Positions 1 to 64,000 of a stretch of DNA of 64,000 bases are shown here, piece after piece (the stretch's first letter is position 1; every line of letters begins with the position of its first letter). The translations under genes and the position numbers were made by a program. Origin of the DNA: Candidatus Danuiimicrobium aquiferis (GTDB lineage Bacteria; Omnitrophota; Omnitrophia; Omnitrophales; Danuiimicrobiaceae). The notes below the pieces were generated by a model, which saw nothing but the letters and a program-made list of their open reading frames with translations, was not told the DNA's origin and did no database searches. The stretch is taken from assembly GCA_001804285.1 (NCBI GenBank), contig MHFR01000008.1, positions 2,740 through 66,739 on the forward strand. The letters run 5' to 3'.

Positions 1-1350
1 CGAGAGACACAAAATAACTGGTTTTCGCGAGCGTCGTCGTATCATAATAATTGTATAAAAAGCCGCTCGAATGATGCTCCAGACTTTCAACCGTATTTAA
101 TGTCGCCCGTATCCGTCTCACCGCATCCTTCTTCGAAATAAACCGCAGATCATACGCAGACACAACACACATTAAATAAACGCCGACGTCCGTCACATTT
201 ATGTAATCTCCGATCCAAGCCCCAGAATCAATCGGCTCTCTGCGGCCGAGCTGAATCGTATCAAGGGGAAGCTGATGCTCGCGGTCAATCATTTGGTCAA
301 AAAACTTCCACGTATCGCGCGCCACCATTTTTAAAAATGCCCTATCATTTCTGGGCATCTCAATTTTATTCCAATTAACGGTTGAAAGCTCCCCAAAACA
401 GCCGACTCCAAAACGTGCAAAACTTCCGGCAATTTTCTTCTTCGCATGGACACGGGCATTCACTTCCTTCGGATACCCCTGCAGACGTTTCATCAGAAAT
501 CTCGCGAACTCGATCCCCTGAAGTCCGACCGGAGTTTTCATCATTGCCTGCTCAGGATGCTCCATGATCGTCGGTCCCATATTCCCTGTTTTCACAAAAC
601 GGAAATTATCGAAATAGAGCACGCCTTTTTTCCGCGTCACGCGTCGGCCTTCAAAATTAATCACCAACTCATCCAAATCTTTAAGCGCAAGCAACGGATT
701 GTTCCATATTTCCGGGTTTGTTTGATCGTAAAGACCCGTCATTAAATTAAGGGGAAACGAAACTGTCTGCCAATCAGACGTTATTTCTTTGGCGACCCGA
801 GTCCCTTTAATCTTATTGATCCGCTCATTATTTTTATATTTCTTAAGCTCGACTAAAAACACATTTGTAAACTCCTCGCCGGCAGATCCCTTGACCTCAA
901 ATTGCAAATGATCGTAATCGCTCGCATCCAACCCCATCAATTTGGTCCACACCCCGACATTCGTCGACTGATCGTCATCTAGATTATATGAAATTTTCAA
1001 AGAATGGTTCGAGCCTTTGGCGCCGTCATAGTCAACAACCTGAAGATCGATACTGACTTTGGGATTATCCGTTAAAAGATTCCAGCTACCTGTTTCTCCC
1101 ATTAATGAATTGCGGGACAATCCATCTTCATAGTCATCAATTAAAAGAATCTTTTTTGCATTCAAATCAAACACTTTGGGTTCAACCAAAACAGCAGATG
1201 GTCCGGAAGAAGCTGTCGTCGTTTGTTTTGGCGTCAATTGCCCCTTTGTTCCGACACGAAACACCTTAACTTCCCTTTCGCCGCTTACGGCAAACGGAGC
1301 CATAAGCGAAAAAAGGATTAAAATCGAAATAAACCGGTGAATTTTTTTCA
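1..1350 (-). CDS. Secreted protein, partial (N-terminal ~450 aa; the C-terminus runs off the window start). It has an N-terminal signal peptide, and the later part is glycoside-hydrolase/glucoamylase-like (low confidence).
   Basis: I translated this by hand from the minus strand. The protein starts MKKIHRFISILILFSLMAPFAVSG (signal peptide) at ~1350 and reads ...GDYINVTDVGVYLMCVVSAYDLRF...SGFLYNYYDTTT. The frame is open to position 1. The ORF track does not list it because no stop falls inside the window. Confidence 0.5.
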
Positions 1351-1456
1351 TGATATACGGCCTACTTAATAATTATTTAAAGTGGAATAGTTTAGCGGAT
1401 TTTAAAAAAGAATGGAAGTGAAATTGGATTCCCGCACAATCCGATATTGTGAAAGC

Positions 1457-2503
1457 TCACATATACGATGATAATGCAGCACGGGTTTCTGCGCCGACAA
1501 TTCCATCAGCTTCTATTTTTTTTGCGCGTTGAAAACTGCGGACCGCTTTAACGGTTATCTTGCCATAATAACCCGTTGCTCTTGTATGGAAGTAGCCGGC
1601 GCGCCTCAGGGCTGATTGGATGGCAAAAACATCATTTCCTCGATCTCCGTAAGAAATCAATTCGCGGGGTTTATAACCGCTCATCGCCTGAGCCATCGCT
1701 GTCACGTCGGTCCACAAGCGTTTGCTTCCCAACATCGAAACAATCAACCGTTTACCGGCATACCCGGCCGATCCGACAAAACAATACCCGGCCTGCCGGG
1801 TCCACCCGGTTTTCCCGATCACATCATACCGCCGCCAAAGCATTTTATTATGGCTCTTGAGATAATAAACTTTTCCCTCCGCCGTCCGCATCATGGAAGC
1901 TTTCTTTTTGAGAATCGACGCAATCACAACACTGTTCATCGCTGCACGCATAATCAACGCCAAATCATACACGGTGGAATATTGACCTTCTGCCGGAAGA
2001 CCGCTTGCCTTTTTAAAATTTGAATTTTGGGCGCCAAGCGCAATTGCTTTTTGGTTCATCATTTTCGAAAATTCATATTCAGAACCTGCCGCACCAATCG
2101 CAAGCGCAAGAGCCGCGTCATTTGCCGAATTCATCAGAATCGCCTGTAAAAGATCATACACCTGAATTTTTTCGCCCCCGCGAAGGTAAAGTTTGCTGGG
2201 TTCCACCCCTTCAACCCGCGAACTAATCGTCACCCACTGATCAAGCGGAAGCCGGTCTAAAATCACAAGAGCTGTTAGTATTTTCACGGTACTTGCGGGT
2301 GCGCGTTTCACATTGGGCGATTTGCTATACAAAACTGCACCCGTACTTTCGTCCATAATCACAGCAGATGGAGCTGTCAGATATACACTCATCGCCTCTG
2401 CTTGCGGAACCGGACAAAGAGGACACTGAAGTGCGATCAACACCGGAATTAAAACACCGGTCAGCCACTTATTGAACTTAAAACTTGCAGTTTTCTTCAT
2501 CAT
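1457..2503 (-). CDS. D-alanyl-D-alanine carboxypeptidase (S11, PBP5-like) with a C-terminal peptidoglycan-binding domain.
   Basis: The SxxK motif is ASTVK, the SxN motif is NSANDAA and the KTG motif is GKTGWT. The C-terminal region GDRGNDVFAIQSALRRAGYF...GIVGAETRAAL looks like a PG_binding_1 domain. There is an N-terminal signal/TM segment. Confidence 0.85.
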   Translation of the reverse strand: MMKKTASFKFNKWLTGVLIPVLIALQCPLCPVPQAEAMSVYLTAPSAVIMDESTGAVLYSKSPNVKRAPASTVKILTALVILDRLPLDQWVTISSRVEGVEPSKLYLRGGEKIQVYDLLQAILMNSANDAALALAIGAAGSEYEFSKMMNQKAIALGAQNSNFKKASGLPAEGQYSTVYDLALIMRAAMNSVVIASILKKKASMMRTAEGKVYYLKSHNKMLWRRYDVIGKTGWTRQAGYCFVGSAGYAGKRLIVSMLGSKRLWTDVTAMAQAMSGYKPRELISYGDRGNDVFAIQSALRRAGYFHTRATGYYGKITVKAVRSFQRAKKIEADGIVGAETRAALSSYM

Positions 2504-2654
2504 TTTTAATCAATTATATAAATTCGGGGGACTCACTCAACGTTGAAATCAATCATTTCACTTTCATAATTTACGGCAGAAAAAGCGCGTTCTTTACCTA
2601 AAAACCCTTCAAACAATCCGGAAAAACGATCACACAACGAAACCTGTGTTCTTT

Positions 2655-2850
2655 CATTGCTCACTTCATGTCATCCCCGCCCTTAACAACCCATGAATCT
2701 TTCATAGGAAGTTAACGACGGTACTGACCGCCTATTTAAATAGTAATTATGTTTTCAATGTGTGTCAGTGCCGCGAAAGCGGGGATCCAGCAGAATCTAA
2801 AAACAACTCGGATGGATTCCCGCTTTCGCGGGAATGACAAATGGATACAA
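2655..2850. repeat. Cluster of palindromic REP-like elements (gtcatccccgcgaaagcggggatccag / ctggattcccgctttcgcgggaatgac), arranged head-to-head.
   Basis: The same 25–28 nt hairpin unit (tcccgcgaaagcggga) recurs at 44690–44780 and at 50500–50620, with a variant at 48720–48800. It translates as DSRFRGND / IPAFAGMT in spurious ORFs. Confidence 0.7.
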
Positions 2851-2882
2851 TTTAAATTGTACGATCGCAAAAAACCCGCAGG

Positions 2883-4484
2883 TTACTTCTCTGCATACAC
2901 ACGCCAATCAACGTCAGAAAATAGATTATTCTTGTTTTCAATTTTGAGCAGCCATTCCAAATCGAGCGAATTATTTTGTATCCCTTCATATATTCGCGTA
3001 AAGTTTTGAATATGTTCGATCACGCGTTTTTTTGCATAATCAACCGTCGTCCCCATCTTCATAATAAAGGCCCAGTCACTCGACTCTGCAAGCAAAAGTT
3101 CTCGTGCCGCCTGTCTTAAAATCCGGTCAATCATCCCGCTGGCGTGACTGAAACGCTCGGCAAGTTCGGTCATCCGCGCACTTGCTTGATGGACATGCCG
3201 GTAAACCCAGTCATTTGAACCATCAAGCCAAACCTCGCTATATCCCATATACCCCCAACTTGAAAAAGAGGGGGTCACCAATTGATTCGTCCGATGGGCT
3301 TTCAAATATTCTTTGGCGGTCGTTAATTGCAGCACATCCGATTCTTCGGCTACGGTTCGAATCACATACTCAAGAAATTTGGGGCCCTCATACCACCAAT
3401 GCCCAAACAGCTCGGCGTCATAGGGAGAAACAATCACGGGGACACGGCCGCCCAAACAATCATACAGACGTTCAGCATGCCGCTCGCGGTATTTGACAAA
3501 ATGATGCGCATGATTTTTCGCTTTCGTCATCGCTTGTTTTGGGGCATAAATTTCTTTATGATCCCCTTTGCCGGTGATCCGATAATATTTAATTCCCAGA
3601 TTCGCTCGGATTCCTTCTCCATGCAAATAAGGCTTCACAATATCCAGAGGCAAGTCAAATCCTACATCCCGATAGAATTCGCGGTAATCGTAATCACCCG
3701 GATATCCTTCCTCTGCCGACCACACTTGTTTAGAGGAATCCAGATCCCGCCCGAAAGCCGCCACACCCGACGGACAATACACCGGTGCGTAAACGCCATA
3801 TTTCGGCCGCGGAGTTCCATGTAAAATCCCGTGTGCATCGAGAAAAAAATATTTGATACCGTTTTCATTAAGCAACCGGTCAATCCCTGGTTGGAAACCG
3901 CATTCGGGAAGCCATATTCCGCTGGGCGGGCGGCCAAACAACCGTTCGTATTGATCGCATGCAATCGCAATTTGTGCGCGAGCTGATGCCGGCACCGTTT
4001 CCATATTCGGCAAAAAGCCATGAGTCGCCCCGCACGTAATAATATCAAGTCTTCCCTGATCCTGGAATTTCCGGAATGCTTGTATTAAGTTGCAGCGGTA
4101 TTGGTTTTTATATAAATTGAGAGATTGTTTGTAACTTTCGTGATACATTTCGGCCAACGCACGAAAATCAGGCTGGCCTTTAGTCCTCACAACTTCTTTT
4201 CCGGAAAGTTCGATGAGCCCGTTCAGCCGTTTGATATACCGTTCTTGAAGCAACGGATCTACGAGCATAGCAGCCAGCGGCGGACTGATCGTCATGGTAA
4301 GGCTGTAATTCAAGCGGTCATGTTCAAATCGCTCCATCATCCGGATGAGCGGAATATAAGTTTCCGTAATGGCTTCGAAAAGCCAATCTTCTTCCATGAA
4401 ATTCTGATATTCCGGATGCCGGACGAACGGAAGATGCGCATGTAAAAGCAGTAATAGATATCCTTTTTTCATCGGGCCTTTCAT
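2883..4484 (-). CDS. GH57-family 1,4-alpha-glucan branching enzyme.
   Basis: The N-terminal signature LLLLHAHLPFVRHPE matches the GH57 branching enzymes (DUF1957-type). The length is ~530 aa. The start may be the internal MKKGYLL. Confidence 0.8.
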   Translation of the reverse strand: MKGPMKKGYLLLLLHAHLPFVRHPEYQNFMEEDWLFEAITETYIPLIRMMERFEHDRLNYSLTMTISPPLAAMLVDPLLQERYIKRLNGLIELSGKEVVRTKGQPDFRALAEMYHESYKQSLNLYKNQYRCNLIQAFRKFQDQGRLDIITCGATHGFLPNMETVPASARAQIAIACDQYERLFGRPPSGIWLPECGFQPGIDRLLNENGIKYFFLDAHGILHGTPRPKYGVYAPVYCPSGVAAFGRDLDSSKQVWSAEEGYPGDYDYREFYRDVGFDLPLDIVKPYLHGEGIRANLGIKYYRITGKGDHKEIYAPKQAMTKAKNHAHHFVKYRERHAERLYDCLGGRVPVIVSPYDAELFGHWWYEGPKFLEYVIRTVAEESDVLQLTTAKEYLKAHRTNQLVTPSFSSWGYMGYSEVWLDGSNDWVYRHVHQASARMTELAERFSHASGMIDRILRQAARELLLAESSDWAFIMKMGTTVDYAKKRVIEHIQNFTRIYEGIQNNSLDLEWLLKIENKNNLFSDVDWRVYAEK

Positions 4485-4524
4485 AGATATTTCATTAACG
4501 GCAAATTTTTCAAGAGATGAAGAC

Positions 4525-5346
4525 TTAAGAAGGAGATTTTGGAGTTCGTTTGAGAAACTCCGGCGATGAAATATTTTGTTCCCACATACTCCTCAGTTTT
4601 TTGGAGCGAATCACATCCAGGCTGGACTCTCCGCGGTTATATCCTCCGGACAATCTATAAATTTCCTCATAATTATCTGTCATCCATGATTCATCTATAA
4701 CGGTGGACGGCCGGTCACGCGGCGTATGAATCCGGTTGCTTCTGGCAATCACATATAAATTACTCTCAGGATCTATCAGGCCCAAATCCGCAATCCACTC
4801 CCTGTCCGGATGATTAAGCTGCAGATACCAATTCTTTGCGTCCAATAAAATTTCGAAATCATAATAATGATTCGCATTATTTCCCTTCCAATCGATTCCG
4901 GTAATGTCATAAACTCTCAAAACCGTACGCAACACACCCGGCCGCGCACGCAAAAGCATCATCATTTGATCCCACGTCTCTCCCGAAAAATCCCAATAGG
5001 AATAGGCCCAAACCGGATCGCGCACAATCAAAACAAGTTTTGTTTGGTTGTAACTAAACGCAAGGTTTTCTAAACTTGCACTTTGCGGTACGGAAGATTT
5101 CTGGGCTGACAACCCTTCTTTTTTAATCATTCCGGACGACGTCGGTGACGAGGCTTCGGATGCGCCGGTTTGTGATTGATCCAGAAAAATGGTTTTTCCC
5201 GCCGTTTGCGGCTTTTTTTTCAGTTCAATGTCAGGCACAGAAGACGTTTGAGATGCTTTGGACACAGTTTTCTTAATTTTTTCTTTTTCCTTCCGGGAAG
5301 CCGCTTTTCGTTTCCCCTGCTCACTTGTCACAGCATTTCTCCTCAA
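4525..5346 (-). CDS. Hypothetical protein, GH57-associated (DUF4912-like). It has a Lys/Ser-rich N-terminal tail.
   Basis: The ORF lies immediately downstream of the GH57 gene on the same strand. Its conserved core reads VRDPVWAYSYWDFSGETWDQ...; the DUF4912 assignment is from memory of typical GH57 neighbours. Confidence 0.45.
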   Translation of the reverse strand: MRRNAVTSEQGKRKAASRKEKEKIKKTVSKASQTSSVPDIELKKKPQTAGKTIFLDQSQTGASEASSPTSSGMIKKEGLSAQKSSVPQSASLENLAFSYNQTKLVLIVRDPVWAYSYWDFSGETWDQMMMLLRARPGVLRTVLRVYDITGIDWKGNNANHYYDFEILLDAKNWYLQLNHPDREWIADLGLIDPESNLYVIARSNRIHTPRDRPSTVIDESWMTDNYEEIYRLSGGYNRGESSLDVIRSKKLRSMWEQNISSPEFLKRTPKSPS

Positions 5347-5357
5347 TCACCGTTGTT

Positions 5358-6651
5358 TTATTTTCTTATGTCAATGGGAACGTAATCGGTTCGTTCCGGT
5401 CCCACATAAATTTGCCGGGGACGGCCGATTTTAGCCGGTTTCGACTCGCGCATTTCTTTCCAATGCGTAATCCATCCGGGCAGCCGCCCGATCGCAAACA
5501 TCACCGGAAACATATTGGTAGGAATCCCAATCGCTTTCAGCACAATCCCGCTATAGAAATCCACATTGGGATATAGATTACGCTTAATAAAATATTCTTC
5601 TCTCAGCGCCCGCTCTTCCAGTTTCATCGCAATTTCAAGAAGCGGATCCGTTCCTTTATGCTTCCGCAAAATCTTATGGCAGTACTCTTTAATAATTTTA
5701 GCTCTTGGATCATAGGTTTTGTAAATCCTGTGTCCAAAACCGGATAGCCGTTTCGACGAATTCGGAATCATTGCCTCGCTCAAATATGAATCAATGTTGC
5801 CGCCCGCTTGATGAATTTCTTCTAACATTTCCATCACATCCTGATTCGCTCCGCCGTGGATCGGTCCTGACAGCGCGGAAATTCCGGCGGCAATCGAAGC
5901 ATAAATATTGGCACGTGCACTGCCGACGAGGCGCACCGTTGACGTGCTGCAATTTTGCTCGTGGTCGGCATGGAGAATAAACAAAATATTGAGCGCCCGC
6001 TCCGCGTCCACATCGATGTTAAAATCCTCATACGGAAGCGAAAACATCATGTGAAGAAAATTCGCGCAATACTTCAAATCACGGCGCGGATAAATGAACG
6101 GCTGGCCGATCGAACGTTTGTAGGAATATGCGGCAATCGTCCGCACTTTCGCCATCAATTTAATCGCTGTTTGCTTATACACTTCATCGTCTTCAGCGGG
6201 ATCTTTCGGTGTCGGATGAAAACCGGACAGAGCACAGACAACCGACGACAGAATCACCATCGGATGAGTTGTACTTGGAAATCCGTAAAAGAAATGTCTT
6301 ACATCATCATGGAGCGCGGCATTTTCCGTCAATCCGGCCGAAAACCAATTAAGTTCAGCCTCGGTCGGCAGTTGTCCAAACAAAAGCAAATATGCCGTCT
6401 CTATAAACCGCGAATTTTCCGCCAATTGTTCCACCGGAATTCCGCGGTAACGCAGAATCCCTTTTTCTCCGTCGATATAACAAATCGCGCTTTGGCAGGA
6501 TCCTGTATTGCCAAAAGCAGGATCGTATGTAATATACGATGTCTTTGATCTTAACTCGCTCACATCAATTCCGCTGTCGCCTTCCGTCCCGTGAACGACC
6601 GGCAATTCATAGGCCTTCCCGTCAATTTTTAATTCAGCTTTGTCTGCCACA
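5358..6651 (-). CDS. gltA: Citrate synthase.
   Basis: The protein aligns along its length to type II citrate synthase (…GIPVEQLAE…HADHEQNCSTSTVRLVGSA…GFGHRIYK…DPRA…). The ORF track extends the N-terminus to 6788 through a palindromic repeat (translation PHPNPLPEGEGRGEG). A GTG at ~6649 preceded by AGAGG is the more likely start. Confidence 0.88.
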
Positions 6652-6681
6652 ATTATTACCTCTTCGTTAAAAGAATAACAC

Positions 6682-6730
6682 CCCTCACCCCTGCCCTCTC
6701 CCTCAGGGAGAGGGTTAGGGTGAGGGGCAA
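6682..6730. repeat. Palindromic repeat cccctcacccctgccctctccctcagggagagggttagggtgagggg.
   Basis: This is a perfect-ish inverted repeat. A second copy lies at 50395–50440. Confidence 0.7.
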
Positions 6731-6789
6731 ATTTATCTCGATACCATTTAAGGGCGATAATATACAGGAAAACAATTAATTGCGCCAAT

Positions 6790-6850
6790 GTTTTTAGCGG
6801 TTAGCGGACAAAATGTCGCTCACTAAACGCTCTACGCTATACGCTAACTT
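6790..6850 (-). terminator. Hairpin (gttagcg…cgctaac) immediately downstream of the giant-gene stop.
   Basis: An inverted repeat is visible directly 3' of the TAA at 6851–6853 on the minus strand. There is no obvious U-tract, so this may be a processing or terminator structure. Confidence 0.35.
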
Positions 6851-9800
6851 TTAAGCCGCAACTTCAACGGCTTTCTTGACTACCTGGAACATCTCAAGGA
6901 TCGTCAGGATATCGCCTAAACGTTCTGGATTCAGCGATAAACTGAGGCGGGAACCCGTTCCGTCTACAAGGCGTATTAATAGATAATCATCCGTAAGCTT
7001 CCTGATAGTTTCGGCATCGGGCTTCCCGGCCGCGACAAGGCCGAAGGCAATCTGCGCTCGCAGATATTCAGCAGGGACAATTTGTAGAGAATTGTCGATC
7101 AAAAATCTGTGCGCCGCCGTTGCAAGATATCCATTAAATACACTCGCCATTCCCGCAACCTGCGCGGTATTGCTTCGCCCCTCAATCGAATTGAAATCAC
7201 CTTTCTGTCCGCTCTTCAGATACAGGCTTTGCGCCTTCTGAAGCAGCCGGTTTACCCAGCGCTGGTCTTTCCTGTAAGAACCACTGCGGACAACTTGATC
7301 AACAAAAGCTGCGTAATCATTCACTTCTCCAAAAAGAAAAACACGGCTGTTAAATTGCTGATTTATTTTTTCGCGGATGTTTTCAGGAATTTTAAAAGGC
7401 GCGGCGAAAACCATAACTTTATACGGATGATTCTCCACCATCGATTGAACGCCCTCAAGCACCGCCGACAGATCATCAACGTTCATCTCCGCCAGAACCG
7501 GATAATAATTCACGCCAAATTCTCCGTGCCGCACAAGAGCAATCCGCTCGAACATTTTAATTTGTTGCTCGGTATATTTTTTTCCAAGCACTTCAAATTC
7601 CTTTTGCGTCAAACCTTGTCCCACCGATTCTTCCGCAAATGCTTCCGGAATGACCTGTCGGTAAATTTCATTCGCCATTTTTCCTAAATGAAGTCCGGCG
7701 ATCCGCCTCACCGCCCGCGCCACGTCGACCTGCGAACGAATGGATTCCGTTTCGAGTTCCGGGTTTCGGGCGGCCTTGCGAACATCATTGCGAGATATCG
7801 GCCCAACCACGGCCAGAGCGAAAGGTTTGCGCGCTACGCCGCGCGATTCAGAACGGGACATTCCTGGCAATACTACTTGAATCAAGCGAAGATGTCGTAA
7901 CCTGTCTACCGATATCATATTCCGTGATATCGATGGATCTAACTGAGAAATATCCTCATCCACCATCACAAGCCACGCCCGAGAAAGTTCTGAAACAGGA
8001 ACAGCTTTTTTCGTCTTCGCACCTTCAAATTCGTACCGCTCAGCAACAGCCTTTGTCATTTCAAACAAGACTCCTAGACGGCCCGGCACTAAATCGGTAG
8101 CGTTTTCAATTGAATGAAACAGGTATTGAAAATTAGCCCATAACGTATTCTCCGAAGGATCATTTGTTTTAACAGCACCTGTTTCGAGAGCATCCTTTAA
8201 ACCATCTTCCGCTTTAACGCCCCGATAAAAGAAACCTCCCTCTATATAGTCATCTGTCCGTGTCCGGGGATCCGGGAAATAATCAAAGAAATTAAATGGC
8301 ACTGCCCCTCGGATTGCCGCTTCAGCATCCTCCAGAGACTTAACTTCCGGCTTATCAGAAAACAAATCAGGCATCCTCTGCGTCTTCGGCGTCTGCCGCA
8401 GCTCGGCCCGTCCGCCTTCGGCGGGAGTTGCAAGTTTCGAGTTTAAAGTTTGAAGTTTACTTCTTCCATCCAACTTCGAACTTCGGGCACTTTGCCGCCC
8501 TTTAGGGGTAACTTTAAACTTTAAACTTGATTCATTGCGCGCTTCGGCCCTTGGTGGAGACGAAGTCGACGACGTCATGGAACGCGCAGGTTTTGTTGCG
8601 AAAAATATTAATTGTTTTCCTCCTCTTGAATCTGTTGCTTCCATTATCTTGATATGTCGAAAGCCATTACGAAAGAAAAGCCCTTTTAATTTTTGTGGTG
8701 TATACATTTCATAAAATCGAAAACCAAGCCCCTCAGATTGTCCGCTTGGATTTTTTGTGTCTAACAGATGAATGCCTTCTCCCGATTTTACAAGTCCGAC
8801 ATAAATCCCTCTTACCTTAAGCGCTTCGAAAGCATTACGCACCACTAAATCTGCTCCATGTTGAGAATCAATAATAGGAATGTGATGAAGACTGGCCCAA
8901 TCACGGACAACATCAAATGAAGATTCCTTTTCTTCACTTAACGGATCTTCCATATCCATAGTTTGGAGCTTGATTTGAGGCGAAATAACGTGTTTACGCA
9001 AATACGCAATTGATTCTGCAGCATTATCAATAGCGGTAACAACGACATCGCCTCGTTTGCTAAACCAGCTCAAGTCCCGGAGTGATGGACCTCTTTCCAA
9101 AATTTGATATGGCGGCTTAAAAGCTGGTAGAACTTTTTTAGAATGAGATCTTCGCGCAAGCCGAATAAAAAGTTGCTTCAACGCTGTTAAGTCATAAGAT
9201 TCAAAACTCGTTCGGAGCTCCGTGAAAAAATGCGGATTTTTATTATACGTATTACGGGTCACTTCTTTTATTTGCTGCCAAAGTGATACTGCGCGTTTAA
9301 AGCGATCCATCTGCTGTAACGAGGAACTGCTGTTAAGAGTGTCCATCTCTAATACAAATTGTTTGTATAGGTCTTCAACGTTGCGCAGATCGGAGAGATG
9401 CCTCAATGCATCTCCCGAAGCAGTGCTTGAATCAGCCGAATTCAAGCGCATCTCGGAGCGCACCTGAGAACGGGTAATGGCTGCGGTAACCGTTTTTTCA
9501 ATTTCTGGATCGTGCTTTAACGCTGACAAATACGGCATAGTTATCTTGGCTTCCGAGGCAATTCTCATTTGAGTAAGATTGCGCTCGTTCTCCAATCTTT
9601 CAATGGCTTTCTTGAGGCGTTCGACGGCTGGCTTTGCCCTTTTGTTCTTTTTGATTCCATATTTTTTGAGATCACGAGGGTACGCGCTAAAATGATCCGA
9701 AAGACCCACTTGACTGACGCCAATAACTTCCGCCGCTTCCGTAATATTCAAACCTTGAAGCGCGCCCTTGCCATGTTCTTCGAGACGTTGCGGAATAAAA

Positions 9801-12800
9801 GCTTCCCAGGGTTGAATTCCATAAGTTTCAAAATCTTCCTCATGTTGTCTTAAATGAGAATTCAACCCTGACAAACTCACACCGATTTTTTCCGCCGCTT
9901 GTGAAACATTTAAACCGTCCAAAGTTTTCTTTCCGTGCTGGGCGAGAAGATCGGGAATCACAGGCTCCCGCGGTTGCACCCCGTATTTCACCATATCTTC
10001 AGAATAACTTTTAAAATGAAGCGAGAGGCCTGTTTGGCTAACTCCAATCAACTCTGCCGCTTGGGTAACATTTAAACCATTCAAACGTTTTTTCCCATAG
10101 CGCTTGAGAAGCGCGGGAATGTGTTTGGGTCTCTCGATTCCATAGCGGTCAAAATCACCCTGATTCTTTTCCAAATGCTGCCCCAAACCAGCGTGGCTAA
10201 CCTTCATCAACCGAGCTGCTTGCTGGATATTTAAACCACGGAGTCTTTCTTGACCAAATTCTTTTAACCGTTCCGGAATGATTGACAAAAAAGGTTTGAT
10301 ACCATACTTTTTAAGATCTTTTGGGTTTCGTTCAAGATGCTGCGCAAGACCGGAAGGGCTGCTCCCAATCAAATCAGCTGCTTCGGCAATATTGAGACCC
10401 TTTAAACGCTTTTTTCCAAAACGTCTCAGAAGTGCCGGAATTTCCGGTTCTTGAGGAACAATTCCATATCTTTTCAGGTCTTCAGGGTATCTCGTAAAAT
10501 GATCGTACAAACTCCCATAATTGACTTTGATGGTCTGTGCTGTCTGCCGAATATTCAAGCCCCGCAATTTTTCTTTCCCTTTCTTTTCCAGAAGATCAGG
10601 AATGAAAGCTTCAACTTTAACGATCCCAAACCTCTTAAAATTTTTCGGATGCCTTTCCAAATAATCAGCCAAACCTTGTTGAGACACCCCGATTTTTCGC
10701 GCGGCTTGAGAAACATTTAATCCCTTTAACCGTCTTTTGCCAAAATGCTGAAGTAATTGAGGAATTTGCGCCTCACCTTTGACAATTTCGTATTGTCGGG
10801 CGACCTTCGGATGAGTGCCAAAAAATCGTGAGACTGTGGCTGAGGTGACGCCAATTACTCCGGCAACTTGGTTATAACTAAGACCTTTCAATTTTTTTCT
10901 ATATTTTTCCAAAAGCCCGGGCACTGTTGACGGTTTCCACCGGACTTCGGAACGCACCGGAACTGTGTTTTGTTGAAAATAAATTTCTATTAGCGTTTCG
11001 GAAGAAACGATACGATTACGATCGATCACATCAAGCGGTTCTTTTTTGTCACCGTCATATAATATAATTCGCGCGATCTCCGTTCCATCGCGTTCGTGCA
11101 ATTTTAAAATATGGTCTAAAACGTCTCCAAGTTTCACATTCTCGCGTCCCTGATTGATCGAATACACGAATTCTCCTTTCAGCCCATGTATTTCCTGCCC
11201 CATCAAATCCGTTCCTATCTTTGCACGCACTTCGCTACGCGTACTATAAATTTCGTGCAGAGGAGTTTTGCCGGTCTTCATGTATTGAAGCGCTAATAAC
11301 AATAAATAATTGGGGTCATATCGAGGAGCTGAAAAAGCTAATGTAGCATTACCGGTCGTTCCATGCATGCCGGCAAATTTCATCTTCGCTTGGTCACCTA
11401 TTCCTAACCATCCCTTGTATTCCCTTTCTTCCATTTCTTTAACAATCAAATTCGGGTCTCGGGTATATACTGAAATTTTTACTTTTGGATGATCCGTTTC
11501 TCGATCGATCACATTATCAACATACACTTCTATTCCGTCACCGATCATGATCCAATTACCTTTTCTAAAACCCCATAAAAACGGATGCTCTGTTGGTACC
11601 ATGGAACCGATCGGGAGCTTAAATGAATATTTTGAAATTTCGCTTTCCGCTTCCCTCGCCTCAGAACGGTTGGCATAAGAAACAATTATTTTAAATAAAT
11701 CATCTACCCTGTCAGCAAATAAAGATTGCTGCTGTTCCTCGACAAACGTTTGCAAAAGTTTTCTGAGGGACTGCTCATCGCCTTCATCCGCAAGTCTGAG
11801 CCACTGCCCGACTCTCGAAGGATATAGGCCAGCTCTTGCTGAAACTGGCAAGTTTTCTTTAAGCTGCTTCGTGAGCCTTTCAAACCGTGTCGGGCTTTGT
11901 TTCGCAATCGTTTGAATTTTTGCAAGCCGCGAAACTTCCTCCGGACTCAACTCAGCGCCAAAGCCCTGCATCTGGCGAAGGTTCCGCACAAACACACCGT
12001 CGATCTGGAGATGGATCGGAATTGATTGATCGGGATCAAAAAAGTGCTCATCCGAAATAAGAAGATCCATATTGCTGTGCCGGAAATCTTCCGTAAAACC
12101 GAGACGATCGTAATCATAATGGGGATTAGTAAGTTGATCATAAAAATATCCTTTTATAAATTCGCGCCAAGGACTAAAGCCTGCCTTCCTAATCGTCTGC
12201 ATGAGTTGAGAATTTAAGTTCCGCGCAATCACTTGAAGCGCCATGGCAATTGTTTGATACCGATAGGCAAACGCCTGCTCACGCGTCAAATCTTTTGATT
12301 CCTGCCATCCCCCCAAATCATACCAAATCGTTTTTTCTTTCCCTGTCAAATCAATATCTACATTTCCCTGATGGGGTTGATTGGGGAAAAATCCGGCATC
12401 ATTGACTTGTCGCAATGCCCGCCCATACGCTTGATAAACACTCGCCAGTTTCTCTTGAGCTAATTTCCCGACCACCGCTTTTCCATCCACTTGCGCCATC
12501 TGAATACGCCACGTGCGCAACGCCTTACGCCGGGCCGCAGCCAAACTCTTTTGTTCGGCATCCGAAAGTGCACTCGGAATGGCTTCAGCCAATTCATCTA
12601 ATCGCTGATTAAACGCGGCGCCGAAACGCTCATGATGCCCTTTCCTCACAAATGAAATGAAAACACCCAACTCAAAATCATTTTTCTTGAGCTCCGGACT
12701 CGTATACCGGCCGTAAGCCAAAGCAATCGGCCCGCGCAAGCCGGCCGCCGGAAGCGTGTATCTTGCGCGAATGAATTTTTTTCTTGCCGTTTCCGCCCCA

Positions 12801-15800
12801 TGCCCTCCTTCTTGAGAAAAAAGAGGCGGACTTAAAACAGGCCGGCCTTCGCGGTCAAAAGAAATATGGATGCCGAGACTCATCACCTGATCCATTGACA
12901 TATCTCGGACATGAAACGCTGTCGTTCCCCAAGAAGCCCCGAAAAATCCTTGCCCAAAGTTTTCTTTCTTGAATAACACTCCCGTAATTTCCACGGCATC
13001 CATCTCTTCACCGTTGACAACAACCGGTTCCTTCAACGCTATGCGAATGGTCCGGCCTTCGGCCTTGTTTTCCGTTAATTCTTCGTACCCGATTCCCTTC
13101 CATTCATCCGGATAATAAGCAGAAGCTTTTTCGATTTGCGCTTGCAGTTCCGGTGTTAAAGCTTTCCATAGATCGGGAACGTAAGTCATTTCAAGGGGCC
13201 GTGAGCCTTGCCATTCGGCCGTTATTAATGGATCCGTGATGGGGTCAACCACATTTTTTCTTGCCGCCAAAAAGGCGAAGGTGTCTTCCGCCAGCCATTT
13301 CGCTATTTTTTCTCCAATCCCGCGGATTTTATTTTGGGGATCCTTCAGCCATTTCTTGAATTGATCCGCATGATCAAAACTCCGCTCGCCGATTTTCGCA
13401 ACCAATTCCTGAATGACTTGCTCTGATTTGACACCGCTCGCTTGAAACACTTGAGCAATTCTGGCTTTTATCACTTCATTCCAGTCAATCGCACCCGCCC
13501 AAGTTTTTTCCGCACTATCATTATTGAAGCGACCTTCGGACCGACTAAATAACTCTTTATATTTATCCACATTAATCGTCACATAATCATCATAATTGGC
13601 ACGACGACTATAAGTTTTGACATAGCCTTCCTCTTGCAAACGGCGCAAAAAGCCTTCCATTGAAGATGCCTGAAAAACCCATGAAGATATGTTACGAGTC
13701 AGAGCCAGATAGCCTACAAGCAATTTCATAATGCCCCTTCTTTGAGGCATACTAAGTGCTGAAATAACAGAAATTGATCCGGAACCATCAATTTTATAGC
13801 CGACAGAACCAACCACGTTACCATCCGATAGGTTCATCACCGCTAAATGAAACATTTCGCCGGTCCTGGAATGGTGAACAATGAGAAATTTGACAGAAGT
13901 ATTCAAAATTTGTCCCACCGCTTGTTTTAACCGCTGTTCAAGCTCCGCATTCTCTTCCAATTCCCGCATTTCGGAGCGGCGAGCATCGGAATTCTGTCTC
14001 GGTCTTTGTCCGGATAAATACTCATCAATTGAAACTCGCCTTAGTATTTTTTTCAAGCGGTTAAACGTATGCCTGATCGAGCCGATAGAGATACCGGTTC
14101 TTTCTGACAAAGCGTCCATGCTCGAGAGCACAAAACCTTGATCGAATTCTTCCAAAATTCGGTTTGCGACCCGTCGCTCTTTGACCGGGAAAGATTTAAT
14201 CGCTTCATCAACGATTATTTCCAGCATGAAACGCCGTTCCGTTTCGGACGCCCGAAAATCATCAATGGCGGCTATCAGAACCATTTTGCCGCCGATATTA
14301 GCCCAATCCTTCCTCAACCCTAATTGCGAAAGGGTCAGGAAATCTTTGTACGACCTTCTCTCTTTCACAAGACCAACTTCTTCATATTTGATCTTGTTAG
14401 CATTTAACGCGTTGTATATGACGAAACGATTTTCAACTAAACCTTCCGAGAAATCGACCACGTTTCTGACGGTGGGCGCAATGTCCGCCGGCACTTTAGA
14501 AACCAACATTTTAAGAAAACTTTTCCGCTGATCCTTGGTTTTCGGCAACACTCTTTCCCTTACCAAGCCGAGCTCTTCGTAATTCATATCGTGCGTATTC
14601 ATCGCCGATCGAATTTGCCGGGCAGTAACCGTTCCATTCGATTGATCCGCCACATTGTTCACCGTTGGCGGAAGCCCAGGAGGTAATTTCTCGATTAGTC
14701 TGCGCAAGAATTCTTTCCATTCTCCTGTAGCTCTGGCTGGGGGCAACGCTTTCTCCATCCCGACTTCCTGGAAAGAAATTGAATGAAAGACAATCGCTGC
14801 GCGAATTTGTTCAGGCGTATGTTTTCCGCCGGAAAAAGCTGCGACATTTCTCGCGGTTCGCTTCAATCCGGAAGGAATTTTCCCTGCAATAGCAGAAAGT
14901 TCGGCAATCCATTCTGAGCGCGACCTTTTCAAATCTGTTTCATTTATCATCCCGACTTCTTGAAAAGTAATTCCGTGGTAATATAAGGCGTGCCAAATTC
15001 CAACCCCCGTTACTTCCCGGCCCGAAATATCCGCAACATTACGCGTCGTAGGTAGAGTGCCGGCCGGTAATTCCGCGACCCTGGCTTTTAAATATGCAAT
15101 CCATTCCTCTCGAGACTTGAACTCCCTGGTACTACGGGCCATTCCAACAGTTCTGTAAGGAATATCGTGCTTCCACAATGCCATTGTAATTTGCCGCTCT
15201 GAAAGAAAACTTCCCCACACGCCGGCGAGAACTTCAGGTGTTGCCGCTCTCCAGTGAGGAAGAAGTGTCACAAGGCCTTTTAATAATCTGATCCACTCAT
15301 TACGATTTTTTTTCTTCTTTCTCAGCAGCTGTTTAAGCTCTTTCCCGATAGCGGGACTCACCCGTTTTTCTCCTCGCGTGTCTCTCATTCTCTTTGCGCG
15401 ATCAGCGAGGCCATAATTCTGGATGCGCTCCCAAACTGTTGTCATATTGACATGCATACGTTTTGCCATCTTTTCCAAATGAGCATGATATTTTGCAAGC
15501 AATTTTTTAAAACGCTGCAGTTGAGAACGGTAACGCGCGGCGTTTTTCTCAAGCCCGAATCGCCTGATTTGACTGACAATAGCAGAACTCTTAACTCCTC
15601 CTAAATCTTCCGAGACTAATTTTAGATTCGCGCCTCGTTTTCTTAAGAGCTGATTCAGCACACCTTTGGTCACCCATCCAGCTTGTCTTGCCCGCAGCTC
15701 GGCCCTTGGCGAAACACTTTGTACACGCCAAGGACTCTCGTTCGTTTCGATTGATGACTGATTGGAACTTTCTTTATTGTTACGAACTTCGGAGCGATGC

Positions 15801-18800
15801 CTCAATGCATCGCCCGAAACAGTCTCGGATTTAACCGAAATCCGAGGCGGCTCGGACATCGCAACGGTTGGTTGCGATGCCGGAGCAGTCCTTAACTCCG
15901 CTCGCGATTCGTCGTGAGCTTCGGCATGGCGTGCTTGACTCTGCATAATACCTGTGCTAAATTTACTACCAATATGAGTACGTTGGTCCGAAAATATATC
16001 AGTATCAATCCTGCTATCTGCCATGGAAAGCCCTGTTTTCGCGGTACCCGGATTCCTGTATCCTTGATCCTGCAAATGCTTGAGGGGGGCGACTCTGTCA
16101 GCGCCATTCTGCGCGGATATCCTTCCCTTTCCAAGAAAGCGATCCAGGCTGCGTTGGAGTTTGCCAGCGAAGTCATTGACAAAAACCGTTTGAGCGCCCG
16201 TGTCCTCGCTGCTTAAATTTCGAATTCTCGCCGACGAAATGATCCACCAAGATGTTATCCGGTTGTTGATCAGTTTAGGAAGCGACGTTATCAGAACTCC
16301 AAAAGGATTCAAAAATGGCCAGGTATTCCAACTCGCAAAAAAAGAAGCGAGAATCTTACTCACCCAAGATAAAGACTTTTCCGACAGTAAACGATATCCA
16401 CCCTCTCTGACTGCAGGAATCATTTGCTTGCGCGTTTTTCCGCCGACCATCGCCAATCTGCTATCCCATGTCAAGAAATTCATCCATAAAACAACACCGG
16501 CTGACATCAAAGGGGAACTGACCATCCTTTCATAAAACGCGATCCCACGCCGCGTTTCGGAACGGCTTTCGCGTTCCTGCTCCCTTTTTGGCTGACTGTC
16601 ACCTGTTCGCAATCCGGAGGCATCAAGAAAACCACCTTGACTGTGGTTGAAATACAGAGCGACATCACTCAGTTTGCCACTACTGACAATAAGCCTTAGC
16701 GCTTCAAACTGGCCATAAAGAAAGCGCACATTTTTTTTCAATGCCCGGTATTTTGCTGTACTGGGAAACCAAGCTAAAGTTGCTTCGATTATTCCAAGTG
16801 CGGTATCCAAAGCATGTCCGACCATAATATCTCCCGACAAAGAACGCTCCTGCCTTTTTCTGCCGATTTTTCTGCCAACGATCGGATAAACAACCTCGGA
16901 CAACGGTTTCTTAATCTTTTCCAAAGCCGTCATGAATTCGGAATCCAATTCGCCGACTTTTGCTGCGTCACCCGCGTATCTCTCAACAAGCGTTTCAAGT
17001 TGAGGCCGCAGCCGGTCAATTTGATCCAGCACTTCAAGAATCGCTTTTTCATCCTGTTCAAGTCCCTCAACCTTGCCTTGCCTCGCTTCGGATCTTGATG
17101 CGGTACCTTGACTAAAAACACCTGCCGTGATAAACTCCCGCAGAGGTAAAACGAATGGACCCTTTAATCCAAAAATATCTGATAATTGACTCCAAAATCC
17201 AACACGGAAAACCTTGCTTCCGGGGAACCCGGATTCCGGTTTATGCGGTACTTGAGCTCTTAGAGGGCGGGGTGAAACCGGAAGAGATTGTGGGCGAGAA
17301 TTATTATCCGAATCTAAGTCTTGAACATATCCGAATTGCATTGCGCTTTGCAGCCCAATGGGCGAAAAACCAAGAATACTTTCCTTTTGAACAAACAACC
17401 TGAGCTTTTGAATGAAATTCCTCATTGACGAGGACATTCCCCTCAAACTCCTCAAAACACTTCTAACGCTTGGCCATGACTGTGTCCGCGCAACACCGGC
17501 TTCATCGGATCTCGAAGTGGTTGAGCGAGCTGAAAAGGAAGAAAGAATTCTGATCACTCTGGACAAAGACTTCACTAATATCACGATATACCCGCCGACG
17601 AAATTTAATATCGTCCGAATCCAAATCCATCCTCCGTATGCCGATACGATTATCGAAGCATTCCAAAAACTCTTAAATTCCGTTCCAGCGAAGGACTTCC
17701 AAGGATTAATCATTCTCCAGCCCAAAGGCCATATCCGCGTCATTCCGTAAACACGTTCCCGCGGCACTTCTAATCTCTGATTTTCCCGCGCTTCGGCCCT
17801 TGAACTGACTGTCATCCTGAGGGAGTCCGAAGAACGACTCTCCGCCACTAAAGCGTGGGCGGATCCGGCCGCGCTGTTTGGCGGAGAAGGATCTCCGGTT
17901 ATTGTCTCTGTCCGTGGCTTCCCCCCGGGCAAGCCCGGGGCACCTTTCAAAATCTGGCCTCGCTTGGAATTTTCTCTTTCCATGCTCGGCACGCCCTTCG
18001 GGCGCCATTCACCCCCGGGCAAGCCCGGGGAGCTCAAAGCGGCGTTTAGATCCTTCGACTCGCTCCGCTCGCTCAGGATGACTCCGACCCTACGCAGCTC
18101 GGAGCGGATCCCTTCTTTGATCCAAATAGATCCATCCGTCGGCTTTCCATACGACTGGCTGTCATAGAATGCACTTTCTATCATGTTCATGTCGAAAAGC
18201 TGGTTCATCCGAACACGGTGATATCCTGGGAAATTGGAATCACCCCCTTGGAAAGAAATCACGATCGGCGGGAATACAGTCCCTTCAGAAAGTATCTGTC
18301 CAAAATTCAAATCAGCTTTTTGTAAATAATAAGTTGTCCGCTCTCCGAAAATATCTCTGAAATCACCTTTCTTTGAAAATTCACGTTCATGATAAACAAT
18401 CGTCCGATTTACCGGTGGCATCCGGTTGCCGTATGACCACTGAAAACGGATCTCATAGTCATTCGGATTTCCACCCTTAACCACTTCAATATTGGTTGCC
18501 CCCAACGCTTCTAATTCCCACAATATCGGGATTTTGGTGTTTCCGATTGCCCACAAAGCCGGATAATCAATATAACCTTTTACAAGTAAACTCGAGCGGT
18601 AGGCCTCCTTCAATTCCTTGACATCTTTCTCCTGCACATCAAAACCAAACGGCAACGCATCATAGAAATGCATTTCTTTTGCATCCGTCATCAAAAGAGG
18701 CGCGATCACATCTGCGCCAGAAAACGGATAACTTAAAACGCCACCATCAAATCCGTTCTTCTTCAATTCCGCGTGGATCTTCGCATAAGCCAAAGAGACC

Positions 18801-21800
18801 GCCCCTGAGATGAAACGGTTTTCTATAGCTGTCCTGTGAATGAGCAGTTCTTTCGGAAAACGTTTAGACTCAAACAATCTCCGTGCAGCCATATGAAATA
18901 GAACTGTTTGGAATTGAAAAGTTTTTTCAAGAAGAATTGCTCGATACACCTGCTGTTCAACGGTGAATGCTAAGCCCACTAAACGTGCTCTCTCTTCCGG
19001 TTGGTTTCTCAACTGTGGAAAAAATACTTTCAAAATCATATCATGCGAACTTTTTCCGATTGTAAGCACCAGTGGACCATCAGGAGTTAAAGGATCTGCT
19101 TTCGCTATATCAAGCCGCTCGCGAATCAATTCTTTGACAAAAATTCCTTCGGTTTCCAACCTTGTCACAATCACTTCATCTGGATTTGAAGGCATTCGCT
19201 TTCCACCTGTAGCGTCTTTAGTCCCAAGCCTGGGAAGAAGAAATACTTGAAATAAGCGAGCCCGGTCATCATCGTTCCCCGCCAAAAGATCGATTCTTTT
19301 CTTGGCTTGGACAAGAAAATCGATAACATCTTTAAGCGGATCTTCATGGTTAACTTCCTCTAAACGATCAACCCCCGGCGTCGCAAACGATTTTAAAATA
19401 TAGGCTGCCAGCTGTATTAGCTTTTGAACTGACGAGTCGTCATCGGCAATTTGATTTCTTTCCATCTGACCTTTCAAAATCTTTAACTGACTGCGTGAGA
19501 TTCCGTAAAGCTGCGTCTGCTGTCTGCTTTCTGCATCTAACAAAGCTTGTATAAAACGAGGACCTGCTTTTTGATCGCGTTTTAAAAGCCCTTTATCAGC
19601 CGCAGCGATCAAACGATCAGCTGTTTTGACAAGTTGAGGAACCGATTCTACCGTTTGCCCATCGAGCGAGCGCACTTCGGCACGTTTGGCTAACACATGG
19701 TCCGCCAAAGTACTCTTGCGCGTCTTGATTGATGCCTGGTTGGAACTATTGTCATTGTTACGAACTTCGGACCGTGTAACGAGTACGGCGCGTTTAAGCC
19801 ATTCGTCGAAATGTTTGAGCGCCTCGGCGGAGACAGCGAATCCATCTGTTAGAGCCTCGCCCGACAAAAGAATTTTATTCCGCCCGGACAAGTATGTCTC
19901 GGTAACTAACAATGAATCTAAGTAAGACTCAAATCCGTTCGGGTCTTCCCGGTATTCTTCGTCCCCATCATCATCAAACAACATCTGATTCATTTCCGTT
20001 TCGATTTCAGTCATCGCCTCATCAAGAATATCCATAAAAAGATTTAGATCAATCCGCGTTTGCTGAAGGCGTTCTTTTGCTTCTATTTTGATGGTGGCCG
20101 GAAGTTCTTCGTTATACCGAATACTAAATTCCCGCAGCAAGTCGGCGTTTGTTGCCAGCGAAATCCCGAAATGTTCTCGCTTTATTTCTTGCATGAAGCG
20201 CAACGCGTGTTTGGCTGCTAACTCAGAGATCAAATCTATCAGCAGCGGGCCTTGCTCAAGTTGTGCAGTCCCTTGCTCTTTTGTTGTCGGATAATCCACC
20301 AAATCCGTTCCACTTTTCCGCATTCGCTCATGAACTGAATAATTCCGGTCCAGCATTTTTCGATACGTCTTCTTCAACACTTCCTCCGCCGCATAGGGTG
20401 TTACCGTTTGAGAATGTGTTGCATAATAATCTGTAAGCACCTGGCTGAATCGAGCCCTGAAGCTCTGTTGATGCGATAGAACCCCACTGAATAGTGTGTC
20501 GTAAAGCCCCCGAACCTCGGCCCTGGCAGTGGCAGTCTTCTGCCCGCGCCACAACTGCCAGGACACTTGCGCGCCTGGTTGAATCTCCGCTTTTGTATTA
20601 TCATTATTGAAGCGCGCTTCGGCCCTCGCTCGGTTCCTTTGTGCATCGCGAGGACTCTTATTCGTCACAATTGATAACTGGTTGGAACTACTTTCAAGGT
20701 TACGAACTTCGGCCCGGGGAAAGATACGGGCCCGTTTGAATCGCTCTGCTTTATTCCCTCCCATTTGTTCGGGAGTAGGAGATGTCAGGCCCATCGATGT
20801 GGCTGTCAATTCGCCGTCAACGACAGCAAGGGCCCGCTGCTGATGGTCTGCCGCTTCTCTCGCCAATGAAGCGAATCGGCTACGATCTTTTTCACCAACA
20901 TCTTCTCCTGACGAAAAAAAGTTGGTGTCAAAATCTCCGGCCCACGGCGCCAGATAAAGCAAGACGTCGATTCCTATCTTGTATTGTTTTGAAATTTCCT
21001 TTAGCGGCTCTAAAAATATTGTCGTGGTATTTCGGTGGTGATGATGCCGGTCCTCCCAATGCGGAAGAATGACCGACCACGAAATGCCGTCCGCACGGCC
21101 CGATTCCAACGCCGCCCGGTGTTGGCGGTAAAACGTTTCGAGGCGCTTTTTCATGCGGGCCGTCGCATCCTGAATCGCCCAGTCCGGCGCCAACCCAATT
21201 CCCCGCTGATACGCGGCAACTTCTTCATCGAGCCACTTCACTCTGATTTTGCCGGGCAATCCTTCCCGCAACACCGCGGCTTCACCCGCTATTTCTTTCC
21301 GCCGGATGACACGCCGCATCAATTCTTCAATTTCAAAATTTACCGCCTCACCCACTTTCCAATTCTGAATGAAACGGAGAAGTTTTTCGGGATTCGCAAA
21401 ACAATTTAGTTTTTCTCTGATCACCGGATCGATCTGAGTTCCTTTTTTATCCAATTCCTGAAGCACTCTTTGATAAAATGCATGGACATACTGAATGGTG
21501 CGGTAGAAACGGCTGTTGGGCCGGTACACTTGCTTAAGCTTCCTCATCGCCCAGCGGATTTCCTCTTCTTTGAAATCTGCCACACCCGTGTGGCCCGATC
21601 CGGCCACCCAATTTTCGACCTTCATTCCTTGGCCTAACGCATCAATCATGGCAGCGGCCGCCGCGACCACATCGTCGTCAGGATGAGGAGAAGCTATCAT
21701 CAACGGAACGTCCTTGTTCAAACGAAGCTGAAAATTTTCCTGAGCGTTAACAATTTCACCATTCTCAATCCGTACCACAGTAAACGGATTTGCATATTCA

Positions 21801-24800
21801 ACGTCATCGCCCAGCGCTCCGTCCAGTCTTCCTCTGAGAGCCGCGTAACGCGCCATTTCTTCAAGAATTTTCAGAAAATCAGTCCGGCGCAATTGAGTGT
21901 CTTGACTTCCAAACCCACGCAGGGCTTTTGTAAATCCGGCGCGCGAAAGCGGAAAATAAAAGTTGGCGACATTTCCCATTTGGTAAGATTCATAATAAAG
22001 AACCGTCACCGGACCTGCGCGGGCATCCGCATACGATTGAATAAACTTCTGCACCCACGTATCGTTATGAAATCCGTCATACGGAGCCAGAATCAAATCC
22101 GGCTGAAAATTGCCAAACACTTCACCTGGCGTTTGTTTTAAATCAAAAGCAAACTTGCGGACTTTATTTTTCAATTCGGACGATTGAATGGCTTTGACAA
22201 ATTTCCCGGCCGTATGCGCCGAGCCGCCCGGTTCCAATTCAAGGAGAGCAATATTCAGATTGTGCGGCAACGGAAATTGCTGGACCCTAACGTCAATTTT
22301 CTTATTTGTTAAAATCACTCCTCCCTTCACCTCGTCAATCTTCCAATCAACGTTCTGTATTTCAGCACTACGGATTTCGGCCCTTGGCGAAACACTTTGT
22401 ACACGCCAAGGACTCTCGTTCGTTTCGATTGATGACTGATTGGAACTATCTTTATTGTTACGAACTTCGGAGCGATGCCTCAATGCATCTCCCTCAGCCA
22501 AAGGCTGATCCGCCTCTGGCGGAGAAGCAGTCCCGCGCAGTTCAGCGCGGCGCAGCTCTGCGCGGTTATGATCGCGACTTCCGCTCCCGGTATCCCGTCC
22601 CGGATAGCCGGGCTCTTGATTTTCTGTGGTTTCTGGCCCTGTCGTGCCGGGTGCCCCGGTAGTAGCTTTTTTAAGCAGCTGTCGCAATACTGAAACGGTA
22701 CTCCCGTCGCGGGGAACCAATCGGAGGGCTTCTCTCGCCTGTTGATCCATAATCCGGTCATATGCCTGCTGGGTTTTCCGCATCGTCTGGAAACCTTGGA
22801 AGTTGATGAGAGGCCTAAGCGCTGGAAGCACAAGCGCCATTCCAAAAGATGTCACGAACCATGGGAGAGAAAAAAGCAGCATTAATAGGAAACTGAGAAT
22901 CGGAATAACAATCAGAGCTGAACCCAAAAACACTTCCATTCTTAAGCTCTGCAAATACTCCCGTTTCGCATCATATCTGTTTTCTATTGCTTTTCCGATT
23001 TCATCCCCGGCAAGAAGTTCGCCGGCCTGGTCGCGACGCGCCGGATCGGAATGGACTTGAAGAACGACTTGCAAATACGCGAGTAAACTTTCCCATTCGT
23101 TCATTAAAAAGAGACGGTGGAACACATGATCAAAACCATGAGAGAAAATACTCGCAACAAAAAAGAAATATGCCGCAATCATCGACCAGAAGCCAAAAGC
23201 CACGAACGTATTTAGCGCCGGCATTAAAGGCATAATCGACCGGAACATATAATACATTCCATAAAATAGCACTCCCGTCCCAAACGCCCATTGGGTCAAT
23301 TTGGGGCTATAGGTCCGGAACCAATTGGCAATTCCCGTGAATTCATGCTCAAACCGCAAAGGCGCGCCATAATGAAAAGGGTCGGTTTCCCGCTGCGCTA
23401 AAATGTGTGACAACACATCCGGCGGCCATCCTAATTTGCCCAAACGCTCAATTTTGGTCCGCAAGGTTTTTGCATCGTCATCCTTCTTCAACCTATCGAG
23501 GACCGGCGCTTCTTCAACGATTTTTCGAACCTGAGCGGTCTTGTCTGCTTCACTGCCGGCGGATTGTATTAAATGGACTGCCCATTCACGCCACAAGATC
23601 TGACGCGCCCACAAATAGATGCCCCTCGTGGGAACAAGATCGTCCAGGTCATAACCCATCGACCGGGAATCAAATCTGACGCGGGCTTCCAGCGAAGAGC
23701 CATCGATGTCCATTGAATCGATAGGCGTCATGAGCAAGTTCTGAAGCTCCATCAAACGCTCATTTCTGTTTGTTTCGATGGGCATCGTAAACAAAACCGG
23801 ATAGGGCCAGCCGGTTTTCATTCTGGTCAAAGTTGTCGCGTGCTCAAGGCCCTGCTCGGTTGCGAGTTGCAATCCGGAGATCATCTTTAAGATCATATCT
23901 TTATGTTGGGCAAATAATTGTCTGAGCGGCGCAAGCGATGGCGAATGGTCCAAATCCGCATCGCCGGCTTCATCCCACTGAAGCGCCTCCAAAACATATT
24001 TTCTGGTTTCCGGCTCTGTCAACTCAGGGAAAATCGCGAGAAACATAACTGCAACTGCAATTTTTAAAATGTTCTTCCTTCCGCCTTCGGAATTCTTTTC
24101 GATTGCCTGAAAAGCAGCCGCCACTTGTCTATCAATCGTCTCGAGAAATATTTTATTCAAAGCGCTGCGATCATTCCTCACATGAAAAGCCATGAGCAGA
24201 AGATGAAAATAGACGTATGCATTCCTGATCTGCGGTGGAAGTTGATGCAATCCGTCGAGCATCTTCCGCCGAATGTCAGCATGCTCGTCTGAAGGCGCAA
24301 GCGCACTTACGAATAACAGAGGAAGAGATATCATGCTTTTTTCGGCCGCCGGATGATAAATCGAAAGGATGTCGTTCAGCTGATCGATTGCGTCTTGAGA
24401 AACCACATCCTGAACGAGCAAGTAATGCGCCGCTGCGAACAAAACTCCCATCGGATCATGTTCGGATAAGCCATACAGCTCAAACTGCTTCCGGAAAAGT
24501 TCGCGGTGTTGTTCGTCTAATCGAGCGGTAATGCCTCGCATCAAGTCCCTATATTGGCCTTCTGCAACCGTCTTTCCAGAGCCTGTCTTCATCACGGACT
24601 TCAGCTGTCTCAACTGTGAAACAATATCAAATGACTGTTCACTCCGCGCTTCGGAGCGGCCGTGAACCTCTGGCAATACAAGGCGAGGCATTTCGTCTGA
24701 CGTAAATACAGCAAATCCGCTTTCTTTCCCCGCCGGCGGCCGGATAGATCCTATAGATGGAAATGGCCGTAAAAATTTATCTTTCACGAGTTCTCTGGCG

Positions 24801-27800
24801 TGAAGAGATGGAATAAATCCAGTACTTAAGGGTACCGCTTGACTTTCTCTGTGTTGCAATAAGAGCGTCTCAATTAATTTCCCGGAGAGGTCATAAACCA
24901 AAAAGGCAAATCCAACATCACCGACCCGGACATCGTGACCTGCCATCGTCCGCGCGTCAACATGTTCTGGAATAATCCGGGCAATCATGAGCGTTTCGCC
25001 GATAAAATTCCGGCCAACCGGAATGTATTCTGAATCCAACCGGACATAGCCATTCTGGTTCACTCGATTTCTCGGCACCTGAACGATTGGAAGCCATGAA
25101 TCATTCCCTGCCTTCCAGCTCTTGCCCTCGAGTGCACTTTGATAGGGATCATTTCCATCTCCTTTCACCATCCGGGTAAAAAACTCTACCACCCAAACAA
25201 TTGGTGCCAGTAAAGAAATCAAAAGGATCAGATGAAGATTCTGGGAGAACGAAACAGCCCGGGCCATAAATGGCCGCTTCTTGTAGAATTTGAGTTCGGG
25301 CTTTAAGAATTGTTTTATTGCTTCTCGGTTTCCCTCTCTCGTCCTTCCCGGTACCGGCTGGAAAATACGAAAAGCCTCCGATTTAGCCGGCAGAAAATGC
25401 TCATCCGTTCTTTCGTAGGATGGATCCATGTCATACTCGCGCTGGGCGACAGCGAGCAACCGGCTGTAATCAAAGGCCCCCTCACGATCGGATGGAAACA
25501 CATACCAGCGCTCCACATTATCCGCGTTGGTGCGGTCATATACGATATAGACATCGTCCAGCCCGGCAACGCCCGTCGCCAGATCAATCCATCGAATCCT
25601 TTTATTTTTCCTAAGCTCACCAAAAGAATAACTTGCTTCGTTCGAACCCGGCATTGCCGCCGATAAAGGAAACATCCAAATCAACGGAACCGATTTGTCA
25701 GCCTTCGTAACGGGAACTTTATAATAAAAATGATCCGCATTTCCATCAATCACGCCTCGCTTGAGCGAAATAAGTTTAATCTCCAAGTCATCCGGCCTGC
25801 GCTCAGAGGATGCGCCCGCACGACTAGTCCGCGCCTCGGCCCTGCGGATGTCATTGCGAGCCAAAGGCGAAGTTCGCCAAAAGGCTCGGCGGAATCCGTC
25901 AGGACGAATCTCGCCGGATTTATGGCGGACAATCCCAGAACTTTGGATTGCCGCGGCACCTCCTTGTACGTCACCTCGCAATGACTTGCCTTTTATGTTA
26001 CGAACTTCGGAGCGGCGGTAAGGCGGGGTTTCTTTAAAGTACACATCTTCCCACAGCCCATGCAATCGTTCCTTTAATCGATCAATACTTGCCTCGACCG
26101 CTTCCGGCAATTCCAGAGCTCTTTCTTCCACTTCCGCTGCGTTTTGCCATCGTTCCAGGTAATCCGCAATGGCAGAGATGAAATGCACACCGAAGTACTC
26201 CACAATGCTCCGTTCTCTCAAAATGTTTTCTTTATTAGGCGCAATCTTCCGCGGCTCCAGGTTTTCAATGACCCGCCTCGCGGTACTTAGAAAAACAAGA
26301 GCCTTGGGTTTCATTGCAATCAGACTGTCTGTTGAGGCTGCGCGCCGCATGTCGGCCACAAGTAATCTTAAATATTTGCCCGGATCTCCGAATTTTCCCC
26401 ACTGGATACGGTGCTCTGCGAGCAATTTCCCGCTTGATCGCGCAAAACCTTGATTCCTCAGTAATGGCTCCAGCATCAAACTTAAGCTTTGCACGTTTGC
26501 AAACGTTATCTCGTCCAATTGATCTACCCACTCAAATCTTCGCGCTAATTCTTTTTCTTCTGCAACGGCGCGACCGCTTTCCTCATCGTTAAAACCACTA
26601 AACCGGCGGTCGTAAGGACTTGGAATCCCTATCCCTTCATGCAGATGAGCCGGTGTCCGGACTGGCACCTTTTCACCGGACTTTGGCACGTGGGCTTTTT
26701 CTCTTTTTCTGCGCTTTATGCGTTTTTCGCCCTTCGCAACCATTTCAAAACGAGCCCGTCGTCCGGAAACTCTCGTTCGCAACATTTGCACAGCCTTTCC
26801 ATAAATATCCGCGAGATCTTCGGGGACATCTTCCTCCTTTTCCTCCAATTGAGGAACAATAATGGCATCCAAATAACTTTGCACCTCCGCCAGCGGACAG
26901 TTTAAGGCCCGGAAACCTTCCTCAATTTGCTCATGCAAATCTTCCGGCATCCCTTGACTCAGCATTTCCGTTAATACCCGTTCTTGTTCATAGGTCAAAT
27001 ACGTCACACCAATTTGCTGCTCAATTCTCGTTTCTAAATCGGAAACTTCAGTCAGATACATTGCCACTTCTGCCGCCCGCTTCATCTCTTCGGTCGTACC
27101 AATTTGTTGTTCGATCGCCTGTTTAACAACTTCGCGTATCATGGTCGTCCGCAGAAGATCTGCGAAATCCTTTTCGGTTGGCACATGTTCGGCAAGCGTC
27201 CGCCTCAAACCCTGCATGGCTGCACCCATTAAAATCGCCGCGGGCTGACGGGGCTTCGAACTGGGGGGAAACGCTAAACTGCGTATAAAAATATCCGAAA
27301 CTTTAAGCACCAGCGACAAATACTCATCGACAAATTCCTCCGGCATGTAATACCGCATCAATTCGGGATGCTGAGGAAGAATCTCTCTCCGCTTAAACCC
27401 GCCTCGTCGTAGCTTCAGTTTCGGATGATTAAAAACGCTCATCAAAATTTTGACATAGCTTCTCCCGAATAGATACGCAGTCGGCCCTCTGATCGCACCG
27501 TCCATCCCTAAGATTGAAAAATCAACCGATCTCATCCGGTAAATGTTGCTTCGCAAATTCTCAATCTGTTTTTCTGTCAGGCTGTCAATATCGGCGTACC
27601 GCGCCATTAACCGCGGACGTTTTCGTGTCAGTTGAAATCGGACGGATTCAAGAATCTGTTTTTCGGCAGTTTTCCCTTCAGAAGCCGTCCAAACGAGGCC
27701 AAATCCCAAACGGGTTAACTTCAATTTCGGAAAAGCGGCAATCAGAGTGTCTATGTAACTCCCGTTAAAATGGGGAACCACTTCCTTGCTTAAGACGGCT

Positions 27801-30800
27801 CTTCTCTCCCAAAGCTCAAAATGGCCATGTTGTAATTTATAAATCTCCTCGCTTAAACTTTCGATCTGTTCCGGTGTGGGAGAGTCTCCAAGCTCTAAAT
27901 ACTTTTTCCAAAGATGAGGTGCGTGGCGGGCAATCGCCTGCTGAACGGATTTAACCGAACTTTCGTACGTTGACCAATCCGGTTCAAATCCTAAAGGACT
28001 CAGGTTTAATTTCGGGAAAAGGTTAATCAGCACTTCCGCGAAACCGCCTTTAAACCATTGATTGGTCCCGTAAACAAGCCCCATTGCATTCCAGAGATCC
28101 CGATTGATGTCATAAACTTCGTTTTTTAACAACTCGACACTTTCGGGAATTAATTGGTCGATCTGATCATAACGATCCATTACGCTTGTCATGTCTTTTC
28201 TCAAGCGATAACGGATGGTTTCCAAAGTACCTTCCTTAGATGACCAATCGGGCTGGAATTCGAGCGGATTGAGATGTAATTGTTTGAAAAGAGCCTCAAG
28301 CGCCAACGCATACCGGCCCTCGTACCAGCGATTCGTCCCATGCGACAATCCCCAATAATCCCAAAGATGTGAATTAATTTCATAAATTTCCCGTTTCAAA
28401 GTTGCGATTCTCTCCGGCGAAAGCCGCTTGAAATTGTCGTAGTCCCTAATTAAATGCGGCTCCTTTTTCGCAATAACATAACGAAACGATTTTAGCGTCC
28501 TCGCTTTCGTCGACATATCCAGCTCAAATTCCAAAGGATTGAGTTTCAGTTTCGGAAAAGCAAGGAATAGCGCGTTAACGTAACTTCCCTCAAACCAGGG
28601 AACCGTCTCACGGTTCCCAATGCCCTCAAGCCCCAATAAAAGGAAGTGAGCATTCCTGATTTTGTAAAACTTTCTCCTGAGTATCTCCACGGCATCCGTC
28701 GAAAGCTGATCGATATTTTCATAATCGCGAAGCAACTTAGGATGATGGCGGCGAAACGCATCGACCACATTGGCAATGGCCAAATCCCGGTTTGGTTTCC
28801 TTTCTTCCAAGGGGTGATACGGCGGCTTCAGATGCTCTTTTTTATAACGATCACGGTCTGCCTGATTCAAATTCAAGCGCGGATGGTCAAAAAGAAGCCG
28901 GGCTGCCGGGAAAGCATGCCCGCCCGAATAGTCCTGAGTCAGAGCTCCCTGAAGTCCCCACGCTACAAAATGCCGATTCGTCAGTGCATAAATACGATTC
29001 CTCAATTCTTCAATCTCCGCCTCACCCAATTTTTCAATTCTGTCGAAAAGAGCGATTAATTGAGGAGCTTCTTTTTTCAGAGCGTAATAGAGCGAAACGC
29101 GAGCGTTCTTTTCATCAGACCAATCCAATAAGAATCCGAGCGGGTTGAGATTGAGTTTGGGAAACACGGCTTGAAGGGCTTTGACGGGATCCCCGTCAAA
29201 CCACCGCTTCGTTCCGGTCATCAGCTTCCAAACCTCCCAAATTTTTCCCGTCAACCGGTAAATGTCTTCGCTCAAATTCTCTATTTCGGCCGGACTCAAA
29301 CGGTCGATGCGTTCATATGTCCGCATCCAATGCGGTTTCTCCCGCCAAAGCACCTGTCGCATCGATTCAAGCGTTGCTTCTCTGGACGATATATCCAATC
29401 CCGATTTGCTACGCACCGCGGCTGACTCGAATTCCTTTTTTGTAAGCTTGATTTGGGGAAACAACTCGCGCAAAGCCACGGTATGGTCGCTGCCAAACCA
29501 GCGGTCGGATCCTTCCGCAAGTCCCCACAATTGCCAAACTCGCGGTTTGATTTCATAAATCTCTTGTGCCAACGCCTCGCGTTCGGCGGCACCCAATTGG
29601 TCCCAACGGCTGTAAGTTTCGATCAGATGAGGTTTCTCCACCATGATCTGGTACCGAAAAGATTCCAGCGCCATTTCCTTCGTTGAAAAATCTAAACCAA
29701 AACCGAGCGGGTTAAGCTTGAGTTTCGGGAAAATATCTGTCAACGCCTTTACAAAACTCCCCTCATAAAAGGGAACCAATTCCCGGTTTTCGACAAAACC
29801 AATGCCCCACAAAGTGAAATGCACTTTTCTTAACCGGTAGAATTTATTTCTTAACAAAGTCGCTTCAGCGGGCGAGAGGCGATCAATCTTTTCATAATCC
29901 TCAAGCAAATCAGGGCGGAATTCCTTCATCGCTTCAATAACAGCACCGGTCACAGCCTCTCGGCTTGGCGGCTCCGCTTTAGACCATTCATACTCCCCCA
30001 ACGGATGCTCTTTTCTGTATCTCTCATAACCTTCCCGAGTCAGCTTCAATCTGGGATCACCAAAGAAAAATTTTAAGGATAGGAACGTACTCCCTTTGAT
30101 ATAGTCCCGATGCAAAATACCGGAGGAGCCCCATAATTCGATGTGCCCCCTCGTAATGGCGTAAATTCGATCACGCAAATCGCCGATCTGATCCTCTCCG
30201 AGCTTATCGATTCGGTCATAATCCCGAATGATATCCGGAATTTCCCGTTCAAAAACAAAACGCATAGACCTCGTTGCCTCTTCGCGGGTATCCCACGTCA
30301 GGCCAAACTCCAGAGGATTAAATTCCAATTTTGAAAAAAACGCGATCAAGGCTTGAATATGACTTCTATCGAACCACCGGTCAATCCCGCCGCCCAATCC
30401 CCAAATTCTGAGGAGAGCGCTTTCCAGTTCACAAATTCGCTCCCGCAAGTCTTGTTTCTGTCCCTCTTTTAAATTTACAATGTTGTCATAATCTTTCATT
30501 AGCTCGGGCATTTCACGCTCAAACACATAGCGAAAGTATTCAAACGTCTTCGCCTTTGTACTGATATCCGATTCAAAATCATAAGGGCCGAATTTAATCT
30601 TCGGAAATAATTTGATCAACGGATCAAAGTACCGCTTAAAATGAAACGGCCGGTGAGCATCTGAAATCGCTCCCAAACCCCACGACTTCATGTGCTTATG
30701 CATAATTTGCGTAATGTCGTGCCTTAACTCTTCTTTTCCTTCCGCGGTTAATGCCTCGTAATGTTCATAGCGATGGATGATGGACGGCCGTTTGACGGAT

Positions 30801-33800
30801 AAGATAAAATGTAAGGACGCTAATGCCTGCTTTTCGTTCGACAAATCTAAACCGAACCCCAATGGATTCAAGTCGATATCGTCAAACACCGCCATGAGCG
30901 CGACGGCCGGATCCATGTTGAAATACTTCTTCCGCCGCGGAAGAAGCGCATTCGCCAAACCCAAAACTTTGAAATGGCCAACTCCCGCTGTCCCTTTGCC
31001 GATTTTGTAAATCTCCTGCCTGACCGCTTCTCGTTCCGCTTCCGAAAGCTGTTTCCTCCGCTGATATTGCTTCATTAAAAGCGGAAACTCACGTTCAAGC
31101 CGGTGCCGAATCGACCGGCTCGCCTTGGTACGCGTTGTCCAATCTGGTTTGAAGCCATACGGGCTGAGGTGCAATTTCGGAAACGCCGTTATTAATGCTT
31201 TCTTATAATTTCCTTCAAGTGCCGGAACAGCTTTGCGTTGAACAAATGAGGTCAGCGGGGGTTTTCTGAAATAGTCTGAGCTAATGTCATAAATTTCATT
31301 TTTAAGACTCGCTATTGCTTCCTCATTCTCCAGTTGATCAAGGCGCTCATACCGTTCGACCATATCGGGAAATACCTGAGACAATGCGAAGCGGAGAGAT
31401 TCTTCAAGTTGATTTTCCAAATCCAAATGAAAACCAAGCGGATTCAGCTTCAGGTCGGAGAAAACAGCCATTAACACCTTTGCGTACTTGCCGTCAAAAT
31501 AAGAAACGGTGTTCTTATTGAGAACACCCGCAAGCCCCCAAACGCCAAAATGTTCGCTGTTAATTTTATAAATGTCGTCTTTTAATTCCCTCAGCTCATC
31601 TTCGGTTAATTCTCCGCGACGGTCATACCGTTCCATGATCGTTGGAATTTTTCGCCGCAATCTAAACTGGATTGCTTCCATCGTTTCTTCATACGATAAA
31701 TTAGGGCCAAAACCGACCGCATAGAAACCGAGCGGATTAAGTTTTAGATCGGGAAACGCCGCGACCAGCGCACTCTTGTGGGAACCTTCAAAGTACGGTG
31801 CTTTATCGACCAGGAGGGCTTGCTGCATCCCGGGCCAGCTTTCGAATTCCTGGCGCTGGATTTCGTAAATGTCATCTTCCAAAATCATCCTTTGATACGG
31901 TGTCAGTAGATTCAGTTTTTTGTAACGTTTCATAATATCCGGTCTCACCCGTTCAATGGCATGCTGGACATTCTTAATTCCCTGCGCCATTGTCGTTCCC
32001 AACCACTGATACGGTTGAGTCTGTCCACCTTTTGTCCTTTTATATTTTTCCCCCCGCACCTCGGAGCGATGCCTCAATGCATCGCCCGAAGCAGTCTCGG
32101 ATTTAACCGAAATCCGAGGCAGCTCGGCCCTCGATACACGCCTTTTGAAACGTATCGAGGACTCTCGTGCGCTTTCTATTGATAAACGCTTTAAACTATC
32201 TTCATCGTTGCGCACCTCGGAGCGGGCCGGACGTTTGGATTTTTTATCCGCAGCCGTTTTTTCGGCTTGTCTCACCCGAACGGCACGGCGGCGATGGAAT
32301 TCCAAAGCCACCGTCAAACCTGCAAAGGTAGCCACCCCAAAACCGACACCTGTCACAATCCGGCCCCACGAACGCCCGCATTTTTTTTCAGGCGGAGCAA
32401 TTCGTTCAAATTCGCCCCTCACCCAATCCGGTTGGCTTTCCAAATGATCACCGACCAAAGTTTCCAAAATTTCCGCGTTTGGTTTGCGCCGTTCTTCATC
32501 CGCTGTGTAATTGGGTGAGTTGGCAATATCAACCGCTTTGATTTGATTCCCAAATCGATCGGAAAACTTACCGATCTGCCCGATCAGTTGCGCATGCCGC
32601 GCCTCTTCTTGTGGCGATCGGTTAACAAGATAATGCGGCTGATTTCCTGTCGGCACATGAAGATTATTGGGTTCTACTGTGCCGGCAAAATCAGCATCCG
32701 CTGTGAGATAAATCTGCGCATCGCCAATCACTTTTGCAATGGCATCCAAATTGTCCGGATCCAAAATGTGGAGTGTGACCTTTCTTATATCCGCAAGCTC
32801 AATGGTATCGAGTTCCGATCCCGTAGGAGGGTTCTTATCCGGATTGGGTTTTATCAAAATTTTACCTTGTGCGGAACGTCCGATCTCTACGTAATAGTCT
32901 CTGTAAGAATAACGATACTTTTTGCTCGCCGTTATGAATGCCTCTTTTGGGACAACCCAGGCAATTTCTATCGGCTGATTTCCATCATCAAGAGTTCCGT
33001 GAGCAATAAGTAACCGTAGCCATTCGCCTTCGTCGATGTTGCTTGCCGTAACAATATCCAATTCGTCATTGTCCTTAACTCTTTCCAAACGCTCCTCAAT
33101 CCCGGCCATTTCCGTTCTTGGTGCATCCAGATTCGCCATATCATTATGAGCGTCCCAGGTGACCACTATTTTTTTCCGGCCCGGCTGAAAGATTTTTGGA
33201 TTTTTAAAATCTCTGGCCATATGCGCAAAACTCATATTATGCCCTTGGGCATACCGAATGGGAGCACCTGCTTTCGTTCTGGCCGGTTGCTGAAACAATT
33301 GATTATGAATTTCAAGTTCTTTGAAGATGGGGGCCGCTTGCACCTGCCATCTTAAATATTGACTCATTTCCGAATTCAGATCGACATGCGGCCCAGGCGT
33401 CCCGAACGGCTGAAACCAGGTTTGAAATTTTCCGTACATATACCACACCAACAATTCATTTCTCCACGCACCTTGCTCATCGCGAATGAAAGTTACTGAT
33501 TTGTGCATTTGCTTGAAAACGGTAAAATAGGTTTTAAGAAACTCGTTTTTTGAAACCGCTGGTTCCAAAGCCTGGTGCAAATCTGTTTCATATAAAAACT
33601 TGACCGCCCCATACCAGTCACTCATATCAAGCGCGTGAACAAAATTCTTCCAATGGATGTACTCGCTATGGCCCTCTCCGATTTGAACGCCCCCGGCACG
33701 AACCAACGATTCAATAAATTGGCCAATCGGTTTTCTTTCTTGGCGCATCCGCTCTCCGTAAGATTTGTGCTCTTCAGTAAGCTCCTCCGCGCTTTTCAAC

Positions 33801-36800
33801 ATATGTTCCTTCCCCCGCATGAACGAAAAGTACACGATGGGAGAAAAAATCATTGCTGCCGCGGCGGCCAGCGCACCAAGTAATCCTCTGCGAGAAATTC
33901 CTGTTTTAAACGAATAGGCGATTGCTTCCTGCTCTTCACGCTTCAATCCTTTTATGCTTGTCCCCTGCAAAGCCATTTCGAATTGTTGCCGAGTTTTGAA
34001 AGGACGCTTCGCGAGAATCCACTGAGCCAATCGATCTTTCACTGATTGATCCAACAAATTTAATTGAGGGATGGCATCCACGTACCGCCGAAGCAGTTCC
34101 GGCTTCATTAGATTCACATTCGGTTTTTTAACTCGCCCAGTGCCTTCTGAAACTTGCTTTTCTTCCCCTTGCCGAACTTCGGACATCGCAACGGTTGGTT
34201 GCGAAAAAGTTGTCGCCTCAGCCAAAGGCTGATCCGCCCCTGGCGGAGAAGCAGTCCTTAACTCCGCTCGAGGTAAGGGCACTTCGGCCCTGGCAGCGGC
34301 AGTCTTTTGCTCGCGCCACAACTGCCAGGACACTTCGGCCCTTGGCAAAACACTTTGCCCACGCCAAGAACTCTCGTCCGTCGCAATTGATAACTGGTTG
34401 GAACTACCTTTATGGTTACGTACTTCGGAGCGGAAGAAGCGGTTGCTCCATGTCTGCGTTCGAGCCTCCTTGGGCTGTGTCATCCACTGCCAGGTCCTAC
34501 GAATTCCTTCCGCCGGCGTTACAAAATCATTTGGATCGAGACCAAGAATTGCCTTCATACGTCTCGTATCCATAAGCAAGCGAGGAATTTCTTTTGATGC
34601 AGTATCGAGGATGAGCGCGGCATCAGAACCCGAAGCATCAATAATCGCCTGCGCAACTTCTTTGTCCGAATAGCGCCTTCGCGCGCCGACATTGATTACT
34701 CTCTGATCTCTCAACTGATCCAAAGACGAAACAGCTGCGCGTACAAATGCACGTGCAACATCATCAACGTACGTTAGATTCTTTCTAACCGGTGAATATT
34801 TCAGCTCTGCCGCGCCATGGGCAACTTGATAAAGATACCGATGAACTAAACGGCGGTTCAAATCCGTTCTTGCGGAATCATAGGCTGGTCCGTAAACATT
34901 GCCAAGACGAAGCGAAACACCATTTTCATATTGATTAATGATTCTTTCGCAAATGCTCTTGGCGAGGGCATCCAACTTGGTTGCGTACTTTCCTGGCGGA
35001 GGGCGCGTGCTGAGAAAATCGCGTATTTCCTCCAATGTTTTCTTCTGATCCGCAGCAGAGGAAAGTCCAATAAAAAACTGAACCATTGTCTGAACCCAAG
35101 TTTCAAGTTTGGGTTCTAACTTTAATCCAGTTTCCTTAAGCAAACGTTTCCCTTTTAAATCCATAAGATCATACACGCGCATAGTGGAAGCAAAAACGAT
35201 ACGAGGCTTATGCGAGCTTTCCTGCGCTGTTTTGACAAAAATTGCCGCGGGGAGAACATTCCTATACATAAACTCGGAAATGTCCGCATCTTTCGCGCCC
35301 GCAGCGCCCCACATGGCCAAATGGAAAATGACGTCATTTTGATTCACCAACGCCCGCTGTAAATGAATGTCTGGGAGAGTCCCGACCTCAATTCCGGCCT
35401 TATCCTGATAATCAAAGCGATAGCCACTGAATGGTGCAAACTCTTCCTTTAACAGAACAGGCGTGGTTCGCTTCGCCATCGGCAATACCATATCCATCAA
35501 TACCGAACCAATGTTTCCTCCTGCGCCGGTGATCACAACTTTCTTATCGCGCAGCTCGGACATCGCAACGGTTGGTTGCGATGCCGAAGCAGTCCTTAAC
35601 TCCGCTCGAGTTAAGGGCACTTCGGCCCGTTTAAAACTTTCCATTGATAACTGGTTGGGACTACTTTTATTGAGGCGAACTTCGGCACGCATAACGGTTT
35701 CTCGTTTCAGTAGCCGCTGAACACCTTCGGCCAGCATAATAGATTTAATCAGCATACCGGCCGAAGAAATAACCGGGAACCCGTAACGCTCTGAAGCCAA
35801 CAGTATCCGATTGATTTTGGGAAACATACTTTCGCCACGGCGATGAAAACGCAAAATAGACGCTATCTCGGCTTTAAGACCAATCACGTCAGGATGAGAA
35901 GTCTCCGTGTCAACGGCATACCTTTCAACAAAAGCAAATATATCCCGAACGATATCGGTATAGGGTGTACGGATAATGAAACCATCCGCTTCTGCGGTAT
36001 AAACCATCCGGTCAACCATCAGGTAAGGCTGTTTATATTGCCATTTCGCTGGAGGATTCGACAATAAAGAAGTAATATCTGCTTTAAGTTTCTCTTCATT
36101 ATAATTTGAAGCGGTTTCTCCATGTTTCGTAAGCTCACCAACAATATCGTCAACCACTTCTGTTGTCTCTTTATTCTCGAGCTCCTTGAGAATCGCATTG
36201 ACCGCTTCATCAAAATCTTTGGTGCTGTCATAAGTTTCTCCCTGTAGCACCATCTTCACAAAATCTGATTTGAGGTCAAATGCTGTTTTGTCTGTTTGAG
36301 TGTCAGCCCATTGCACGAGGTTGATTAATCGCGAATTAAATTTCGGATTGGATGCGGATTTTTCAATTAAAAATTCAGAAAACTTATCACGCACTAACGC
36401 CTTTTGTTGATCATTAGAGGAATAGCGTCTGCTCCTCGATCGATACCAATCGGTTTGCCTATACTGGTCTATAAATTCTTTGAAAGCAGTCTCAATAAAA
36501 ACGATAAGCGCTTCATCGTCATCCGTCAACTGAGGCTTTTTAGTTTGAGCGTGAGATTCTCCTGCGGATTTCTGTATAAAATTCGGATCACGCTTATCAA
36601 CCCATGGGAAATAGAACCTAAATAAGAAAAATCGTAAAATCTTCACAACGAACGGAATCGACAGCAGGCAACCAACGAGCCACAAGCCAAAACGAGAAAG
36701 TGGCTTTTTCCCATGCTGGAGGATTCTGACGCCAACGCTCACCAAATCCCGCCTCAGACTACCCGATAAATATCCAACTTGCCCAAAGTCAAAAAGTGAA

Positions 36801-39800
36801 ATCATCCCTGTTAATTCTTCCCCAAAAATATTGCCGGGATGCGGATCTGAATGGAAAACCCCATCTGCAAGTGCCGCTAAGACAATGAGCAAAATCAATC
36901 TTCTGGCCGTTCTCCTCCGCAATAAAGGATTTTTCAACTCAGTGGCTTTAATACCTTTAACAAAACTCATTTCTAAAACATTCTCATTGCTTCCGTAAAT
37001 GGCGGGCTTACTGAATCCATCCGGATAGTGTCGAACGAGCTGTCTTGCCTGTTTGGCTTCGACATTCATATTAAGTTCGCGACGGACCGCTTTTTCAAAT
37101 TCCTCAAAAAACCGGGAAGGCGACATTTGAATAGCATCAGCTCCGGTAAATTTCTCCTTCGAGTTTTCCAGTGTCTTAATCACCTCTCTGATTTTTTCTA
37201 AACCGCTTAGGATTTTTCTTTTTTTTGCAGCAGGTACGACTTTCAAAACAACTTCTTGCCCATCGTGAGTTTTCGCAAGAAATGTGTCTGCCACCGTTCC
37301 GACTTTTAATCTTTTTAAATAAGGCATTTCGATTGCCGCACCCTCGATGGGCACCAACGCTTCGACAAGCGGTTTCCCATAGTAATTTTCAACGGAACGG
37401 ACTATCTCCCCCATTTCAGCGGGCGTCCCTTGATCTTGAAAAACCTCAAACGCCTCACGCATTCCTTCCGGCACCAAGCCTTCCCTCGTACTTAAAAACT
37501 GTCCCACCTTTTCAATTCCCGCAATTCTGAAAAATTCCGCATACGGTTGGGCGGCATGCCATTCCAGAAACCGGTCTTGAAGATCTTTTCCGTTTCTATC
37601 GAAAAGAAACAGTTGAAATCCATTTAAGTCCTTTGAGTATGAACTTCCGTCAAATTCACTCAAAAAATCTTGCTTGTTGGTCTCTGCGAAATATCTCCTT
37701 GCCTGCTGATAAAAATAAGTTTGGTCCTGGGAAGGATTCTTTCCATGATATTCCCCAAATGTGTTTAATATTTTTTCCTGATCACCCGCCGATAATCTTG
37801 AAAAGAACTCCCGTAATAAAAACTGCGCCAATTGAGGCAATGATTTAAGATGTTCTGAAAATCGGGCTATTTTCTCCATATCGGGCGGTTTGGCTGTGAA
37901 AACCCAATGCGCAGCATCCTCTTCTTCAATGTGCGGTGTTTGCATCCGACCCGCCAAGTAGCCGTCAACGCTGTAAGGACTAACTCCCAAAGGCAGGGTA
38001 CGGGCCGATGATTGAGGCGCTGAATCGGCAAAAATGGTCTTAACCCGCCCTGTGAATCCGGTCCTGCTGGCAATATAGCCCTCAACCGAGTGAGGTGACA
38101 AAGAAACGACGTCAACTTTTCGAACCTGTGGAACACGGCCCAAACTTTTCAAAACTGCTTCTGCGTTGGATAGATCATTCGGCGTGTTTAAATCAAGCAG
38201 GCCGTTTTCCTCTTTCACTTCATACATTCTTAACAAGTCCGTTCCCATAAAGAAACGGAAAAGAAAACCCGTTCTTACAATTGCGAAACGATTCAACTTT
38301 TTCGTTTTTTCATAATAAGCACGGCTGGATAGCGTATCTTTATGGACAGGGCCTTTAAACCATTGGATTAATTTAAATATAAATCTGACGAGTTTAAAAA
38401 CAAATGGGTGAAATAAATGAATACTGGCAGCAACTTCATGAATATTTTCCAGTTCATCGGCAGTTAAGTAACTGCCATCTGAAAGCTTGAGGCTTCCACC
38501 TTGCTCTTTTAAAAGGTCAATCTCCCGTTGTGTTGCGATTGTGTCAAATCTTCCGTTTCTTAATCGAACGATGCGGTCTACTCCATGCGGCTGAGTAAGA
38601 TGAGTGGTTACAAAGGTATAAAGCGCGGGCCAGCCACGCGGCGGTGAATGAATATGCATGGCATCAAAAATAATTTTCGGATTCGTAATGATCACATCTG
38701 CCGGCACGATCAATATGTGCTTGGACCTAAATTGATCTTGATATAAATCATACGGGGTAAATGCGGCATTCAGAGTACCAATATTGACCGGCACGACGGT
38801 GCTATGCGTCTGTTTTGCTGCTTCACTCACTCGAGAATCCGCTTGCGGATGCTCACCATTCAATACGGACACAAAAGATGTCAATCCGATTTCATCTGCT
38901 GTATCCAAAAAATACCGCATAAGCGGCTTCCCTGCCACATTTCTAATTTGTTTCGGCGTGGTATCCCCATCTGAAAACATCCGGCCGCTCGTTCCAGCAG
39001 CTAATTGAATTGCAACCCAAGAACTTAATTGATCTTTTCTGTCATTTTGTTCGCTCAATTTCTGAAAATCATAATGATGGACATCAAGAACAAAACGATA
39101 ATCAGGGATGAAAGGCGTAAACAGTGATGCTATCCGATTAGGAACAAGTAGGTGCGCTAATATCCATGCCACAAACCAATTCTTTTGATCAATCCGCGTA
39201 CTTCGAAGCAAGTGTTGCTGTCTGGCTTTATTAATGTCCTGTGCAACAAAAAGAGTTTTGGCTGCCCTTACCTTTTCGAAGAGAAATTTTGAAAATGTTC
39301 CTTCAATGATGATCATGGTATTCGGTTTTAGTGATTCGGAATTGATCATGTCTTTATTTAGGGCTTGCGAGAAGGATTGAATCTTTTCTTCATCAACATA
39401 ACAATTCGCAAGATAATGGATGAGTATTTTTTTCACGGTTTTACTTGGAATAACGGAAGCAAACAAACTGAAGGCAAAACCAAATAAAATCTGAAATACT
39501 AATTTAAATCCCCATGCCCGTGTTCGAGAAAAATCGCTCGTTTTGACCAGAATTACTTCACGCCCTCTTTGTTTTAAGAATGCCTGATATTCTTTGGCAA
39601 ATGTTGATTTCCCAACGCCAGGGACGCCATCTATCACAAGAATGAGATTCCGTTCTTTATCCTTCAAGAGTGAGGATGTTAATTTCTCAAACACTTGAAT
39701 ACGTTCAGAAACTGTTCCCACAGCGGCAGAAGATTCATTCCGTAGCTCGGAGCGAGGATTCATTTCCTCCTCGCCTGGAGCAGTCATTGACTTAACCAAA

Positions 39801-42800
39801 GTCAAGGGCATTTCGGCACGTCCGCCTTCGGCGGGAGTTTCGTTGCGCACTTCGGCCCTCGCAAAAGACTGCGAGGACACTCCCGCGCCGCGATCAATCA
39901 TCGACTTGGCACTATTTTCAATGTCGCGAGCTTCGGCCCTTGCAGCGGCATCATCTGGTCTTCGCCGCAACTGCAAGGACTCTTGTGCGTTTGGATCGCC
40001 CAAAACGGGGACAGGTTCTGATTTCACTGATACAGAACCTGTCCCCGTCTTTGGCGTGAAGTTGCGCACTTCTGACCGTCCTTGATTCAAATTTGAAATG
40101 AGTTTTTCGACACGCGGACGAACGGCTGACCAATTTGCATCGGCTTGAATCAAGTCGAGTAAATATCTGATTCGCGCTTCGACCTGACTGCTCACACGGG
40201 TCAAATACGGAATGTGATATTCGATTAATGAATTCACGAGCGCTTCGTTTTCTGAACGCACAAGACTGCGAACGAGAAGCGCAACAGCATCATAAGGATT
40301 ACCTTGATGGAATGGTTGTTCCTGATTGATCCAGCGCGTCACGTCCTTTGCTTGAATTTGATCAAGCTCACCCGGAACAACAAACCCGGCAATCATCAAT
40401 TCATCCGCCGGATCGTTATAACGCGTCATCCTGCGCGCACGGTTAATCGCAGCCGCCGCTTCAAGCGTTAGCAACTCACCGATCGGCACTTTAAAAAGCA
40501 TCTGCCGGTAAAGCTCAATATAATTTTTCGTTCGATTCAGCCAGCGATTATCCTGAATCAGCACTTGATACCGAATTTCACGTTCCGCCGCAGGATGATC
40601 TGCAAAAACCGTATAATGTTCGCGAGCCGATTTGAACCACTCAACGGGATTAAACAATTGAAACGCTTCAGCAAAATGAATATCGCCTTTATTAAAAGTA
40701 ATGGCACTGTCTTTCAGACCGTCCCGCCACGTTAAATGCCGAGGGACGCCGTACGCCGCAGCTTCTTGATTGCTGAGTCCGCCCGGTTCGAACGAAGACG
40801 GCATTCCGAACCGATCGGACCCCGAATAAATCAGTTCATAAAACGGTTCACTCGGTTCCACACGTCTGCCGATGTATCGAAATTGATTCGGAAAGCGAGC
40901 AGCGATATCGCCAAAACCTTGATCGTAAAACCTCCCTTTGTCCACAGCGCCGGCAATCACAAACTGTAAATCCGGATTCAATACCATGGCAACCTCAGCA
41001 GCCCGAAGTGCCCCCCGTTGATTTGTCCACGCATAGTCTTGAAGCTTTTTTTGCTCTTGGGCAGTAAGTTCATGGGCAATCCCCATTTCTTCAAAAAATC
41101 CTCCCGCTGTCCGCAAAATACCGGACTGATCGCCGCCGCGCCAAATTTCTGCCAGCAATAATTGATGCCCTTTTTGATCTCCGATCCGGTGCAGCATCGA
41201 ATAAACAAACTTTTCGCGATTCGTTTCTAACCCCACGGCCGCTTGAAGCCTTGCTTTTTGCAAGGGTTGGATGAACTCCGTAACCATGGCCGCAAGTTTT
41301 CTGCGTTCGGAGTCGTGCCCGATTTCCTGAAAACTGCGGATTGCCAGGTCCGGACGCGCCAGCACTTGCTCCAGCCAGTCCCGGTACTCAGGCCAGTCCT
41401 TATTCCATTCGTGATCATTCATTTTCTCGCGAATGGAATCTTGCACGCTAACCATGTTGAAGAAAGTTATCTTAAGTAATTGTTCGCGGCGGCTGAGAAT
41501 CGCATGTTTTTTTTGCCGATATTCGTCCGCACTTTTGGCTTGAATGTCTGAAATCTTACCGAAGGCGTCGTTCGGTTTTAAGATACGGTGGATTTCGCCG
41601 TAACGGTCATCATTTTCAATCACATTCTTAAGCGCCGCGAAAACGGCTGACGGGTTATCAAGCACGCACCGAATTAAATTCTCAAAACTTGTAAATGTTC
41701 TTTTCATCGCCGGCATTTTCATTATCTTTTTCATTTTGCGCCTGAGGTCGTGATTTTCGGAAAACATTTTTTTCATAAACGTCCGCTGACGCCCCACTAA
41801 ATCGAAGCCGTTCGGTGTGCCGTCATACGCACCCTTCTTTTTTGTCCCCGTCTCCGGATCAACAACTTCCTCTTCATTCCTTTGATTGAGCAGCGCGACT
41901 AAGTCCCCAAACTCTCTCGTGTACAGATCCACTAAACTTCGATCGTGATAGCCGCCGCTGACGGTTCTGAAATGGGCCGCTGTTTTAACTGCCGTATAGG
42001 CCGGATTAATGACATTCCACTCGCCAATATTCACTAAAATATCCCAGTCGGCGGACGGCCACATACCCAGATCGCTTACGATCATCGCATCACGTTCGGC
42101 TTCGTTATCCGCCGTTATACGGCCCTGATAAGCCCAATGGAGACTATGCCCGGTCGAAAGTACTTTCGTTCTATTCAAGTGCGGATCATGTTTCAATCCG
42201 GTCAAACCCGGATCGATGCGATCTCTCCCGTCAAGATATGCTTTCACGTAAGCGGTCGCCCAATCATTTGTATGAATGACGCCGGCGTGAATATTCATCT
42301 CGCGAATCGCAAGAAGCGTCCCCAAAGAAAGCATCCGTGCAAACCGGAGTTTGAAATTTTTCTTCCCGTCATACGCACTCGTGTCTCCTACTCTCAGGCG
42401 ATTGAAATAGCGGTCGTTTTCCAAATAAAGAACGCGGACTCCCTCGATATACGCTTCATAAATTTTCATTTCGGCGGATTCTTCCCCGTGTGCGCCGAAT
42501 TTCACCGTCACCGCTCGGCCGGTATCTTGCGGATGATATTTTGCAAACATCGTATGCTTTTCATTCCAGAACATCGGAACAACAACCGTCACCGGAATTC
42601 CTAATCGTGCAAGCTCTTTCGCCTGATCGCTGACATAAAAGCCAAGACCGCCGCTGCTGACGCTCCAATCCGATTCCGGAGAAGATAAAACGACCTCTCC
42701 GATATCATGTCCTCTCAATATCTGAATCGCATGAAATGACGCGTGCGGCGTAGCAGACCTGGTTTCCTCCGCAAATCGGACAGCAATGTCGATCAACATT

Positions 42801-45800
42801 TTGTGAATTCGCTCTTCAAACTCTTTACGATAAATCACAACATCATGAAATAAACTCGTCAGATCCCCGATCCGGATATCCGGATTCTTCACGACCAAAT
42901 CAGACAGCATATGGAATAATGACCCGAAAACAGCCGGATTGCTCCCGTTGATTTCAAGCGCCCGCGTAAGTTCACGCGAAGCGAAACTGCTCTCGAACCG
43001 GCCCTGAGAACCATATTTTTTGTAGCGGAGAAGCGAGTCTCTCAGGAGTTGCTGATACGCGGCGTTTCCAAATTTCGGAATCGTTTTACTTTTCCGGAAG
43101 AAACGAAGCGCCTTCGTCTCAAAAATATCGAGTGGCTTCCGAAGTCCCAAACCGAGGTTAGCTATTTCCCTCCCCGTAAACTGCATCCTTCGGATTCGTC
43201 GACTCTTGGCGCCAGAAGAAGGAATTTCGCGTAATTCATACACCGCGTCATCATCAAACAGGCCGAGCCCTTTTCCGTTCTGCATCGCGTCATCCGGATG
43301 AAAATTAATATCCGCCGCATAACGGGATCCTTGATGTGAAAGAAATAGAAAAAACTGATCGTCTTCAATCGGCTGGGCGATTCCTAAAACGCGGTCATGT
43401 CCGGCATCAAACGCAATCGGCCGATGAGATTCGAAAGCAGCTTCCAAATCCGGAACCCGCTTCGCTAACTTATCAAAATGCTCCTCATACCACGAAAGCG
43501 CGGTTTGTCCACCGGTTCTTACTTCAGACCGGGACATCGAACCTTCGGTCCCGCGGTGGTCCTCTTTTAAATACATCGTAATAAAAACAATTTTTCCGCT
43601 GACGCGCTCATTAACGCGATCTCCCGTCCTCCTGACAAGCCCTTCGTAATCAGCTACTTCGACATTTATGAATTCGGTTGCGTCGCCATAATTTTTCAAA
43701 TACCGAAGGAGTGATTGAACAACCGCTGCATATTCGGCAGGTGGAAAGGAGAACCAGCGCAATTCGTCTAAATCAGGGTGGCTCCATCCAGCTCCACGAT
43801 CATAATGAATCGAAAACGCGTTGATTCCGTGCGAATTATTTCTGTTTTCTGTCATTAAAACCCGTCTCAACTCTTCCATGCTGAGAACCCGCCCCACATG
43901 CAAAGACTCCACGTTATTGACTTCGCGTATCCCTCCTGTTTGAAGGCGGAGAAGCCCGGGCTGATGAGACGCCCATTCCGGCTGGCCACTCAACGCCCTC
44001 GCTTCGGCCCTTAACGCCGATTCATTCGGCGTTGTGAAGGGACGAGCTGTACTCGCAGCAACCTTCTCGTCAATACGAGGCTGCGAGTGCGCTTCGGCTC
44101 TCGCTTCATGAGACACGAGACGCGAAACAGGAGACACGTTTTCACTTACCGCTTGTCTCATGTCTCTTTCCCCTTCTATGCGCACCTCAGCCCTCGCTAA
44201 AGAGTCATCACCCGCAGACAGCCCATGAACTTCAATCGCCGGACCATCCGAAATTAAGTCTGTTTTTCCCAATTCGGTCAAAACACTCTGGATGACCGCT
44301 CGAATTTCACTCCGGTGATATTCGGCATCTTGGAGACCAATTTTTTCGCGCATCACATTCAGCGGAATACGCGCCGGACTTGACTGCGGAATATGCGAAG
44401 TGGCCGGCTCAAAGCTTGGCTTTAACAACATCCGTTCGTCATAGATAGTTTGCGGAACAATAGAATGAATTTTCGGAGAAACAGTGAGAAACGGAACGGA
44501 TCGGCGCTTCATCATAGCTTCAAATCCATCCGTATGAAAACCGCCGGTAACCAAGATTGATTTTGCATGCTTTCTTTGATGCCTGGCCCTGAGATAATTG
44601 CGAAACATCATTTTTTCCCGCTGAAATGCAAGCGTGTAGAAGCGGAGGCATTCGGTAAAGAGCGCGTTGAACTGATCATCATTGAAATTCGCACTCTTGC
44701 TATCCCCGCCCAGCTCCTCTGTCATTCCCGCGAAGGCGGGAATCCAGCTGGATCCCCGCTTACGCGGGGATGACAACCGTTCCATCATCACATCCGGCAT
44801 CAACTCTTCTTTTCTTTTCACCACGCTTTGAAACTCGTCCCGTGTTAATTCGAGAGCAAAAAGAGATTTCAGCAATTGATAATCGTCGATCGTTTTGACA
44901 AACGCCCGCTCTTTTTCGTTCGTAGTCAATGCATTTAAAATTTCATCCGTCAGCTTTTTAGTTTCTTCGTGAATTTTATTCGCATCAAGTTCTTCGGCAA
45001 GTACCCGCCCAGACCAATAATGAACCATGCGGGGATAGGATGAAAAAGCAAAACCCTTATTTGCCGCTTCCAAATAAAAAGATTCCAGAAGTGCACGGGT
45101 ATTTGTCAACTGTCCTTCGTCCCCGGGCTTCTGAGAATTTCGTTTAAAAAGATATTCATACCGGGTTATCCAGCTTCCTAAATCGTGCTTTCTGATCCAG
45201 TCACTCAGCTGCGTCTCTTCCTTTTGATATTCAACTTCCGGAATCTTCCGGGATTCTTTTTCTAAATCCTGCATCGTAAAATACCGCACAAGCTGCGGAT
45301 GTGTGATTTGATGTTTGGCTTCATGCAAATCCAAATCTATAAATTTCGCGGCCGACCTCCCCAAAAACTCCAGGTAAGAGGCGAACTCGGCGGAATCATT
45401 TCGGTAACTTACATATTCGCGCACAAATTCCCTCAGGTTTGAATTAAGCGCGGTTGCCTCAACATTCTTTAATTGTTCTGCCACGCTCGCCAAATATTGC
45501 TCTGCGTTTTTCTTTTGCTCGTATACTTTTCTGAAACTGAATAAGTTTTCCCGGTAAAGATCCGCGTCTTCAAGCCCATAAAGCTTGACACTCCCCTTTT
45601 GCTGCAGGTGAAATAATTCAACCCCGCCGATTTCTCCGATTTCCAGTAACCGTTCGGCGACTTTTTTATTCAGCGAATCGTCTTTAAAAAAACGGAGCAA
45701 GTCGGGAGAAATTTCACCGGCGAGACCGCCTTCCAGAAAAATCGTGTCAAAGCCATACTCGCTTTTCAGGTGAGACAGTAAATTTCCGATATTTTTCTGC

Positions 45801-46081: not shown

Positions 46082-46298
46082 CTGCCTATCAAAACCGTCC
46101 TATTCGCTAAAAGAATTCCCCTTGCATGACCTCCTATAAATTATTGTTTCTAATCTGGTTTTATTAAGGGGTTGATTAGTTTTGAAAACTGTTTAAAAAG
46201 TATACCATTAAATCACCTAATAAGCAAATCCCGCTGAAAATTTTTTGTTTTCATAAGTCGCTCAAATTAAAAGAGTTAGGAGTTGAAAGCAATCAATT
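46082..46298 (-). promoter_or_regulatory. AT-rich intergenic region upstream of the giant gene, presumed to hold its promoter and RBS.
   Basis: This is 217 nt of non-coding AT-rich sequence between the PDZ gene stop (46299) and the giant-gene ATG (46081). The weak SD TAGGCAG lies 3–9 nt upstream of the ATG. I cannot assign −10/−35 boxes confidently. Confidence 0.35.
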
Positions 46299-47345
46299 CT
46301 ATATGGGATTGATTTCAAGGTGCTTTTCGGGAGTGATGGAAATTGACAATTCCCGTCCATCCCGCTTAATCAAAAAAGATCTCGGGGTACCAGGAACAAC
46401 CTTATCCGCATTTTGATAATAAGTAAGCCAACTCATTAAAGGTCTTCCCTCCTCAGATACCAGAATATCACCGACTCTGAGTCCGGCAACTTCTGCAGGA
46501 CCTTTTGGCAAAACCTCAGTCACCAAGAATGCGTTTTCAATCTTGCCATAGTCAGCTTTAAACCCGAAATAAGGGGTATCGGAAGGAAAATAAAATGCGT
46601 TAATGTCTAAATCAATGACATTTTTTTTCCTCTCAAGAGAGAACTTCACTTTTCGCGTAGAATTAATTCCGGCCAAGGTTTTGAAGAAATTATGGACATC
46701 AACGTCCACTCCATCTAATTTTAAAACAATATCACCATTCCGGAAGCCTTGCTCCGCCCCGAGGCCGCCGTCATCGACATTGGCTATATAATATTTAAAT
46801 GTTGTTTCGTCTAAATAAAAATCACAGCCAACCACAATATGGGATAAATTCGGATATTTTCTTTGAACCAATAGTGCGCTAACTAATCCGCCCAAACGAT
46901 TTTCAAATACACCTTTCGAACTATCATGCCATCCCTTCTTGACGAGATAACTTCTTCTTGCACGTTGAAAATCAGGAACTATCATCAGCTGGCTGAGATC
47001 TTCCGATTTCCGACTGACCTTAATCAATAGCGTGCAGAAACCCGAAAGTGCCCAACTAGATGTTTTGGCCCATGCGCGATACTCACTACTACGAACCGGA
47101 AATTCCATAGACGTGATGGCTCCTGTTTGTTGATCGCTTGTTTGAACAGGAATAAAATCGTTTTTCAGAATTTCGTCAATCACACCCCATAACTCGTCAT
47201 ACGTTGCCGGATAGGTAAATGTTTTCGATGACAAAGGTCCGCGCTTGAACGGATTGCTTAACGCAGATACTTCGGGGGACAATAGACATAAAAAAAGCAA
47301 GCTGCCCACCAAAATGGACAACTTGCTTTTTTTAAACATTTTCAT
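46299..47345 (-). CDS. Secreted protein with two PDZ domains.
   Basis: The signal peptide is MKMFKKSKLSILVGSLLFLCLLSPEVSA. The PDZ-like cores are GFRNGDIVLKLDGVDV and GLRVGDILVSEEGRPL. Confidence 0.65.
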   Translation of the reverse strand: MKMFKKSKLSILVGSLLFLCLLSPEVSALSNPFKRGPLSSKTFTYPATYDELWGVIDEILKNDFIPVQTSDQQTGAITSMEFPVRSSEYRAWAKTSSWALSGFCTLLIKVSRKSEDLSQLMIVPDFQRARRSYLVKKGWHDSSKGVFENRLGGLVSALLVQRKYPNLSHIVVGCDFYLDETTFKYYIANVDDGGLGAEQGFRNGDIVLKLDGVDVDVHNFFKTLAGINSTRKVKFSLERKKNVIDLDINAFYFPSDTPYFGFKADYGKIENAFLVTEVLPKGPAEVAGLRVGDILVSEEGRPLMSWLTYYQNADKVVPGTPRSFLIKRDGRELSISITPEKHLEINPI

Positions 47346-47363
47346 CTACAACTAACCGACGCC

Positions 47364-47729
47364 TTAACGAGCACCAGTCCCCTTTGCTGAAACTCCCGAT
47401 CCGTTACCTGCTCTCATGTAAGCATCCGTTGCGCTCCACAAATGATTTGCCGCCAAAATACTAACGCCAACCGCCCAAACCAATGGTGAGCCAACTGTTC
47501 CGCCAAGAACGGCCGTTGCTACAATGCCACCAATTTCAATAATGATCATGGCTGCCATCTTGATCTTTCCGCCTTTGGTAGCCTGATCATCATTCAGGTA
47601 CTGCCCAAGTCCCGGCACTAACAATGAGGCTCCGCCACTCTTAAGCGGAGCAGCATCAGCATACGCTTGCCCGACAGGACCGGCAATCAAAACGAAAAGC
47701 AATAATACTGCTAAAATTCTCTGAAACAT
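47364..47729 (-). CDS. Small membrane/secreted protein (Gly-rich TM).
   Basis: The likely start is MFQRILAVLLLFVLIAGPVGQAYA (signal). The Gly/Ala-rich hydrophobic segment is MAAMIIIEIGGIVATAVLGGTVGSPLVWAVGVSILAA. The ORF track extends it to 47828. Confidence 0.45.
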   Translation of the reverse strand: MFQRILAVLLLFVLIAGPVGQAYADAAPLKSGGASLLVPGLGQYLNDDQATKGGKIKMAAMIIIEIGGIVATAVLGGTVGSPLVWAVGVSILAANHLWSATDAYMRAGNGSGVSAKGTGAR

Positions 47730-47912
47730 GTTCTTCCTCCCTTTAATTGAATTCACATCAATGCACGATTTTTTTATGTCTTCGGCATAATTCCGAAAAT
47801 CTATATAAAAGAAACTTGCATTATTCATATAAGCTATTATTTATTTTTTATTATACTAAAAAAATGAAGAAAAGCAATTTTTTGATAAAAAGGGTGAATT
47901 CTAAAACCCGGG

Positions 47913-48662
47913 CTAAACGCAAATTGGAAATGTTAGCCCAAAACACGTTCCCTTCCCGGGAAATGTCTCGGCATAAATCGTTCCTCCGTTTTGTTCAACC
48001 AGCGACCGGGTCAAATAGAGTCCAAGCCCATTTGCATTCGAATAAATGGCCGTTTTCGTCGTAAAAAACGGATCAAAAATGTAATGCAAAAAATGCGGCT
48101 CAATTCCCGGCCCCGTATCCACCAGATGAATCATTGCCGTCCGTTCCTCGGGTCCCATCAGACGATCCCGGTAAATACAGCTGACATAGGCACGAAGGAT
48201 TACTTTCCGATCCGCGGTTTGGGCCGCTTCCATGGCCTGCAATGCATTTTCCGATAAATAAAATAGAATCTCCCGGAGATGCTCGCCATGAGAAATAATC
48301 AGCGGAAAATCATCCGGTACCCGGTTTAGAAATTCGACGCCGTTCGAAATTTCAGTTTCTTTTAGCTGTTCGATTACCTCCTCAAATGTTTTTTGCAGAC
48401 TGACCTTGCGTTCTATCTTTACCGGAAACTGCGTCGTGGAATAGGGCGATTCCCGCTCCCTTATTCCGGGATTCCGCAATCGCTCGATAATTCCGATCGC
48501 CCGCTCTGAATGAATTTTGATTTTTTCAGCCCATTCGTGAGACAGTATCCCGGCATTCGCCACGCCTCTATCGCGAACTCTCGTCAAATTCTCCAAATGA
48601 ACTTCTGCCATCCCCTTGATCGCATAAAGCGAACCAACAAGATCATGATTTAAGTGCTTCAT
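47913..48662 (-). CDS. Cytoplasmic histidine kinase (HisKA + HATPase_c, no sensor domain).
   Basis: The H-box lies at the extreme N-terminus (MKHLNHDLVGSLYAIKG). The G-boxes are LVDTGPGIEP and NANGLGLYLTRSLV. Confidence 0.75.
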   Translation of the reverse strand: MKHLNHDLVGSLYAIKGMAEVHLENLTRVRDRGVANAGILSHEWAEKIKIHSERAIGIIERLRNPGIRERESPYSTTQFPVKIERKVSLQKTFEEVIEQLKETEISNGVEFLNRVPDDFPLIISHGEHLREILFYLSENALQAMEAAQTADRKVILRAYVSCIYRDRLMGPEERTAMIHLVDTGPGIEPHFLHYIFDPFFTTKTAIYSNANGLGLYLTRSLVEQNGGTIYAETFPGKGTCFGLTFPICV

Positions 48663-49063
48663 GGTTTGAGAAAACTCCTTCGGTTCTTAAATTTTCAATT
48701 AATTTTTGGTGTCTATTTAGCGTTCTGAAGTGGCGAACACGCCAGGTTCGTGTCATGCCCGCATGCTTAAGGCGGGCATCCACAGTTTCTGGATCCCCGC
48801 CCTTCATGTCTGTCACACCTTTTCTATTGGATTTTTTTATTTCCAGTTTTTGTAACTTTGCAAGTCTATAAGTTTTCATTTTATCACCTTACCCCCTCTT
48901 CCCTGTAATGCTTTATATAACGATACATACCTGATATATTTAAAAAGATCAAGCCGACAAACATGGGTTTTTTTATTAATATAATATGGAATTATTGAAA
49001 TCCTTATTAAACCCGTGTATACTTACGGGTTAGGTGCTTAAACGGCCTGAAAGGGCACGGATC

Positions 49064-50386
49064 ATGTACGAAAAAATCTTGAAGCATTTCAAGGCGGCTT
49101 ACCCGGGATTCCCTGCAAAGCCTTCCATTAATCTTGGCCTTGGAATCAAGCAAATCCGCCTTCGGATGGGCATGACGCAAGACGAGCTTGCGGGGCAGGC
49201 GAAGATGAAACCCACCGCGCTCAAGACCCTTGAAAACGGCTATGCCCAATTCACAAAAGCCTCCAATTTGGAGCGGCTGGCGTCCGCTCTGCACACCAAG
49301 ATTTGTGACATCGTCAATGAAGCACGAGAATGGTTTGCATCTAATTTCTTTGTCTTAAAACTTGAAGATCCCGAGCAACCATCACCGCGTCAACGCAAAT
49401 GGCGGGCGGAAAAATGGTTTAAGGCCAAGTGGCATTCATTTGACGGCTTCGATGCCTGCCTCTTAACGTCTCCGGCAGAAGGTCCGGCGCATTTTCACTT
49501 TGCCGCAATTGATATCCATCCCGGCCACGCGCTTAAACATTTGCATCGCAAATCTCATACGCTTACGCAAATCGCCGGTTTTGTCGAACGCGGTTCTTTA
49601 AAAATCATTTATACCGGCAAAGAAGCGAGCACCCTTTCCGGCAATCAGGGATTTATCCTCCGGGGTGACAAAACGCACCAATTCATCAACGAAGACCATG
49701 ACAACAAATTGCGGATCTATTTGGCGTTCTTGTTCCCGTTGCAAAAATCAATAAAGAAAAAACCCCGAAAGAATCTTTCGCGGGAATCCTTCTCCGTCGG
49801 GCGCGCCATTGAATCGCTTCGGCTACTTTATTCCGATTCGCCTGCCCGGCCGCTTTCATTTTCCCGTCTCGCCGAACTCACGGGCCTTGATGCGAAAAGC
49901 CTGAAATACCTCAGCAAAACCAATCATCCGGGACAAGTCGTTTACTGGGATAAGATCGAAGTCATCACCCATGCACTCCATATTCCGATTTCACGTTTTA
50001 TCGAACTTGCAGAAGGAAAAGATGATGGCTATATCAAAATCGCGACAGCGCACGACCGCGCTCTGATTGATTACCGGCATTATTTAGGCGTCCGGATCAA
50101 ATCCATTTTATTTCCGTCCTCCTCAAATCAATTTCATTTTTCAGAATTATATATCGAACCCAGGGGCGGAATTCGGCGCGCAAGCTGGCGTCGAACGGAC
50201 AACGCCATGATGCTTGCTTATGTGGAAGACGGAGAATTACTGGTTGAGGTGGGGAAAAACCGGAAAACTTTACTGTCCGCGGGCGAAAGCGTTTATTTTG
50301 ACGGAAGTTTGGGCTACATTTTCACCAACTCCGGCGCTAAACCCACAAAAATTTTATTCGTCACTCATCCCGCGATTATATTTTAA
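49064..50386 (+). CDS. XRE-family HTH transcriptional regulator with two cupin domains.
   Basis: The HTH is LGIKQIRLRMGMTQDELAGQAKMKPTALKTLENG. Two cupin-like blocks follow (…LLTSPAEGPAHFH…; …LYIEPRGGIRRASWRRTDNAMMLAYVEDGELLVEVG…). The track starts at GTG 49034; the ATG at 49064 with an upstream AAGGG is more likely. Confidence 0.7.
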   Translation: MYEKILKHFKAAYPGFPAKPSINLGLGIKQIRLRMGMTQDELAGQAKMKPTALKTLENGYAQFTKASNLERLASALHTKICDIVNEAREWFASNFFVLKLEDPEQPSPRQRKWRAEKWFKAKWHSFDGFDACLLTSPAEGPAHFHFAAIDIHPGHALKHLHRKSHTLTQIAGFVERGSLKIIYTGKEASTLSGNQGFILRGDKTHQFINEDHDNKLRIYLAFLFPLQKSIKKKPRKNLSRESFSVGRAIESLRLLYSDSPARPLSFSRLAELTGLDAKSLKYLSKTNHPGQVVYWDKIEVITHALHIPISRFIELAEGKDDGYIKIATAHDRALIDYRHYLGVRIKSILFPSSSNQFHFSELYIEPRGGIRRASWRRTDNAMMLAYVEDGELLVEVGKNRKTLLSAGESVYFDGSLGYIFTNSGAKPTKILFVTHPAIIF

Positions 50387-50389
50387 AAC

Positions 50390-50680
50390 AAAAGCCCCTC
50401 ACCCCTGCCCTCTCCCTCAGGGAGAAAAAGGGGACAGGCAATTGTTCAACTTGAGTCATATGCCTGTCCCGAATGGCACTGACTTAAGGAAATATACAGC
50501 GTTTTTTCTGGATTCCCGCTTTCGCGGGAATGACAAGAAAAGTGACGGAATATCTTTTGCCTAATAAAGTTACATTATATGTCATCCCCGCGAAAGCGGG
50601 GATCCAGCGGTAGGAATTAGCTGAAAAAGTTGTTAAGTCTTGTTAAGTCAGTGCCATTCTTGCCTGTCCCCTTTTTTACT
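50390..50680. repeat. Repeat-rich intergenic region. It contains the cccctcacccctgccc palindrome, a paired ggattcccgctttcgcgggaatgac / gtcatccccgcgaaagcggggatccag element, and gcctgtcccctttt hairpins.
   Basis: The elements are visible in the sequence. The aaaaggggacaggc…gcctgtcccctttt inverted repeats recur at 51497–51560 and 51600–51640 and could act as bidirectional terminators. Confidence 0.6.
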
Positions 50681-51497
50681 AACCGATCAATTTCCGCTCC
50701 AACGCGATTTTTTCCACGAGATCCATCACGTCAGCCATATAAAATGGCTTGGAAATGAAATCCTTACATCCGATTTTATGAAATTCGGCCTCAACATCTT
50801 CTGGTAAATCATTAGCAGACATCGGGATCATATAGGGAGGATTGGGCAGTTTGCTCAGCGCAAGAATCAGCTCGTTCCCCTGAATCCTTCCGCCCAATTT
50901 CATATCCACGAGTAAAATATCGACAGGCTCCGTTTTAAGCGCCTCGAAAGCCATGACACCGTTTGAAAAACACCTCACCTGATAATTCCGCCTTCCGAAT
51001 ATATCCTCAAGAACATCAAGGATATCCGGTTCGTCCTCGACAAATCCAATCACGCACCGGTTCTTCTCATAAATCTTGTCCTCGATTCGAACGCCTTGGC
51101 ACACAATCGACTGCCCAAGCTTTCGCTTAATCACGTTTTCCATTTCTTCAAACCGGAACGGTTTCGTCACCACGTCATTCGTCGAAATCCCGTGCCGTTT
51201 AAGTTCATCGATATATCTCGGAAGGTATCCCGTCATAATCATCGTGGGGGGAAGCGCAAGGCCGGCTTCAATAATTCTATCGAGCACCGCAATTCCGTCT
51301 AATTTTCGCATTTTCAAATCCAGCAGCATCAGTCTGACTGAAAAATTCCGCAGCTTATCGATCACCGTCGTCGGGTCCGCTGTCGCAATCGTCTCACAAT
51401 TCAATTTTTCGAAATGATCCTGCAACAACTCAATAATTTCGCGCTCATCATCAACAATCAAAATCAGCGGCCGTGGTTCAGGTTCAGTCATTGGCAT
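50679..51497 (-). CDS. Response regulator with two tandem receiver (REC) domains and no output domain.
   Basis: REC1 reads LILIVDDEREI…LLDLKMRKLDG…TGY; REC2 reads GFVEDEPDILDVL…LLVDMKLGG…KPF. Confidence 0.75.
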   Translation of the reverse strand: MPMTEPEPRPLILIVDDEREIIELLQDHFEKLNCETIATADPTTVIDKLRNFSVRLMLLDLKMRKLDGIAVLDRIIEAGLALPPTMIMTGYLPRYIDELKRHGISTNDVVTKPFRFEEMENVIKRKLGQSIVCQGVRIEDKIYEKNRCVIGFVEDEPDILDVLEDIFGRRNYQVRCFSNGVMAFEALKTEPVDILLVDMKLGGRIQGNELILALSKLPNPPYMIPMSANDLPEDVEAEFHKIGCKDFISKPFYMADVMDLVEKIALERKLIG

Positions 51498-51608
51498 GTC
51501 GTTCTTAAGAAAAGGGGACAGGCATATGACTCACAAGCAAGCAATTGCCTGTCCCCTTTTCTTCGTTTATTATTCGTCATTCGGATTTCGTCATTGCTCA
51601 TTTTACTA

Positions 51609-51998
51609 TCAATCGCCTGTCCCCTTTTCTTCACTTCCCAACAACGTCCCCACCTTCTTTAAAAACACTTCCGTGCGAAGATCAATCGGTTTTTCCAAGT
51701 AATCAATCACTCCGAATTTTTCAGCCTGCTGCTTCATGCCCATATCCACATATCCGGACATCGCCACAATTTTCATTTTTGGCCGCCGCTCACTTACTTT
51801 TTGGATCACATCCAGGCCGGTCATCGTTGTGGAAAGCTTCAAATCGACGATCATCAATTTGAAATCATGTTCATCGACAAGGCGAACCGCTTCTTCACCC
51901 GTGACCACAAACTTTCCCTTGAGATGAATCTGCTCAAGCACCTGGCACAGAAAATCCCCGATATCTTCTTCGTCATCAACAATAAGAACGTCGTACAT
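51609..51998 (-). CDS. Single-domain CheY-like response regulator.
   Basis: The sequence is MYDVLIVDDEEDIGDFL…MIVDLKLSTTMTGLDV…IVAMSGY…EKP. Confidence 0.75.
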   Translation of the reverse strand: MYDVLIVDDEEDIGDFLCQVLEQIHLKGKFVVTGEEAVRLVDEHDFKLMIVDLKLSTTMTGLDVIQKVSERRPKMKIVAMSGYVDMGMKQQAEKFGVIDYLEKPIDLRTEVFLKKVGTLLGSEEKGTGD

Positions 51999-52138
51999 GG
52001 ATTACCTTTCTAAAGGGCGCAAGTCACAAGCGCACAAGATCACAAGTAAAACCCCCGGTACCGTTGCCGTTGTGAAATATTTTCCTTGTGCGCTTATGCT
52101 CCTGTGCACTTCTGCTCTTTTGCACTTTTCACCATGGC

Positions 52139-54535
52139 TCACATCCCGCCTTCCGCCAGCGGGAGTTTAATCACGAATGTCGTTCCTTTTCCAACCTCAC
52201 TTTTCACGCCGATCGAACCCTTGTGGATCGATTCGACAATATGCTTTGTCACGAACAGTCCCTGCCCCTGTCCGGCCGCGCCGATACTATCGTCTTTCCT
52301 TGTTTTCGTCGAAAAACCCTGAAGCCAAATCTTCGCCGCCACTTCGGGCGGCATCCCGGGGCCGTTATCCGAAAACTCAATTTTTGCCATTTTGGGGTCA
52401 TCCTTGTCAAAACTTCCGTGGATTTCAATCACGCGCCGGCTTTGTCCATGCATCGCTTCGTAAGCGTTCTTTATCAGATTAACGAACACCTGAATCAGTT
52501 GCTCCAAATTCCCCATAATCACCACATTGGACGTGATGTGTTCCTGCAGTTCACAGCCCGCCAGATTTTCTTCATACGTTGAAAACCGGGCCGCCTCTAT
52601 GGCTTCCCGGCAAAGCACAATCAGACTCAAGGGCCCGATTTCACCGCGTGTATCTTTCAATATGTTCGTCAGCGTCCGCACAGCAATTTCAATGCGCTCA
52701 CCCGAACGCACAATCCGGCGGAGATAATCATCACTTTTAGTGATTAACTTCTCAAATTCTGCCACATCTTGACTGTCTATCCGTTCGGCATTTCGATTAA
52801 AAATCTCGCGGTATTTATTGAGTTCATACTTAATGAGCTGTTCACCGCGCCCGAGAATGGTTGAGAGCGGATTATTGACTTCATGCCCGATCGCCTTTGC
52901 CATTCCCACCATCGTCGCGCTTTTTTCTGCAACAATCAAAGATGCTTGCGTAATCTGAAGTTTTTTATTCGCCGATTCGGTTTCCTCAAGCGCTTGAATC
53001 AGGCCATGCTGGGCCCGCTCGAGTTCACGGTTCATCAACGCAAGCTCTTTTTGCTTTTGAAGGGCTTCATCGTAAAGCCGCGCATTTTCAAACGCAATAG
53101 ACGATTCCTGCGCAAGCGTAAAAAACACATCCAATTCTTCATCGGAATACGGCTCGTCGGACTTCTGCGGCCCAAGAAATAAAATTCCGCGCAAGTGGGA
53201 AACCCCTTTTCCGGCTTTCTCGTGAGATTGTTCTCCATTTTGCCGGTGAGCTTCGCCTCCGAAACACGGCACAGCCGCCTCCGCTTTGAGCGCCGTAAAA
53301 AGATCGAATATCCGATCCATCTCCTCTTTGATTTGAGAATCTTTTTCGGCCTTGCGCATCTCAATTAAATTCACTTTTTCTATCGGCCCGCGTTTTTGAT
53401 ACAGATAAACAATCAAGGGATGCGTAAACAGAATTTTTTTAAAATCGAAATCATGAATCGCCGGCCGGCTCGCTTCAAGCCTCAAACCCGTTTTGTCCCG
53501 CGCCGTGTAAACAAAAATACTCGCATTCGCAATCCGCGCCTTTTTGATCATGAACGACACAATCCGCATCGTCTGCTTCTTCAGCGAATCCACATGCGCC
53601 AAATACTCACTCGCCTCTTTCAGGAGCTGCCTATAATCCACCTTCTTTTGAAAAAGATACTGGTCTGTGAGATTTACCAGCAGCTTACGAACCGGATCAA
53701 ACAGCAGCATCGCAACGACTATACTTAGGACTCGAATACTATTCGGCCCCATCTTTAAATATTGCCCTGCAAAACTCTGCGCCAATGTCGTTACCATCGC
53801 AACCACACTCATCAACACCGCCAAAAGCCCGGCAAAGACAAGCGTCTTCTTGATGATGACTTCAATGTCCATCAGATGATGCCGAACAATCGCATAACCA
53901 ATGATAAAGCAATATATCGGAATAAAAAAGATGCCAAAGGGATAAATGTTCGGCAAAAAAGCAGGAAGAAACGTCGTTAGCCCTCCAATCACGCCAACAA
54001 AAGTAGCGATAAAAAAATAAGTAACCTGTAAACGTTTCAGGCCAATCGCGTTTAAAAAATACGAAAACAATAGAAAATATCCAATCAGAAATGGAACGCA
54101 AAAATAGATCATAAATAAAAAATAAAGTGGACCCGGCACCAGCCAATACTGAAACCCGGCTTTCAACTCGACACTTTTGATCACGTACGGCGTAAACAGA
54201 AGCGAAACAAACACGAAACCTGCCGCATAAAATGTTACTGTCAATCGCTTATGGTTTTTTGAGGCGGCTGCTTCGCAGAAAGAAATGACAAAATGTAAAA
54301 ATATGGGTGCTAATAATGCAGTCGAAATATTAATGAGCCTGATAAACGACAAACCGATCGTTTGAGTTTTCGAAAAAAATGATCCGATGAACCCAATACT
54401 GACAAAACCAACTAAAAAACAAAAAAAAGCCCACAATTTTTGAGGCAAAGAACTTTTGGGACGCGATATAATAAAAAAACCAAGAATAAAACTACCGATT
54501 AAACTAACAAACCAAGACGTGCAATAATAAACCAC
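52139..54535 (-). CDS. Membrane sensor histidine kinase (multi-TM N-terminus, GAF-like domain, coiled coil, HisKA, HATPase_c).
   Basis: There are ~7 hydrophobic helices in the first 250 aa. A GAF-like block (…ANASIFVYTARDKTGLRLEAS…LGPQKSDEPYSDEELDVFFTLAQESSIAFENARLYDE) follows. The H-box is AKAIGHEVNNPLSTILG and the ATP-lid is DNGPGMP…GQGQGLFVTKHIV. Confidence 0.8.
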   Translation of the reverse strand: MVYYCTSWFVSLIGSFILGFFIISRPKSSLPQKLWAFFCFLVGFVSIGFIGSFFSKTQTIGLSFIRLINISTALLAPIFLHFVISFCEAAASKNHKRLTVTFYAAGFVFVSLLFTPYVIKSVELKAGFQYWLVPGPLYFLFMIYFCVPFLIGYFLLFSYFLNAIGLKRLQVTYFFIATFVGVIGGLTTFLPAFLPNIYPFGIFFIPIYCFIIGYAIVRHHLMDIEVIIKKTLVFAGLLAVLMSVVAMVTTLAQSFAGQYLKMGPNSIRVLSIVVAMLLFDPVRKLLVNLTDQYLFQKKVDYRQLLKEASEYLAHVDSLKKQTMRIVSFMIKKARIANASIFVYTARDKTGLRLEASRPAIHDFDFKKILFTHPLIVYLYQKRGPIEKVNLIEMRKAEKDSQIKEEMDRIFDLFTALKAEAAVPCFGGEAHRQNGEQSHEKAGKGVSHLRGILFLGPQKSDEPYSDEELDVFFTLAQESSIAFENARLYDEALQKQKELALMNRELERAQHGLIQALEETESANKKLQITQASLIVAEKSATMVGMAKAIGHEVNNPLSTILGRGEQLIKYELNKYREIFNRNAERIDSQDVAEFEKLITKSDDYLRRIVRSGERIEIAVRTLTNILKDTRGEIGPLSLIVLCREAIEAARFSTYEENLAGCELQEHITSNVVIMGNLEQLIQVFVNLIKNAYEAMHGQSRRVIEIHGSFDKDDPKMAKIEFSDNGPGMPPEVAAKIWLQGFSTKTRKDDSIGAAGQGQGLFVTKHIVESIHKGSIGVKSEVGKGTTFVIKLPLAEGGM

Positions 54536-54537
54536 GT

Positions 54538-55224
54538 TTATGATTCCTTTTTTCTTATTCGAGGAAAAACCATTCCCGTTGTCTTCCGGTATTTTTTATA
54601 TTGCTGCCCGAAAATTTTAATATTATTCAACTCCTCTACCCTGATCCTCATAAAATAGGCCGGAATTGTTAAAAATAAAAAATAGAGAATCGTCATGTAG
54701 GCATTGGCAATGAGAACAACTCCCAACAGCTCAAGCAATGTCGCTGTATAAATTGGATGCCTGATATACTGATACGGACCTAATGTAATTAAACGCTTAT
54801 GCTCGATCTTTTTTTTACCAATGGCGTGAATGGCCCATTGTTTCCCAAGCGCCGCCATGCCCCACCATCTTAGTCTAAACGCCGCGACATAGATAAGCAA
54901 TCCGGAACCGCTAATAGCTAAGTTGATACTTCTCCCTGTCAGATAAAACTCTGTCATGACCAAATAGAATAAGAACACATAAGCGAAAGTCACCAGCACC
55001 AGTGTCCCATCGTCAGAAATAACAAACGTATCTTTTTCTTTAGAGGTAAAAAAGGTTTCCCAAATTCTAAAGATCGAATGAAACAAAATAAAAAAACACA
55101 GCGCAAGACCATACGGCGTAGGACGGGATCGATAAAAAATAAAACAAATAACCGGAGCAATCAAAGACAACCCGATCAAAAAAGAAAGGATTAATTTTTT
55201 ATAACTTACAATAATATTTTGCAT
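54538..55224 (-). CDS. Isoprenylcysteine carboxyl methyltransferase (ICMT)/PEMT-family membrane methyltransferase.
   Basis: It has several TM helices, and ITLGPYQYIRHPIYTATLLELLG matches the ICMT/PEMT SAM-binding signature. Confidence 0.65.
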   Translation of the reverse strand: MQNIIVSYKKLILSFLIGLSLIAPVICFIFYRSRPTPYGLALCFFILFHSIFRIWETFFTSKEKDTFVISDDGTLVLVTFAYVFLFYLVMTEFYLTGRSINLAISGSGLLIYVAAFRLRWWGMAALGKQWAIHAIGKKKIEHKRLITLGPYQYIRHPIYTATLLELLGVVLIANAYMTILYFLFLTIPAYFMRIRVEELNNIKIFGQQYKKYRKTTGMVFPRIRKKES

Positions 55225-55228
55225 AACC

Positions 55229-56215
55229 CTAAGCTCCTGATTGATACAATCGGACTACTTTTTTCAGCAAATCGTTGACATCGGATCTGGGACTATAACC
55301 ATATTTCTCTGCTTTTGAAATATCCATCACCCAATGACTCATCAACTCTTTGATTTGTTCCGGTGCCGGAAAATCGAAACTTTTAAGAGAAGAAACTCTA
55401 TTAATTAAATGTATGATGCTGCTGAAAAACAAGGCCTTCATCGGAGAAATATTTTTGTTAGGCTCTTGAATATTATTTGTTGAACATATCAGACTGACCA
55501 ATTCGCGCATCAATAGCACTCGCTTGTCTGCGATATTAAACAACTCAACATTCGACAAATTCAAGCTCGGAATCAATGAAAAGAAATCGATCAGATTATC
55601 AATGCTACAAAAACTAATTTGATTGTTGCCATTTCCTATATGTCGGTATGTTTGATGAACAAGCTTCGATGTCAGCACAAAGAGCCTAGAATCCGAATTC
55701 ATTCCTTCACCATAAATAAGAGGGCACCGGACGATCACAATATTTCTCTTAACCGTTGGGAATAGCGTTCTGATAGCAAGCTCTGCCGCCAACTTGCTTT
55801 GCCCGTACAAAGAAATCGGATGTGGCTTCACATTTTCATCATTTTTACTATTTTGGTCGGAAGGCCCACATGCGGTGATGCTACTCAAATAAATAAATTT
55901 TTTGATATTTGTATCAGCAGTGGCCGAATATAAACTGGCAGTTGCTTCACAATTAGCTCTAAATAATTCTTTTTTACTTTGGCTAAAAACCGATCCCGCC
56001 AAATGATAAATAATATCGACATTCTTGATTTTATTTTTCAGCGAGGCCGTGTCAAAAAGGCCGGAAGTCCAAATTTCAATGTTTAGATCTTTCAAGCCGT
56101 CAATTCCGACACTTTCGGGCCGCAATAAACAAATAACTTTATGCCCGTCAGCAATCAAACGCTTTAACAAGTATTTCCCGACAAAACCAGTACTACCAGT
56201 CACAAGAATATTCAC
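55229..56215 (-). CDS. NAD-dependent epimerase/dehydratase (SDR family).
   Basis: The sequence is MNILVTGSTGFVGKYLLKRL…YGQSK…. It is 4 nt downstream of the ICMT gene on the same strand. Confidence 0.75.
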   Translation of the reverse strand: MNILVTGSTGFVGKYLLKRLIADGHKVICLLRPESVGIDGLKDLNIEIWTSGLFDTASLKNKIKNVDIIYHLAGSVFSQSKKELFRANCEATASLYSATADTNIKKFIYLSSITACGPSDQNSKNDENVKPHPISLYGQSKLAAELAIRTLFPTVKRNIVIVRCPLIYGEGMNSDSRLFVLTSKLVHQTYRHIGNGNNQISFCSIDNLIDFFSLIPSLNLSNVELFNIADKRVLLMRELVSLICSTNNIQEPNKNISPMKALFFSSIIHLINRVSSLKSFDFPAPEQIKELMSHWVMDISKAEKYGYSPRSDVNDLLKKVVRLYQSGA

Positions 56216-56276
56216 AGTATCACTATCCCTATACCGCGGGTTAATAACGAATCGCTCTATCTCTAAAAAAACAACA

Positions 56277-57962
56277 TTATTTTATAAATTTCCTCACAAC
56301 AATCGCCACATTTTTGCCACCAAACGCCAAACTGTTACAAACAGCTACTTTAAAATCCCCTTTGCGTCCAATATTTGGGACACAATCTAAATCACATTCA
56401 GGATCCGGAACTTCATAGTTTATTGTTGGATGGATAAAACCTTCATGAAGAGCAAGCAGCACGGCGGCTAACTGTTGCCCGCCCGCTGCACCAATTGGGT
56501 GCCCCAACATTGATTTGGACGAAGGCATAACAAGTTTATAAGCATGTTCGCCAAAGACCCTTTTCACAATAGCTGTTTCATAACTATCATTAACCGGAGT
56601 TGCATTGCCATAAGCTTCAAAAATATCAACTTCCTCTGGTTTGATGTTGGCATCTTCCAAAGCAAGTTCGATTGCTAACGAAGTATAATCACCGGAAGGA
56701 TGCGGTTTAGACATATGCCAGGCATCACAAGTAGCACCGTAACCAACTAATTCTCCATAAATGCGAGCGCTCCGCTTTAAGGCATATTCCAATTCTTCTA
56801 TAACAAACACCCAGCCACCTTCCGCAATCACAAAGCCATCTCGATCTTTATTAAAAGGACGCGATGCCTTTTTATCATTGCGCGTTGATATGGCTCCCAT
56901 TTGACAGAAAGCCGCAACAATAGCAGAGGTTACACAAGCATCGGCCCCACCAGCTACTACAATCTCCGATAATCCATATCGGATTTGTTTTAAAGCATAT
57001 CCAAAAGAATCTGTAGCGGATGTGCAACCGTTAGAAAAGGTAATGCACATACCTTTTGCACCTATCGCTCGTGCTGCCTCTGAAGAAATCGCCCCACCAA
57101 AACCTGCGATACCAGCAAATGGACGAACGCGACGCACCCCACCTCTTTCTAACGCGCGTATTTCAGGCTCTGCATAATCAAGGCCAGATGTCGCACTACC
57201 AATAATGACATCCACAGAATCGCAATTAAATAAATCCAACCCAGAATCTTTAACTGCAAGTTTTGATGCCGCAACCGCTAAATGTGCAGATCGCCCCATT
57301 CGTTTAATCTCATGAAAGTCTTCGACAAACAATGATGGGTCGAAATCACGGATTTCTGCTGCAACTTTTGAAGGATACAAAGAACAATCAAATAAAGTAA
57401 TTTGGTCTACACAATTTTTTCCTTCTCTGAGTCCTTTCCAATATTCATCTTTGCCAATCCCACTGGGCGCAACCACTCCGATGCCAGTAATAACAGCCCT
57501 TTTTAAGCCGGTTTTGTCATCTCTTCTTTTATGATGTGGCAGTGGTTCTGACGTAGAATCCTTAAGCTTTCTTTCCTGCTCGATAAGCTGAAGTTCTTCA
57601 TGAATACAGTTCAAAATTACATCATTATCAAATGGCTTAAAAATAAACTTATTAATGCCAAGCTTAATCGCATGCTCAGGAGTATCTTCCTCCGCATACC
57701 CTGTAATTAGAATATATCCGCACCCTATCGCCTTTGCTGAATAAATCTCCTTGATCTTTTGGATCGCAACCACTCCATTATCACCGGGCATTCTGATATC
57801 CGAGATAACCAAGTCAAATTCAAACCGCGCCGCTAACGACACCGCTTCGATGGCATTCGCAGCTTTTCGGACTGCATAACCTTGTTTTGTGAGTAGCTTA
57901 CTAATGCTCTGTAAAACTAATGGATCATCGTCTATTAATAAAATATTGTATGTTCTTTTCAT
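56277..57962 (-). CDS. Fusion protein: an N-terminal response-regulator receiver domain followed by a C-terminal beta-ketoacyl-ACP synthase II (FabF-like).
   Basis: The REC part is ILLIDDDPLVLQSI…DLVISDIRMPGDNG…ITGY…KPF (aa 1–120). The KAS part is …KRAVITGIGVVAPSG…FSNGCTSATDS (Cys)…CDAWHMSKPHP (His)…KSMLGHPIGAAG (His)…AFGGKN. Confidence 0.7.
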   Translation of the reverse strand: MKRTYNILLIDDDPLVLQSISKLLTKQGYAVRKAANAIEAVSLAARFEFDLVISDIRMPGDNGVVAIQKIKEIYSAKAIGCGYILITGYAEEDTPEHAIKLGINKFIFKPFDNDVILNCIHEELQLIEQERKLKDSTSEPLPHHKRRDDKTGLKRAVITGIGVVAPSGIGKDEYWKGLREGKNCVDQITLFDCSLYPSKVAAEIRDFDPSLFVEDFHEIKRMGRSAHLAVAASKLAVKDSGLDLFNCDSVDVIIGSATSGLDYAEPEIRALERGGVRRVRPFAGIAGFGGAISSEAARAIGAKGMCITFSNGCTSATDSFGYALKQIRYGLSEIVVAGGADACVTSAIVAAFCQMGAISTRNDKKASRPFNKDRDGFVIAEGGWVFVIEELEYALKRSARIYGELVGYGATCDAWHMSKPHPSGDYTSLAIELALEDANIKPEEVDIFEAYGNATPVNDSYETAIVKRVFGEHAYKLVMPSSKSMLGHPIGAAGGQQLAAVLLALHEGFIHPTINYEVPDPECDLDCVPNIGRKGDFKVAVCNSLAFGGKNVAIVVRKFIK

Positions 57963-58139
57963 ACAGCCCTCACAAAATTTTGGATATGCTTTTAGAAGTT
58001 AAAATCTTTAACATCTCTTTATTTTACGGCTTCTTTTGGGTTTTCTGGAGAGGGCTTGTACATTTGGTTCCAGCACACAAGAGCACAGGATCACAGGATC
58101 ACATGAGCATAAGTTACGCTTTTGCATTTGTGCTATTGT

Positions 58140-58340
58140 GATGACGTCGTTTAGCCCGGATTTCTCATCGTTAATAAGAAATTCCGCTCGTAAGAGCTGC
58201 GGTGCAAGGATGTTTGCGTCTTTGCGACGCAGGGCTTATCTTTTGCGCCCTGATTTACCAAGGGCGCAAAACTTTGGTCGAAACTAATTGCGCCCAAAGC
58301 GCCTTTCTCGTCGATTCACAAAATCGATGAGAAAGGCGGG
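58140..58340. repeat. About 200-bp hairpin-rich intergenic element (copy 1). Copy 2 is at 63770–63990.
   Basis: The shared blocks are …ttatcttttgcgc(c/g)c…gggcgc(gc)aaaactttgg… and the terminal hairpin tttctc(g/a)tcgatt-loop-aatcgatgagaaa. Confidence 0.6.
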
Positions 58341-59848
58341 TTAGCCCTCTGCCATCATAAACTCAATCACAAATGTCGTCCCTTTACCCGCGTCGCTTTC
58401 TACGGTAATCTTCCCGCCGCTGCGCTCGACAAGCTGTTTAGTGATGTAGAGCCCGAGGCCTGTACCTTGTTCACCTTTCGTCGTTCGAAAAGGTTCAAAG
58501 AGATGTTTCAATTGATCGTGGAAAATTCCGGTTCCGGTATCCAGGATCGTTAAAACAACCGTCCCTGTGTCATTGCGAGGAGGCCCACCAAAAACAGGAC
58601 GACTTGCCCGCCACATTCCTCGGCGGGCGAGCAATCTACGTTCTGAGATTGCCACACCCCTGCCTGTCCGGCAGGCAGGCCTTTGGGGCTCGCAATAACA
58701 GACTTCTACTCGAATTGCAATTTCCCCACCCTCGGGCATCGCCTGACAAGCATTTACGATGAGATTGAATAAAATTTGTTCTAACTCATGTTGATCAATT
58801 TTAACACGCGGCAGATTCTCGGGAATTTGATTTCTGACACTAATTTTCTCAAGCGAAAATTGGTACGCCACTAAATCCAAAACCATCTTCACTGCTTCAG
58901 CAAGCAAAGCATCCGGCAGTTGACTTCCCTTTTGATCCGCACAAGGTTTCGCAAAGTGATTCAAAGTAGTAATAACATTTGTGATCCGGTCTATCTGAAA
59001 TAGCATTTTCTCAAACGATTCCAATGGATCATGATCCGGGCTGCCCTCTTTCCACCTTTCAATTTCAACTTCTACTCTTCCTCGCAGTGCATGCAACGGG
59101 TTCTTGATCTCGTGATTGACGCTCGCCGCAAGGAGTCCGATCGTCGCTAATTTCTCTTTCTGAAATGCATCCGCAATCGCTTCGATATCGAACAGATGGT
59201 ATCTCATCATAAAATAAGCCATCACGAAGGGATAAATCGGCATGATAAATATTCCATATTGTGGGATCCGTATATCATATACGGGAAAAAAAGATAATGA
59301 TCCTCCAATAAATCCAGTTAATGTTGCAATCATAAATCCGAGCATTTGCGTTTGTTCCGGACCGCGCAGGAGCCGCATTCTTTTCACCAGTAAATAAAAA
59401 GCAAAAGGAACGGCAGTATAAAAAACAGCAAATTCAACATGAAAAACCGGGCCGTAGTGAGCAAAGTGAGAAAACTCGAACATCGGTTTTAACTCTGGAA
59501 TCAACCATGGCGTGAACGCCATGCACAAAATAAAAAGTGCCGCCATATAAAAAAATAAAGCAATCTGTAGAATTTTTTCGGATAACCTGTATAAACTATA
59601 ATAAAATGCAGCCAAGTTGCCGAAATAAAAGAAGCTGCCATATTTGCCAATCTTGCGCAAAACAACGCTTGCCCGTAAGGCGTTTGATTGGTTACAACAA
59701 ACGATAAAGCAGAGCTCCAAATACCGACAAATACACAAAATATAAAATACCGCATCCCAACTTCGTCTTGCCGTTTCAGCCAAATAAGCACAGCTATCAG
59801 AAACGTGCAAAATGAAAAAAACAGCAAGCTAAATGTATACGGATTCAT
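58341..59848 (-). CDS. Membrane sensor histidine kinase. It has a probable frameshift near 59500–59530 (or a sequencing error) and carries an in-frame hairpin-repeat insertion in the ATPase domain.
   Basis: The main frame 58341..59810 holds the TM helices, the H-box (AASVNHEIKNPLHALRG), the N-box (FNLIVNACQAMPEGGEI), G1 (DTGTGI) and G2 (GTGLGL). A separate ORF 59501..59848 (MNPYTFSLLFFSFCTFLIAVLIW…) encodes TM helices homologous to the N-terminus of the 52139..54535 kinase and overlaps in another frame. Confidence 0.6.
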
Positions 59849-59937
59849 AGTCCCTCAACCGGTTATAAAATAATCATCGGCGGCCAGCCATAAGCACACA
59901 AGAGCATATGTTCTATCTTGTACACTTATACTCACAT

Positions 59938-60070
59938 GCGCTTACCAGTATCCTTTTTCCGCAACTGCTTCATTAATGCTTCCAATTTCGCATAGACCAA
60001 GCTTCTCACCCGCGGGTCTTTAATCAGCTCAATCCATCCTTGAACTTTTTTCAACCGGAATTGTTTTGTT
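59938..60070. repeat. About 130-bp direct repeat (copy A) of the 3' end of the AbiEi-like gene. Copy B is at 60946–61080.
   Basis: The block cttcattaatgcttccaatttcgcatagaccaagcttctcacccgcgggtctttaatcagctcaatccatccttgaacttttttcaaccggaattgttttgttaaatgaag is shared nearly identically. A spurious 62-aa ORF, 59932..60120, duplicates the AbiEi C-terminus. Confidence 0.8.
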
Positions 60071-60124
60071 AAATGAAGCTCAGGAAACGAACCAAAAAAA
60101 CGATACCGCAATTTACACAAATTT

Positions 60125-60511
60125 TTATTTCAATCGAATTTTTCTTCGAACGAATTCGCGGATTTCTTTCAAAGCCTTGATTGCACCCATAGCATCACGC
60201 CGCATTGCCCGTTCACCCGGATATCTAAATTCAACCGAGTACGGATTTAAAGAAATGATCAGGTCCGAAACCAACTCAAAATCTCCGTCTTCATCGGAAC
60301 AAAGATTTTTTAGAAGAATTAAATCGTGGGTTTTGGGAAAGGAAATCTTTTCACGGGATAGATAAGCTTTTAAATATTTTTCTACGGACTGCTGACTGTG
60401 GAAGCAAATAGAACTGAAAAGATGTTTCCGTTTCGTTTGCGACAAAATAATCGCTGCACAATAGTCTTCTTCCGCTTTTTCGCGCCATTCTCTCGCAATT
60501 TCACTGCTCAT
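60125..60511 (-). CDS. HEPN-domain protein (toxin of a HEPN/MNT pair).
   Basis: The protein is 128 aa, with a C-terminal …EFRYPGE… (Rx4–6H-like region). It overlaps the upstream MNT gene by 11 nt. Confidence 0.65.
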   Translation of the reverse strand: MSSEIAREWREKAEEDYCAAIILSQTKRKHLFSSICFHSQQSVEKYLKAYLSREKISFPKTHDLILLKNLCSDEDGDFELVSDLIISLNPYSVEFRYPGERAMRRDAMGAIKALKEIREFVRRKIRLK

Positions 60512-60842
60512 ACAAGACCTTCCCCTTTTCGATCACTTCGATAAAAAAAGGGTCTTTCAAGCGGAGGCGCTTTCGGATTTCATCCGGGGTGCGAACCATA
60601 ATATCCATAGCAAAAGGATAGTACTGGATTGCCTTTGACACTTCGACCGCACGGGCTGGCGGCCGCTTTTTGCTTTCCATCACAACCAAAAGATCGACGT
60701 CGCTATCATCGTTAACTTTTCCATAGGCATAAGAGCCGAAAAGAATTATTTTTTGAGGACGAAATCCGGCGGCAATTTGATCAACAACTTGCCCGATCAA
60801 TTTACGTTTCTGATTTTTGTTATAATTAGAACAAATCATCAC
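60501..60842 (-). CDS. Minimal nucleotidyltransferase (MNT, antitoxin of a HEPN/MNT pair).
   Basis: FGSYAYGKVNDDSDVDLLVV matches the GSx(9–13)DxD polymerase-beta-type NTase motif. The protein is 113 aa. Confidence 0.75.
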   Translation of the reverse strand: MMICSNYNKNQKRKLIGQVVDQIAAGFRPQKIILFGSYAYGKVNDDSDVDLLVVMESKKRPPARAVEVSKAIQYYPFAMDIMVRTPDEIRKRLRLKDPFFIEVIEKGKVLYEQ

Positions 60843-60945
60843 ATCCCGCCTTTTGCCTGAATGGCGCTATTATAATCAAATTCCTGAAAAAGTTAACTTC
60901 CTTTTCCGGTGCTATTCATGGCACCACGAGAACCGGTACCACAAG

Positions 60946-61566
60946 TCACCGCACCTGCTTCATTAATGCTTCCAATTTCGCATAGACCAAGCTTCTCACC
61001 CGCGGGTCTTTAATCAGCTCAATCCATCCTTGAACTTTTTTCAACCGGAATTGTTTTGTTAAATGAAGTTCAGGAAACGAGCCGTAATTTCTTTTTTTTC
61101 TGACAGACAAATAAAGACTGTCGGCCAAAGCCTTTTCCGGTTCTGCAATCAAAAACCGTCCCGTTCCCTGATGCCAATCAAATCCTTTAAAAAAACTGGG
61201 CTCAATCTGGTGAATCCGATAATGAGCCACCCGCGTCCGAATCAAACGTGAGTGCATCGGCGCAGCACACGTAATCACTTGCGGAATTTGATCGATCAAT
61301 CCATGCAAATGAAGCGCACTCACAAATGAAACATAAACCTGATGGTTGGGTAAGAGAAACGGGATCATATCGTAGGCATTAAAATTGCCTTTTTTGCCCC
61401 ACACGCCCCTGTGAATTTTGTCAAACGCCTCCTGCCGCGATAAGTAATTGAGCGTTTGCGTCACAGTCGATACGGATTTCCCGGTCAGCAAAGAAATTTC
61501 CCGGGTGGTAAAAACGGGCCGGTTCAAACCATGAATCACAGATAAAACACTTTTAGTTTTTTTCAT
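60946..61566 (-). CDS. AbiEi-family (type IV TA antitoxin / wHTH transcriptional regulator)-like protein.
   Basis: The likely start is MKKTKSVLSVIHGLNRPVFTTREISLLTGKSVSTVTQTLNYLSRQEAF (an AbiEi_4-like N-terminal wHTH). The ORF track extends it to 61668, overlapping the upstream gene. Confidence 0.55.
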   Translation of the reverse strand: MKKTKSVLSVIHGLNRPVFTTREISLLTGKSVSTVTQTLNYLSRQEAFDKIHRGVWGKKGNFNAYDMIPFLLPNHQVYVSFVSALHLHGLIDQIPQVITCAAPMHSRLIRTRVAHYRIHQIEPSFFKGFDWHQGTGRFLIAEPEKALADSLYLSVRKKRNYGSFPELHLTKQFRLKKVQGWIELIKDPRVRSLVYAKLEALMKQVR

Positions 61567-62329
61567 GACCAAGCGCTTCCAGCAAACCCAACACTTTCGA
61601 TTGAATGTTGTCCCATGAGGAACGCTCCCCATAGACCCGCTGGTCTTCCGATGATAAAAATGAAACAACCGCGGCCTTGTATCCCTGAAAATCGATTTTC
61701 ATCACTCGTTCATACGCTTTTTTGAGAATGGACTGATTAACTTCCACCCGGCATAACTCTGTTTCTGAAATTTGCGAACTCAATAAATAGAGGTCAAACA
61801 CGTCACGGGCCTGCACGACAGTCCTCCCCGTCAAAGCACCCAACTTCTGCACCACGACCGAAGGAGCATGATAATGAGGAATCAAAACGGGAGAAATTTT
61901 ATACCGTTTGAGAATCAAATCCCCCACCACACCGACGTCAGTTTCTCCCGGCTGCTCGCGCCTGGAACATTCAATTTTGGTAAATAAATCCAGACCATTT
62001 GAGGCTTTTAGATGAATTTTAAAACGCTGGGTCGTTTCTGTCTGTTTGGCTTTTGTCAGGTCGGGCGGTTGAATCGCACCAATTCCAAACGCCTTTAATG
62101 CATAAAGGAATGATTGATTCTCGAGAATTTGCATCACATTTTTCTTTAACGTCGCAACGGCAACATGCATGACATCGATATCTAAATCTTCGGAATAACG
62201 GATACTGCCGAAAAAGAGCCTTAGATTAACTCCGCCCTTCAAGGCATACTGATTGGGTTTCAGTTTTCTCCCGAGCCACCTCAAGAATTCGATATGAAAT
62301 ATTTCCCGTAATTGAAGGTCGGTATACAT
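61553..62329 (-). CDS. AbiEii/AbiGii-family nucleotidyltransferase toxin (DUF1814).
   Basis: …LKGGVNLRLFFGSIRYSEDLDIDV… matches the DUF1814 NTase motif (GGTALrl…R.SeDlD). Confidence 0.65.
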   Translation of the reverse strand: MYTDLQLREIFHIEFLRWLGRKLKPNQYALKGGVNLRLFFGSIRYSEDLDIDVMHVAVATLKKNVMQILENQSFLYALKAFGIGAIQPPDLTKAKQTETTQRFKIHLKASNGLDLFTKIECSRREQPGETDVGVVGDLILKRYKISPVLIPHYHAPSVVVQKLGALTGRTVVQARDVFDLYLLSSQISETELCRVEVNQSILKKAYERVMKIDFQGYKAAVVSFLSSEDQRVYGERSSWDNIQSKVLGLLEALGHEKN

Positions 62330-62516
62330 ATATGTCTTTTTGTTTAGTTTAAACTAATTAATTACACATATATACTACCATCTAATCCGCCATTTTTCAA
62401 AAACTTTTTCCAGACAAAACTTTTTCCAGACAGCAACCAGTACCGCTTGTTTGCTTGCGTGCTTTCGCAAAATCTTCCGGTACTATTTCAAACGGTACTT
62501 TCACTCTTTTTTCCCG

Positions 62517-63767
62517 TCACTTGAGCGACGGAAGAACGCTCGTGAGAAAATCTCCATAAGGAATTGCGGTTTCTGATTTTGAAAATTTCTGAACACTTCT
62601 TCCCGTATAAATCACATACTTTTCCGCCTGTCTGTGAGCAAATCGATCAAATACTCTCAAACCGTTCAAATCATGTTCAGCAACATTCTTGCCTGATTTG
62701 CATTCAATTGCCAGAAGCCTCGAACCCGTATCCAAAATCCAATCCACTTCTGCCCCCGTGTCTGTACGGAAAGAACTGATTCTCCAGCCTTTTTTGTTGA
62801 TATCATTAAAAGCCATCAATTGGAGAAAAATCCACTGCTCGAAAAGGTTCCCTTTTTCCATGGGGCTAAGGTGACCGCGATGAATTCCAAGAAGCGCATT
62901 GCGCACACCGGGATCAAAGAATACAAAACGTTCCCGCTGGCTAACACGCCTTTTAGACACTTTTGGCCGAAACGCTTGAACTCTATGTACCACAAGCGTA
63001 TCCTCAAGCAGTGCATAAAAACGGCGAAGCGTTTCCTTTGGAATTTCACTGTCGCTGGCGAGCTTTGAGTAATTAATCCACCTGCCGCTCGCTTCGGCCG
63101 CCATGTCGAGAAAACGGGCATAAGCCCCCAAGTTCTGCGTCAAAGCTTCATATTGAATTTCCTCACGTAAGTAGATTTGGCCATAACTTTCAAGAAGCGC
63201 CTCCCCTGTTTCTCCGGCCTCCAAATAAACTCCAGGCAAAGTTCCAATGCGAAGCGCTTTTTCCAAATCAAACCGCTCGCCTAATTCCCAATAAGCTAAT
63301 GGGGCAAGATGCTCAATTAAAATTCTCCCCGGTAAAAGATTGGCGTGCCCGCGTTTCAGTTTTCGCGCACTTGAGCCGGTCAGCAAAAAACGGTGTTTGC
63401 ATCCTTCGTCCAAAAGCACTTGAATGCTATTTAAAAGCGCAGGAACTCGCTGAATTTCATCAATCGCAATCAGCGAAGGTTTCGTAATGGCAGCAATTTC
63501 ACGGTGCAAACGCGCAGGGTCTTTCATATACGAAAGGTATAAACTTTCATCCATTAAATTGATAATCCTCATGGGATGAAGCGATCGCATTAGCGTAGAT
63601 TTACCCACTTGCCTGGGGCCCAAAAGCAAAACACTTTTGGGTGAAGCTTGCAGTCGCTTGGAAAGTATTCTGTCTAACATATGGTCTATTTTCATTGAAA
63701 ATGACCCAAAGTCAAGCTTTTTTTGGTTTTTGCCGCTTTCTAACCCGACTTTCTTGTTAACCCGCAT
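62517..63767 (-). CDS. AAA+ ATPase of the AAA_14/DUF4143 family.
   Basis: The Walker A is LLLGPRQVGKSTL and the Walker B is LIAIDEIQR. The C-terminal region (…FRTDTGAEVDWILD…LAIECKSG) is typical of DUF4143. Confidence 0.7.
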   Translation of the reverse strand: MRVNKKVGLESGKNQKKLDFGSFSMKIDHMLDRILSKRLQASPKSVLLLGPRQVGKSTLMRSLHPMRIINLMDESLYLSYMKDPARLHREIAAITKPSLIAIDEIQRVPALLNSIQVLLDEGCKHRFLLTGSSARKLKRGHANLLPGRILIEHLAPLAYWELGERFDLEKALRIGTLPGVYLEAGETGEALLESYGQIYLREEIQYEALTQNLGAYARFLDMAAEASGRWINYSKLASDSEIPKETLRRFYALLEDTLVVHRVQAFRPKVSKRRVSQRERFVFFDPGVRNALLGIHRGHLSPMEKGNLFEQWIFLQLMAFNDINKKGWRISSFRTDTGAEVDWILDTGSRLLAIECKSGKNVAEHDLNGLRVFDRFAHRQAEKYVIYTGRSVQKFSKSETAIPYGDFLTSVLPSLK

Positions 63768-63769
63768 TT

Positions 63770-63990
63770 CTCATCTTTATGGATGAGAAATGCGCTCGAA
63801 GAGCTTTTGCGGAAATCATTTAAATTATTTTCGCAAAAGGGTTTATCTTTTGCGCGCTGTTCTATTTGGGCGCGCAAAACTTTGGACAGCACATCCGTAT
63901 TAGTTGTGCTGTCCAAAGCGGTTTTCTCATCGATTGAAAAAATCGATGAGAAAACCGGGTTAACGATGAGAAATCCGGGCTAACGGACTA
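63770..63990. repeat. About 200-bp hairpin-rich element (copy 2 of the 58140–58340 element).
   Basis: See copy 1. It contains cccgcatttctcatc…gatgagaaatgcg and ttttctcatcgattgaaaaaatcgatgagaaaacc hairpins. Confidence 0.6.
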
Positions 63991-64000
63991 TCGGACGCAT

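Follow-up and report, generated by a model that had tools for sequence, protein, structure and literature searches.

Giant genes in Omnitrophota

Giant genes of the Omnitrophota have been known since 2022-2023. Their prevalence is documented by Seymour et al. 2023 (PMC10066038), with an ORF of more than 20 kb as the criterion, and Nielsen & Lui 2026 (bioRxiv 10.64898/2026.06.07.730766) set the limit at 10 kaa or more and distinguish a 'multi-enzyme metabolic cluster' class. A signal peptide and/or TM helices are reported for 94% of a catalogue of 916 giant proteins, and published readings lean towards proteins that stay intact, are associated with the membrane, and lie largely outside the cell. 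West-Roberts et al. 2023 (bioRxiv 10.1101/2023.11.21.568195) described the 'Archaeovorin' type, with a size class of at least 30,000 aa; there, 'one product or many?' is presented as an open question, cleavage is raised, and the cleavage points are stated not to be known, which prevented a domain-wise analysis.

The gene described here lies in a window of 64 kb (the whole stretch of DNA analysed), and its neighbours on either side encode proteins identical to NCBI entries from Omnitrophica bacterium RIFCSPLOWO2_12_FULL_44_17 / Ca. Danuiimicrobium aquiferis, an uncultivated groundwater member of Ca. Omnitrophota (PVC group) from the Rifle population. The first-pass annotation of this DNA had noted that genes of this size are mostly described in a few uncultivated lineages, which agrees with this host. 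Omnitrophota are already known to carry giant multi-enzyme ORFs in which GT5, GT1, and methyltransferase domains occur, and the gene joins that kind: it lies above the size limits of >20 kb and at least 10,000 aa, its N-terminal region is devoid of Pfam domains, it has a signal peptide and TM segments (here by hydropathy only), its GT5 is of the starch-synthase type, its repeats have diverged at the DNA level, and its sequence is nearly unique. As in class 1 of Nielsen & Lui, many distinct Pfams tile the chain with none dominant, including a sugar module of PF08323 and PF00534. The 'Archaeovorin' type differs in its length (at least 30 kaa against 13 kaa here), in its vicinity to T2SS or carbohydrate import genes, none of which adjoin this gene, and in the presence of HEAT repeats (its most frequent domain), SecA_DEAD, N-terminal C39/S8, and NUDIX, all absent here in Pfam scans (tiles at E<=0.01; dark modules at E<=1). 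The neighbours include citrate synthase, a PBP5-like protein, a PDZ protein, and two-component genes, and those located downstream are alpha-glucan genes (a GH57 branching enzyme, DUF4912, and a glycoamylase). T2SS, pilus, GH2, or T1SS genes do not occur within the 64-kb window, and Pfam tile scans of the giant protein gave no dockerin matches.

Taking into account that giant Omnitrophota genes were already known, a single ORF adds one more, rather small, example. This gene is short, clean, and backed by several assemblies, and thus the organisation of its family becomes readable: an invariant hydrolase-fold head, interchangeable cargo, a boundary motif specific to each lineage, and a fixed C-terminal end (Table 1). 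The first-pass annotation had overlooked the conserved head and the junction motif, the two features that tell most about the protein. In a term search of West-Roberts 2023 and Nielsen & Lui 2026, neither linkers nor junction motifs nor a conserved N-terminal domain came up.

Table 1. Coordinates in the window of the giant gene and its features (aa, residues of the encoded protein)
Feature	Position	Strand	Remarks
Giant ORF	6851..46081	(-)	13,076 codons + stop; ATG start at 46081; 39,231 nt
Signal-like segment, aa 1-32	45986..46081	(-)	K-rich, hydrophobic core, then LSYA/QE; AxA-like site by eye
Conserved head, aa ~50-556	44414..45934	(-)	TIKI/EreA/ChaN/TraB-like alpha/beta core; ~330-aa helical insert
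REP-type double palindrome in frame, head loop	44720..44775	(-)	peptide SSPRKRGSSWIPAFAGMT; inverted repeat I1; MFE z -7.5
First junction region past head	43517..44314	(-)	motifs at aa 590, 630, 691, 851
GlgA-like GT5/GT1, aa 1131-1861	40499..42691	(-)	~300-aa insert between Rossmann halves; module aa 852-2001
Junction linker, hairpin chain	39740..40078	(-)	motifs at aa 2002, 2048, 2075, 2110; z -8.7
P-loop (Walker A) NTPase/kinase-like segment, aa ~2130-2195	39497..39694	(-)	sub-threshold
Sugar-1-phosphate nucleotidyltransferase-like (GlmU N-domain type), aa ~2356-2520	38522..39016	(-)	NCBIfam
UbiB/ABC1 atypical kinase-like, aa ~2858-3126	36704..37510	(-)	hydrophobic segments 3128-3157 after domain
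SDR NDP-sugar epimerase/dehydratase-like, aa ~3514-3871	34469..35542	(-)	motifs at 3492 and 3884 bound module
Junction linker with two conserved hairpins	32054..32224	(-)	motifs at aa 4620, 4672
16 tandem ~93-aa all-helical repeats, aa 4696-6232	27386..31996	(-)	fold without known match
Dark region, strongest hydrophobic (candidate TM) segments	22814..25255	(-)	aa 6943-6973, 7337-7357, 7625-7648, 7712-7756
Junction linker	22370..22564	(-)	motifs at aa 7840, 7845, 7870, 7900
PIG-L/LmbE-like N-terminal segment, aa 8129-8182	21536..21697	(-)	sub-threshold
Twin palindromes, assembly break point	17923..18033	(-)	CCCCGGGCAAGCCCGGGG twice, 90 nt apart; peptide PGLPGG twice
Junction linker	15692..15904	(-)	motifs at aa 10060, 10096, 10126
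~64-aa repeat array, at least 4 units, aa 10309-10582	14336..15157	(-)	
~54-aa helix-turn-helix-like repeat array, ~8 units, aa 11720-12160	9602..10924	(-)	self-BLAST
Class I SAM-methyltransferase, aa ~12337-12428	8798..9073	(-)	Pfam on isolated module
Last junction, ahead of C-terminal module	8396..8551	(-)	motifs at aa 12511, 12558
C-terminal module, aa 12559-13076	6854..8407	(-)	Pfam-dark; ends KKAVEVAA-COOH

The open reading frame and its assembly support

The claim of one uninterrupted giant ORF was borne out. Its frame contains no internal stop, against 447-796 in each of the five alternative frames, and with stops at 3.4-6% per codon, an open frame of such length would be expected by chance with a probability estimated at about e^-450. 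In 13 of 13 blocks of 3 kb, including those without domain matches, frame 0 is the best by codon-usage log-likelihood, and the order GC1>GC3>GC2 is found in all of these blocks. The window sequence has no Ns. Since tandem repeats are missing from the ORF at the DNA level, the three repeat arrays being visible at the protein level only (30-50% identity), a collapse across them is no concern.

Other assemblies cover both ends of the gene. The 5' 9.8 kb are identical in three of them and carry one SNP in a fourth, while in a fifth (L004, 5.9 kb covered), the sole difference from the window is an 18-nt N-run. At the 3' end, six assemblies are identical to the window, over 9.8 kb (L007-L011), 7.3 kb (L012), and 1.3 kb (L006). 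An independent gene call on ENA scaffold ANAN16-1_SAMN03842439-scaffold_313 (87.8 kb) gives exactly 13,076 aa. In NCBI assembly GCA_001805325.1, the gene call stops at 9,377 aa, a position at which several MEGAHIT contigs also break and which corresponds to the GC-rich twin palindromes; assemblies L008 and L010 cross this pair in frame. Taking into account that MAG scaffolds of the same population contain N-gaps, a scaffold gap is the likeliest cause of the shorter call.

Cargo modules

About 20 cargo modules follow the head, and approximately 85% of the protein has no match to a sequence family. The mosaic of enzyme domains and three repeat arrays proposed from the first reading was confirmed in outline, the Pfams on the chain being PF08323, PF00534 (weak), PF03109, PF01370, PF12804 (weak), PF13649/PF08241, and HTH families. 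Five assignments stood. The glycogen-synthase-like GT5 scored above the Pfam cutoff (PF08323, E=6e-21), with both halves recovered by NCBIfam GlgA (E=6e-34) and the GT1 part giving the weak match to PF00534; the UbiB kinase was found by Pfam ABC1 (1.3e-23) and NCBIfam UbiB (4e-32), the SDR epimerase/dehydratase by Pfam Epimerase and NCBIfam LegB/GalE/Fcl, and the SAM-methyltransferase, when its module was scanned alone, by Methyltransf_25 (28.2 bits; cutoff 27) and Methyltransf_11 (23.6 bits; cutoff 21.2). The fifth, the NTP-transferase, is supported by a match to the NCBIfam GlmU N-domain (1.4e-11), with a Pfam NTP_transf_3 score (3e-4) below the cutoff. Three others fell short: the supposed P-loop kinase is recognisable at the level of its Walker A only (Pfam AAA_22/MeaB/KTI12 at 2e-4 to 1.5e-3, below the cutoffs; NCBIfam kinase models at 4e-5 to 4e-3), the PIG-L deacetylase falls under its Pfam cutoff (25.8 vs 28.2 bits; 1.7e-5), and the GNAT domain gave no match at E<=1 in Pfam scans. 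All NCBIfam matches are far under the equivalog cutoffs, which indicates divergent superfamily members rather than orthologues of the named enzymes.

In the ~54-aa array, HTH_3 sums to 56 bits, with no single stretch significant, and the dark region with the strongest hydrophobic segments has no match in Pfam or NCBIfam. Some 10 hydrophobic segments (Kyte-Doolittle peaks) are distributed along the chain beyond the N-terminus. The protein contains 9 Cys in 13,076 aa, an 18-fold depletion, and the family median is 0.07%.

Single modules are common to different relatives, as expected of a mosaic cargo: the GT5 block is found in P0117 (45-47% identity) and P0001 (34-35%), and the ~54-aa array in P0200 (43-50%). 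Under the same head, relatives carry dehydrogenases, helicases, kinases, NAD synthase, MutS, and others.

The N-terminal segment, the head and the tail

The giant belongs to a very large 'head-cargo-tail' protein family that as yet has no name. Its first residues resemble a Sec-type signal, as judged from their composition, with a Kyte-Doolittle peak at aa 11-32 and a helix at aa 4-28 in the predicted structure model; a hydrophobic N-terminal 15-mer is present in 151 of 180 relatives. ATP-, NAD-, SAM-, and NDP-sugar-dependent folds placed behind such a signal are hard to square with an extracytoplasmic location.

A profile of the head retrieved 10,115 clusters, 7,040 of them at E<=1e-30, and in 149 of the best 150 the head is N-terminal; moreover, 40 of 41 relatives align start-to-start with the giant over aa ~5-560, the exception being P0004. 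By sequence, the head falls outside TraB PF01963, Erythro_esteras PF05139, and Cofac_haem_bdg PF04187; Pfam at E<=1 gave only a noise-level match to TerB_C, and the profile found nothing relevant among PDB sequences. Its predicted structure shows a core of parallel beta-strands with flanking helices, which is the criterion given for the TIKI superfamily (PMC6254334), and H89, E117, R488, and H516 are invariant in all 183 representatives. The 28 residues between H89 and E117 equal the spacing in Bcr135 (H85/E113) and RRSP (H3902/E3930) (PMC6254334). [quoted passage not shown] It differs in being related by fold and not by sequence, in the ~330-aa helical insert that splits its core, in its constant fusion to a signal-like N-terminus and kilobases of cargo, and in the first Glu of the 2His/2Glu motif, which is mostly Asp or Asn (two residues before H89: D 102, N 53, S 12, and E 10 among 183 representatives). 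E171 and E373, both 99% conserved, could stand in for the missing Glu. The TIKI fold also covers esterases (Ere) and the haem-binding protein ChaN.

At the other end of the chain, 104 of 142 representative relatives finish in -AA or -SA. Such a near-universal end, together with catalytic-type residues that never vary in the head, demands some enzymatic or recognition process.

The junction motif

Every module boundary of the giant bears the motif R[SA]E[VLA]R, which occurs in 40 copies where 0.33 are expected (maximum of 3 in 300 shuffles). All 40 are outside recognised domains, grouped in ~20 junctions, and no other protein in the window contains the motif peptide. Module N-termini lie at the points where free-standing enzymes begin; for example, the sequence KKVVITGAGG starts 22 aa past RAELR. 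The core hexamer is specific to one frame and strand, with 77 occurrences in frame 0, 7 and 23 in the two remaining sense frames, and 46 on the antisense strand. Both Arg positions make use of all six Arg codons. Position 2 is biased to NCC (TCC/GCC in 29 of 40 copies).

Relatives surround homologous cargo with other motifs (ASLG, RSELR, KSYPAG, or GFGA), each lineage placing its own within ~15 aa of the block bounds. Thus, the SDR block is delimited by SLG at 6846/7256 in P0002 and by the motifs at 3492/3884 in the giant, and GFGA at 5293/5489 in P0035 matches the giant boundaries 9840/10060. The [AS]SLG copies of P0003 are encoded with different codons (Ser TCG/AGT; Leu CTG/TTG/CTT/CTC), and the 12 RSELR copies of P0021 are bare and have synonymous differences only, with no hairpin enrichment at its junctions (z -0.06 vs -0.09). 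These unrelated codons and bare junctions indicate that the motif is maintained as amino acids. The closest heads (P0003 and P0006) are accompanied by SLG, whereas the giant uses RSExR; this independence of motif type from head similarity argues against a simple model in which each head reads its own motif.

It is very probable that this is a real gene with the family plan and with punctuation at the protein level. The wider statement, in which cleavage at this punctuation is included, is held tentatively, at slightly less than an even chance.

A proposed cleaved chain

According to this proposal, the chain would be exported or membrane-anchored through the Sec-type signal and then cut at R[SA]E[VLA]R by a hydrolase, either the TIKI-like head or a genome-specific enzyme acting in trans, releasing ~20 cysteine-free enzymes together with peptide spacers. 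In the lineage of the giant, the tolerant linkers have also become filled with REP-like hairpins. That the motif is the recognition site at which the chain is cut into module-sized proteins is a tentative suggestion, somewhat less likely than not. The identification of the head as the processing hydrolase is doubtful, and the general form of the proposal, a bacterial polyprotein cut by a dedicated hydrolase at a lineage-specific motif, with the same grammar in more than 7,000 clusters, is slightly less doubtful though still unlikely.

Viral and other polyproteins also show a 4-6-residue motif at each module boundary, uniform within one protein and different among lineages whose flanked modules are homologous. 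In contrast, this is a cellular bacterial gene with ~20 modules and more than 7,000 related clusters, in which cleavage would be deduced from sequence. MARTX toxins differ further: Pfam found neither RTX/glycine-rich repeats nor a C80 cysteine protease domain in the giant, whose N-terminal Sec-type signal departs from a T1SS substrate architecture and whose cargo consists of metabolic-type enzymes, their processing being likewise only conjectured here.

The motif offers concrete candidate cut sites for the question posed by West-Roberts et al., and it gives structure prediction a principled basis for dividing giant proteins. If cleavage occurs, the annotation of giants and the counts of coding capacity for small genomes would change. 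If the polyprotein reading is true, the accessory proteome of Omnitrophota would be largely expressed as shufflable cassettes inside polyproteins, an expression strategy so far linked to viruses and a few toxins.

Alternative explanations

Somewhat unlikely, although the strongest competitor, is an uncleaved beads-on-a-string protein, acting as a membrane-anchored multi-enzyme scaffold or a cell coat, in which the motif would act as a structural hinge or serve for docking or modification. It would accord with the intact, membrane-associated reading and the SP+TM topologies given for Omnitrophota giants in the literature, with the ~10 hydrophobic segments, with the location of the first motif past the head in a predicted helix (574-599; pLDDT 76-85), and with the lack of a classical protease domain in the ORF (Pfam) or adjoining it. 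However, a hinge needs no constant sequence of 4-5 residues over 12-40 junctions, swapped wholesale in sister lineages, and neither the -AA/-SA end nor the invariant head residues are explained by such a chain.

Rickettsia palindromic elements (RPE) and REP/BIME are short GC-rich palindromes dispersed genome-wide, intergenic and also translated in frame. Similar palindromes are present here in intergenic DNA, in a tolerant loop of the head, and in the linkers; they differ in being concentrated at the module junctions of one giant gene, alongside a protein-level motif. Compared with the family alignment, the element in the head is inserted, and it lies in a loop of low pLDDT; its palindrome family recurs in intergenic DNA at 2816, 50512, and 50584. 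Linkers are rich in hairpins (mean z -1.0 vs -0.19, p=4e-7; perfect hairpins per kb, 1.79 vs 0.31 in modules), at a density like that of intergenic DNA. Within aligned linker copies, 6 of 23 pairs show compensatory changes, and 117 nt of the linker at 22370..22564 are 98% identical to the one at 15699-15815. These constraints at the nucleotide level imply that part of the punctuation signal may be based on nucleic acid.

It is improbable, however, that nucleic acid accounts for the whole. The junctions would then be REP-like or intergenic-like DNA/RNA elements, remnants of operon spacers or invading palindromes, which happen to be in frame and stop-free, their peptide motif being merely a translation, and their role would lie in the stability of the 39-kb mRNA, ribosome pausing, RNase processing, or homology for module shuffling. 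Besides the repeated, hairpin-rich linkers and the REP family shared by intergenic DNA and head, such an origin would fit the NCC bias at motif codon 2, the branching of assembly graphs at the linker palindrome, the mosaic cargo of relatives, and the SGFGAE of P0035, which is the reverse-complement reading of LRAEAR (derived from the peptides). Against it stand the RSELR of P0021 without hairpins and the SLG of P0003 from unrelated codons, the strong frame specificity of the core hexamer, a pairing probability of motif codons not significantly over that of controls (0.48 vs 0.40, p=0.18), the absence of ATG+SD enrichment past junctions (1 vs 1.6 expected), and an Rfam search without matches.

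The first-pass annotation had likened the protein to a fused sugar-activation and modification assembly line, which in the cytoplasm would yield one glycan product. The GT5/GT1, nucleotidyltransferase, SDR, PIG-L-like segment, and methyltransferase fit NDP-sugar chemistry, and the alpha-glucan genes downstream also speak for this reading. Nevertheless, these domains make up less than 15% of the chain, the sugar-related ones being confined to aa ~1,100-3,900; GNAT is absent, and PIG-L and P-loop are sub-threshold; cargo varies freely among relatives with the same head, and the signal-like start, hydrophobic segments, and Cys depletion are unlike a soluble cytoplasmic complex. As stated, this description is unsupported and highly improbable.

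Finally, a chimera joined across repeats, a decaying pseudogene, or a true gene split near codon 9,377 is scarcely credible: one NCBI MAG does have the 9,377-aa call plus one extra locus tag between the same flanking genes, and MEGAHIT contigs do end at the twin palindromes, but N-gaps are present in these MAG scaffolds, the full-length call and two further assemblies span the break site, the assembled ends agree between several samples, DNA tandem repeats are lacking, the coding signature does not change along the gene, and the family plan is reproduced, with the head at one end and the -AA tail at the other.

An uninterrupted gene of 13,076 codons

The giant ORF (6851..46081, minus strand) extends for 13,076 codons from an ATG start, and the window contains no Ns. 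Its frame has no internal stops, in contrast with 447-796 stops in each of the five other frames of the same DNA; at this stop density, the appearance by chance of an open frame of such length is effectively impossible. The coding signature is uniform along the gene, since in 13 of 13 3-kb blocks, including those without a domain match, frame 0 is preferred by codon-usage likelihood and the order GC1>GC3>GC2 is maintained.

The locus is also supported by other assemblies. The flanking proteins match, at 100% identity, those deposited in GenBank for Omnitrophica bacterium RIFCSPLOWO2_12_FULL_44_17 and for sister MAGs, to which UniRef gives the name Candidatus Danuiimicrobium aquiferis (phylum Candidatus Omnitrophota), and the locus tags from A3G33_06675 (carboxypeptidase) to A3G33_06700 (PDZ protein) leave room for exactly one tag, that of the giant. 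The first 9.8 kb of the gene are identical in contigs of three other assemblies (L001 from ENA, L002 from NCBI and L005 from JGI) and carry one SNP in contig L003, and the 5.9 kb of the gene start spanned by L004 differ solely in an 18-nt N-run. Six assemblies share an identical 3' end (9.8 kb in L007-L011, 7.3 kb in L012 and 1.3 kb in L006), and in the ENA scaffold ANAN16-1_SAMN03842439-scaffold_313 the gene is called at exactly 13,076 aa. These population assemblies are clonal, and the estimation of dN/dS from strain variants was dropped, the 18 differences of L004 being Ns. Thus, the single uninterrupted ORF described in the first-pass annotation is confirmed. The mis-assembly across repeat arrays that was feared there does not apply, because Tandem Repeats Finder detected no DNA tandem repeats in the gene; the arrays of approximately 93, 64 and 54 aa are diverged repeats visible at the protein level only.

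In one assembly, GCA_001805325.1, the gene call stops at 9,377 aa. Several MEGAHIT contigs terminate on either side of the twin CCCCGGGCAAGCCCGGGG palindromes (see the table), and L008 and L010 continue in frame through this site. An exact 32-mer from its vicinity gave no match in genome-contig or metagenome-contig collections, and a homology search with aa 9,301-13,076 retrieved one distant relative only and no fragments of the giant itself. The shorter call is probably due to a scaffold N-gap, the likeliest cause because MAG scaffolds of this population contain such gaps (as in L004), or to a 90-nt indel polymorphism.

Recognisable domains and repeat arrays

Domains were sought against Pfam and NCBIfam, using 1,000-aa tiles and then modules delimited by the junction motif described below. 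From the mosaic of activities initially proposed, the GT5, UbiB, SDR, nucleotidyltransferase and SAM-methyltransferase modules were recovered, the P-loop and PIG-L regions stayed under threshold, and no GNAT match was obtained in these scans at E<=1. All domain scores are far under the NCBIfam equivalog cutoffs (e.g., 117 vs 328 bits for GlgA), and the recognised domains jointly represent approximately 15% of the chain. The three repeat arrays also proposed were borne out as protein-level units. The 93-aa helical repeat, which has no structural match in the PDB, is common only to the giant and P0004, one of the relative proteins retrieved by homology (P-numbers), which also has a MutS_V domain.

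Coordinates of modules, repeat arrays, palindromes and the upstream gene
Feature	Giant (aa)	Window (nt)	Evidence or context	Status
GlgA-like GT5	1131-1379 + 1688-1861		PF08323 6e-21; GlgA 6e-34, both halves	supported
Walker-A P-loop	~2130-2195		under cutoff	sub-threshold
GlmU-type nucleotidyltransferase	2356-2520		NCBIfam 1.4e-11; Pfam under cutoff	supported
UbiB/ABC1 kinase-like	2858-3126		1e-23; 4e-32	supported
SDR epimerase/dehydratase	3514-3871		Pfam and NCBIfam	supported
~93-aa repeat array, 16 units	4696-6232	27386-31996	all-helical	confidently modelled
PIG-L-like	8129-8182		25.8 vs 28.2 bits	sub-threshold
~64-aa repeat array, at least 4 units	10309-10582			
HTH-like ~54-aa repeat array, about eight units	11720-12160			
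Class I SAM methyltransferase	12337-12428		over Pfam cutoffs as isolated module	supported
Twin perfect palindromes CCCCGGGCAAGCCCGGGG, 90 nt apart		17923-17940 and 18014-18033	within linker; peptide PGLPGG twice	
REP-type palindromes ATTCCCGC-N4-GCGGGAAT / ATCCCCGC-N4-GCGGGGAT		2816-2835, 50512-50531, 50584-50603	intergenic	
Same ATTCCCGC/GCGGGAAT REP family in head		44724-44771	in-frame insertion encoding SSPRKRGSSWIPAFAGMT; variable loop	low-confidence loop
348-aa protein, two PDZ domains and unassigned ~180-aa N-terminal part		46299-47345, minus	217 nt upstream of giant, same strand	

A conserved head joined to variable cargo

A search with aa 1-5000 retrieved 41 proteins of 2.8-7.8 kaa, among which four bear the label Candidatus Omnitrophota/Omnitrophica and one that of Elusimicrobiota. 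Forty of them align start-to-start with the giant over aa ~5-560, at 21-33% identity, the remainder of each protein being different; the exception, P0004, matches solely through the 93-aa array. When 1.84 billion cluster representatives were searched with a profile of 19 of these N-terminal regions, or heads, 10,115 were identified (7,040 at E<=1e-30), and in 149 of the top 150 matches the head was N-terminal. The head was not recognised by Pfam or PDB sequence searches, and as a single-protein query against genome contigs it gave no match.

In the AlphaFold model of the head (pLDDT 79.9, pTM 0.74), a six-stranded alpha/beta core is accompanied by an N-terminal helix and a helical insert of ~330 residues. 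The TIKI/EreA/ChaN/TraB superfamily is defined by such a core together with a 2His/2Glu catalytic motif; the paired His and Glu are H85 and E113 in Bcr135, and H3902 and E3930 in RRSP (PMC6254334). Across 183 diverse heads, H89, E117, R488, G513-G514, H516, P536 and Y547 never vary, and conservation is 99% at E171 and E373. The 28 residues separating H89 from E117 equal the spacing in Bcr135 and RRSP. In the heads, mostly Asp or Asn stands where the canonical motif has its first Glu. Taking into account the modelled fold and the invariant catalytic-type residues, the head is probably a catalytically active member of this hydrolase superfamily, putatively a peptidase or esterase.

Behind the head, the cargo is a mosaic, and the partner changes from one shared module to the next: P0117/P0001 for the GT, P0002 for the SDR and P0004 for the 93-aa repeats, followed in chain order by P0035, by P0064/P0177/P0034, by P0200 (HTH array) and by P0073. 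For about half of the modules, the 205 proteins examined include no relative, and the gene neighbourhoods of the relatives are not conserved. Other traits are common to the family. Cysteine accounts for 9 of the 13,076 residues of the giant (0.07%) vs 1.24% in its neighbours, with medians of 0.09% in the 41 relatives and 0.07% in 142 representatives. The N-termini, read by eye, present a hydrophobic core and then AxA-like sites. The chains end in -AA or -SA in 104 of the 142 representatives, and the final KKAVEVAA of the giant resembles the RKAVEQAA of P0003. The C-terminal ~150 aa were considered as a conserved family domain and rejected, since 105 tails fall in many clusters and that of the giant matches none.

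Lineage-specific punctuation at the module junctions

The short motif R[SA]E[VLAMIT]R occurs 40 times in the giant, compared with 0.33 copies expected from shuffles (maximum 3 in 300), and was not found in other proteins of the window. These copies define about 20 junctions, which flank every recognisable domain and fall inside none. They follow the head and the methyltransferase, lie on both sides of the GT module, the SDR and the HTH array, and precede the 93-aa array. The relatives use different words in their junctions (ASLG, RSE[ALVM]R, RSEQR, RSENR, EKSYPAG, SGFGA, GARLA), and 86 of the 142 representatives (>=1,500 aa) carry a 4-mer repeated four or more times, most commonly ASLG or RSEx.

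In P0002, SLG copies at 6846 and 7256 mark the edges of the SDR block; in the giant, these edges carry R.E.R, at 3492 and 3884. The edges of the block shared with P0035 lie at 5293 and 5489 in P0035, with GFGA, and at 9840 and 10060 in the giant. Where cargo is shared, homologous modules are bounded by lineage-specific punctuation, and this is the decisive comparison of the present analysis. The word SGFGAE of P0035 (7,467 aa), as derived from the peptide words, is the reverse-complement translation of DNA encoding LRAEAR; a single DNA element readable in either orientation is a possibility.

Amino-acid signal or nucleic-acid element

One of the two main rival explanations is that the junction elements act at the nucleic-acid level. 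The linkers of the giant are repeated DNA, with up to 98% identity over 117 nt, and show more secondary structure than the remainder of the gene (mean z -1.0 vs -0.19, p=4e-7). The density of perfect GC-rich hairpins is 1.79 per kb in linkers and 1.23 per kb in intergenic DNA, falling to 0.31 for modules and 0.21 for the other genes. Two hairpins are common to four paralogous linker copies, 6 of 23 pairs being retained via double changes. The second motif position is encoded by TCC or GCC in 29 of 40 copies (gene-wide usage, 15% and 23%), with freely varying flanking Arg codons, and hairpin arms account for this bias only in part. The motif forms the 3' arm of a hairpin in a subset of copies; as a general rule this was rejected, the pairing probability of the motif codons being 0.48 vs 0.40 at control [SA]E sites (p=0.18). 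No Rfam match was found in the window at gathering thresholds.

With regard to the peptide, all six codons are in use at both Arg positions, and the Glu codons follow gene-wide usage. The hexamer [TG]CCGAR is found 77 times in frame 0 vs 7 and 23 times in the other sense frames and 46 times in antisense. The [AS]SLG copies of P0003 use unrelated Ser and Leu codons, and the twelve bare RSELR junctions of P0021 have synonymous differences only, without hairpin enrichment. In our reading, the family as a whole uses the short motif as a signal at the protein level, and the tolerant linkers of this lineage have also gathered REP-like hairpins. A 30-nt indel between the window and L002, at 50595-50625, adjoins one copy of the REP palindrome.

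The starts of the modules coincide with the points at which free-standing enzymes would begin. That modules retain their own start sites was dropped as an explanation, in-frame ATG codons with a Shine-Dalgarno sequence appearing once after junctions vs 1.6 expected.

Proposed processing of the chain

The giant, a real single gene, encodes a signal-like N-terminus and a head that has a hydrolase fold and catalytic-type residues without variation. Its cargo is interchangeable, and a short, lineage-specific motif kept at the amino-acid level stands at every boundary; Cys depletion and a fixed C-terminal dipeptide complete the plan. We infer that the chain would be directed to the Sec pathway and either remain at the membrane or cross it. 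The motif could then, tentatively, be a recognition site at which the chain is cut into module-sized products. The head might be the enzyme doing the cutting, an unlikely assignment at present. The type of motif does not track head similarity, which argues against the simple version in which the head reads the motif and would fit a genome-specific reader acting in trans; co-evolution of head specificity with the motif was dropped, head clustering giving it no support. The upstream PDZ protein was rejected as the processing protease, since it gave PDZ matches only, with no recognisable protease domain, and its gene is not kept beside three relatives. Viral polyproteins offer the best analogy for the site logic of the junctions, and MARTX toxins for the conserved ends, the mosaic of enzymatic cargo and the inter-module processing.

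The other main rival is an uncleaved, beads-on-a-string scaffold, in which the same motif would be a hinge or docking site. The sugar assembly line favoured by the first-pass annotation, here read as cytoplasmic, accounts for the first third of the chain only, leaving the signal segment, the Cys depletion and the freely varying cargo unexplained; overall, the interpretation given in that annotation is partly supported.

Relation to described giant genes

ORFs >20 kb are common across all Omnitrophota classes (Seymour et al. 2023, PMC10066038). The 'Archaeovorin' type is rich in GT5 glycogen-synthase-like, GT1 and methyltransferase domains and has N-terminal regions without identifiable domains (West-Roberts et al., bioRxiv 10.1101/2023.11.21.568195). 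A catalogue of 916 proteins >=10 kaa, 153 of them with PF08323, includes a 'multi-enzyme metabolic cluster' class and repeats with dissolved nucleotide tandems, 80% of its sequence clusters being singletons (Nielsen & Lui, bioRxiv 10.64898/2026.06.07.730766). The giant ORF fits these descriptions, and the gene type as such was already known. It differs from the published Omnitrophota giants in having no HEAT, SecA_DEAD, C39/S8 or NUDIX domains, nor the secretion-system neighbours stressed there. Term searches of West-Roberts et al. and of Nielsen & Lui brought up nothing on linkers, on junction motifs or on a conserved N-terminal domain. The added interest resides in the family grammar visible in the giant (head, punctuation, tail and Cys avoidance), which makes the published question 'one product or many, and where would it be cut?' directly testable.

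Neighbouring genes

Directly downstream, on the same strand (window 1-6650, minus), are found genes for citrate synthase, a DUF4912 protein, a GH57 branching enzyme, a PBP5-type D-Ala-D-Ala carboxypeptidase with a PG-binding domain, and the start of a PF10091 glycoamylase; an alpha-glucan gene set adjoins a giant whose first cargo module is GlgA-like. At 56277-57962 (minus), a response-regulator receiver is fused to a FabF-type beta-ketoacyl-ACP synthase in a protein of 561 aa, called by NCBI as 421 aa without the receiver. At 60946-62329 (minus), an AbiEi-type antitoxin-like gene overlaps a 258-aa ORF without family match, and both may constitute a toxin-antitoxin pair. Beyond the window start, ~13 kb downstream of the giant, IS3-like transposase genes (HTH_Tnp_1 and rve) are present in L007 (19383-20539) and L008 (19383-20536) and missing from L009-L011; this insertion is strain-variable.

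Follow-up and report, generated by a model that had tools for sequence, protein, structure and literature searches.

A 39-kb open reading frame that probably encodes a beads-on-a-string giant protein with pentapeptide delimiters between its modules

The 39-kb open reading frame (ORF) described here is best explained as encoding a beads-on-a-string multi-enzyme giant protein, in which pentapeptide delimiters part about 23 modules; we assign this explanation as a whole a probability of roughly 0.6. The ORF lies at 6851-46081 on the minus strand of the window, the 64,000-nt stretch of DNA that was analysed, and runs over 13,076 amino acids (aa) with no in-frame stop. Its 23 modules, which include GT5/GT1 glycogen-synthase-like, P-loop, NTP-transferase, ABC1 kinase, NAD-epimerase and methyltransferase types as well as HTH repeats, are set apart by 22 linker zones that were mapped independently of an initial annotation of this DNA. 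All 16 sites listed in that annotation coincide with these zones, the peptides it quoted (RSEVRNNKDSSNQSS..., SQPTVAMSE, ISVKSETVSGDALRH and IPAFAGMT) match the true translations and, as it had proposed, the sites fall between domains, with no Pfam domain of the giant protein interrupted. In 633 of 650 windows taken along the ORF, the frame that looks coding is frame 0. The linkers are the following.

43997-44314, minus: linker zone 1, three delimiters (RSEIR ... RAEVR ... RAEAR)
43517-43531, minus: bare delimiter RSEVR
39740-40078, minus: linker between GT module and P-loop module, four delimiters
39997-40056, in linker 39740-40078: palindrome with 24-nt arms, core GGGGACAGG common to an intergenic palindrome family
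35551-35689, minus: linker between ABC1 kinase and epimerase, RAEVR..RAEV..RAELR and SQPTVAMSE hairpin
34179-34432, minus: linker past the epimerase, RSEVR-type 105-nt module, VSWQLWR hairpin, RAELR, ADQPLAE hairpin, SQPTVAMSE hairpin
32054-32224, minus: linker RSEVR ... RAEL ... ISVKSE hairpin, GDALRH hairpin, RSEVR
25829-26014, minus: linker RSEVR ... RAEAR
24644-24658, minus: bare delimiter RSEAR
22370-22564, minus: linker RAELR-RAELR, ADQPLAE hairpin, GDALRH hairpin, 105-nt RSEVR..RAEIR module
20510-20716, minus: linker of 105-nt module (RAEVR..RAEAR) and VSWQLWR hairpin, RAEVR
19670-19774, minus: linker of one 105-nt module, RSEVR..RAEVR
17786-18106, minus: linker zone RSELR ... RAEAR, occupied by a MITE-like element
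17081-17095, minus: bare delimiter RSEAR, closes the slot of antisense pair b
16550-16564, minus: bare delimiter RSETR, opens the slot of antisense pair a
15692-15904, minus: linker RAELR, SQPTVAMSE/ISVKSE/GDALRH hairpins, 105-nt RSEVR..RAELR module
13964-13978, minus: bare delimiter RSEMR
13529-13543, minus: bare delimiter RSEGR
11654-11668, minus: bare delimiter RSEAR
10940-11239, minus: two RSEVR delimiters around a 90-aa mini-module
9372-9472, minus: linker RSQVR-SEMR and GDALRH-type hairpin
8396-8551, minus: linker RAEAR ... TPAEGG hairpin ... RAELR, AT-rich inverted repeat at 8431-8530
7841-7855, minus: bare delimiter RSESR

The boundaries at 7841-7855, 10940-11239, 11654-11668, 13529-13543, 13964-13978, 16550-16564 and 17081-17095 had escaped the initial annotation.

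The delimiter is R-[S/A]-E-hydrophobic-R (Arg-(Ser/Ala)-Glu-hydrophobic-Arg). Matches to R[SA][EQ]xR number 43 against about 1.3 expected, 42 of them in the frame of the giant, with none in the window's other 6,438 aa and about none in other frames. Eight of the 22 boundaries consist of the bare pentapeptide, with neither palindrome nor spacer. Third positions of the delimiter Arg codons vary freely, AGR and CGN are both used, one homologous Arg differs by an AGG<->CGT change, and position x is filled by V, L, A, I or M from unrelated codons. An excess of KCC-GAR is confined to frame 0 (77 vs 30 expected), other frames being at expectation. Judged from sequence comparison, selection on the delimiter evidently acts at the peptide level. 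Position 2 favours TCC/GCC well beyond local codon usage (7/12 isolated sites, p = 4e-4), which leaves a degree of influence at the nucleotide level, or common descent from palindromic units. The initial annotation had read the modules as mobile REP/MITE copies; the recurrent core is instead a protein motif whose synonymous sites vary (AGG/CGN), the very pattern which that annotation had set against its own interpretation.

A distantly related giant (L075, 59% GC) carries five delimiter sites with 0.39 expected, a number reached in none of 2,000 shuffles. Their codons vary, one pair lies 17 aa apart, and one site closes the homologous N-terminal module; hairpins are not enriched in this gene. 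The delimiter has no copy in any of the related multi-module proteins P0008, P0009, P0010, P0013 and P0016, several of which carry other private repeated linkers in its place, and the kinase module of the homologues P0008 and P0009 ends at linker 35551-35689.

The likeliest role of the delimiter is that of a post-translational processing site of a polyprotein, or else of a hinge, although we give this less than even odds. Cleavage at the delimiters would set the modules free and remove the junk peptides read from filler and antisense genes. Searches with Pfam, NCBIfam and PDB sequences revealed no protease domain in the giant protein, the upstream PDZ protein or any neighbouring gene. In L075 a canonical Tat-type signal starts 9 aa past a delimiter-like RREMR, a single case.

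The filler between delimiters is, in this lineage, a mosaic of short perfect palindromes, each unit ending in KCC-GAR, with a unit order that differs among linkers. The initial annotation rightly described the sites as hairpin-rich: when 40-nt windows are ranked by stability, the top 2% comprises 165, of which 96 fall no more than 100 nt from a delimiter, compared with 29 expected, a 3.3-fold enrichment of stable hairpins at boundaries. Its statement that the copies are read in-frame also holds, and they share one orientation: spacings in the direct-repeat families joining linker sites are all multiples of 3, and a BLAST of linkers against the window gave 58 direct matches within the gene, all 58 in the same frame, and none inverted. 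Filler differences are spread evenly over the codon positions (81/66/73) and comprise 118 nonsynonymous and 14 synonymous codon differences; the filler amino-acid sequence appears free to drift, with an unconstrained peptide. The stems behave differently, with 90% of stem positions paired vs 75% in shuffles (reached in 0/500) and 38-50% in slid controls, and with double changes in 5 of 10 pairs (1/500 shuffles) in a covariation set of only five copies. In linker 9372-9472 a compensatory C:G to A:T change in the hairpin degrades the next motif to LSDLR. Identity reaches 97-100% between some filler copies that lie 6-20 kb from each other, and linker 22370-22564 matches 15699-15815 at 98% identity. 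These comparisons indicate that the hairpins are maintained and that the linkers are kept similar by recombination or gene conversion. Nucleotide-level evolution, as claimed initially, applies to the filler between the motifs and not to the delimiter motif itself.

The hairpins could represent selfish DNA/RNA structures; alternatively, the long mRNA may benefit from them. If serving the mRNA were their main role, as translational pause sites at module ends for co-translational folding or as exonuclease barriers with the delimiter as a by-product, their enrichment at boundaries and the preservation of stems by compensatory changes would be expected. However, the stems contain Watson-Crick pairs only and have the same stability on either strand, with neither a sense-strand bias nor G-U usage pointing to RNA, no Rfam family matches, eight boundaries are without a hairpin and L075 has delimiters without hairpin enrichment. 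We consider such an account distinctly unlikely.

Reordered mosaics of perfect palindromes, near-identical copies and the GGGGACAGG core shared by one linker palindrome and an intergenic family could also point to all modules being one mobile REP/MITE-like hairpin family, transposing genome-wide and kept in the gene only when in phase, the more so as genuine palindromic elements do insert in-frame in the window. This is very unlikely, as RSEVR-type copies are absent from the 25 kb of the window outside the gene, and none is inverted or out of phase; for the 105-nt module one alternative frame is stop-free (read by eye), and still no out-of-phase copies occur. No such copies were found in 596 Gb of species-representative genomes, JGI metagenomes or 5.8 billion proteins, the only exception being a chimeric piece of the giant gene itself; the palindromic units may still have copies elsewhere in the source genome. 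The core motif is moreover conserved as a peptide in L075, where hairpins are not enriched, and stands without a palindrome at eight boundaries.

The genuine elements belong to a TGTCAT...ATGACA class that does not resemble the RSEVR-type modules at the nucleotide level.

17811-18082, no strand: MITE-like element of 272 nt with inverted ends GTCATCCTGAGGGAG / CTCGCTCAGGATGAC, read through in-frame, holding two internal CCCCGGGCAAGCCCGGGG palindromes
44720-44775, no strand: 56-nt palindrome (TGTCATTCCCGCGAAGGCGGGAATCCAGC / its complement), in-frame SSWIPAFAGMT, inside the N-terminal module
58568-58700, no strand: 133-nt element, ends TGTCATTGCGAG / CTCGCAATAACA, inserted in-frame within a histidine kinase HATPase_c domain
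2763-2839, no strand: intergenic copy of the TGTCAT-type palindrome family
50508-50607, no strand: intergenic copy of the same family, with a ~30-nt indel between assemblies

The homologue in L075 has a 13-aa gap where the giant ORF carries the 56-nt palindrome. The histidine kinase (58341-59810, minus strand) is split by the 133-nt element, and removal of 44 aa yields one continuous HATPase_c match (97.9 vs 86.6 bits). In-frame read-through in the kinase was correctly reported, but its element is not a member of the RSEVR-type family, and the same class accounts for 44690-44780 and most of 17760-18170, which had been assigned to one family with the other sites. True MITE/REP-like insertion behaviour is limited to three TGTCAT-type elements, two in the giant gene and one in the kinase. 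The listed sites are three layers, namely delimiter, palindromic filler and genuine mobile DNA, and not one REP/MITE family; the initial observation is confirmed and its interpretation as a whole partly supported.

Two complete operons of DUF433/PIN-like genes, resembling VapBC-type toxin-antitoxin pairs, lie antisense within the giant gene. These pairs, at 15914-16535 and 17155-17750, were missed initially.

15914-16216, plus: pair a DUF433 antitoxin-like gene (Pfam 6e-24), likely start ATG 15974
16200-16535, plus: pair a DUF5615/PIN-like gene (Pfam 5e-13), identical in L074
15935-15963, plus: pair a promoter-like site TTGACT-17-TAAATT, extended -10 TG (consensus match only)
17155-17403, plus: pair b DUF433 antitoxin-like gene (Pfam 2e-18)
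17412-17750, plus: pair b DUF5615/Mut7-C-type PIN-like gene (Pfam 4e-18)
17108-17136, plus: pair b promoter-like site TTGACT-17-TAAACT, extended -10 TG (consensus match only)

Identity between the two pairs is only 50% and 30%. All four genes have zero stops only in the frame of the giant; the pair b DUF5615 gene, identical in L068, L069 and L074, has none against 4.7 expected. With codons randomised and the protein fixed, about 4 stops are expected per antisense gene, and the giant frame stays open in 0.06-0.8% of trials per gene (7e-11 jointly). In the L068 allele, 13 of 13 differences are synonymous for the pair b DUF433 gene; 12 residues of the giant reading are changed, and the frame remains open.

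The lack of protein constraint on the filler also lets the joints carry genuine selfish DNA, namely two TGTCAT-type elements and the two antisense operons, all in phase and stop-free. Because of the stop statistics and the strain comparison, we posit that selection for unbroken translation of the entire ORF works as a filter on the contents of the joints: a frame-closing insertion or mutation would be lost, so that all persisting inserts would be open. The initial annotation had offered such a filter as one reading, and with filler, 272-nt element, 56-nt palindrome and both operons all open and in phase, it is supported more strongly than could then be known.

The MITE-like element and each antisense pair occupy a delimiter-bounded slot of their own. 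Every unit, sense or antisense, being bounded in this way, delimiter core and palindromes might serve an integron-like system of in-frame cassettes as its DNA recombination sites, at which modules would be inserted, deleted and shuffled, with the toxin-antitoxin cassettes likened to those of chromosomal integron arrays. The mosaic, homogenised linkers and the strand-symmetric stems would suit such a system; the pair b segment is also seen in at least three flanking contexts (634 nt identical), and CCGAAGCG is common to both sites flanking it. However, neither an integrase nor a transposase gene is present in the window, the array forms one ORF and not separate cassette genes, and synonymous variation with conservation across unrelated DNA fits a peptide, not a recombination core. 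We regard this as highly improbable.

That the ORF or its antisense-gene passage is a mis-assembly or pseudogene is scarcely credible. Contig breaks at 17911 and 18051, a sister assembly (MHFE01000018.1) with only 9,377 aa called at the ~18051 join, and a frameshifted fragment (P0007) could suggest it. Yet Rifle scaffold_313 has the identical 13,076-aa gene call, independent MEGAHIT contigs from five samples are 100% identical over 14.2 kb with an identical 3,732-aa read-through, and neither L068 nor L069 has a gap across 17180-18051. A branch of the assembly graph lies at 18045-18051, inside the MITE-like element, and from their coordinates the breaks are probably k-1 overlap at this repeat branch; the 9,377-aa call fits a frameshift variant. 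The chance of stop-free passage is ~1e-7 to 1e-10.

At 18045-18051, L068 and L069 share the downstream sequence, but another gene, closed by a stop, lies upstream of it, an unfused arrangement. The initial annotation had alternatively proposed that neighbouring genes were fused through palindrome-containing spacers, leaving the linkers as fossil spacers. This junction lends it some support, as do linker codon usage resembling non-coding DNA, free-standing enzymes that resemble the modules (e.g., epimerases at 23-28% identity) and the N-terminal module homologue of L075, which stands by itself as a 312-aa gene, 94 nt upstream of the giant. But L068 and L069 are contigs of only 0.8-1.1 kb from a different study, and fusion leaves unexplained a peptide-level delimiter at every boundary, including the eight bare ones without spacer. 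Spacer fusion is rather unlikely, and is compatible with a delimited multi-enzyme protein as its origin.

The giant gene (6851-46081, minus strand) encodes 13,076 aa without a single in-frame stop; the other two sense frames hold 679 and 796 stops. According to matches in Pfam and among PDB sequences, its modules comprise a GT5/GT1 glycogen-synthase-like enzyme, a P-loop protein, a GlmU-like NTP-transferase, an ABC1 kinase, an NAD-epimerase, PIG-L (weak match), HTH repeats and a methyltransferase, a chain of unrelated domains that are for the most part cytoplasmic in type. We mapped 22 linker zones, which divide the protein into 23 modules and cut no Pfam domain. The initial annotation had placed REP/MITE-like hairpin elements in-frame between the domains at 16 sites; all 16 are real, as is their position between domains. 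Several Rifle groundwater assemblies, among them MHFE01000018.1 and ERZ4903137, contain sequence identical to the window, and the same 13,076-aa gene call was made on one Rifle scaffold; the source records themselves are contigs of Rifle MAGs. The N-terminal module has a single homologue, P0157, annotated as Candidatus Omnitrophota. A search with the epimerase module returned distant free-standing epimerases only, and an orthologue search of JGI metagenomes with the module upstream of the insertions gave no match.

With more than 10,000 aa, a tiling of many distinct cytoplasmic-type Pfam families and several transmembrane stretches, the protein resembles the giant 'multi-enzyme' proteins of Omnitrophota, an architecture class treated in two preprints (West-Roberts et al., 2023, 10.1101/2023.11.21.568195; 2026, 10.64898/2026.06.07.730766). 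Unlike the published giants, it is devoid of the C39, S8 and SecA domains that are highlighted there. Cleavage is suspected in both preprints, with no cleavage points known, and neither reports a boundary or linker motif, palindromic linkers or nested antisense genes.

All 22 mapped boundaries carry the pentapeptide R-[S/A]-E-hydrophobic-R, which we refer to as the delimiter. The pattern R-[S/A]-E-x-R was observed 43 times where 1.3 occurrences are expected, with V, L or A as residue x in most copies; 42 delimiter copies are read in the frame of the giant, and the remaining 6,438 aa of the window are devoid of them. Many boundaries hold two to four sites, and eight consist of the bare pentapeptide, the hairpin being absent. 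Both AGR and CGN codons are used for the arginines, and third positions vary freely. Among five homologous copies of the 105-nt module, a recurring linker unit with two delimiters, every codon change within the delimiter is synonymous, including exchanges between AGG and CGT, and the remainder is saturated with nonsynonymous change. The delimiter is thus under selection as a peptide. An excess of the hexamer KCC-GAR is confined to frame 0 (77 against 30 expected), with none in the other frames, on the opposite strand or outside the giant gene. Position 2 favours TCC/GCC beyond codon usage, at isolated sites too (7/12, p = 4e-4), so the delimiter may possibly be shaped in part at the nucleotide level or descend from the palindromic units.

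A distant relative, L075 (59% GC; 25-30% identity where alignable), was found via the N-terminal module. Its 3,302 aa contain five delimiter sites where 0.39 are expected, a number reached by 0 of 2,000 shuffles, and the serine codons differ among these sites. One pair is spaced by a hydrophilic stretch of 17 aa, one delimiter closes the homologous N-terminal module, and no hairpin enrichment was detected at the L075 delimiters. We consider this enrichment in a second lineage, where hairpins are not enriched, to be the decisive sequence evidence for selection at the peptide level. At this locus (3300037810 Ga0376277_0010104) the N-terminal module is split between a gene of 312 aa (6634-7572) and the start of the giant ORF (7666 onward), with 94 nt between them; the ORF is longer than 4,288 aa.

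The delimiter is absent from related multi-module proteins, several of which (P0008, P0010, P0013 and P0016) have repeats between their modules that are private to each. In P0010, for instance, 'SGAGMIPVVREWLGETWARRVQ...', a hydrophobic stretch of some 100 aa, is repeated at several sites. Linkers that are repeated and specific to a lineage thus look like a general feature of the design. Our results suggest that giant genes lengthen at joints dedicated to this and free of constraint, where DNA parasites are tolerated.

Between paired delimiters lies a filler made of mosaics of short perfect palindromes, the order of which varies from linker to linker. It is translated as SQPTVAMSE, ISVKSE, GDALRH, SPWR..SPRAE, VSWQLWR, ADQPLAE and TPAEGG. 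Differences between copies are spread evenly over the codon positions (81/66/73), 118 codon differences are nonsynonymous against 14 synonymous, and codon usage is non-coding in look; the filler peptide is unconstrained. The possibility raised in the initial annotation, that the repeats are ordinary protein motifs with synonymous variation, hence applies to the delimiter with its AGG-CGT exchanges and not to the filler. The hairpin, by comparison, is maintained: 90% of the cells in the filler stems are paired versus 75% in shuffles (reached by 0/500), five of ten stem pairs carry double changes (1/500 shuffles), and sliding the stem partners lowers pairing to 38-50%. Linker stems measure 7-10 bp, and stable hairpins are 3.3-fold enriched at linkers, with 96 of the top-2% most stable 40-nt windows falling within 100 nt of a delimiter motif where 29 are expected. 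The listed sites are rich in hairpins. Since the stems consist of Watson-Crick pairs only and are equally stable on the sense and antisense strands, folding does not separate a role of the RNA from one of the DNA; no Rfam family matched in the window. Some filler copies 6-20 kb apart are 97-100% identical, which points to homogenisation through recombination or gene conversion.

In a BLAST comparison of the linkers with the window, all 58 direct matches fell in one frame and none was inverted, and the spacings of direct repeats are always multiples of three. The linker units that carry the delimiter (RSEVR-type modules) have no copies in the other 25 kb of the window, and in this comparison only the palindrome at 44720-44775 matched outside the giant gene, where it has intergenic relatives. 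A degenerate module pattern (RSEVR-N75-RAE) was searched against 596 Gb of species-representative genomes and JGI metagenomes; its matches (25 and 36, respectively) were rejected, as each was an isolated chance match in a high-GC genome, and none came from the source genome. The palindromic units are likewise absent from the rest of the window, the same 596 Gb of genomes, the JGI metagenomes and 5.8 billion proteins. The reading in-frame is confirmed, and the phase and orientation bias proposed earlier applies inside the giant gene, where all copies share one frame and none is inverted; no dispersed RSEVR-type copies turned up in the collections searched. The only protein matched by the linker peptides, P0006, was discarded as a fragment from L031, a probably chimeric contig of 1.5x coverage. 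On this contig (ERZ5996431, 1,232 nt) the linker pieces 35652-35551, 15904-15699 and 22493-22293 are joined, and the AT-rich sequences on either side are unrelated. Such a chimera would have arisen across the repeats; a real recombinant is the less likely alternative.

A different kind of element is bounded by TGTCAT...ATGACA termini.

TGTCAT-type elements in the window
17811-18082: TGTCAT...ATGACA element of 272 nt, read through in-frame in the giant gene
44720-44775: TGTCAT-type palindrome of 56 nt, read through in-frame in the giant gene
58568-58700: TGTCAT-type element of 133 nt, in-frame in the histidine kinase, splitting HATPase_c
2763-2839 and 50508-50607: intergenic TGTCAT-type relatives

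The inverted ends of the three in-frame elements are 12-31 nt long and 85-93% complementary. The element noticed earlier in the kinase (58560-58700) proved to be an in-frame insertion at 58568-58700, as its deletion restores one HATPase_c match of 97.9 bits versus 86.6 bits when split. Facing the palindrome at 44720-44775, the L075 homologue has a gap of 13 aa, in an alignment of only 25% identity. Another variant of the terminus is present on contig L069. No clear target-site duplications caught the eye in the sequence around the three elements. With terminal inverted repeats, dispersed copies that include intergenic ones, and evidence of empty sites, they show the features of MITEs, and we regard them as true mobile DNA on the strength of these sequence features. 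The label of REP/MITE-like in-frame insertions thus fits these three and not the delimiter-plus-filler linkers, and what had been described as one element family resolves into three layers, namely a peptide delimiter, a palindromic filler and true mobile DNA.

An indel of about 30 nt separates the window (50595-50625) from MHFE01000018.1 (L002) within the intergenic TGTCAT-type palindrome, and such elements are therefore polymorphic within the population. In P0009, a protein of 1,411 aa with 45% identity to the kinase module, residues ~232-242 read 'TVIPAKAGIQL', the translation of the same TGTCATTCCCGCGAA-type palindrome. In another organism, then, a large homologous protein also reads an element of this kind in-frame. 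An M-S-F-P match had suggested that the giant's start codon lies inside a TGTCAT terminus; this was rejected because the codons behind it differ.

The largest insertions are genes. Residues 9433-9662 and 9845-10059 of the giant protein are junk-like, and the plus strand there encodes two intact gene pairs, pair a (15914-16535) and pair b (17155-17750), each in its own delimiter-bounded slot. In each pair a DUF433 gene comes first, followed by a DUF5615/Mut7-C (PIN-like) gene that overlaps it or lies 8 nt apart. The Pfam matches are full-length (DUF433, 6e-24 and 2e-18; DUF5615/Mut7-C, 5e-13 and 4e-18), and a promoter-like TTGACT-17-TAAA(T/C)T with an extended -10 stands at the equivalent position of each pair. 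The pairing of DUF433 with Mut7-C/PIN-like proteins is of the VapBC toxin-antitoxin type, with one system experimentally verified (PMC3834315, PMC5499597). Both pairs match this type in gene order and families and are predicted toxin-antitoxin systems. They share only 50% and 30% identity and hence do not stem from one recent duplication.

For all four genes the giant's frame is the sole stop-free antisense frame, the other frames containing 1-11 stops. When the proteins are held fixed and synonymous codons drawn by local usage, about four stops are expected per antisense gene, and the frame remains open in only 0.06-0.8% of trials per gene (joint 7e-11). The frame is kept open against very long odds, and selfish DNA sits in the joints. 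An allele from another groundwater study (L068, 98.5% identical) differs from DUF433_b at 13 positions, all synonymous for DUF433_b; they alter 12 residues of the giant's reading and leave its frame open, although stop avoidance by these changes is not significant alone (p = 0.31). A MEGAHIT contig found in five samples agrees at 100% identity over 14.2 kb and has the same 3,732 C-terminal residues, so the read-through does not stem from an error in a single assembly. As a protein the insert is subject to purifying selection, while in the host frame across it stops are kept out and nothing more. We infer that selection for uninterrupted translation filters whatever lands in the joints. Unbroken translation may be needed so that the modules stay joined, or because a break would have polar effects on the modules downstream. 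Two intact antisense operons within a 39-kb ORF make a clear bacterial case of dual-strand constraint, and they widen the idea of selfish DNA in coding sequence from palindromes of 100 nt to entire gene cassettes.

In-frame palindromes within ORFs are already known from Rickettsia palindromic elements (RPEs), which often occupy permissive sites, and from other intragenic MITEs (Ogata et al., 2000, cited after PMC10969869). Like RPEs as portrayed there, the TGTCAT-type elements are in-frame, stop-free peptide insertions (PMC10969869). Unlike RPEs, the dominant RSEVR-type modules occur in a single gene, always on the same strand and in the same phase, and have a peptide-motif core, and the insertions here include whole antisense operons of 650-690 nt. 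To our knowledge, inserted complete antisense operons have not been described for RPEs. REP/BIME elements are mobilised by RAYT transposases and occur extragenically, genome-wide and in both orientations. The linkers share with them short palindromes, mosaic clusters and a conserved short motif beside the hairpin; unlike REP/BIME, the RSEVR-type modules in the available sequence are neither extragenic nor two-oriented nor dispersed, and no RAYT (Y1 transposase) gene was found among the window's genes. The antisense pairs recall the toxin-antitoxin cassettes of chromosomal integron arrays, which are also two-gene modules, reversed within a long repeat-bounded array. Integron cassettes are, however, separate promoterless genes bounded by attC; the giant array is one continuous ORF, translated through cassettes on the opposite strand, and the window's genes include no integron integrase. 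By analogy, the nested toxin-antitoxin pairs could penalise repeat-driven deletions and so protect the repeat-rich gene. Delimiter-plus-filler linkers with nested antisense operons form a new variation on the theme of in-frame insertion, within the giant-gene class.

The initial annotation had also proposed that the gene was built by fusing neighbouring genes, and a junction at 18045-18051 lends this some support. One contig stops at 17911 and others begin at 18051, within the 272-nt element, which would correspond to a k-1 overlap as is typical of an assembly-graph branch. Contigs L068 and L069 share the downstream sequence with the giant gene and diverge upstream, where both have stops in the frame of the giant; on L069 this upstream part comprises the last stretch of another gene and then a different TGTCAT-type terminus. 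Pair b and the inner part of the element (634 nt identical) are joined to at least three different upstream sequences in different assemblies (L068, L069, L001 and L074). Because the contigs branch here and L068 and L069 diverge, fused and unfused forms of the joint probably coexist, which speaks to some degree for an origin by fusion and marks the joints as recombination hot spots. The gene call on MHFE01000018.1 comprises only 9,377 aa, which would be consistent with a net shift of the frame by -1 ahead of the TGA at 17949-17947.

As for function, a processing site or a hinge is the likeliest role of the delimiter. We put the probability of a processing site at roughly one in three, because no protease was found in the giant protein or nearby (Pfam at relaxed thresholds, NCBIfam and PDB sequences); many modules are without annotation, and a protease may be encoded elsewhere in the genome. 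Processing would account for the harmlessness of junk peptides of 200 aa. It would also account for a single case in the L075 giant, in which a canonical Tat-type signal (SRREFFRTAGLGGAIAAATMFSNPLSAAG) begins 9 aa after the delimiter-like RREMR. Like viral and bacterial polyproteins with consensus cleavage sites, the giant has one short conserved peptide per module boundary in variable surroundings and tolerates non-functional spacer peptides between the sites; it differs in having two to four sites at many boundaries. We tentatively posit, as a doubtful extension, a 'one-ORF operon' or bacterial polyprotein, in which cleavage at the delimiters would free about 20 enzymes and discard the filler and the junk peptides of the antisense genes; some released enzymes would possibly expose export signals of their own. 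If true, the giant proteins of Omnitrophota would thereby have their first defined processing motif, and the polyprotein reading would explain how whole antisense operons live inside an ORF. The lack of known cleavage points blocks the structural and functional dissection of these giants, and a boundary motif that is phase-locked, peptide-selected and common to two distant lineages offers a concrete candidate. The delimiter can already be used for cutting giant proteins into modules for structure prediction.

Directly upstream of the giant lies a gene (46299-47345) for a secreted protein in which two PDZ domains are combined with an unannotated N-terminal domain. If exposed as a C-terminus, R-S-E-V would presumably be a class I PDZ ligand, a speculative lead. 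Just upstream of the giant's start, at 46105-46133, is an ORF of six codons (ATG CAA GGG GAA TTC TTT TAG) with a strong AGGAGG ribosome-binding site; the giant's own start codon has a weak one.

Several other repeats occur in the window. The palindromic family AAAAGGGGACAGGC has five copies in both orientations (50425-50441, 50660-50676, 51507-51524, 51546-51563 and 51615-31) that bracket a response-regulator gene (50679-51497), and its core GGGGACAGG recurs in the giant's linker palindrome at 39997-40056. An identical C-rich palindrome of 31 nt, CCCCTCACCCCTGCCCTCTCCCTCAGGGAGA, lies just downstream of the giant's stop (6681-6727) and at 50395-50425 and may be a terminator or belong to another repeat family. 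A conserved element of ~190 nt with terminator-like hairpins follows the histidine-kinase gene (58151-58343) and an AAA_14/DUF4143 gene (63756-63984), and a 94%-identical copy stands beside antisense pair b in L068 (867-991). A direct repeat of 135 nt (98% identical; 59959-60093 and 60949-61083, 990 nt apart) adjoins an AbiEii-type toxin gene at 61553-62329 (Pfam 4e-15), and the region 59959-62329 looks rich in mobile or defence genes.

Follow-up and report, generated by a model that had tools for sequence, protein, structure and literature searches.

The 13,076-residue protein encoded on the reverse strand of the window (the whole 64,000-nucleotide stretch analysed here, from an uncultured member of the Omnitrophota) is a new example of the published class of multi-enzyme giant proteins of Omnitrophota, in which GT5 and GT1 domains recur and a 'multi-enzyme metabolic cluster' class has been described (10.1101/2023.11.21.568195; 10.64898/2026.06.07.730766). 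Seven enzyme-type folds were recognized in it, mostly of sugar-nucleotide and glycan chemistry. No fold could be assigned to about 60% of the chain. The original prediction had proposed a glycan-tailoring pathway on one polypeptide. The placement of the enzyme set on a single ORF proved correct and the sugar and amino-sugar theme stands, but the linear scheme of activation, epimerisation, deacetylation, re-acylation and methylation is not supported. To the reading that we prefer, namely a membrane-associated, beads-on-a-string giant whose units are neighbours on a scaffold and not a channelled linear pathway, we give about an even chance of being right.

Extent and integrity of the giant gene

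The stop-free frame of the gene spans 39,231 nt (Table 1). In the parts available for comparison, the first 9.8 kb and the last 7.6 kb, the gene ends are 99.99–100% identical in at least six independent public assemblies; DNA identical to the locus is present in contig MHFE01000018.1 (assembly GCA_001805325.1) and in other assemblies, and the full 13,076-aa product is also called in ENA ANAN16 scaffold_313. The citrate synthase adjoining the gene has its best matches in Omnitrophota MAGs (63–68% identity). One NCBI record lists the product of the same gene as 9,377 aa, and the contig of another assembly stops 13 codons past that endpoint; both points are inside a linker with a G6 run.

Table 1. 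Features of the giant gene and its product, in coordinates of the window
Feature	Residues	Coordinates	Strand	Remarks
Giant protein gene, single ORF	13,076 aa	6851..46081	-	stop codon included
Signal-peptide-like or anchor segment	13-31	45989..46045	-	...ALSYA followed by QE; hydropathy scans
Family-defining N-terminal domain	~32-560	44402..45988	-	homology
GT module	914-2008	40058..43342	-	RSExR at aa 851 and 2002
GT5/GlgA-like GT-B core	1130-1864	40490-42694	-	insertion of ~250 aa
P-loop NTPase, kinase-like	2132-2345	39047..39688	-	Walker A GVPGVGKST, MIIIEGT
GlmU-N-terminal-type sugar-1-phosphate nucleotidyltransferase domain	2356-2540	38462..39016	-	LAAGTSGRM, TPK
UbiB/ABC1 atypical kinase domain, then hydrophobic helix	2858-3126; helix 3131-3149	36635..37510	-	
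Extended-SDR module (NDP-sugar epimerase/dehydratase-like)	3510-3871	34469..35554	-	
Hydrophobic segment	4067-4088	33818..33883	-	after twin-arginine-like SRRGLLGALAAAAA
About 16 tandem ~96-aa repeats	4696-6250	27332..31996	-	no known family
Strong hydrophobic pair	7627-7646 and 7717-7735	22877..23203	-	hydropathy scans
Two-subdomain PIG-L/LmbE deacetylase module	7914-8470	20672..22342	-	RSExR at aa 7900 and 8456
Segment predicted as GNAT-like	~10705-10860	13502..13969	-	outside the verified enzyme set
At least 8 tandem ~54-aa helix-turn-helix-like repeats	11694-12171	9569..11002	-	
Class I methyltransferase-fold module	12285-12500	8582..9229	-	RSExR at aa 12208 and 12511

Enzyme modules

The core of the glycosyltransferase (GT) module matches Pfam Glyco_transf_5 (4.7e-20), TIGR02095 (1.2e-31) and GlgA in the PDB (4.8e-7), and the module is 41–44% identical to residues 2998–4003 of another giant protein, P0119. 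The motifs HRIGDQKG, SSFEPGGL and GHSLHWAYQG are retained, SSGGL is found in place of KTGGL (i.e., without the Lys), and the R/K/E positions match E. coli GlgA in an alignment. This GT-B domain was absent from the original inventory, and lies beyond the coordinate range covered there.

A P-loop kinase had been predicted at 39.6 kb. Its Walker A motif (39602–39628) is present, but the call is weakly supported: Pfam matches are sub-threshold only, the best PDB matches are P-loop kinases with E = 0.03–0.1, and relatives match PRK (PF00485) or KTI12. The domain contains a hydrophobic insertion (aa 2194–2212), and is fused directly to the nucleotidyltransferase, with a gap of 11 residues that lacks the linker motif described below. 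The latter domain, expected at 39.0 kb, was recovered as NCBIfam GlmU (NF010932, 7e-11), PDB GlmU (2v0h, 4.9e-6) and Pfam NTP_transf_3 (2e-3), with the GlmU-type R and K retained. The UbiB/ABC1 kinase with a transmembrane helix at 36.8 kb is confirmed (Pfam ABC1, 1e-22; TIGR01982, 2.8e-31), and all of its motifs (GQ, VVLK, ELNMNVEA, HSDPHPGN and DFG) are intact.

The deacetylase proposed at 21.7 kb reaches 6e-3 by Pfam alone, and was established by an exhaustive homologue search, in which PHPDD (aa 8132–8136; 21674–21688) and DxHxxH (aa 8344–8349) were invariant across 13 homologues of the module, by a profile match in the PDB to diacetylchitobiose deacetylase (E = 1e-10), and by an AlphaFold model (pLDDT 88.6, pTM 0.89) for which the top 34 Foldseek matches were all LmbE/PIG-L enzymes. 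Going by their retained motifs, the UbiB, PIG-L, GT and GlmU-type modules are plausibly active enzymes.

Two further predicted enzymes were recovered as folds, but with altered motifs. The SDR epimerase/dehydratase at 35.5 kb matches Pfam Epimerase (2e-14) as well as PDB entries and retains TGAGGNIG and AST, but its catalytic Tyr is replaced by Asp (LDALAK versus WYALSK in relative P0002). The SAM-methyltransferase at 9.1 kb falls below threshold in Pfam (Methyltransf_25, 5.6e-5), and its class I fold is supported through homologues P0052 and P0062, Methyltransf_25/11 proteins that are bona fide class I methyltransferases; its motif I, however, reads ILERGPSLRD, with ERGPS as opposed to DVGTG in stand-alone relatives, and lacks the GxGxG loop. 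Because ERGP is kept in four proteins at 42–47% identity, it is under selection. With such active-site and cofactor motifs, at least these two modules may bind ligands instead of catalyzing reactions. The acetyltransferase predicted at 13.8 kb was not supported: searches of Pfam (E ≤ 1), NCBIfam and the PDB and an exhaustive homologue search gave no acetyltransferase match, and the sole match, P0132, is an unrelated protein sharing a short repeated motif.

In all, most of the listed domains were found, and there is no systematic loss of catalytic motifs. The shorter NCBI product with the contig end close to it, together with the two modules with non-canonical motifs, could point to a chimeric assembly or to a decaying gene with pseudo-domains. 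This explanation is largely refuted, and we consider it extremely improbable, in view of the uninterrupted frame, the (near-)100% identical gene ends and full-length call in other assemblies, the invariant PIG-L and intact UbiB motifs, and the conserved ERGP.

The ~96-aa repeat array, which is homologous to residues 3115–3774 of P0004, shows no tandem repeat at the DNA level. For the helix-turn-helix (HTH) array, several stretches that are each below threshold add up to a Pfam HTH_3 match of 8e-9. Neither these two kinds of repeat array nor UbiB match the glycan theme.

A pentapeptide in the linkers

New here is the pentapeptide R-[S/A]-E-x-R, which is located in low-complexity linkers bracketing the modules. 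The giant protein contains 40 copies, versus 0.5 expected from shuffles, whereas permuted versions reach six copies at most for any pattern, and the 6,697 aa of flanking ORFs contain none. Copies occur 3–18 residues from either end of the PIG-L module as modelled with high confidence, directly past the N-terminal domain, and on both sides of the SDR module (aa 3492 and 3884), which is also flanked by 98%-identical 43-nt direct repeats (family D4). Many different codons encode the 40 ordered copies, a sign that the peptide itself is under selection. About half of the relatives are also enriched in the motif, with as many as 21 copies versus 0.2 expected, and there it brackets domains such as His_Phos_1 in P0042; the other relatives lack it.

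The confinement of codon-varied copies to the giant ORF, their position at module edges and their enrichment around domains in relatives would suit a polyprotein from which a dedicated protease, cutting at the linkers, releases about 20 proteins, some of them anchored by their own hydrophobic segments. A twin-arginine-like signal shortly downstream of a linker cluster fits the same idea, although SRRGLLGALAAAAA matches Pfam TAT_signal at E = 0.49. West-Roberts et al. mention the possibility that C39 or S8 domains within giant proteins cleave them (10.1101/2023.11.21.568195). However, Pfam and other domain searches detected no protease domain in the giant protein, the adjacent PDZ protein resembles proteases through its PDZ domains only, about half of the relatives do without the motif, and the motif could instead cap a structure, serve as a binding site or have arisen as a by-product of gene conversion between linkers. 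Such processing therefore seems quite improbable.

Relatives and module shuffling

The N-terminal ~550 aa are common to at least 45 other giant proteins, several of them labelled Omnitrophota. The shared domain (AlphaFold pLDDT 78.5), in which H89, E117, G118, R488, G513, G514 and H516 are invariant, has no significant match in the PDB and no family in Pfam. The enzyme sets that follow it differ widely among the 45 giants, and include adenosine deaminase, Glu/Leu dehydrogenase, transaldolase, helicases and CheR; P0013 combines GT5 with UDP-glucose dehydrogenase, and P0020 carries the complete four-step Preiss-Handler NAD salvage set on one chain. The modules of the present protein have been shuffled: their best relatives are scattered over different giants (P0001/P0119, P0002, P0025, P0046 and P0047), the linker DNA flanking them contains repeats as much as 98% identical, and P0119 has a GT module next to a PIG-L module, in an order different from that found here.

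Because the enzyme sets of the relatives are so heterogeneous, the sugar theme could have arisen by chance among only seven folds, and because the GT/PIG-L order differs as well, a dedicated pathway is argued against. These features, the variable order of modules between giants, and the report that long proteins are overwhelmingly sequence-unique (10.64898/2026.06.07.730766), agree with a mosaic of unrelated cassettes, gathered independently by linker recombination and not cooperating, whose theme would reflect small-sample coincidence or a cassette pool rich in sugar enzymes. We regard this as possible but rather unlikely, since the P-loop domain is fused directly to the nucleotidyltransferase, a second giant has a GT adjoining PIG-L, and a published co-occurrence analysis includes a sugar-metabolism module centred on PF08323 (10.64898/2026.06.07.730766). 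Moreover, the NAD set of P0020 shows that themed sets on one chain exist in this class, so that the pathway idea cannot be dismissed.

Topology

The N-terminal hydrophobic segment has a positively charged n-region, as read from the sequence. The transmembrane blocks predicted at 23.0 and 33.87 kb correspond to strong hydrophobic segments, a pair in the former case and a single one in the latter (Table 1). Past the signal-like N-terminus, about 2,100 residues go by in the hydropathy scan before another hydrophobic segment appears, and on a simple reading the GT, possibly with the kinase and nucleotidyltransferase block, would thus be extracytoplasmic. This is a point against the scaffold that we prefer, as ATP, NTP, NDP-sugars, NAD and SAM are absent there.

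The same stretch without a stop-transfer segment favours an exported effector or adhesin that is secreted by its N-terminal signal and acts on a host or prey envelope, its folds serving as glycan-binding or cofactor-independent hydrolytic units, as offered in the literature for Omnitrophota giants (10.1101/2023.11.21.568195; 10.64898/2026.06.07.730766). The zinc deacetylase, for example, could attack GlcNAc-containing walls, given that zinc is all that PIG-L enzymes need and that the nearest relative of solved structure is active on chitobiose, and the non-canonical SDR and methyltransferase motifs fit binding roles. Yet the UbiB, P-loop and GlmU-type motifs are retained, and would be useless without ATP or NTP; domain searches of the protein gave no adhesin-type, dockerin, lectin, glycoside hydrolase or peptidase domain, and the window has no secretion-system genes. 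An exported effector is therefore unlikely.

A proposed scaffold of sugar-active units

The pathway idea is thus partly supported. Once the GT-B domain is counted, the inventory shows a genuine sugar-nucleotide and amino-sugar theme, made up of the P-loop–GlmU-type fusion, the NDP-sugar-type SDR, the glycogen-synthase-like GT and the LmbE-type de-N-acetylase. The linear scheme is unsupported because the GNAT required for re-acylation is undetectable, the SDR has no catalytic Tyr and the methyltransferase reads ERGPS; because UbiB, the HTH arrays and the fold-less majority of the chain fall outside it; and because genes for a flippase, a polymerase, an ABC exporter or an initiating transferase are absent from the window.

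In the preferred reading, a signal-like N-terminus and the conserved ~530-aa N-domain are followed by about 20 modules with R-[S/A]-E-x-R linkers between them, a set assembled by cassette shuffling at the repeated linkers. Five linker-bracketed units (GT-B; the P-loop/GlmU-type/UbiB composite with its membrane helix; SDR; PIG-L; and the methyltransferase fold) would be tethered by the chain at the cell envelope as independent catalytic or ligand-binding units. Their likely roles are the synthesis of NDP-(amino)sugars, sugar transfer and the de-N-acetylation of GlcNAc-type substrates, directed either at a surface glycoconjugate of the cell itself or at amino sugars obtained from a host cell.

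Giant gene and its surroundings

The giant protein is encoded by one minus-strand ORF of 13,076 codons, and the window holds no ambiguous bases. Both ends of the gene (the first 9.8 kb and the last 7.6 kb) were found at 100% or near-100% identity in at least six independent public assemblies, contig MHFE01000018.1 of NCBI GCA_001805325.1 being among those with identical DNA at the gene, and exactly 13,076 residues were also called on one ENA scaffold. The long frame is therefore regarded as no artefact, and it seems exceedingly improbable that the ORF is artefactual or in decay. In NCBI (GCA_001805325.1), this gene is recorded with a product of 9,377 aa, although it lies inside the contig, and an ENA contig stops 13 codons past that end point. 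Each of the two points is in a low-complexity linker that contains a CCCGGG palindrome and a G6 run; a frameshift variant, or a break of the assembly at this linker, could account for them.

The surrounding genes are ordinary bacterial ones, namely, those for citrate synthase, a DUF4912 protein, a GH57 branching enzyme and a PBP5-type carboxypeptidase downstream, and for a PDZ protein, histidine kinases and response regulators upstream. The nearest matches of the adjoining citrate synthase are in Candidatus Omnitrophota MAGs (63-68% identity). Judged from this gene, the labels of the relatives of the N-terminal domain and the DNA identity to GCA_001805325.1, the host genome belongs to the Omnitrophota. 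The downstream genes for citrate synthase, DUF4912 and GH57 were also weighed as functional partners of the giant gene, and this idea was dropped; other Omnitrophota have citrate synthase beside PBP5 with no giant gene upstream. The citrate synthase and PBP5 genes adjoin each other at loci L001 and L003, which come from two further Omnitrophota genomes, whereas in the window the DUF4912 and GH57 genes lie between them; both these alpha-glucan genes and the giant gene have the look of local insertions.

Two further features of the window were recorded. One is an unusual fusion, in a protein of 561 aa, of a response-regulator receiver domain with a beta-ketoacyl synthase; neighbouring genes code for an SDR, a 7TM histidine kinase and an ICMT-family methyltransferase, and the group resembles a regulatory cluster related to lipids. 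The other lies upstream of the two-component cluster and comprises genes for a HEPN-domain protein and an AbiEii-type nucleotidyltransferase toxin, which are of the toxin-antitoxin or defence type.

Enzyme modules

The original prediction read the enzymes of this chain as a fused glycan or lipid modification toolkit. The chain was scanned as three overlapping pieces against Pfam, NCBIfam and PDB sequences, and the homology searches were likewise run piecewise, with four weak segments (P-loop, PIG-L, GNAT and methyltransferase) concatenated. A word-indexed search gave no relatives of these four segments and a single match for 4,910 aa of dark sequence. However, an exhaustive HMMER search of 1.84 billion representatives gave 119 relatives for the four segments, with clear relatives for three of them, and the word-indexed negatives are therefore uninformative. 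Rfam and Tandem Repeats Finder returned no matches.

Features of the giant protein and of the window. Strand (-) where marked; aa numbers refer to the giant chain.
Feature	Window position	aa	Evidence or remark
Giant ORF	6851..46081 (-)	13,076 in all	
N-terminal domain	44402-45988 (-)	32-560	Conserved in at least 45 giants
GT5/GlgA-like GT-B		1130-1864	Pfam Glyco_transf_5 4.7e-20; TIGR02095 1.2e-31; PDB GlgA 4.8e-7
P-loop NTPase, kinase-like		2132-2345	Intact Walker A; sub-threshold P-loop matches
GlmU-N-terminal-type nucleotidyltransferase		2356-2540	Pfam 2e-3; NCBIfam NF010932 7e-11; GlmU structures 4.9e-6
ABC1/UbiB kinase		2858-3126	Pfam 1e-22; TIGR01982 2.8e-31 (below equivalog cut-off)
Extended SDR		3510-3871	Pfam 2e-14
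Twin-arginine-like segment	33854-33895 (-)	4063-4076	SRRGLLGALAAAAA
Tandem repeats of ~96 aa	27332-31996 (-)	4696-6250	~16 copies
PIG-L module, conserved unit		7914-8470	Pfam alone 6e-3, below curated threshold
Linker with G6 run and CCCGGG	~17911-17950	9377-9390	Both end points (9,377-aa product; ENA contig)
HTH-like repeat arrays (~54 aa)	9569-11002 (-)	11694-12171; also 10257-10574, ~10650-10680	GLN..QAA..IGVS..GL
Methyltransferase fold		12285-12500	Pfam 5.6e-5, below curated threshold
Motif bracket, GT		851 / 2002	
Motif bracket, SDR		3492 / 3884	
Motif bracket, PIG-L		7900 / 8456	
Motif bracket, MTase		12208 / 12511	
Example motif copy	34427-34441 (-)	3884-3888	
Example motif copy	20702-20716 (-)	8456-8460	
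Linker DNA direct repeat, dispersed	34248-34290 + 35586-35628		43 nt, 98% identity, on both sides of SDR module
Linker DNA direct repeats	15699-15815 + 22377-22493; 15847-15904 + 35551-35608		43-117 nt range, 97-98% identity
DUF4912 and GH57 genes	2883-5346 (-)		Between citrate synthase and PBP5 gene
Receiver/beta-ketoacyl synthase fusion	56277-57962 (-)		
HEPN and AbiEii-type genes	60125-62329 (-)		

Three calls were strong at the first scan: the ABC1/UbiB kinase, the extended SDR and the GlmU-type nucleotidyltransferase. The predicted UbiB kinase is fully borne out, with all its motifs kept (GQ of the KxGQ-type motif, catalytic Lys, alpha-C Glu, HxDxHxGN loop and DFG). The predicted NTP-transferase was likewise recovered, keeping the LAAGTSGRM signature (LAAGxxGRM; LxxGxGxRM type) and the following Lys (TPK), while its NF010932 match spans the N-terminal domain only and so stays under the whole-protein cut-off.

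The predicted SDR epimerase/dehydratase stands as a fold, with the TGAGGNIG glycine motif and the Ser/Thr (AST) kept; at the position of the catalytic Tyr, however, it reads DALAK against YALSK in its closest relative, the database protein P0002. By sequence it is thus an extended SDR by fold, which departs from the catalytic definition (TGxxGxxG, Ser/Thr, YxxxK). The original prediction had proposed a comparison with stand-alone homologues; the SDR encoded 9 kb upstream in the window matches at E 0.011, and a recent duplication of that gene was rejected as the origin of the embedded SDR, which is no copy of it.

For the methyltransferase, too, the fold was upheld, by matches to stand-alone 260-aa Methyltransf_25/11 proteins (E down to 3e-24), and the acidic residue at the end of strand 2 is present (AIDN). 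Motif I, on the other hand, reads LERGPS against LDVGTG in the stand-alone relatives, and deviates from the canonical (D/E)xGxGxG. This version is conserved in four proteins (42-47% identity) and is therefore under selection, not decayed. Judged from these homologues, a relationship of the module to the class I SAM-dependent methyltransferase fold is established.

A glycogen-synthase-like GT-B domain, just outside the stretch that the original prediction covered, had been overlooked. An alignment to GlgA of E. coli shows that the RIGDQKG, FEPGGL and GHSLHWAYQG (HxxxxAYQG-type) motifs are kept; the corresponding GlgA features are R300/K305 (RLxxQKG) and E377 (FEPxGL) in E. coli numbering and a motif of the HNxxYQG type. 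KTGGL (KxGGL) of GlgA reads SSGGL here, a change of Lys to Ser that is shared by the relative P0001, and with 109.9 bits the domain falls far short of the subfamily cut-off (328). These sequence features place the domain as a family-level relative of GlgA (GT5), not as an orthologue.

Among the relatives of the proposed P-loop kinase are one with a PRK/uridine-kinase match at threshold and one with a KTI12 match, and in the PDB it is matched best by PSTK, thymidylate kinase and adenylate kinase (E 0.03-0.1); a kinase-like identity is plausible but not established. The predicted GNAT-like domain was not recovered in Pfam (even at E<=1), NCBIfam, PDB or the exhaustive search, and its Q/RxxGxG/A motif reads QRRGIM. 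The database protein P0132, considered as a relative of this segment, was rejected as a match to a short repeated motif.

PIG-L deacetylase module

The predicted PIG-L/LmbE deacetylase, one of the weak segments at first, was upheld. Its relatives include giants, e.g. P0046 (35% identity over 324 aa, E 1e-53), and shorter proteins that score as PIG-L in Pfam (7.9e-18, 9.2e-12 and 6.1e-8); once the relatives were mapped to the chain, the conserved unit proved larger (see the table). The metal-binding and catalytic motifs PHPDD and DxHxxH are invariant across 13 aligned modules, and a profile of this alignment matched LmbE/PIG-L structures only among those in the PDB: diacetylchitobiose deacetylase (1e-10), then TT1542, BshB and MshB. 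The AlphaFold model is confident (pLDDT 88.6, pTM 0.89), and the top 34 Foldseek matches are all members of the family, with a probability of 1.0. The modelled module consists of two related subdomains, the first of which bears the H-x-[S/T]-Q-type motif of the family's C-terminus. It shares the Rossmann-like fold, PHPDD and DxHxxH with the LmbE/PIG-L zinc de-N-acetylases (MshB, BshB, diacetylchitobiose deacetylase and teicoplanin Orf2*), whereas it sits within a giant chain after a second related subdomain and has an insertion of ~100 aa, predicted to be helical by AlphaFold, that is exclusive to the giant-protein copies. On the model and the homologues, the module is a predicted member of the LmbE/PIG-L deacetylase family.

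In short, neither of the outcomes that were to count against the original prediction, failure of most domains or systematic loss of catalytic residues, was found, the SDR and the methyltransferase being the two that deviate.

N-terminal domain and related giants

With the first 5,000 aa as query, 45 relatives were found, all of them very long (2,799-7,818 aa on record) and several named Omnitrophota or Omnitrophica, and the similarity is confined nearly wholly to the first ~550 residues. The domain in this region has invariant positions at H89, E117, R488 and GG-x-H516, and a moderately confident model shows an alpha/beta core with a large helical insertion. It belongs to no Pfam family, gave no significant match to structures by Foldseek or by profile against PDB, and had no relative in the species-representative genomes scanned. 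Foldseek hints at erythromycin-esterase-like proteins and HopBA1, and one relative has a sub-threshold Pfam match to Cofac_haem_bdg (Tiki/ChaN superfamily); a protease or esterase identity was not adopted on these weak but consistent hints of an erythromycin-esterase/ChaN-like fold.

Beyond this domain, the enzymes of the relatives differ widely, and the best relative changes from module to module, each lying in another giant. That the modules are an unrelated mosaic is possible but, in our estimate, rather doubtful. In the giant P0119, a PIG-L module directly precedes a GT module (41-44% identity), in the reverse of the order found here. Another giant, P0020 (7,146 aa), has precomputed Pfam matches to Isochorismatase, NAPRTase_N, CTP_transf_like, CN_hydrolase and NAD_synthase; its chain comprises all four steps of the Preiss-Handler NAD pathway and 21 motifs of the linker type described below.

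Linker motif

The low-complexity linkers between modules carry a pentapeptide, R-[S/A]-E-x-R (R-[S/A/T]-E-[aliphatic]-R), in 40 copies from aa 590 to aa 12558, against 0.5 expected from shuffles. Permuted patterns of the same residue classes reach at most 6 copies each, and no copy occurs in 6,697 aa of flanking ORFs. Many different codons encode the copies, so that it is the peptide which is conserved. The copies form ~20 clusters that bracket units, the first copy standing just after the N-terminal domain, and in the PIG-L model the final strand ends three residues ahead of the motif. About half of the related Omnitrophota giants are enriched in the motif (up to 21 copies, with 0.2 expected); in those that bear it, it follows the N-terminal domain, and it brackets a His_Phos_1 domain in the giant P0042. 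A longer unit, RSEVRN..SSNQ.SI...ES.WR.QSV.PRAE[VL]R, occurs five times.

The linkers also contain dispersed direct repeats of DNA, whose near-identity suggests recent gene conversion or recombination between linkers. The strict order of the motif, its 40 copies at module edges and its presence in about half of the related giants would fit a bacterial polyprotein, in which the motif would be a processing site releasing ~20 enzymes, membrane anchors and DNA-binding-like arrays, and the same linkers, similar as DNA, would be recombination points for module swaps between giants. The near-identical linker DNA would favour the recombination part; as a whole, we consider this proposal quite improbable. 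A literature search with the motif peptide strings found no relevant paper, and the searchable text of the two preprints on giant proteins compared below makes no mention of the motif, linkers or processing; the motif is the one feature of the giant protein for which no description was found.

Repeat arrays, hydrophobic segments and topology

The ~96-aa tandem repeats (consensus end ...FPKLKLNPLGF) belong to no known family, are akin to a stretch of the database protein P0004, and are too diverged for detection as tandem repeats at the DNA level. The DNA-binding-type HTH motifs of the shorter arrays are in an odd setting, as they stand in the last third of a giant protein that is probably associated with a membrane. 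A twin-arginine-like SRRGLLGALAAAAA, ~125 residues past a linker cluster, runs into a hydrophobic segment; its Pfam TAT_signal match has an E-value of 0.49 only.

Kyte-Doolittle scans gave a signal-like N-terminus and about eight more strong hydrophobic segments. The hydrophobic stretches at aa 2194-2212 and 3058-3076 were rejected as membrane spans, since they lie inside the globular P-loop and ABC1 domains. After the signal-like N-terminus, ~2,100 residues have no hydrophobic segment, and the folds located there need cytoplasmic cofactors. Topology is the main obstacle to any mechanism. A role as an exported effector, which overlaps with the other readings, is unlikely in our judgement.

Comparison with known systems

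MARTX and related multi-effector toxins are very large secreted chains of independent enzyme modules joined by unstructured linkers, and their modules are exchanged between strains by recombination. MARTX toxins contain regions of glycine-rich repeats, and their linkers are cut by a cysteine protease domain of the chain. Neither glycine-rich repeats nor a cysteine protease domain were detected in the giant protein, and the likeness would be one of working principle only.

From 916 proteins with lengths of 10,000 aa or more, Nielsen & Lui 2026 (10.64898/2026.06.07.730766) define, as far as the searchable text of their preprint goes, a 'multi-enzyme metabolic cluster' class (class 1), and they describe a co-occurrence module of sugar metabolism that has PF08323 and GT1 at its centre. 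Judged from that text, the giant protein fits this already described class: it shares the length of at least 10,000 aa, the Omnitrophota origin, what hydropathy suggests to be a signal-like N-terminus and scattered hydrophobic helices, many Pfam families with none dominant (here seven enzyme-type folds, one each), the PF08323 starch-synthase catalytic domain, GT1 and methyltransferase, protein repeats with no tandem repeats in the DNA, and the lack of a close full-length homologue. The combination of UbiB, GlmU-type, two-subdomain PIG-L and HTH domains, and the linker motif, are unmentioned in the searchable text.

In the 'Archaeovorins' of West-Roberts et al. 2023 (10.1101/2023.11.21.568195), GT5 glycogen-synthase-like domains are the second commonest, and cofactor-dependent enzymes are predicted outside the cell. 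The giant protein shares this paradox, as well as the GT5 and methyltransferase domains, an N-terminal region in which no domain is identifiable, and multiple putative hydrophobic helices. However, it is far shorter, at 13,076 aa against the authors' threshold of 30,000 aa; Pfam detected in it none of the SecA_DEAD, HEAT, glycoside hydrolase, peptidase and NUDIX families (E<=0.01; dark segments E<=1), and the window holds no type II secretion genes near the giant gene.

A possible sugar-related scaffold and the proposed tailoring pathway

The best supported reading, to which we give about an even chance, is that the giant protein would be a scaffold at the membrane which carries independent modules and has a real theme of sugar and amino-sugar chemistry. 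The theme is favoured by the fusion of the kinase-like P-loop with the nucleotidyltransferase and by the adjacency of GT and PIG-L modules in a second giant; the full NAD salvage set of one relative shows that this class does contain chains with themed sets. The original prediction went further, to a linear tailoring pathway on one chain, and was mostly right in what it observed and partly supported in its interpretation. Most of its inventory stands, and a nucleotidyltransferase, an NDP-sugar SDR, a glycosyltransferase, a deacetylase and a methyltransferase are indeed shared with O-antigen, capsule and glycolipid clusters. However, those clusters consist of separate genes and include an initiating phosphoglycosyl transferase and Wzx/Wzy or ABC export, whereas a scan of 19 ORFs that flank the giant gene in the window gave none of these initiation, export or polymerisation genes. 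An acyltransferase step is lacking, the SDR and methyltransferase motifs are non-canonical, the UbiB domain, HTH arrays, 96-aa repeats and ~60% dark sequence fall outside the scheme, and the enzyme sets of the relatives are heterogeneous.

In the small genomes of Omnitrophota, which are ultra-small bacteria thought to live or prey on other cells, giant proteins occupy a large share. The present one is short enough to be dissected, with verified modules that have defined boundaries and are expressible singly. Further handles are the high-confidence model of the LmbE-type deacetylase, which is unusual in having two subdomains, and R-[S/A]-E-x-R as a simple rule that marks module boundaries in many giants. 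If the motif is no cleavage or recombination signal, the giant protein is a well-annotated, ordinary member of its class; if it is such a signal, it would explain how these giants are built and diversified, and perhaps processed.

Follow-up and report, generated by a model that had tools for sequence, protein, structure and literature searches.

In our opinion, the structure of the 64,000-nucleotide stretch of DNA analysed here (the window) is best explained by two toxin–antitoxin (TA) operons that are nested antisense at the linkers of one giant open reading frame (ORF), are kept free of antisense stops in a fixed phase and act there as addiction modules. We regard this explanation as probable; expression, toxicity and the addiction role are inferred. 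After the first-pass annotation, it remained undecided whether the antisense nesting was genuine or whether a cassette had been inserted and had survived because it happened not to truncate the giant gene. The recurrence of the nesting, always in the same phase, speaks for the former, and a lucky insertion can be retained only as a possible remote origin.

Table. Positions of the giant ORF, the nested cassettes and the neighbouring elements in the window
Feature	Position	Strand	Basis and remarks
Giant ORF	6851..46081	minus	13,076 aa, ATG start; ORF list
Left linker, hairpin-rich	15690..15913	minus	folding z-score −5.5
DUF433-1, putative antitoxin	ORF 15914–16216, likely start ATG 15974	plus	Pfam PF04255, 84 bits
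Promoter-like site, cassette 1	15935..15963	plus	TTGACT, 17 nt, TAAATT; consensus match only
DUF5615-1, putative PIN-like toxin	16200–16535	plus	Pfam PF18480, 49.4 bits; GTG start
Sense-coded giant-protein module between cassettes	16536..17154	minus	codon usage and tags
Promoter-like site, cassette 2	17108..17136	plus	TTGACT, 17 nt, TAAACT; consensus match only
DUF433-2, putative antitoxin, 82 aa	17155..17403	plus	Pfam PF04255, 66.4 bits
DUF5615-2, putative PIN-like toxin, 112 aa	17412..17750	plus	Pfam PF18480, 65.7 bits
Right linker, hairpin-rich	17751..18170	minus	folding z-score −3.7

The giant ORF is built of enzyme-like and unknown modules in series, with linkers between them. Pfam matches include a GT5 starch synthase, an ABC1 kinase and an epimerase domain, while PIG-L and methyltransferase domains are matched more weakly and HTH repeats are also present. 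The linkers contain 40 copies of the tag R[AS]E[VLAIMT]R, whose codons vary (CGN or AGR for Arg, TCN or AGY for Ser), so that the tag is conserved at the peptide level. This indicates selection of the giant ORF at the level of translation, an inference for which the variably encoded tag is the basis. In a codon-usage scan, the giant frame ranked best in 289 of 325 sliding windows when stops were scored as neutral; with stop penalties it won everywhere. No Pfam match was obtained for the seven plus-strand ORFs of at least 120 aa within the giant ORF or for the plus-frame translations, with stops masked, of four regions of low giant-frame codon score. A homologue search in which the query comprised 2500 aa from around the island (both cassettes with the adjoining linkers) gave nothing usable, the one match being 28% identical over 11% of the query. 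The ORF next to the giant one, at 5358–6788, is that of a 476-aa citrate synthase. Scans of the window for tRNAs and against Rfam, which has no attC model, gave nothing.

Both operons lie on the plus strand, antisense inside the giant ORF, cassette 1 at 15974–16535 and cassette 2 at 17155–17750. The two DUF433–DUF5615 pairs recognised in the first-pass annotation were recovered by Pfam matches for all four genes, the antitoxin genes scoring above the curated cut-off of DUF433 (PF04255, 23.6 bits) and the toxin genes above that of DUF5615 (PF18480, 23.8 bits), the latter with secondary matches to Mut7-C. The uniform identity of about 45% attributed to the two modules was not reproduced; the measured values are 50% for DUF433 and 30% for DUF5615. 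In each pair, the genes are adjacent and co-oriented, the antitoxin comes first, and the gap or overlap is short. The genes of cassette 1 overlap by 17 nt, and the open frame of DUF433-1, with codons aligned with those of the giant frame, extends back to a GTG at 15914. DUF5615-2 begins 8 nt past the stop of DUF433-2, and this gap and the 112-aa length are found again at the loci L027, L028, L008, L030, L031, L009 and L032; DUF433-2 is conserved in length and sequence across the other embedded loci. PIN-like acidic residues, namely an N-terminal (I/A)DE(D/M) and a central DxDF/DxDL, are present in all embedded sequences, and their catalytic role is taken from the literature on PIN proteins (PMC5499597).

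Judging by family membership and gene order, both operons are of the COG2442–COG4634, VapBC-like type II TA kind, toxicity and its neutralisation being inferred. VapBC10, a PIN–COG2442 pair, is an experimentally validated TA system (PMC3834315), and COG4634/Mut7-C-like PIN proteins with DUF433 partners are predicted toxins (PMC5499597). Similarly to these and other PIN–COG2442 systems (Synechocystis VapBC10 ssr2962/slr1767, the DUF433 antitoxin VapB45 of M. tuberculosis and the predicted COG4634/Mut7-C-like toxins), the operons of the window are antitoxin-first bicistrons in which a small DNA-binding DUF433 protein is paired with a PIN-like protein; the genes overlap or are separated only slightly and, as predicted, have a promoter of their own (PMC3834315, PMC5499597). 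However, the known members are free-standing operons, whereas those of the window are wholly overlapped, together with their promoter-like sites, by an ORF of the opposite strand, and their codons and dipeptides are shaped by this overlap. In a literature search, no paper was found that pairs DUF433 with DUF5615 or describes TA genes antisense inside giant genes.

The imprint of the overlap is seen in the distribution of antisense stops. Across positions 15690–18170, none of the 826 codons of the giant frame is a stop, against 40 and 41 stops in the other minus frames, and the earlier statement that the giant frame is open across both modules and the stretch between them thus holds. After synonymous randomisation of codons, about 3.5–5.3 antisense stops per gene were expected in the giant phase (DUF433-1 4.0, DUF5615-1 4.5, DUF433-2 3.6 and DUF5615-2 5.3) and none was seen in any of the genes (P = 0.011, 0.0008, 0.005 and <0.0002, respectively); the other antisense phases were at expectation. 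For eight cassettes pooled, 39.6 stops were expected and 0 observed. The codons TTA, CTA and TCA are absent from DUF433-1. A dicodon rule noticed earlier in the second cassette, by which Tyr, His and Gln codons are preceded only by codons that create no antisense stop, is obeyed in 10 of 10 contexts in DUF5615-2 and also in 9 of 9 in DUF5615-1, and is non-random by the same randomisation.

Genes located outside such frames, with which a comparison had been proposed at the first pass, behave differently. The giant phase contains no antisense stops in any of the ten embedded DUF5615 genes, whereas 27 of 28 complete non-embedded homologues (<=46% identity) have 1–12 of them. The dipeptides [FYHNDC]-Y, which force an antisense stop, are missing from the 10 embedded proteins but occur 22 times in 20 non-embedded ones. 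The giant phase is also the one with naturally the fewest antisense stops in the DUF5615 family, typically 2–5. These data show that the embedded genes keep the phase free of TTA, CTA and TCA by the choice of synonymous codons and dicodons and by the lack of stop-forcing dipeptides, and the suggested selection for an open giant frame is thereby supported at the levels of both codons and amino acids.

It may be asked which of the two overlapping frames is selected for its product. Silent sites are saturated between the cassettes, a strict dN/dS is not usable and, for this reason, only proportions and the ranking of frames are reported. The replacement/silent ratio is 0.20–0.51 in the TA frame and, in all 36 pairs compared, lies below that of the giant frame, in agreement with the initial view that conservation lies with the plus-strand genes. 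The 82-aa and 112-aa ORFs are intact across the embedded loci related to the second cassette (copy-2-type), and conservation among cassettes extends to the acidic motifs (DE…, DxDF) and to the HGKPCFRGTRIP motif. By codon usage, the plus frames are preferred where the DUF433 genes lie, and the score of the giant frame falls across the island. The giant-frame peptide at 15701–18199, described at first reading as devoid of recognisable domain character, indeed gave no Pfam match. With silent sites of the TA frame saturated, no domain and a low codon score, the giant frame gave no sign of amino-acid-level selection across the cassettes. As far as frames can be ranked in this way, the comparison shows purifying selection on the TA sequences; the giant-frame peptide evolves as a by-product, and only the openness of its frame is selected.

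The surroundings of the cassettes are rich in tags and repeats. In the giant frame, the left linker encodes three R[AS]E.R tags with starts at 15904, 15796 and 15706 and includes an inverted repeat at 15850–15886. The right linker encodes RAEAR (17786–17800) and RSELR (18092–18106) and contains the palindrome CCCCCGGGCAAGCCCGGGG, present twice, and an inverted repeat of 15 nt at 17811/18068. The folding z-scores of both linkers (Table) fit the hairpin-rich flanks reported at the first pass. Other linkers of the giant ORF contain pieces of the left linker, oriented alike, and the island is flanked by 113-nt repeats of 99% identity (15699–15811 and 22377–22489) that are 6678 nt (3×2226) apart. 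Direct repeats also flank the cassettes of L027 (166 nt, 98% identity, spacing 852 = 3×284) and L009 (104 nt, 80%, spacing 993 = 3×331). Tags of the giant protein bracket every cassette in the window and likewise in L008, L030, L031 and L037.

The stretch between the two cassettes gave no Pfam match. It is bracketed by RSEAR (17081–17095) and RSETR (16550–16564), and the giant frame ranks first in codon usage at about 16.6–17.05 kb. Because of this normal codon usage and the bracketing tags, the stretch, described at first as a 620-nt spacer, is not neutral filler but a module that the giant gene encodes in sense.

Homologues were fetched from genomes and metagenomes, and those with at least 48% identity were considered copy-2-type relatives. 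Of ten further loci of the copy-2 type, eight are nested antisense in huge open frames (L027, L028, L008, L037, L030, L031, L009 and L032/33; 48–66% identity, frames of 962 to at least 6776 codons), whereas for homologues with <=46% identity the antisense frame is open over just 21–221 codons. In the ninth locus, L029, the antisense frame is open over the cassette only (254 codons), and in the tenth, L011 from an Omnitrophota genome bin, a decayed cassette lies next to where a giant ORF with the same R[AS]E.R tag ends; the cassettes are therefore not strictly confined to giant ORFs. Relatives of the first cassette (copy-1-type, L058–L062) are contigs of 577–824 nt without a single stop in the giant phase from end to end, their DUF5615 homologues being 57–65% identical to DUF5615-1. 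The phase of DUF5615 relative to the open antisense frame is identical in 10 copy-2-type and 5 copy-1-type cassettes. When all fetched loci were scanned with HMMs, each embedded locus proved to have one cassette, and two occur in the window only. The linker tags of relatives are GARLA-like. Since silent sites are saturated between cassettes, the nesting should be old, and the sequence comparisons confirm that it is neither due to chance nor to a recent insertion. DUF433-1 differs in phase from the other DUF433 genes, so that a single origin cannot explain everything.

These observations can be united in the following scheme. The two operons sit inverted at linkers of the modular giant ORF, each with a sigma-70-like promoter predicted from its sequence. 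Translation of the giant ORF would run straight through the cassettes, which is inferred in the absence of expression data for either strand. A stop in the giant frame would truncate the giant protein and probably end transcription of the downstream 11 kb via polarity, and because of this cost only stop-free cassettes would be tolerated. The antisense peptide, roughly 200 aa per cassette, may serve as a spacer between linker tags. Through the near-identical in-frame direct repeats at linkers, recombination could delete or shuffle modules; loss of a cassette would free the stable PIN-like toxin, and deletion of the cassette with the surrounding segment would thus be penalised. The cassettes themselves probably move among linkers by homologous, Campbell-type recombination.

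The anti-deletion role in this scheme is inferred by analogy. In integrons, TA cassettes kill cells when cassette excision is too frequent, and it was proposed that they penalise the loss of array segments (PMC13108822). Similarly to the sedentary chromosomal integrons of Vibrio, the window has apparently self-expressed TA cassettes among unrelated modules, with hairpin-forming repeats between them (PMC13108822). Unlike an integron, the "array" of the window is one translated ORF, so its cassettes must be antisense stop-free, and their movement would proceed by homologous and not site-specific recombination, as inferred from the flanking direct repeats. The comparison is a functional analogy only, no integron integrase or attC site having been recognised among the features analysed. 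It suggests a hypothesis of how very long repeat-rich genes could be protected from recombinational decay.

A purely selfish cassette would leave an identical sequence signature. Such a passenger, addictive and of no benefit to the host, might spread via recombination at linkers, its stop-free copies escaping purging. In agreement with this, among the parts that the giant ORFs have in common the antisense cassette segment is conserved best (37–49% identity vs 21–25% for the common N-terminal domain), its position in the giant proteins varies widely (around residues 633, 1137, 1645 and 9449), and the direct repeats around the cassettes of L027 and L009 are long. However, a selfish cassette that brings its own promoter would not be bound to any particular location, and still eight of ten copy-2-type loci are in huge frames and all five copy-1-type contigs are open throughout. 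We consider a passenger without host benefit rather unlikely, although it cannot be dismissed: this reading overlaps with that of addiction modules, differs from it in host benefit only and is not resolvable from sequence.

Starting from the addiction-module explanation, a wider and more tentative view is possible, namely that the giant genes of these PVC-group bacteria are single-ORF cassette arrays. Modules and inverted TA operons would be swapped at linkers by homologous recombination, lineage-specific tags (R[AS]E.R, GARLA and others) would mark the sites at which the product is cut (cleavage is unproven and no protease has been identified), and two DUF433–DUF5615 lineages would have co-evolved as anti-deletion devices. 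We advance this idea as a conjecture that may well prove wrong; if true, it would mean long-lived, family-wide, fully overlapping antisense coding in bacteria. Giant genes named "Archaeovorins" have been described in Omnitrophota and other PVC bacteria. Like that of the window, each is one ORF exceeding 10,000 codons, in which numerous enzyme-like domains stand beside long stretches without annotation; post-translational cleavage of the products has been suspected (bioRxiv 10.1101/2023.11.21.568195). Archaeovorins typically contain HEAT, SecA and peptidase domains, whereas no HEAT, SecA-like or C39/S8 peptidase domains were found by Pfam in the giant ORF of the window at E <= 0.001. Opposite-strand genes are not mentioned in two preprints on the giant genes of these bacteria.

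The promoter-like sites of both cassettes were found by a consensus scan and separate scoring of the upstream region. A ribosome-binding-like motif, AGAGGT, lies between the site of cassette 2 and the ATG at 17155. The block cTTGAC–N17–(TG)nTAnnCT is kept in 8 of 9 aligned cassettes, the surrounding sequence being otherwise unconserved. This conserved site, for all that it is a consensus match only, points against the direction of the giant gene, and the hairpin-rich flanks could serve as terminators or RNase sites. It might be supposed that the cassettes are regulatory antisense units, in which convergent transcription modulates the 39-kb giant transcript by interference or double-stranded RNA, or giant transcription gates TA expression. 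There are no expression data behind this supposition, and regulation alone needs no intact TA proteins under purifying selection in 15 cassettes, which makes it improbable.

Could the cassettes be dead insertions, with plus-strand ORFs open by chance and only the giant frame functional? The lack of expression data, the lower score of DUF5615-1 and its GTG start leave some room for such relics, but full-length ORFs of constant size at every locus despite saturated silent divergence, the ranking of replacement/silent ratios, the conserved acidic motifs, HGKPCFRGTRIP motif and promoter-like site, and the quite different appearance of the truly decayed copy L011 make this reading hardly tenable.

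As for the continuity of the frame, MEGAHIT contigs from at least six samples begin at about 18051 and contain a 3732-aa partial gene that runs to the stop at 6851; it spans the island, and so the frame is open there in independent assemblies too. The assemblies branch within the right-hand repeat, at about 17.9–18.05 kb, with contig ends or divergence at 17911, about 18046 and about 18051, and in two short diverging contigs the frame closes after about 18046. In the NCBI contig MHFE01000018.1, the upstream part is called as 9377 aa, and codon 9378 of the giant ORF in the window is TTG (17948–17950). Because of the branching, it is only the original scaffold and a k−1 overlap that join the island to the upstream 9.4 k codons. 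Mis-assembly, an annotation artefact or a recent insertion fortuitously without stops could be suspected from this branching, the 9377-aa call and the two short contigs, but the stop-free 826 codons, the independent MEGAHIT assemblies, the same nesting in unrelated assemblies and taxa and, against chance, the randomisation statistics leave next to nothing of this suspicion. A 9390-aa gene call that looked like a stop beside the island proved to be merely the end of a MEGAHIT contig.

Long antisense overlaps have been reported in Pseudomonas aeruginosa (957- and 1536-nt pairs) and, as small ones, in E. coli O157:H7; there, as in the window, an ORF lies fully antisense in a coding gene, with selection signatures on both (PMC8850804, PMC9927249, PMC7457138). 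The embedded genes of those bacteria are young, belong to no family and arose by overprinting, whereas those of the window represent old, widespread families, the "mother" frame is merely kept open, and the arrangement is conserved over deeply diverged genomes. At the sequence level, we are dealing with a long bacterial antisense overlap in which about 600 nt are common to two coding units in ~15 diverged cassettes and which has left signatures in both codons and amino acids; it is unusual that the embedded genes are the old, family-bearing ones. The overlap shows giant ORFs of this kind to be under frame-specific selection, which is probably translational, even where the sequence has no meaning for them, and this bears on the question of whether such genes are truly translated as single units.

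Such an arrangement also creates a blind spot of annotation, where gene callers systematically suppress embedded operons. The exact protein DUF5615-2 is on record from two short contigs only and is absent for the long contigs that carry the gene.

Two DUF433–DUF5615 pairs are encoded on the plus strand entirely within an open minus-strand giant ORF, as the first-pass annotation had claimed: all four nested ORFs exceed the Pfam curated cut-offs well, and no stop interrupts the 826 giant-frame codons across 15690-18170, versus 40 and 41 in the other two minus frames. Pfam gave no match for the 833-aa giant-frame peptide spanning 15701-18199, which agrees with the earlier statement that this peptide has no recognisable domain character. 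The island formed by the two cassettes is flanked, also as proposed, by hairpin-rich sequence (folding z-scores of -5.5 and -3.7) with local inverted repeats and palindromes. An identity of about 45% between the modules does not stand as a uniform figure, the values being 50% for DUF433 and 30% for DUF5615. In the 620 nt between the cassettes, the giant frame has a normal codon-usage score and its peptide is bracketed by RSEAR and RSETR tags, so this segment is an ordinary giant-protein module. The finding is real, statistically strong and replicated across genomes; the function of the nesting is an inference.

Coordinates of features in the window and, for related loci from other genomes or metagenomes (L numbers), identity to DUF5615-2 and length of the antisense open frame
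Feature	Position	Strand	Remarks
Giant ORF	46081 down to 6851	minus	13,076 aa, ATG start
DUF433-1	15914/15974-16216	plus	PF04255, 84 bits
DUF5615-1	16200-16535	plus	PF18480, 49 bits
DUF433-2	17155-17403	plus	PF04255, 66 bits
DUF5615-2	17412-17750	plus	PF18480, 66 bits
Tags bracketing the cassettes	18106 and 17800; 17095 and 16564; 15904, 15796 and 15706		
Other tags, examples	44314, 40078, 35689, 32224, 22564, 19774, 11668, 8410	minus	R[AS]E[VLAIMT]R
Left-linker repeat copies	22377-22489, 32061-32127, 34335-34432, 35554-35608, 19727-19771, 9390-9424		giant-ORF linkers
Shared N-terminal domain	44426-46081	minus	~550 aa
Helix-turn-helix units	9700-11000	minus	
Upstream protein	46299-47345	minus	348 aa
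L027			66%; at least 5086 codons
L028			65%; at least 6511 codons (entire locus)
L008			60%; 2752 codons
L037			58%; 962 codons (nearly entire contig)
L030			55%; at least 3581 codons
L031			53%; at least 4585 codons
L009			52%; at least 6776 codons (entire locus)
L032/L033			48%; at least 3623 codons

One antisense phase of the cassettes, that of the giant ORF, has been purged of stops through the choice of codons, dicodons and dipeptides. When the toxin–antitoxin protein sequences were fixed and synonymous codons were redrawn from the window's own codon usage, 4.0 giant-phase stops were expected in DUF433-1 (P = 0.011), 4.5 in DUF5615-1 (P = 0.0008), 3.6 in DUF433-2 (P = 0.005) and 5.3 in DUF5615-2 (P <0.0002), and none is present in any of them; stop counts in the other two antisense phases match expectation. 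This supports the suggested selection for keeping the giant frame open. In eight pooled cassettes, 39.6 stops were expected and 0 observed. The dicodon pattern described earlier for copy 2 is exact: TAN codons follow only codons ending in A or G, and CAN codons never follow T-ending codons, in 10/10 contexts of DUF5615-2 and also in 9/9 of DUF5615-1 (own stop codons counted). DUF433-1, whose codons are in register with those of the giant frame, contains no TTA, CTA or TCA codons. Had DUF5615 genes outside long frames behaved in the same way, the claim would have failed, but giant-phase stops are absent from all 10 embedded genes and occur in 27 of 28 non-embedded complete homologues (1–12 per gene, typically 2–5). 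Dipeptides [FYHNDC]-Y, which unavoidably give a stop in this phase, number 0 in the 10 embedded proteins against 22 in 20 non-embedded ones, so the constraint extends to the protein. The giant phase is the one with naturally the fewest antisense stops in the DUF5615 family, which makes the first capture of a cassette plausible.

The nested arrangement is old and recurrent. A search with DUF5615-2 against species-representative genomes and against metagenomes returned 46 loci, and the stop-free interval around the gene was measured on the opposite strand of each. Beyond the loci in the table, homologues at most 46% identical to DUF5615-2 have an antisense open stretch of just 21–221 codons. One layout (82-aa DUF433, 8-nt gap, 112-aa DUF5615) is shared by every embedded locus, and the phase of DUF5615 relative to the open frame is identical in all of them and in window copy 1. 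Relatives of copy 1 (57–65% identity) come solely from short contigs (577–824 nt); in all five of these (L058–L062), the giant-equivalent phase is free of stops end to end, and the other minus frames have 1–15. In a neighbour-joining tree, the embedded genes of copy-2 type group into a single clade, to which copy 1 is a long-branch sister.

At another locus (L029, 92-941), the antisense frame of a 58% identical cassette is open for 254 codons, covering the cassette only, and same-strand, overlapping ORFs of dockerin- and NHL-like type lie upstream of the cassette; two explanations fit, a giant gene with a frameshift or a cassette located where a gene ends or begins. On a 1-kb metagenome contig of 60% GC (L035, 119-1035), two DUF433/DUF5615 modules stand in tandem, the toxin of one being truncated; this resembles the tandem arrangement in the window. 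In the public protein collection, the exact DUF5615-2 protein is recorded only from two short contigs, and on long contigs carrying it the giant gene alone was called, so embedded operons of this kind are systematically missed by annotations.

The giant protein has few recognisable enzyme domains (starch-synthase-type GT5, ABC1 kinase and epimerase); PIG-L and methyltransferase matches are weak, helix-turn-helix repeats are also present, and much of the sequence is unannotated. These repeats comprise about ten similar units of ~50 aa (…LKGLN(V/I)xQAAxxIGVS…) that match HTH_3 and Pfam families related to it. At module boundaries, 40 copies of the pentapeptide R[AS]E[VLAIMT]R occur, and their codons vary (CGN or AGR for Arg, TCN or AGY for Ser), an argument for peptide-level conservation and hence for translation of the giant ORF. 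Other tags recur in related giant ORFs (GARLA in L008, [GA]AR[LM]A in L031, GFGA in L027), whose cassettes likewise adjoin them, and a 3292-aa ORF of an Omnitrophota bin (L011) has the R[AS]E.R tag of the window in about 7 copies, counted by eye. Such tags may be polyprotein processing sites. An N-terminal domain (21–25% identity) is common to the giant ORFs of L027, L008, L031 and the window; it has no match in Pfam and, by eye, a signal-peptide-like hydrophobic start. The best-conserved part that these ORFs share is the antisense cassette segment (37–49%), found at widely different distances from the N-terminus. In all assemblies of this population, the gene next upstream of the giant one encodes a protein with only faint or weak PDZ matches, which could be a partner or processing factor of the giant protein.

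Pieces of the left linker repeat at other giant-ORF linkers in the same orientation and frame, with up to 99% identity over 113 nt; within the window, no copies were found outside the giant ORF. The members of one such pair lie on either side of the island, 6678 nt apart and in frame. In-frame deletion or shuffling of modules can act on these pieces. The 686-nt cassette of L027 lies between 166-nt direct repeats (98% identity, spacing 852 = 3×284), and that of L009 between 104-nt ones (80% identity, spacing 993 = 3×331).

Two DUF433–DUF5615 operons, each with a promoter-like site, are, in sum, inverted at linker positions of the giant ORF. It may be inferred that ribosomes read this ORF through the cassettes, where a stop would cut the product short and probably also end transcription of the remainder, and that the antisense peptides would act as spacers between linker tags. 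Insertion and excision at linkers could proceed by single-crossover homologous recombination, as the flanking direct repeats suggest. In chromosomal integron arrays, excision is penalised by promoter-bearing toxin–antitoxin cassettes (PMC13108822); by analogy, the window cassettes may serve as addiction modules in the giant gene, which its repeated, in-frame linkers expose to deletion by recombination. A purely selfish passenger cassette is compatible with the data and differs from the addiction-module explanation only on host benefit; a regulatory antisense unit is a further alternative.

The window pairs belong to the same kind as PIN–COG2442 VapBC-like systems. One of these, VapBC10, has been shown to work as toxin and antitoxin (PMC3834315), and for COG4634/Mut7-C-like PIN proteins paired with DUF433 a toxin role is predicted (PMC5499597). 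Omnitrophota giant genes encode many enzyme domains, and cleavage into smaller products is suspected (bioRxiv 10.1101/2023.11.21.568195); the two preprints consulted on these genes make no mention of opposite-strand genes. In the bacterial antisense overlaps known so far, embedded ORFs are young and without families (PMC8850804, PMC9927249, PMC7457138), whereas in the window the embedded genes are the old ones. As far as the literature was searched, toxin–antitoxin operons lying antisense within giant genes have not been described.

The constrained products are the toxin–antitoxin proteins. Their ORF lengths and motifs (HGKPCFRGTRIP in DUF433, acidic DE… and DxDF in DUF5615) are kept across embedded loci, with a nucleotide identity between cassettes of only 52–71% and saturated silent differences (0.62–0.85) in their frame. 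The replacement/silent ratio is 0.20–0.51 there and higher in the giant frame in 36/36 comparisons, which bears out the first-pass view of the plus-strand genes as the conserved ones and contradicts their being relics. A codon-usage scan of six frames, with stops scored neutral, placed the giant frame first in 289/325 windows; of the stretches where it did not lead, 15.5–18.4 kb is the longest, with plus frames ahead over the DUF433 genes. A promoter-like block, cTTGAC–N17–(TG)nTAnnCT, precedes the DUF433 start by 35–50 nt in both cassettes of the window and in most relatives; it is conserved although the sequence around it is not, and a GGAG-like motif usually comes after it. Judging from these sequence features, the cassettes look like live, self-expressed operons across which the giant frame is merely held open. 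A second stretch of poor giant-frame score (8400-9500) is linker-rich, with tags RAEAR, RAELR and RSEMR, and a search of its plus strand found no Pfam domain. An example of a dead copy is a decayed copy-2-type DUF5615 (C-terminal half only) in L011 (9600-10350), at the 3' end of the 3292-aa ORF, beside two small overlapping ORFs that, judged by eye, might be another toxin–antitoxin pair.

The window corresponds to scaffold_313 of the original Rifle assembly, in which the gene call has the full 13,076 aa. In independent MEGAHIT contigs, which begin at ~18051, a 3732-aa partial gene is open down to the 6851 stop, so the island lies inside an open frame there too. Artefact or luck is contradicted by this open frame, by the stop counts and the randomisation, and by the stop-free copy-1-type contigs. 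The upstream MEGAHIT contig ends at 17911, overlapping the downstream ones by 140 nt (k−1), which indicates a branch of the assembly graph at the right-hand repeat; at 17900-18060, assemblies break or branch inside this repeat (L001, L006, L007, L054, L055). Two short contigs from another project are identical until ~18046 and then diverge into sequence 94% similar to 58151-58275 in reverse orientation, and the frame closes. In NCBI MHFE01000018.1, the upstream part was called as 9377 aa, codon 9378 being TTG at 17948-17950. These differences between assemblies may reflect a strain variant or a scaffold gap. A strain variant in which the giant gene is divided immediately upstream of the island is possible and would leave the nesting unaffected. 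A 30-bp stretch of the window (50595-50625) is missing from the NCBI contig of this population, which is otherwise identical over the 21 kb compared.
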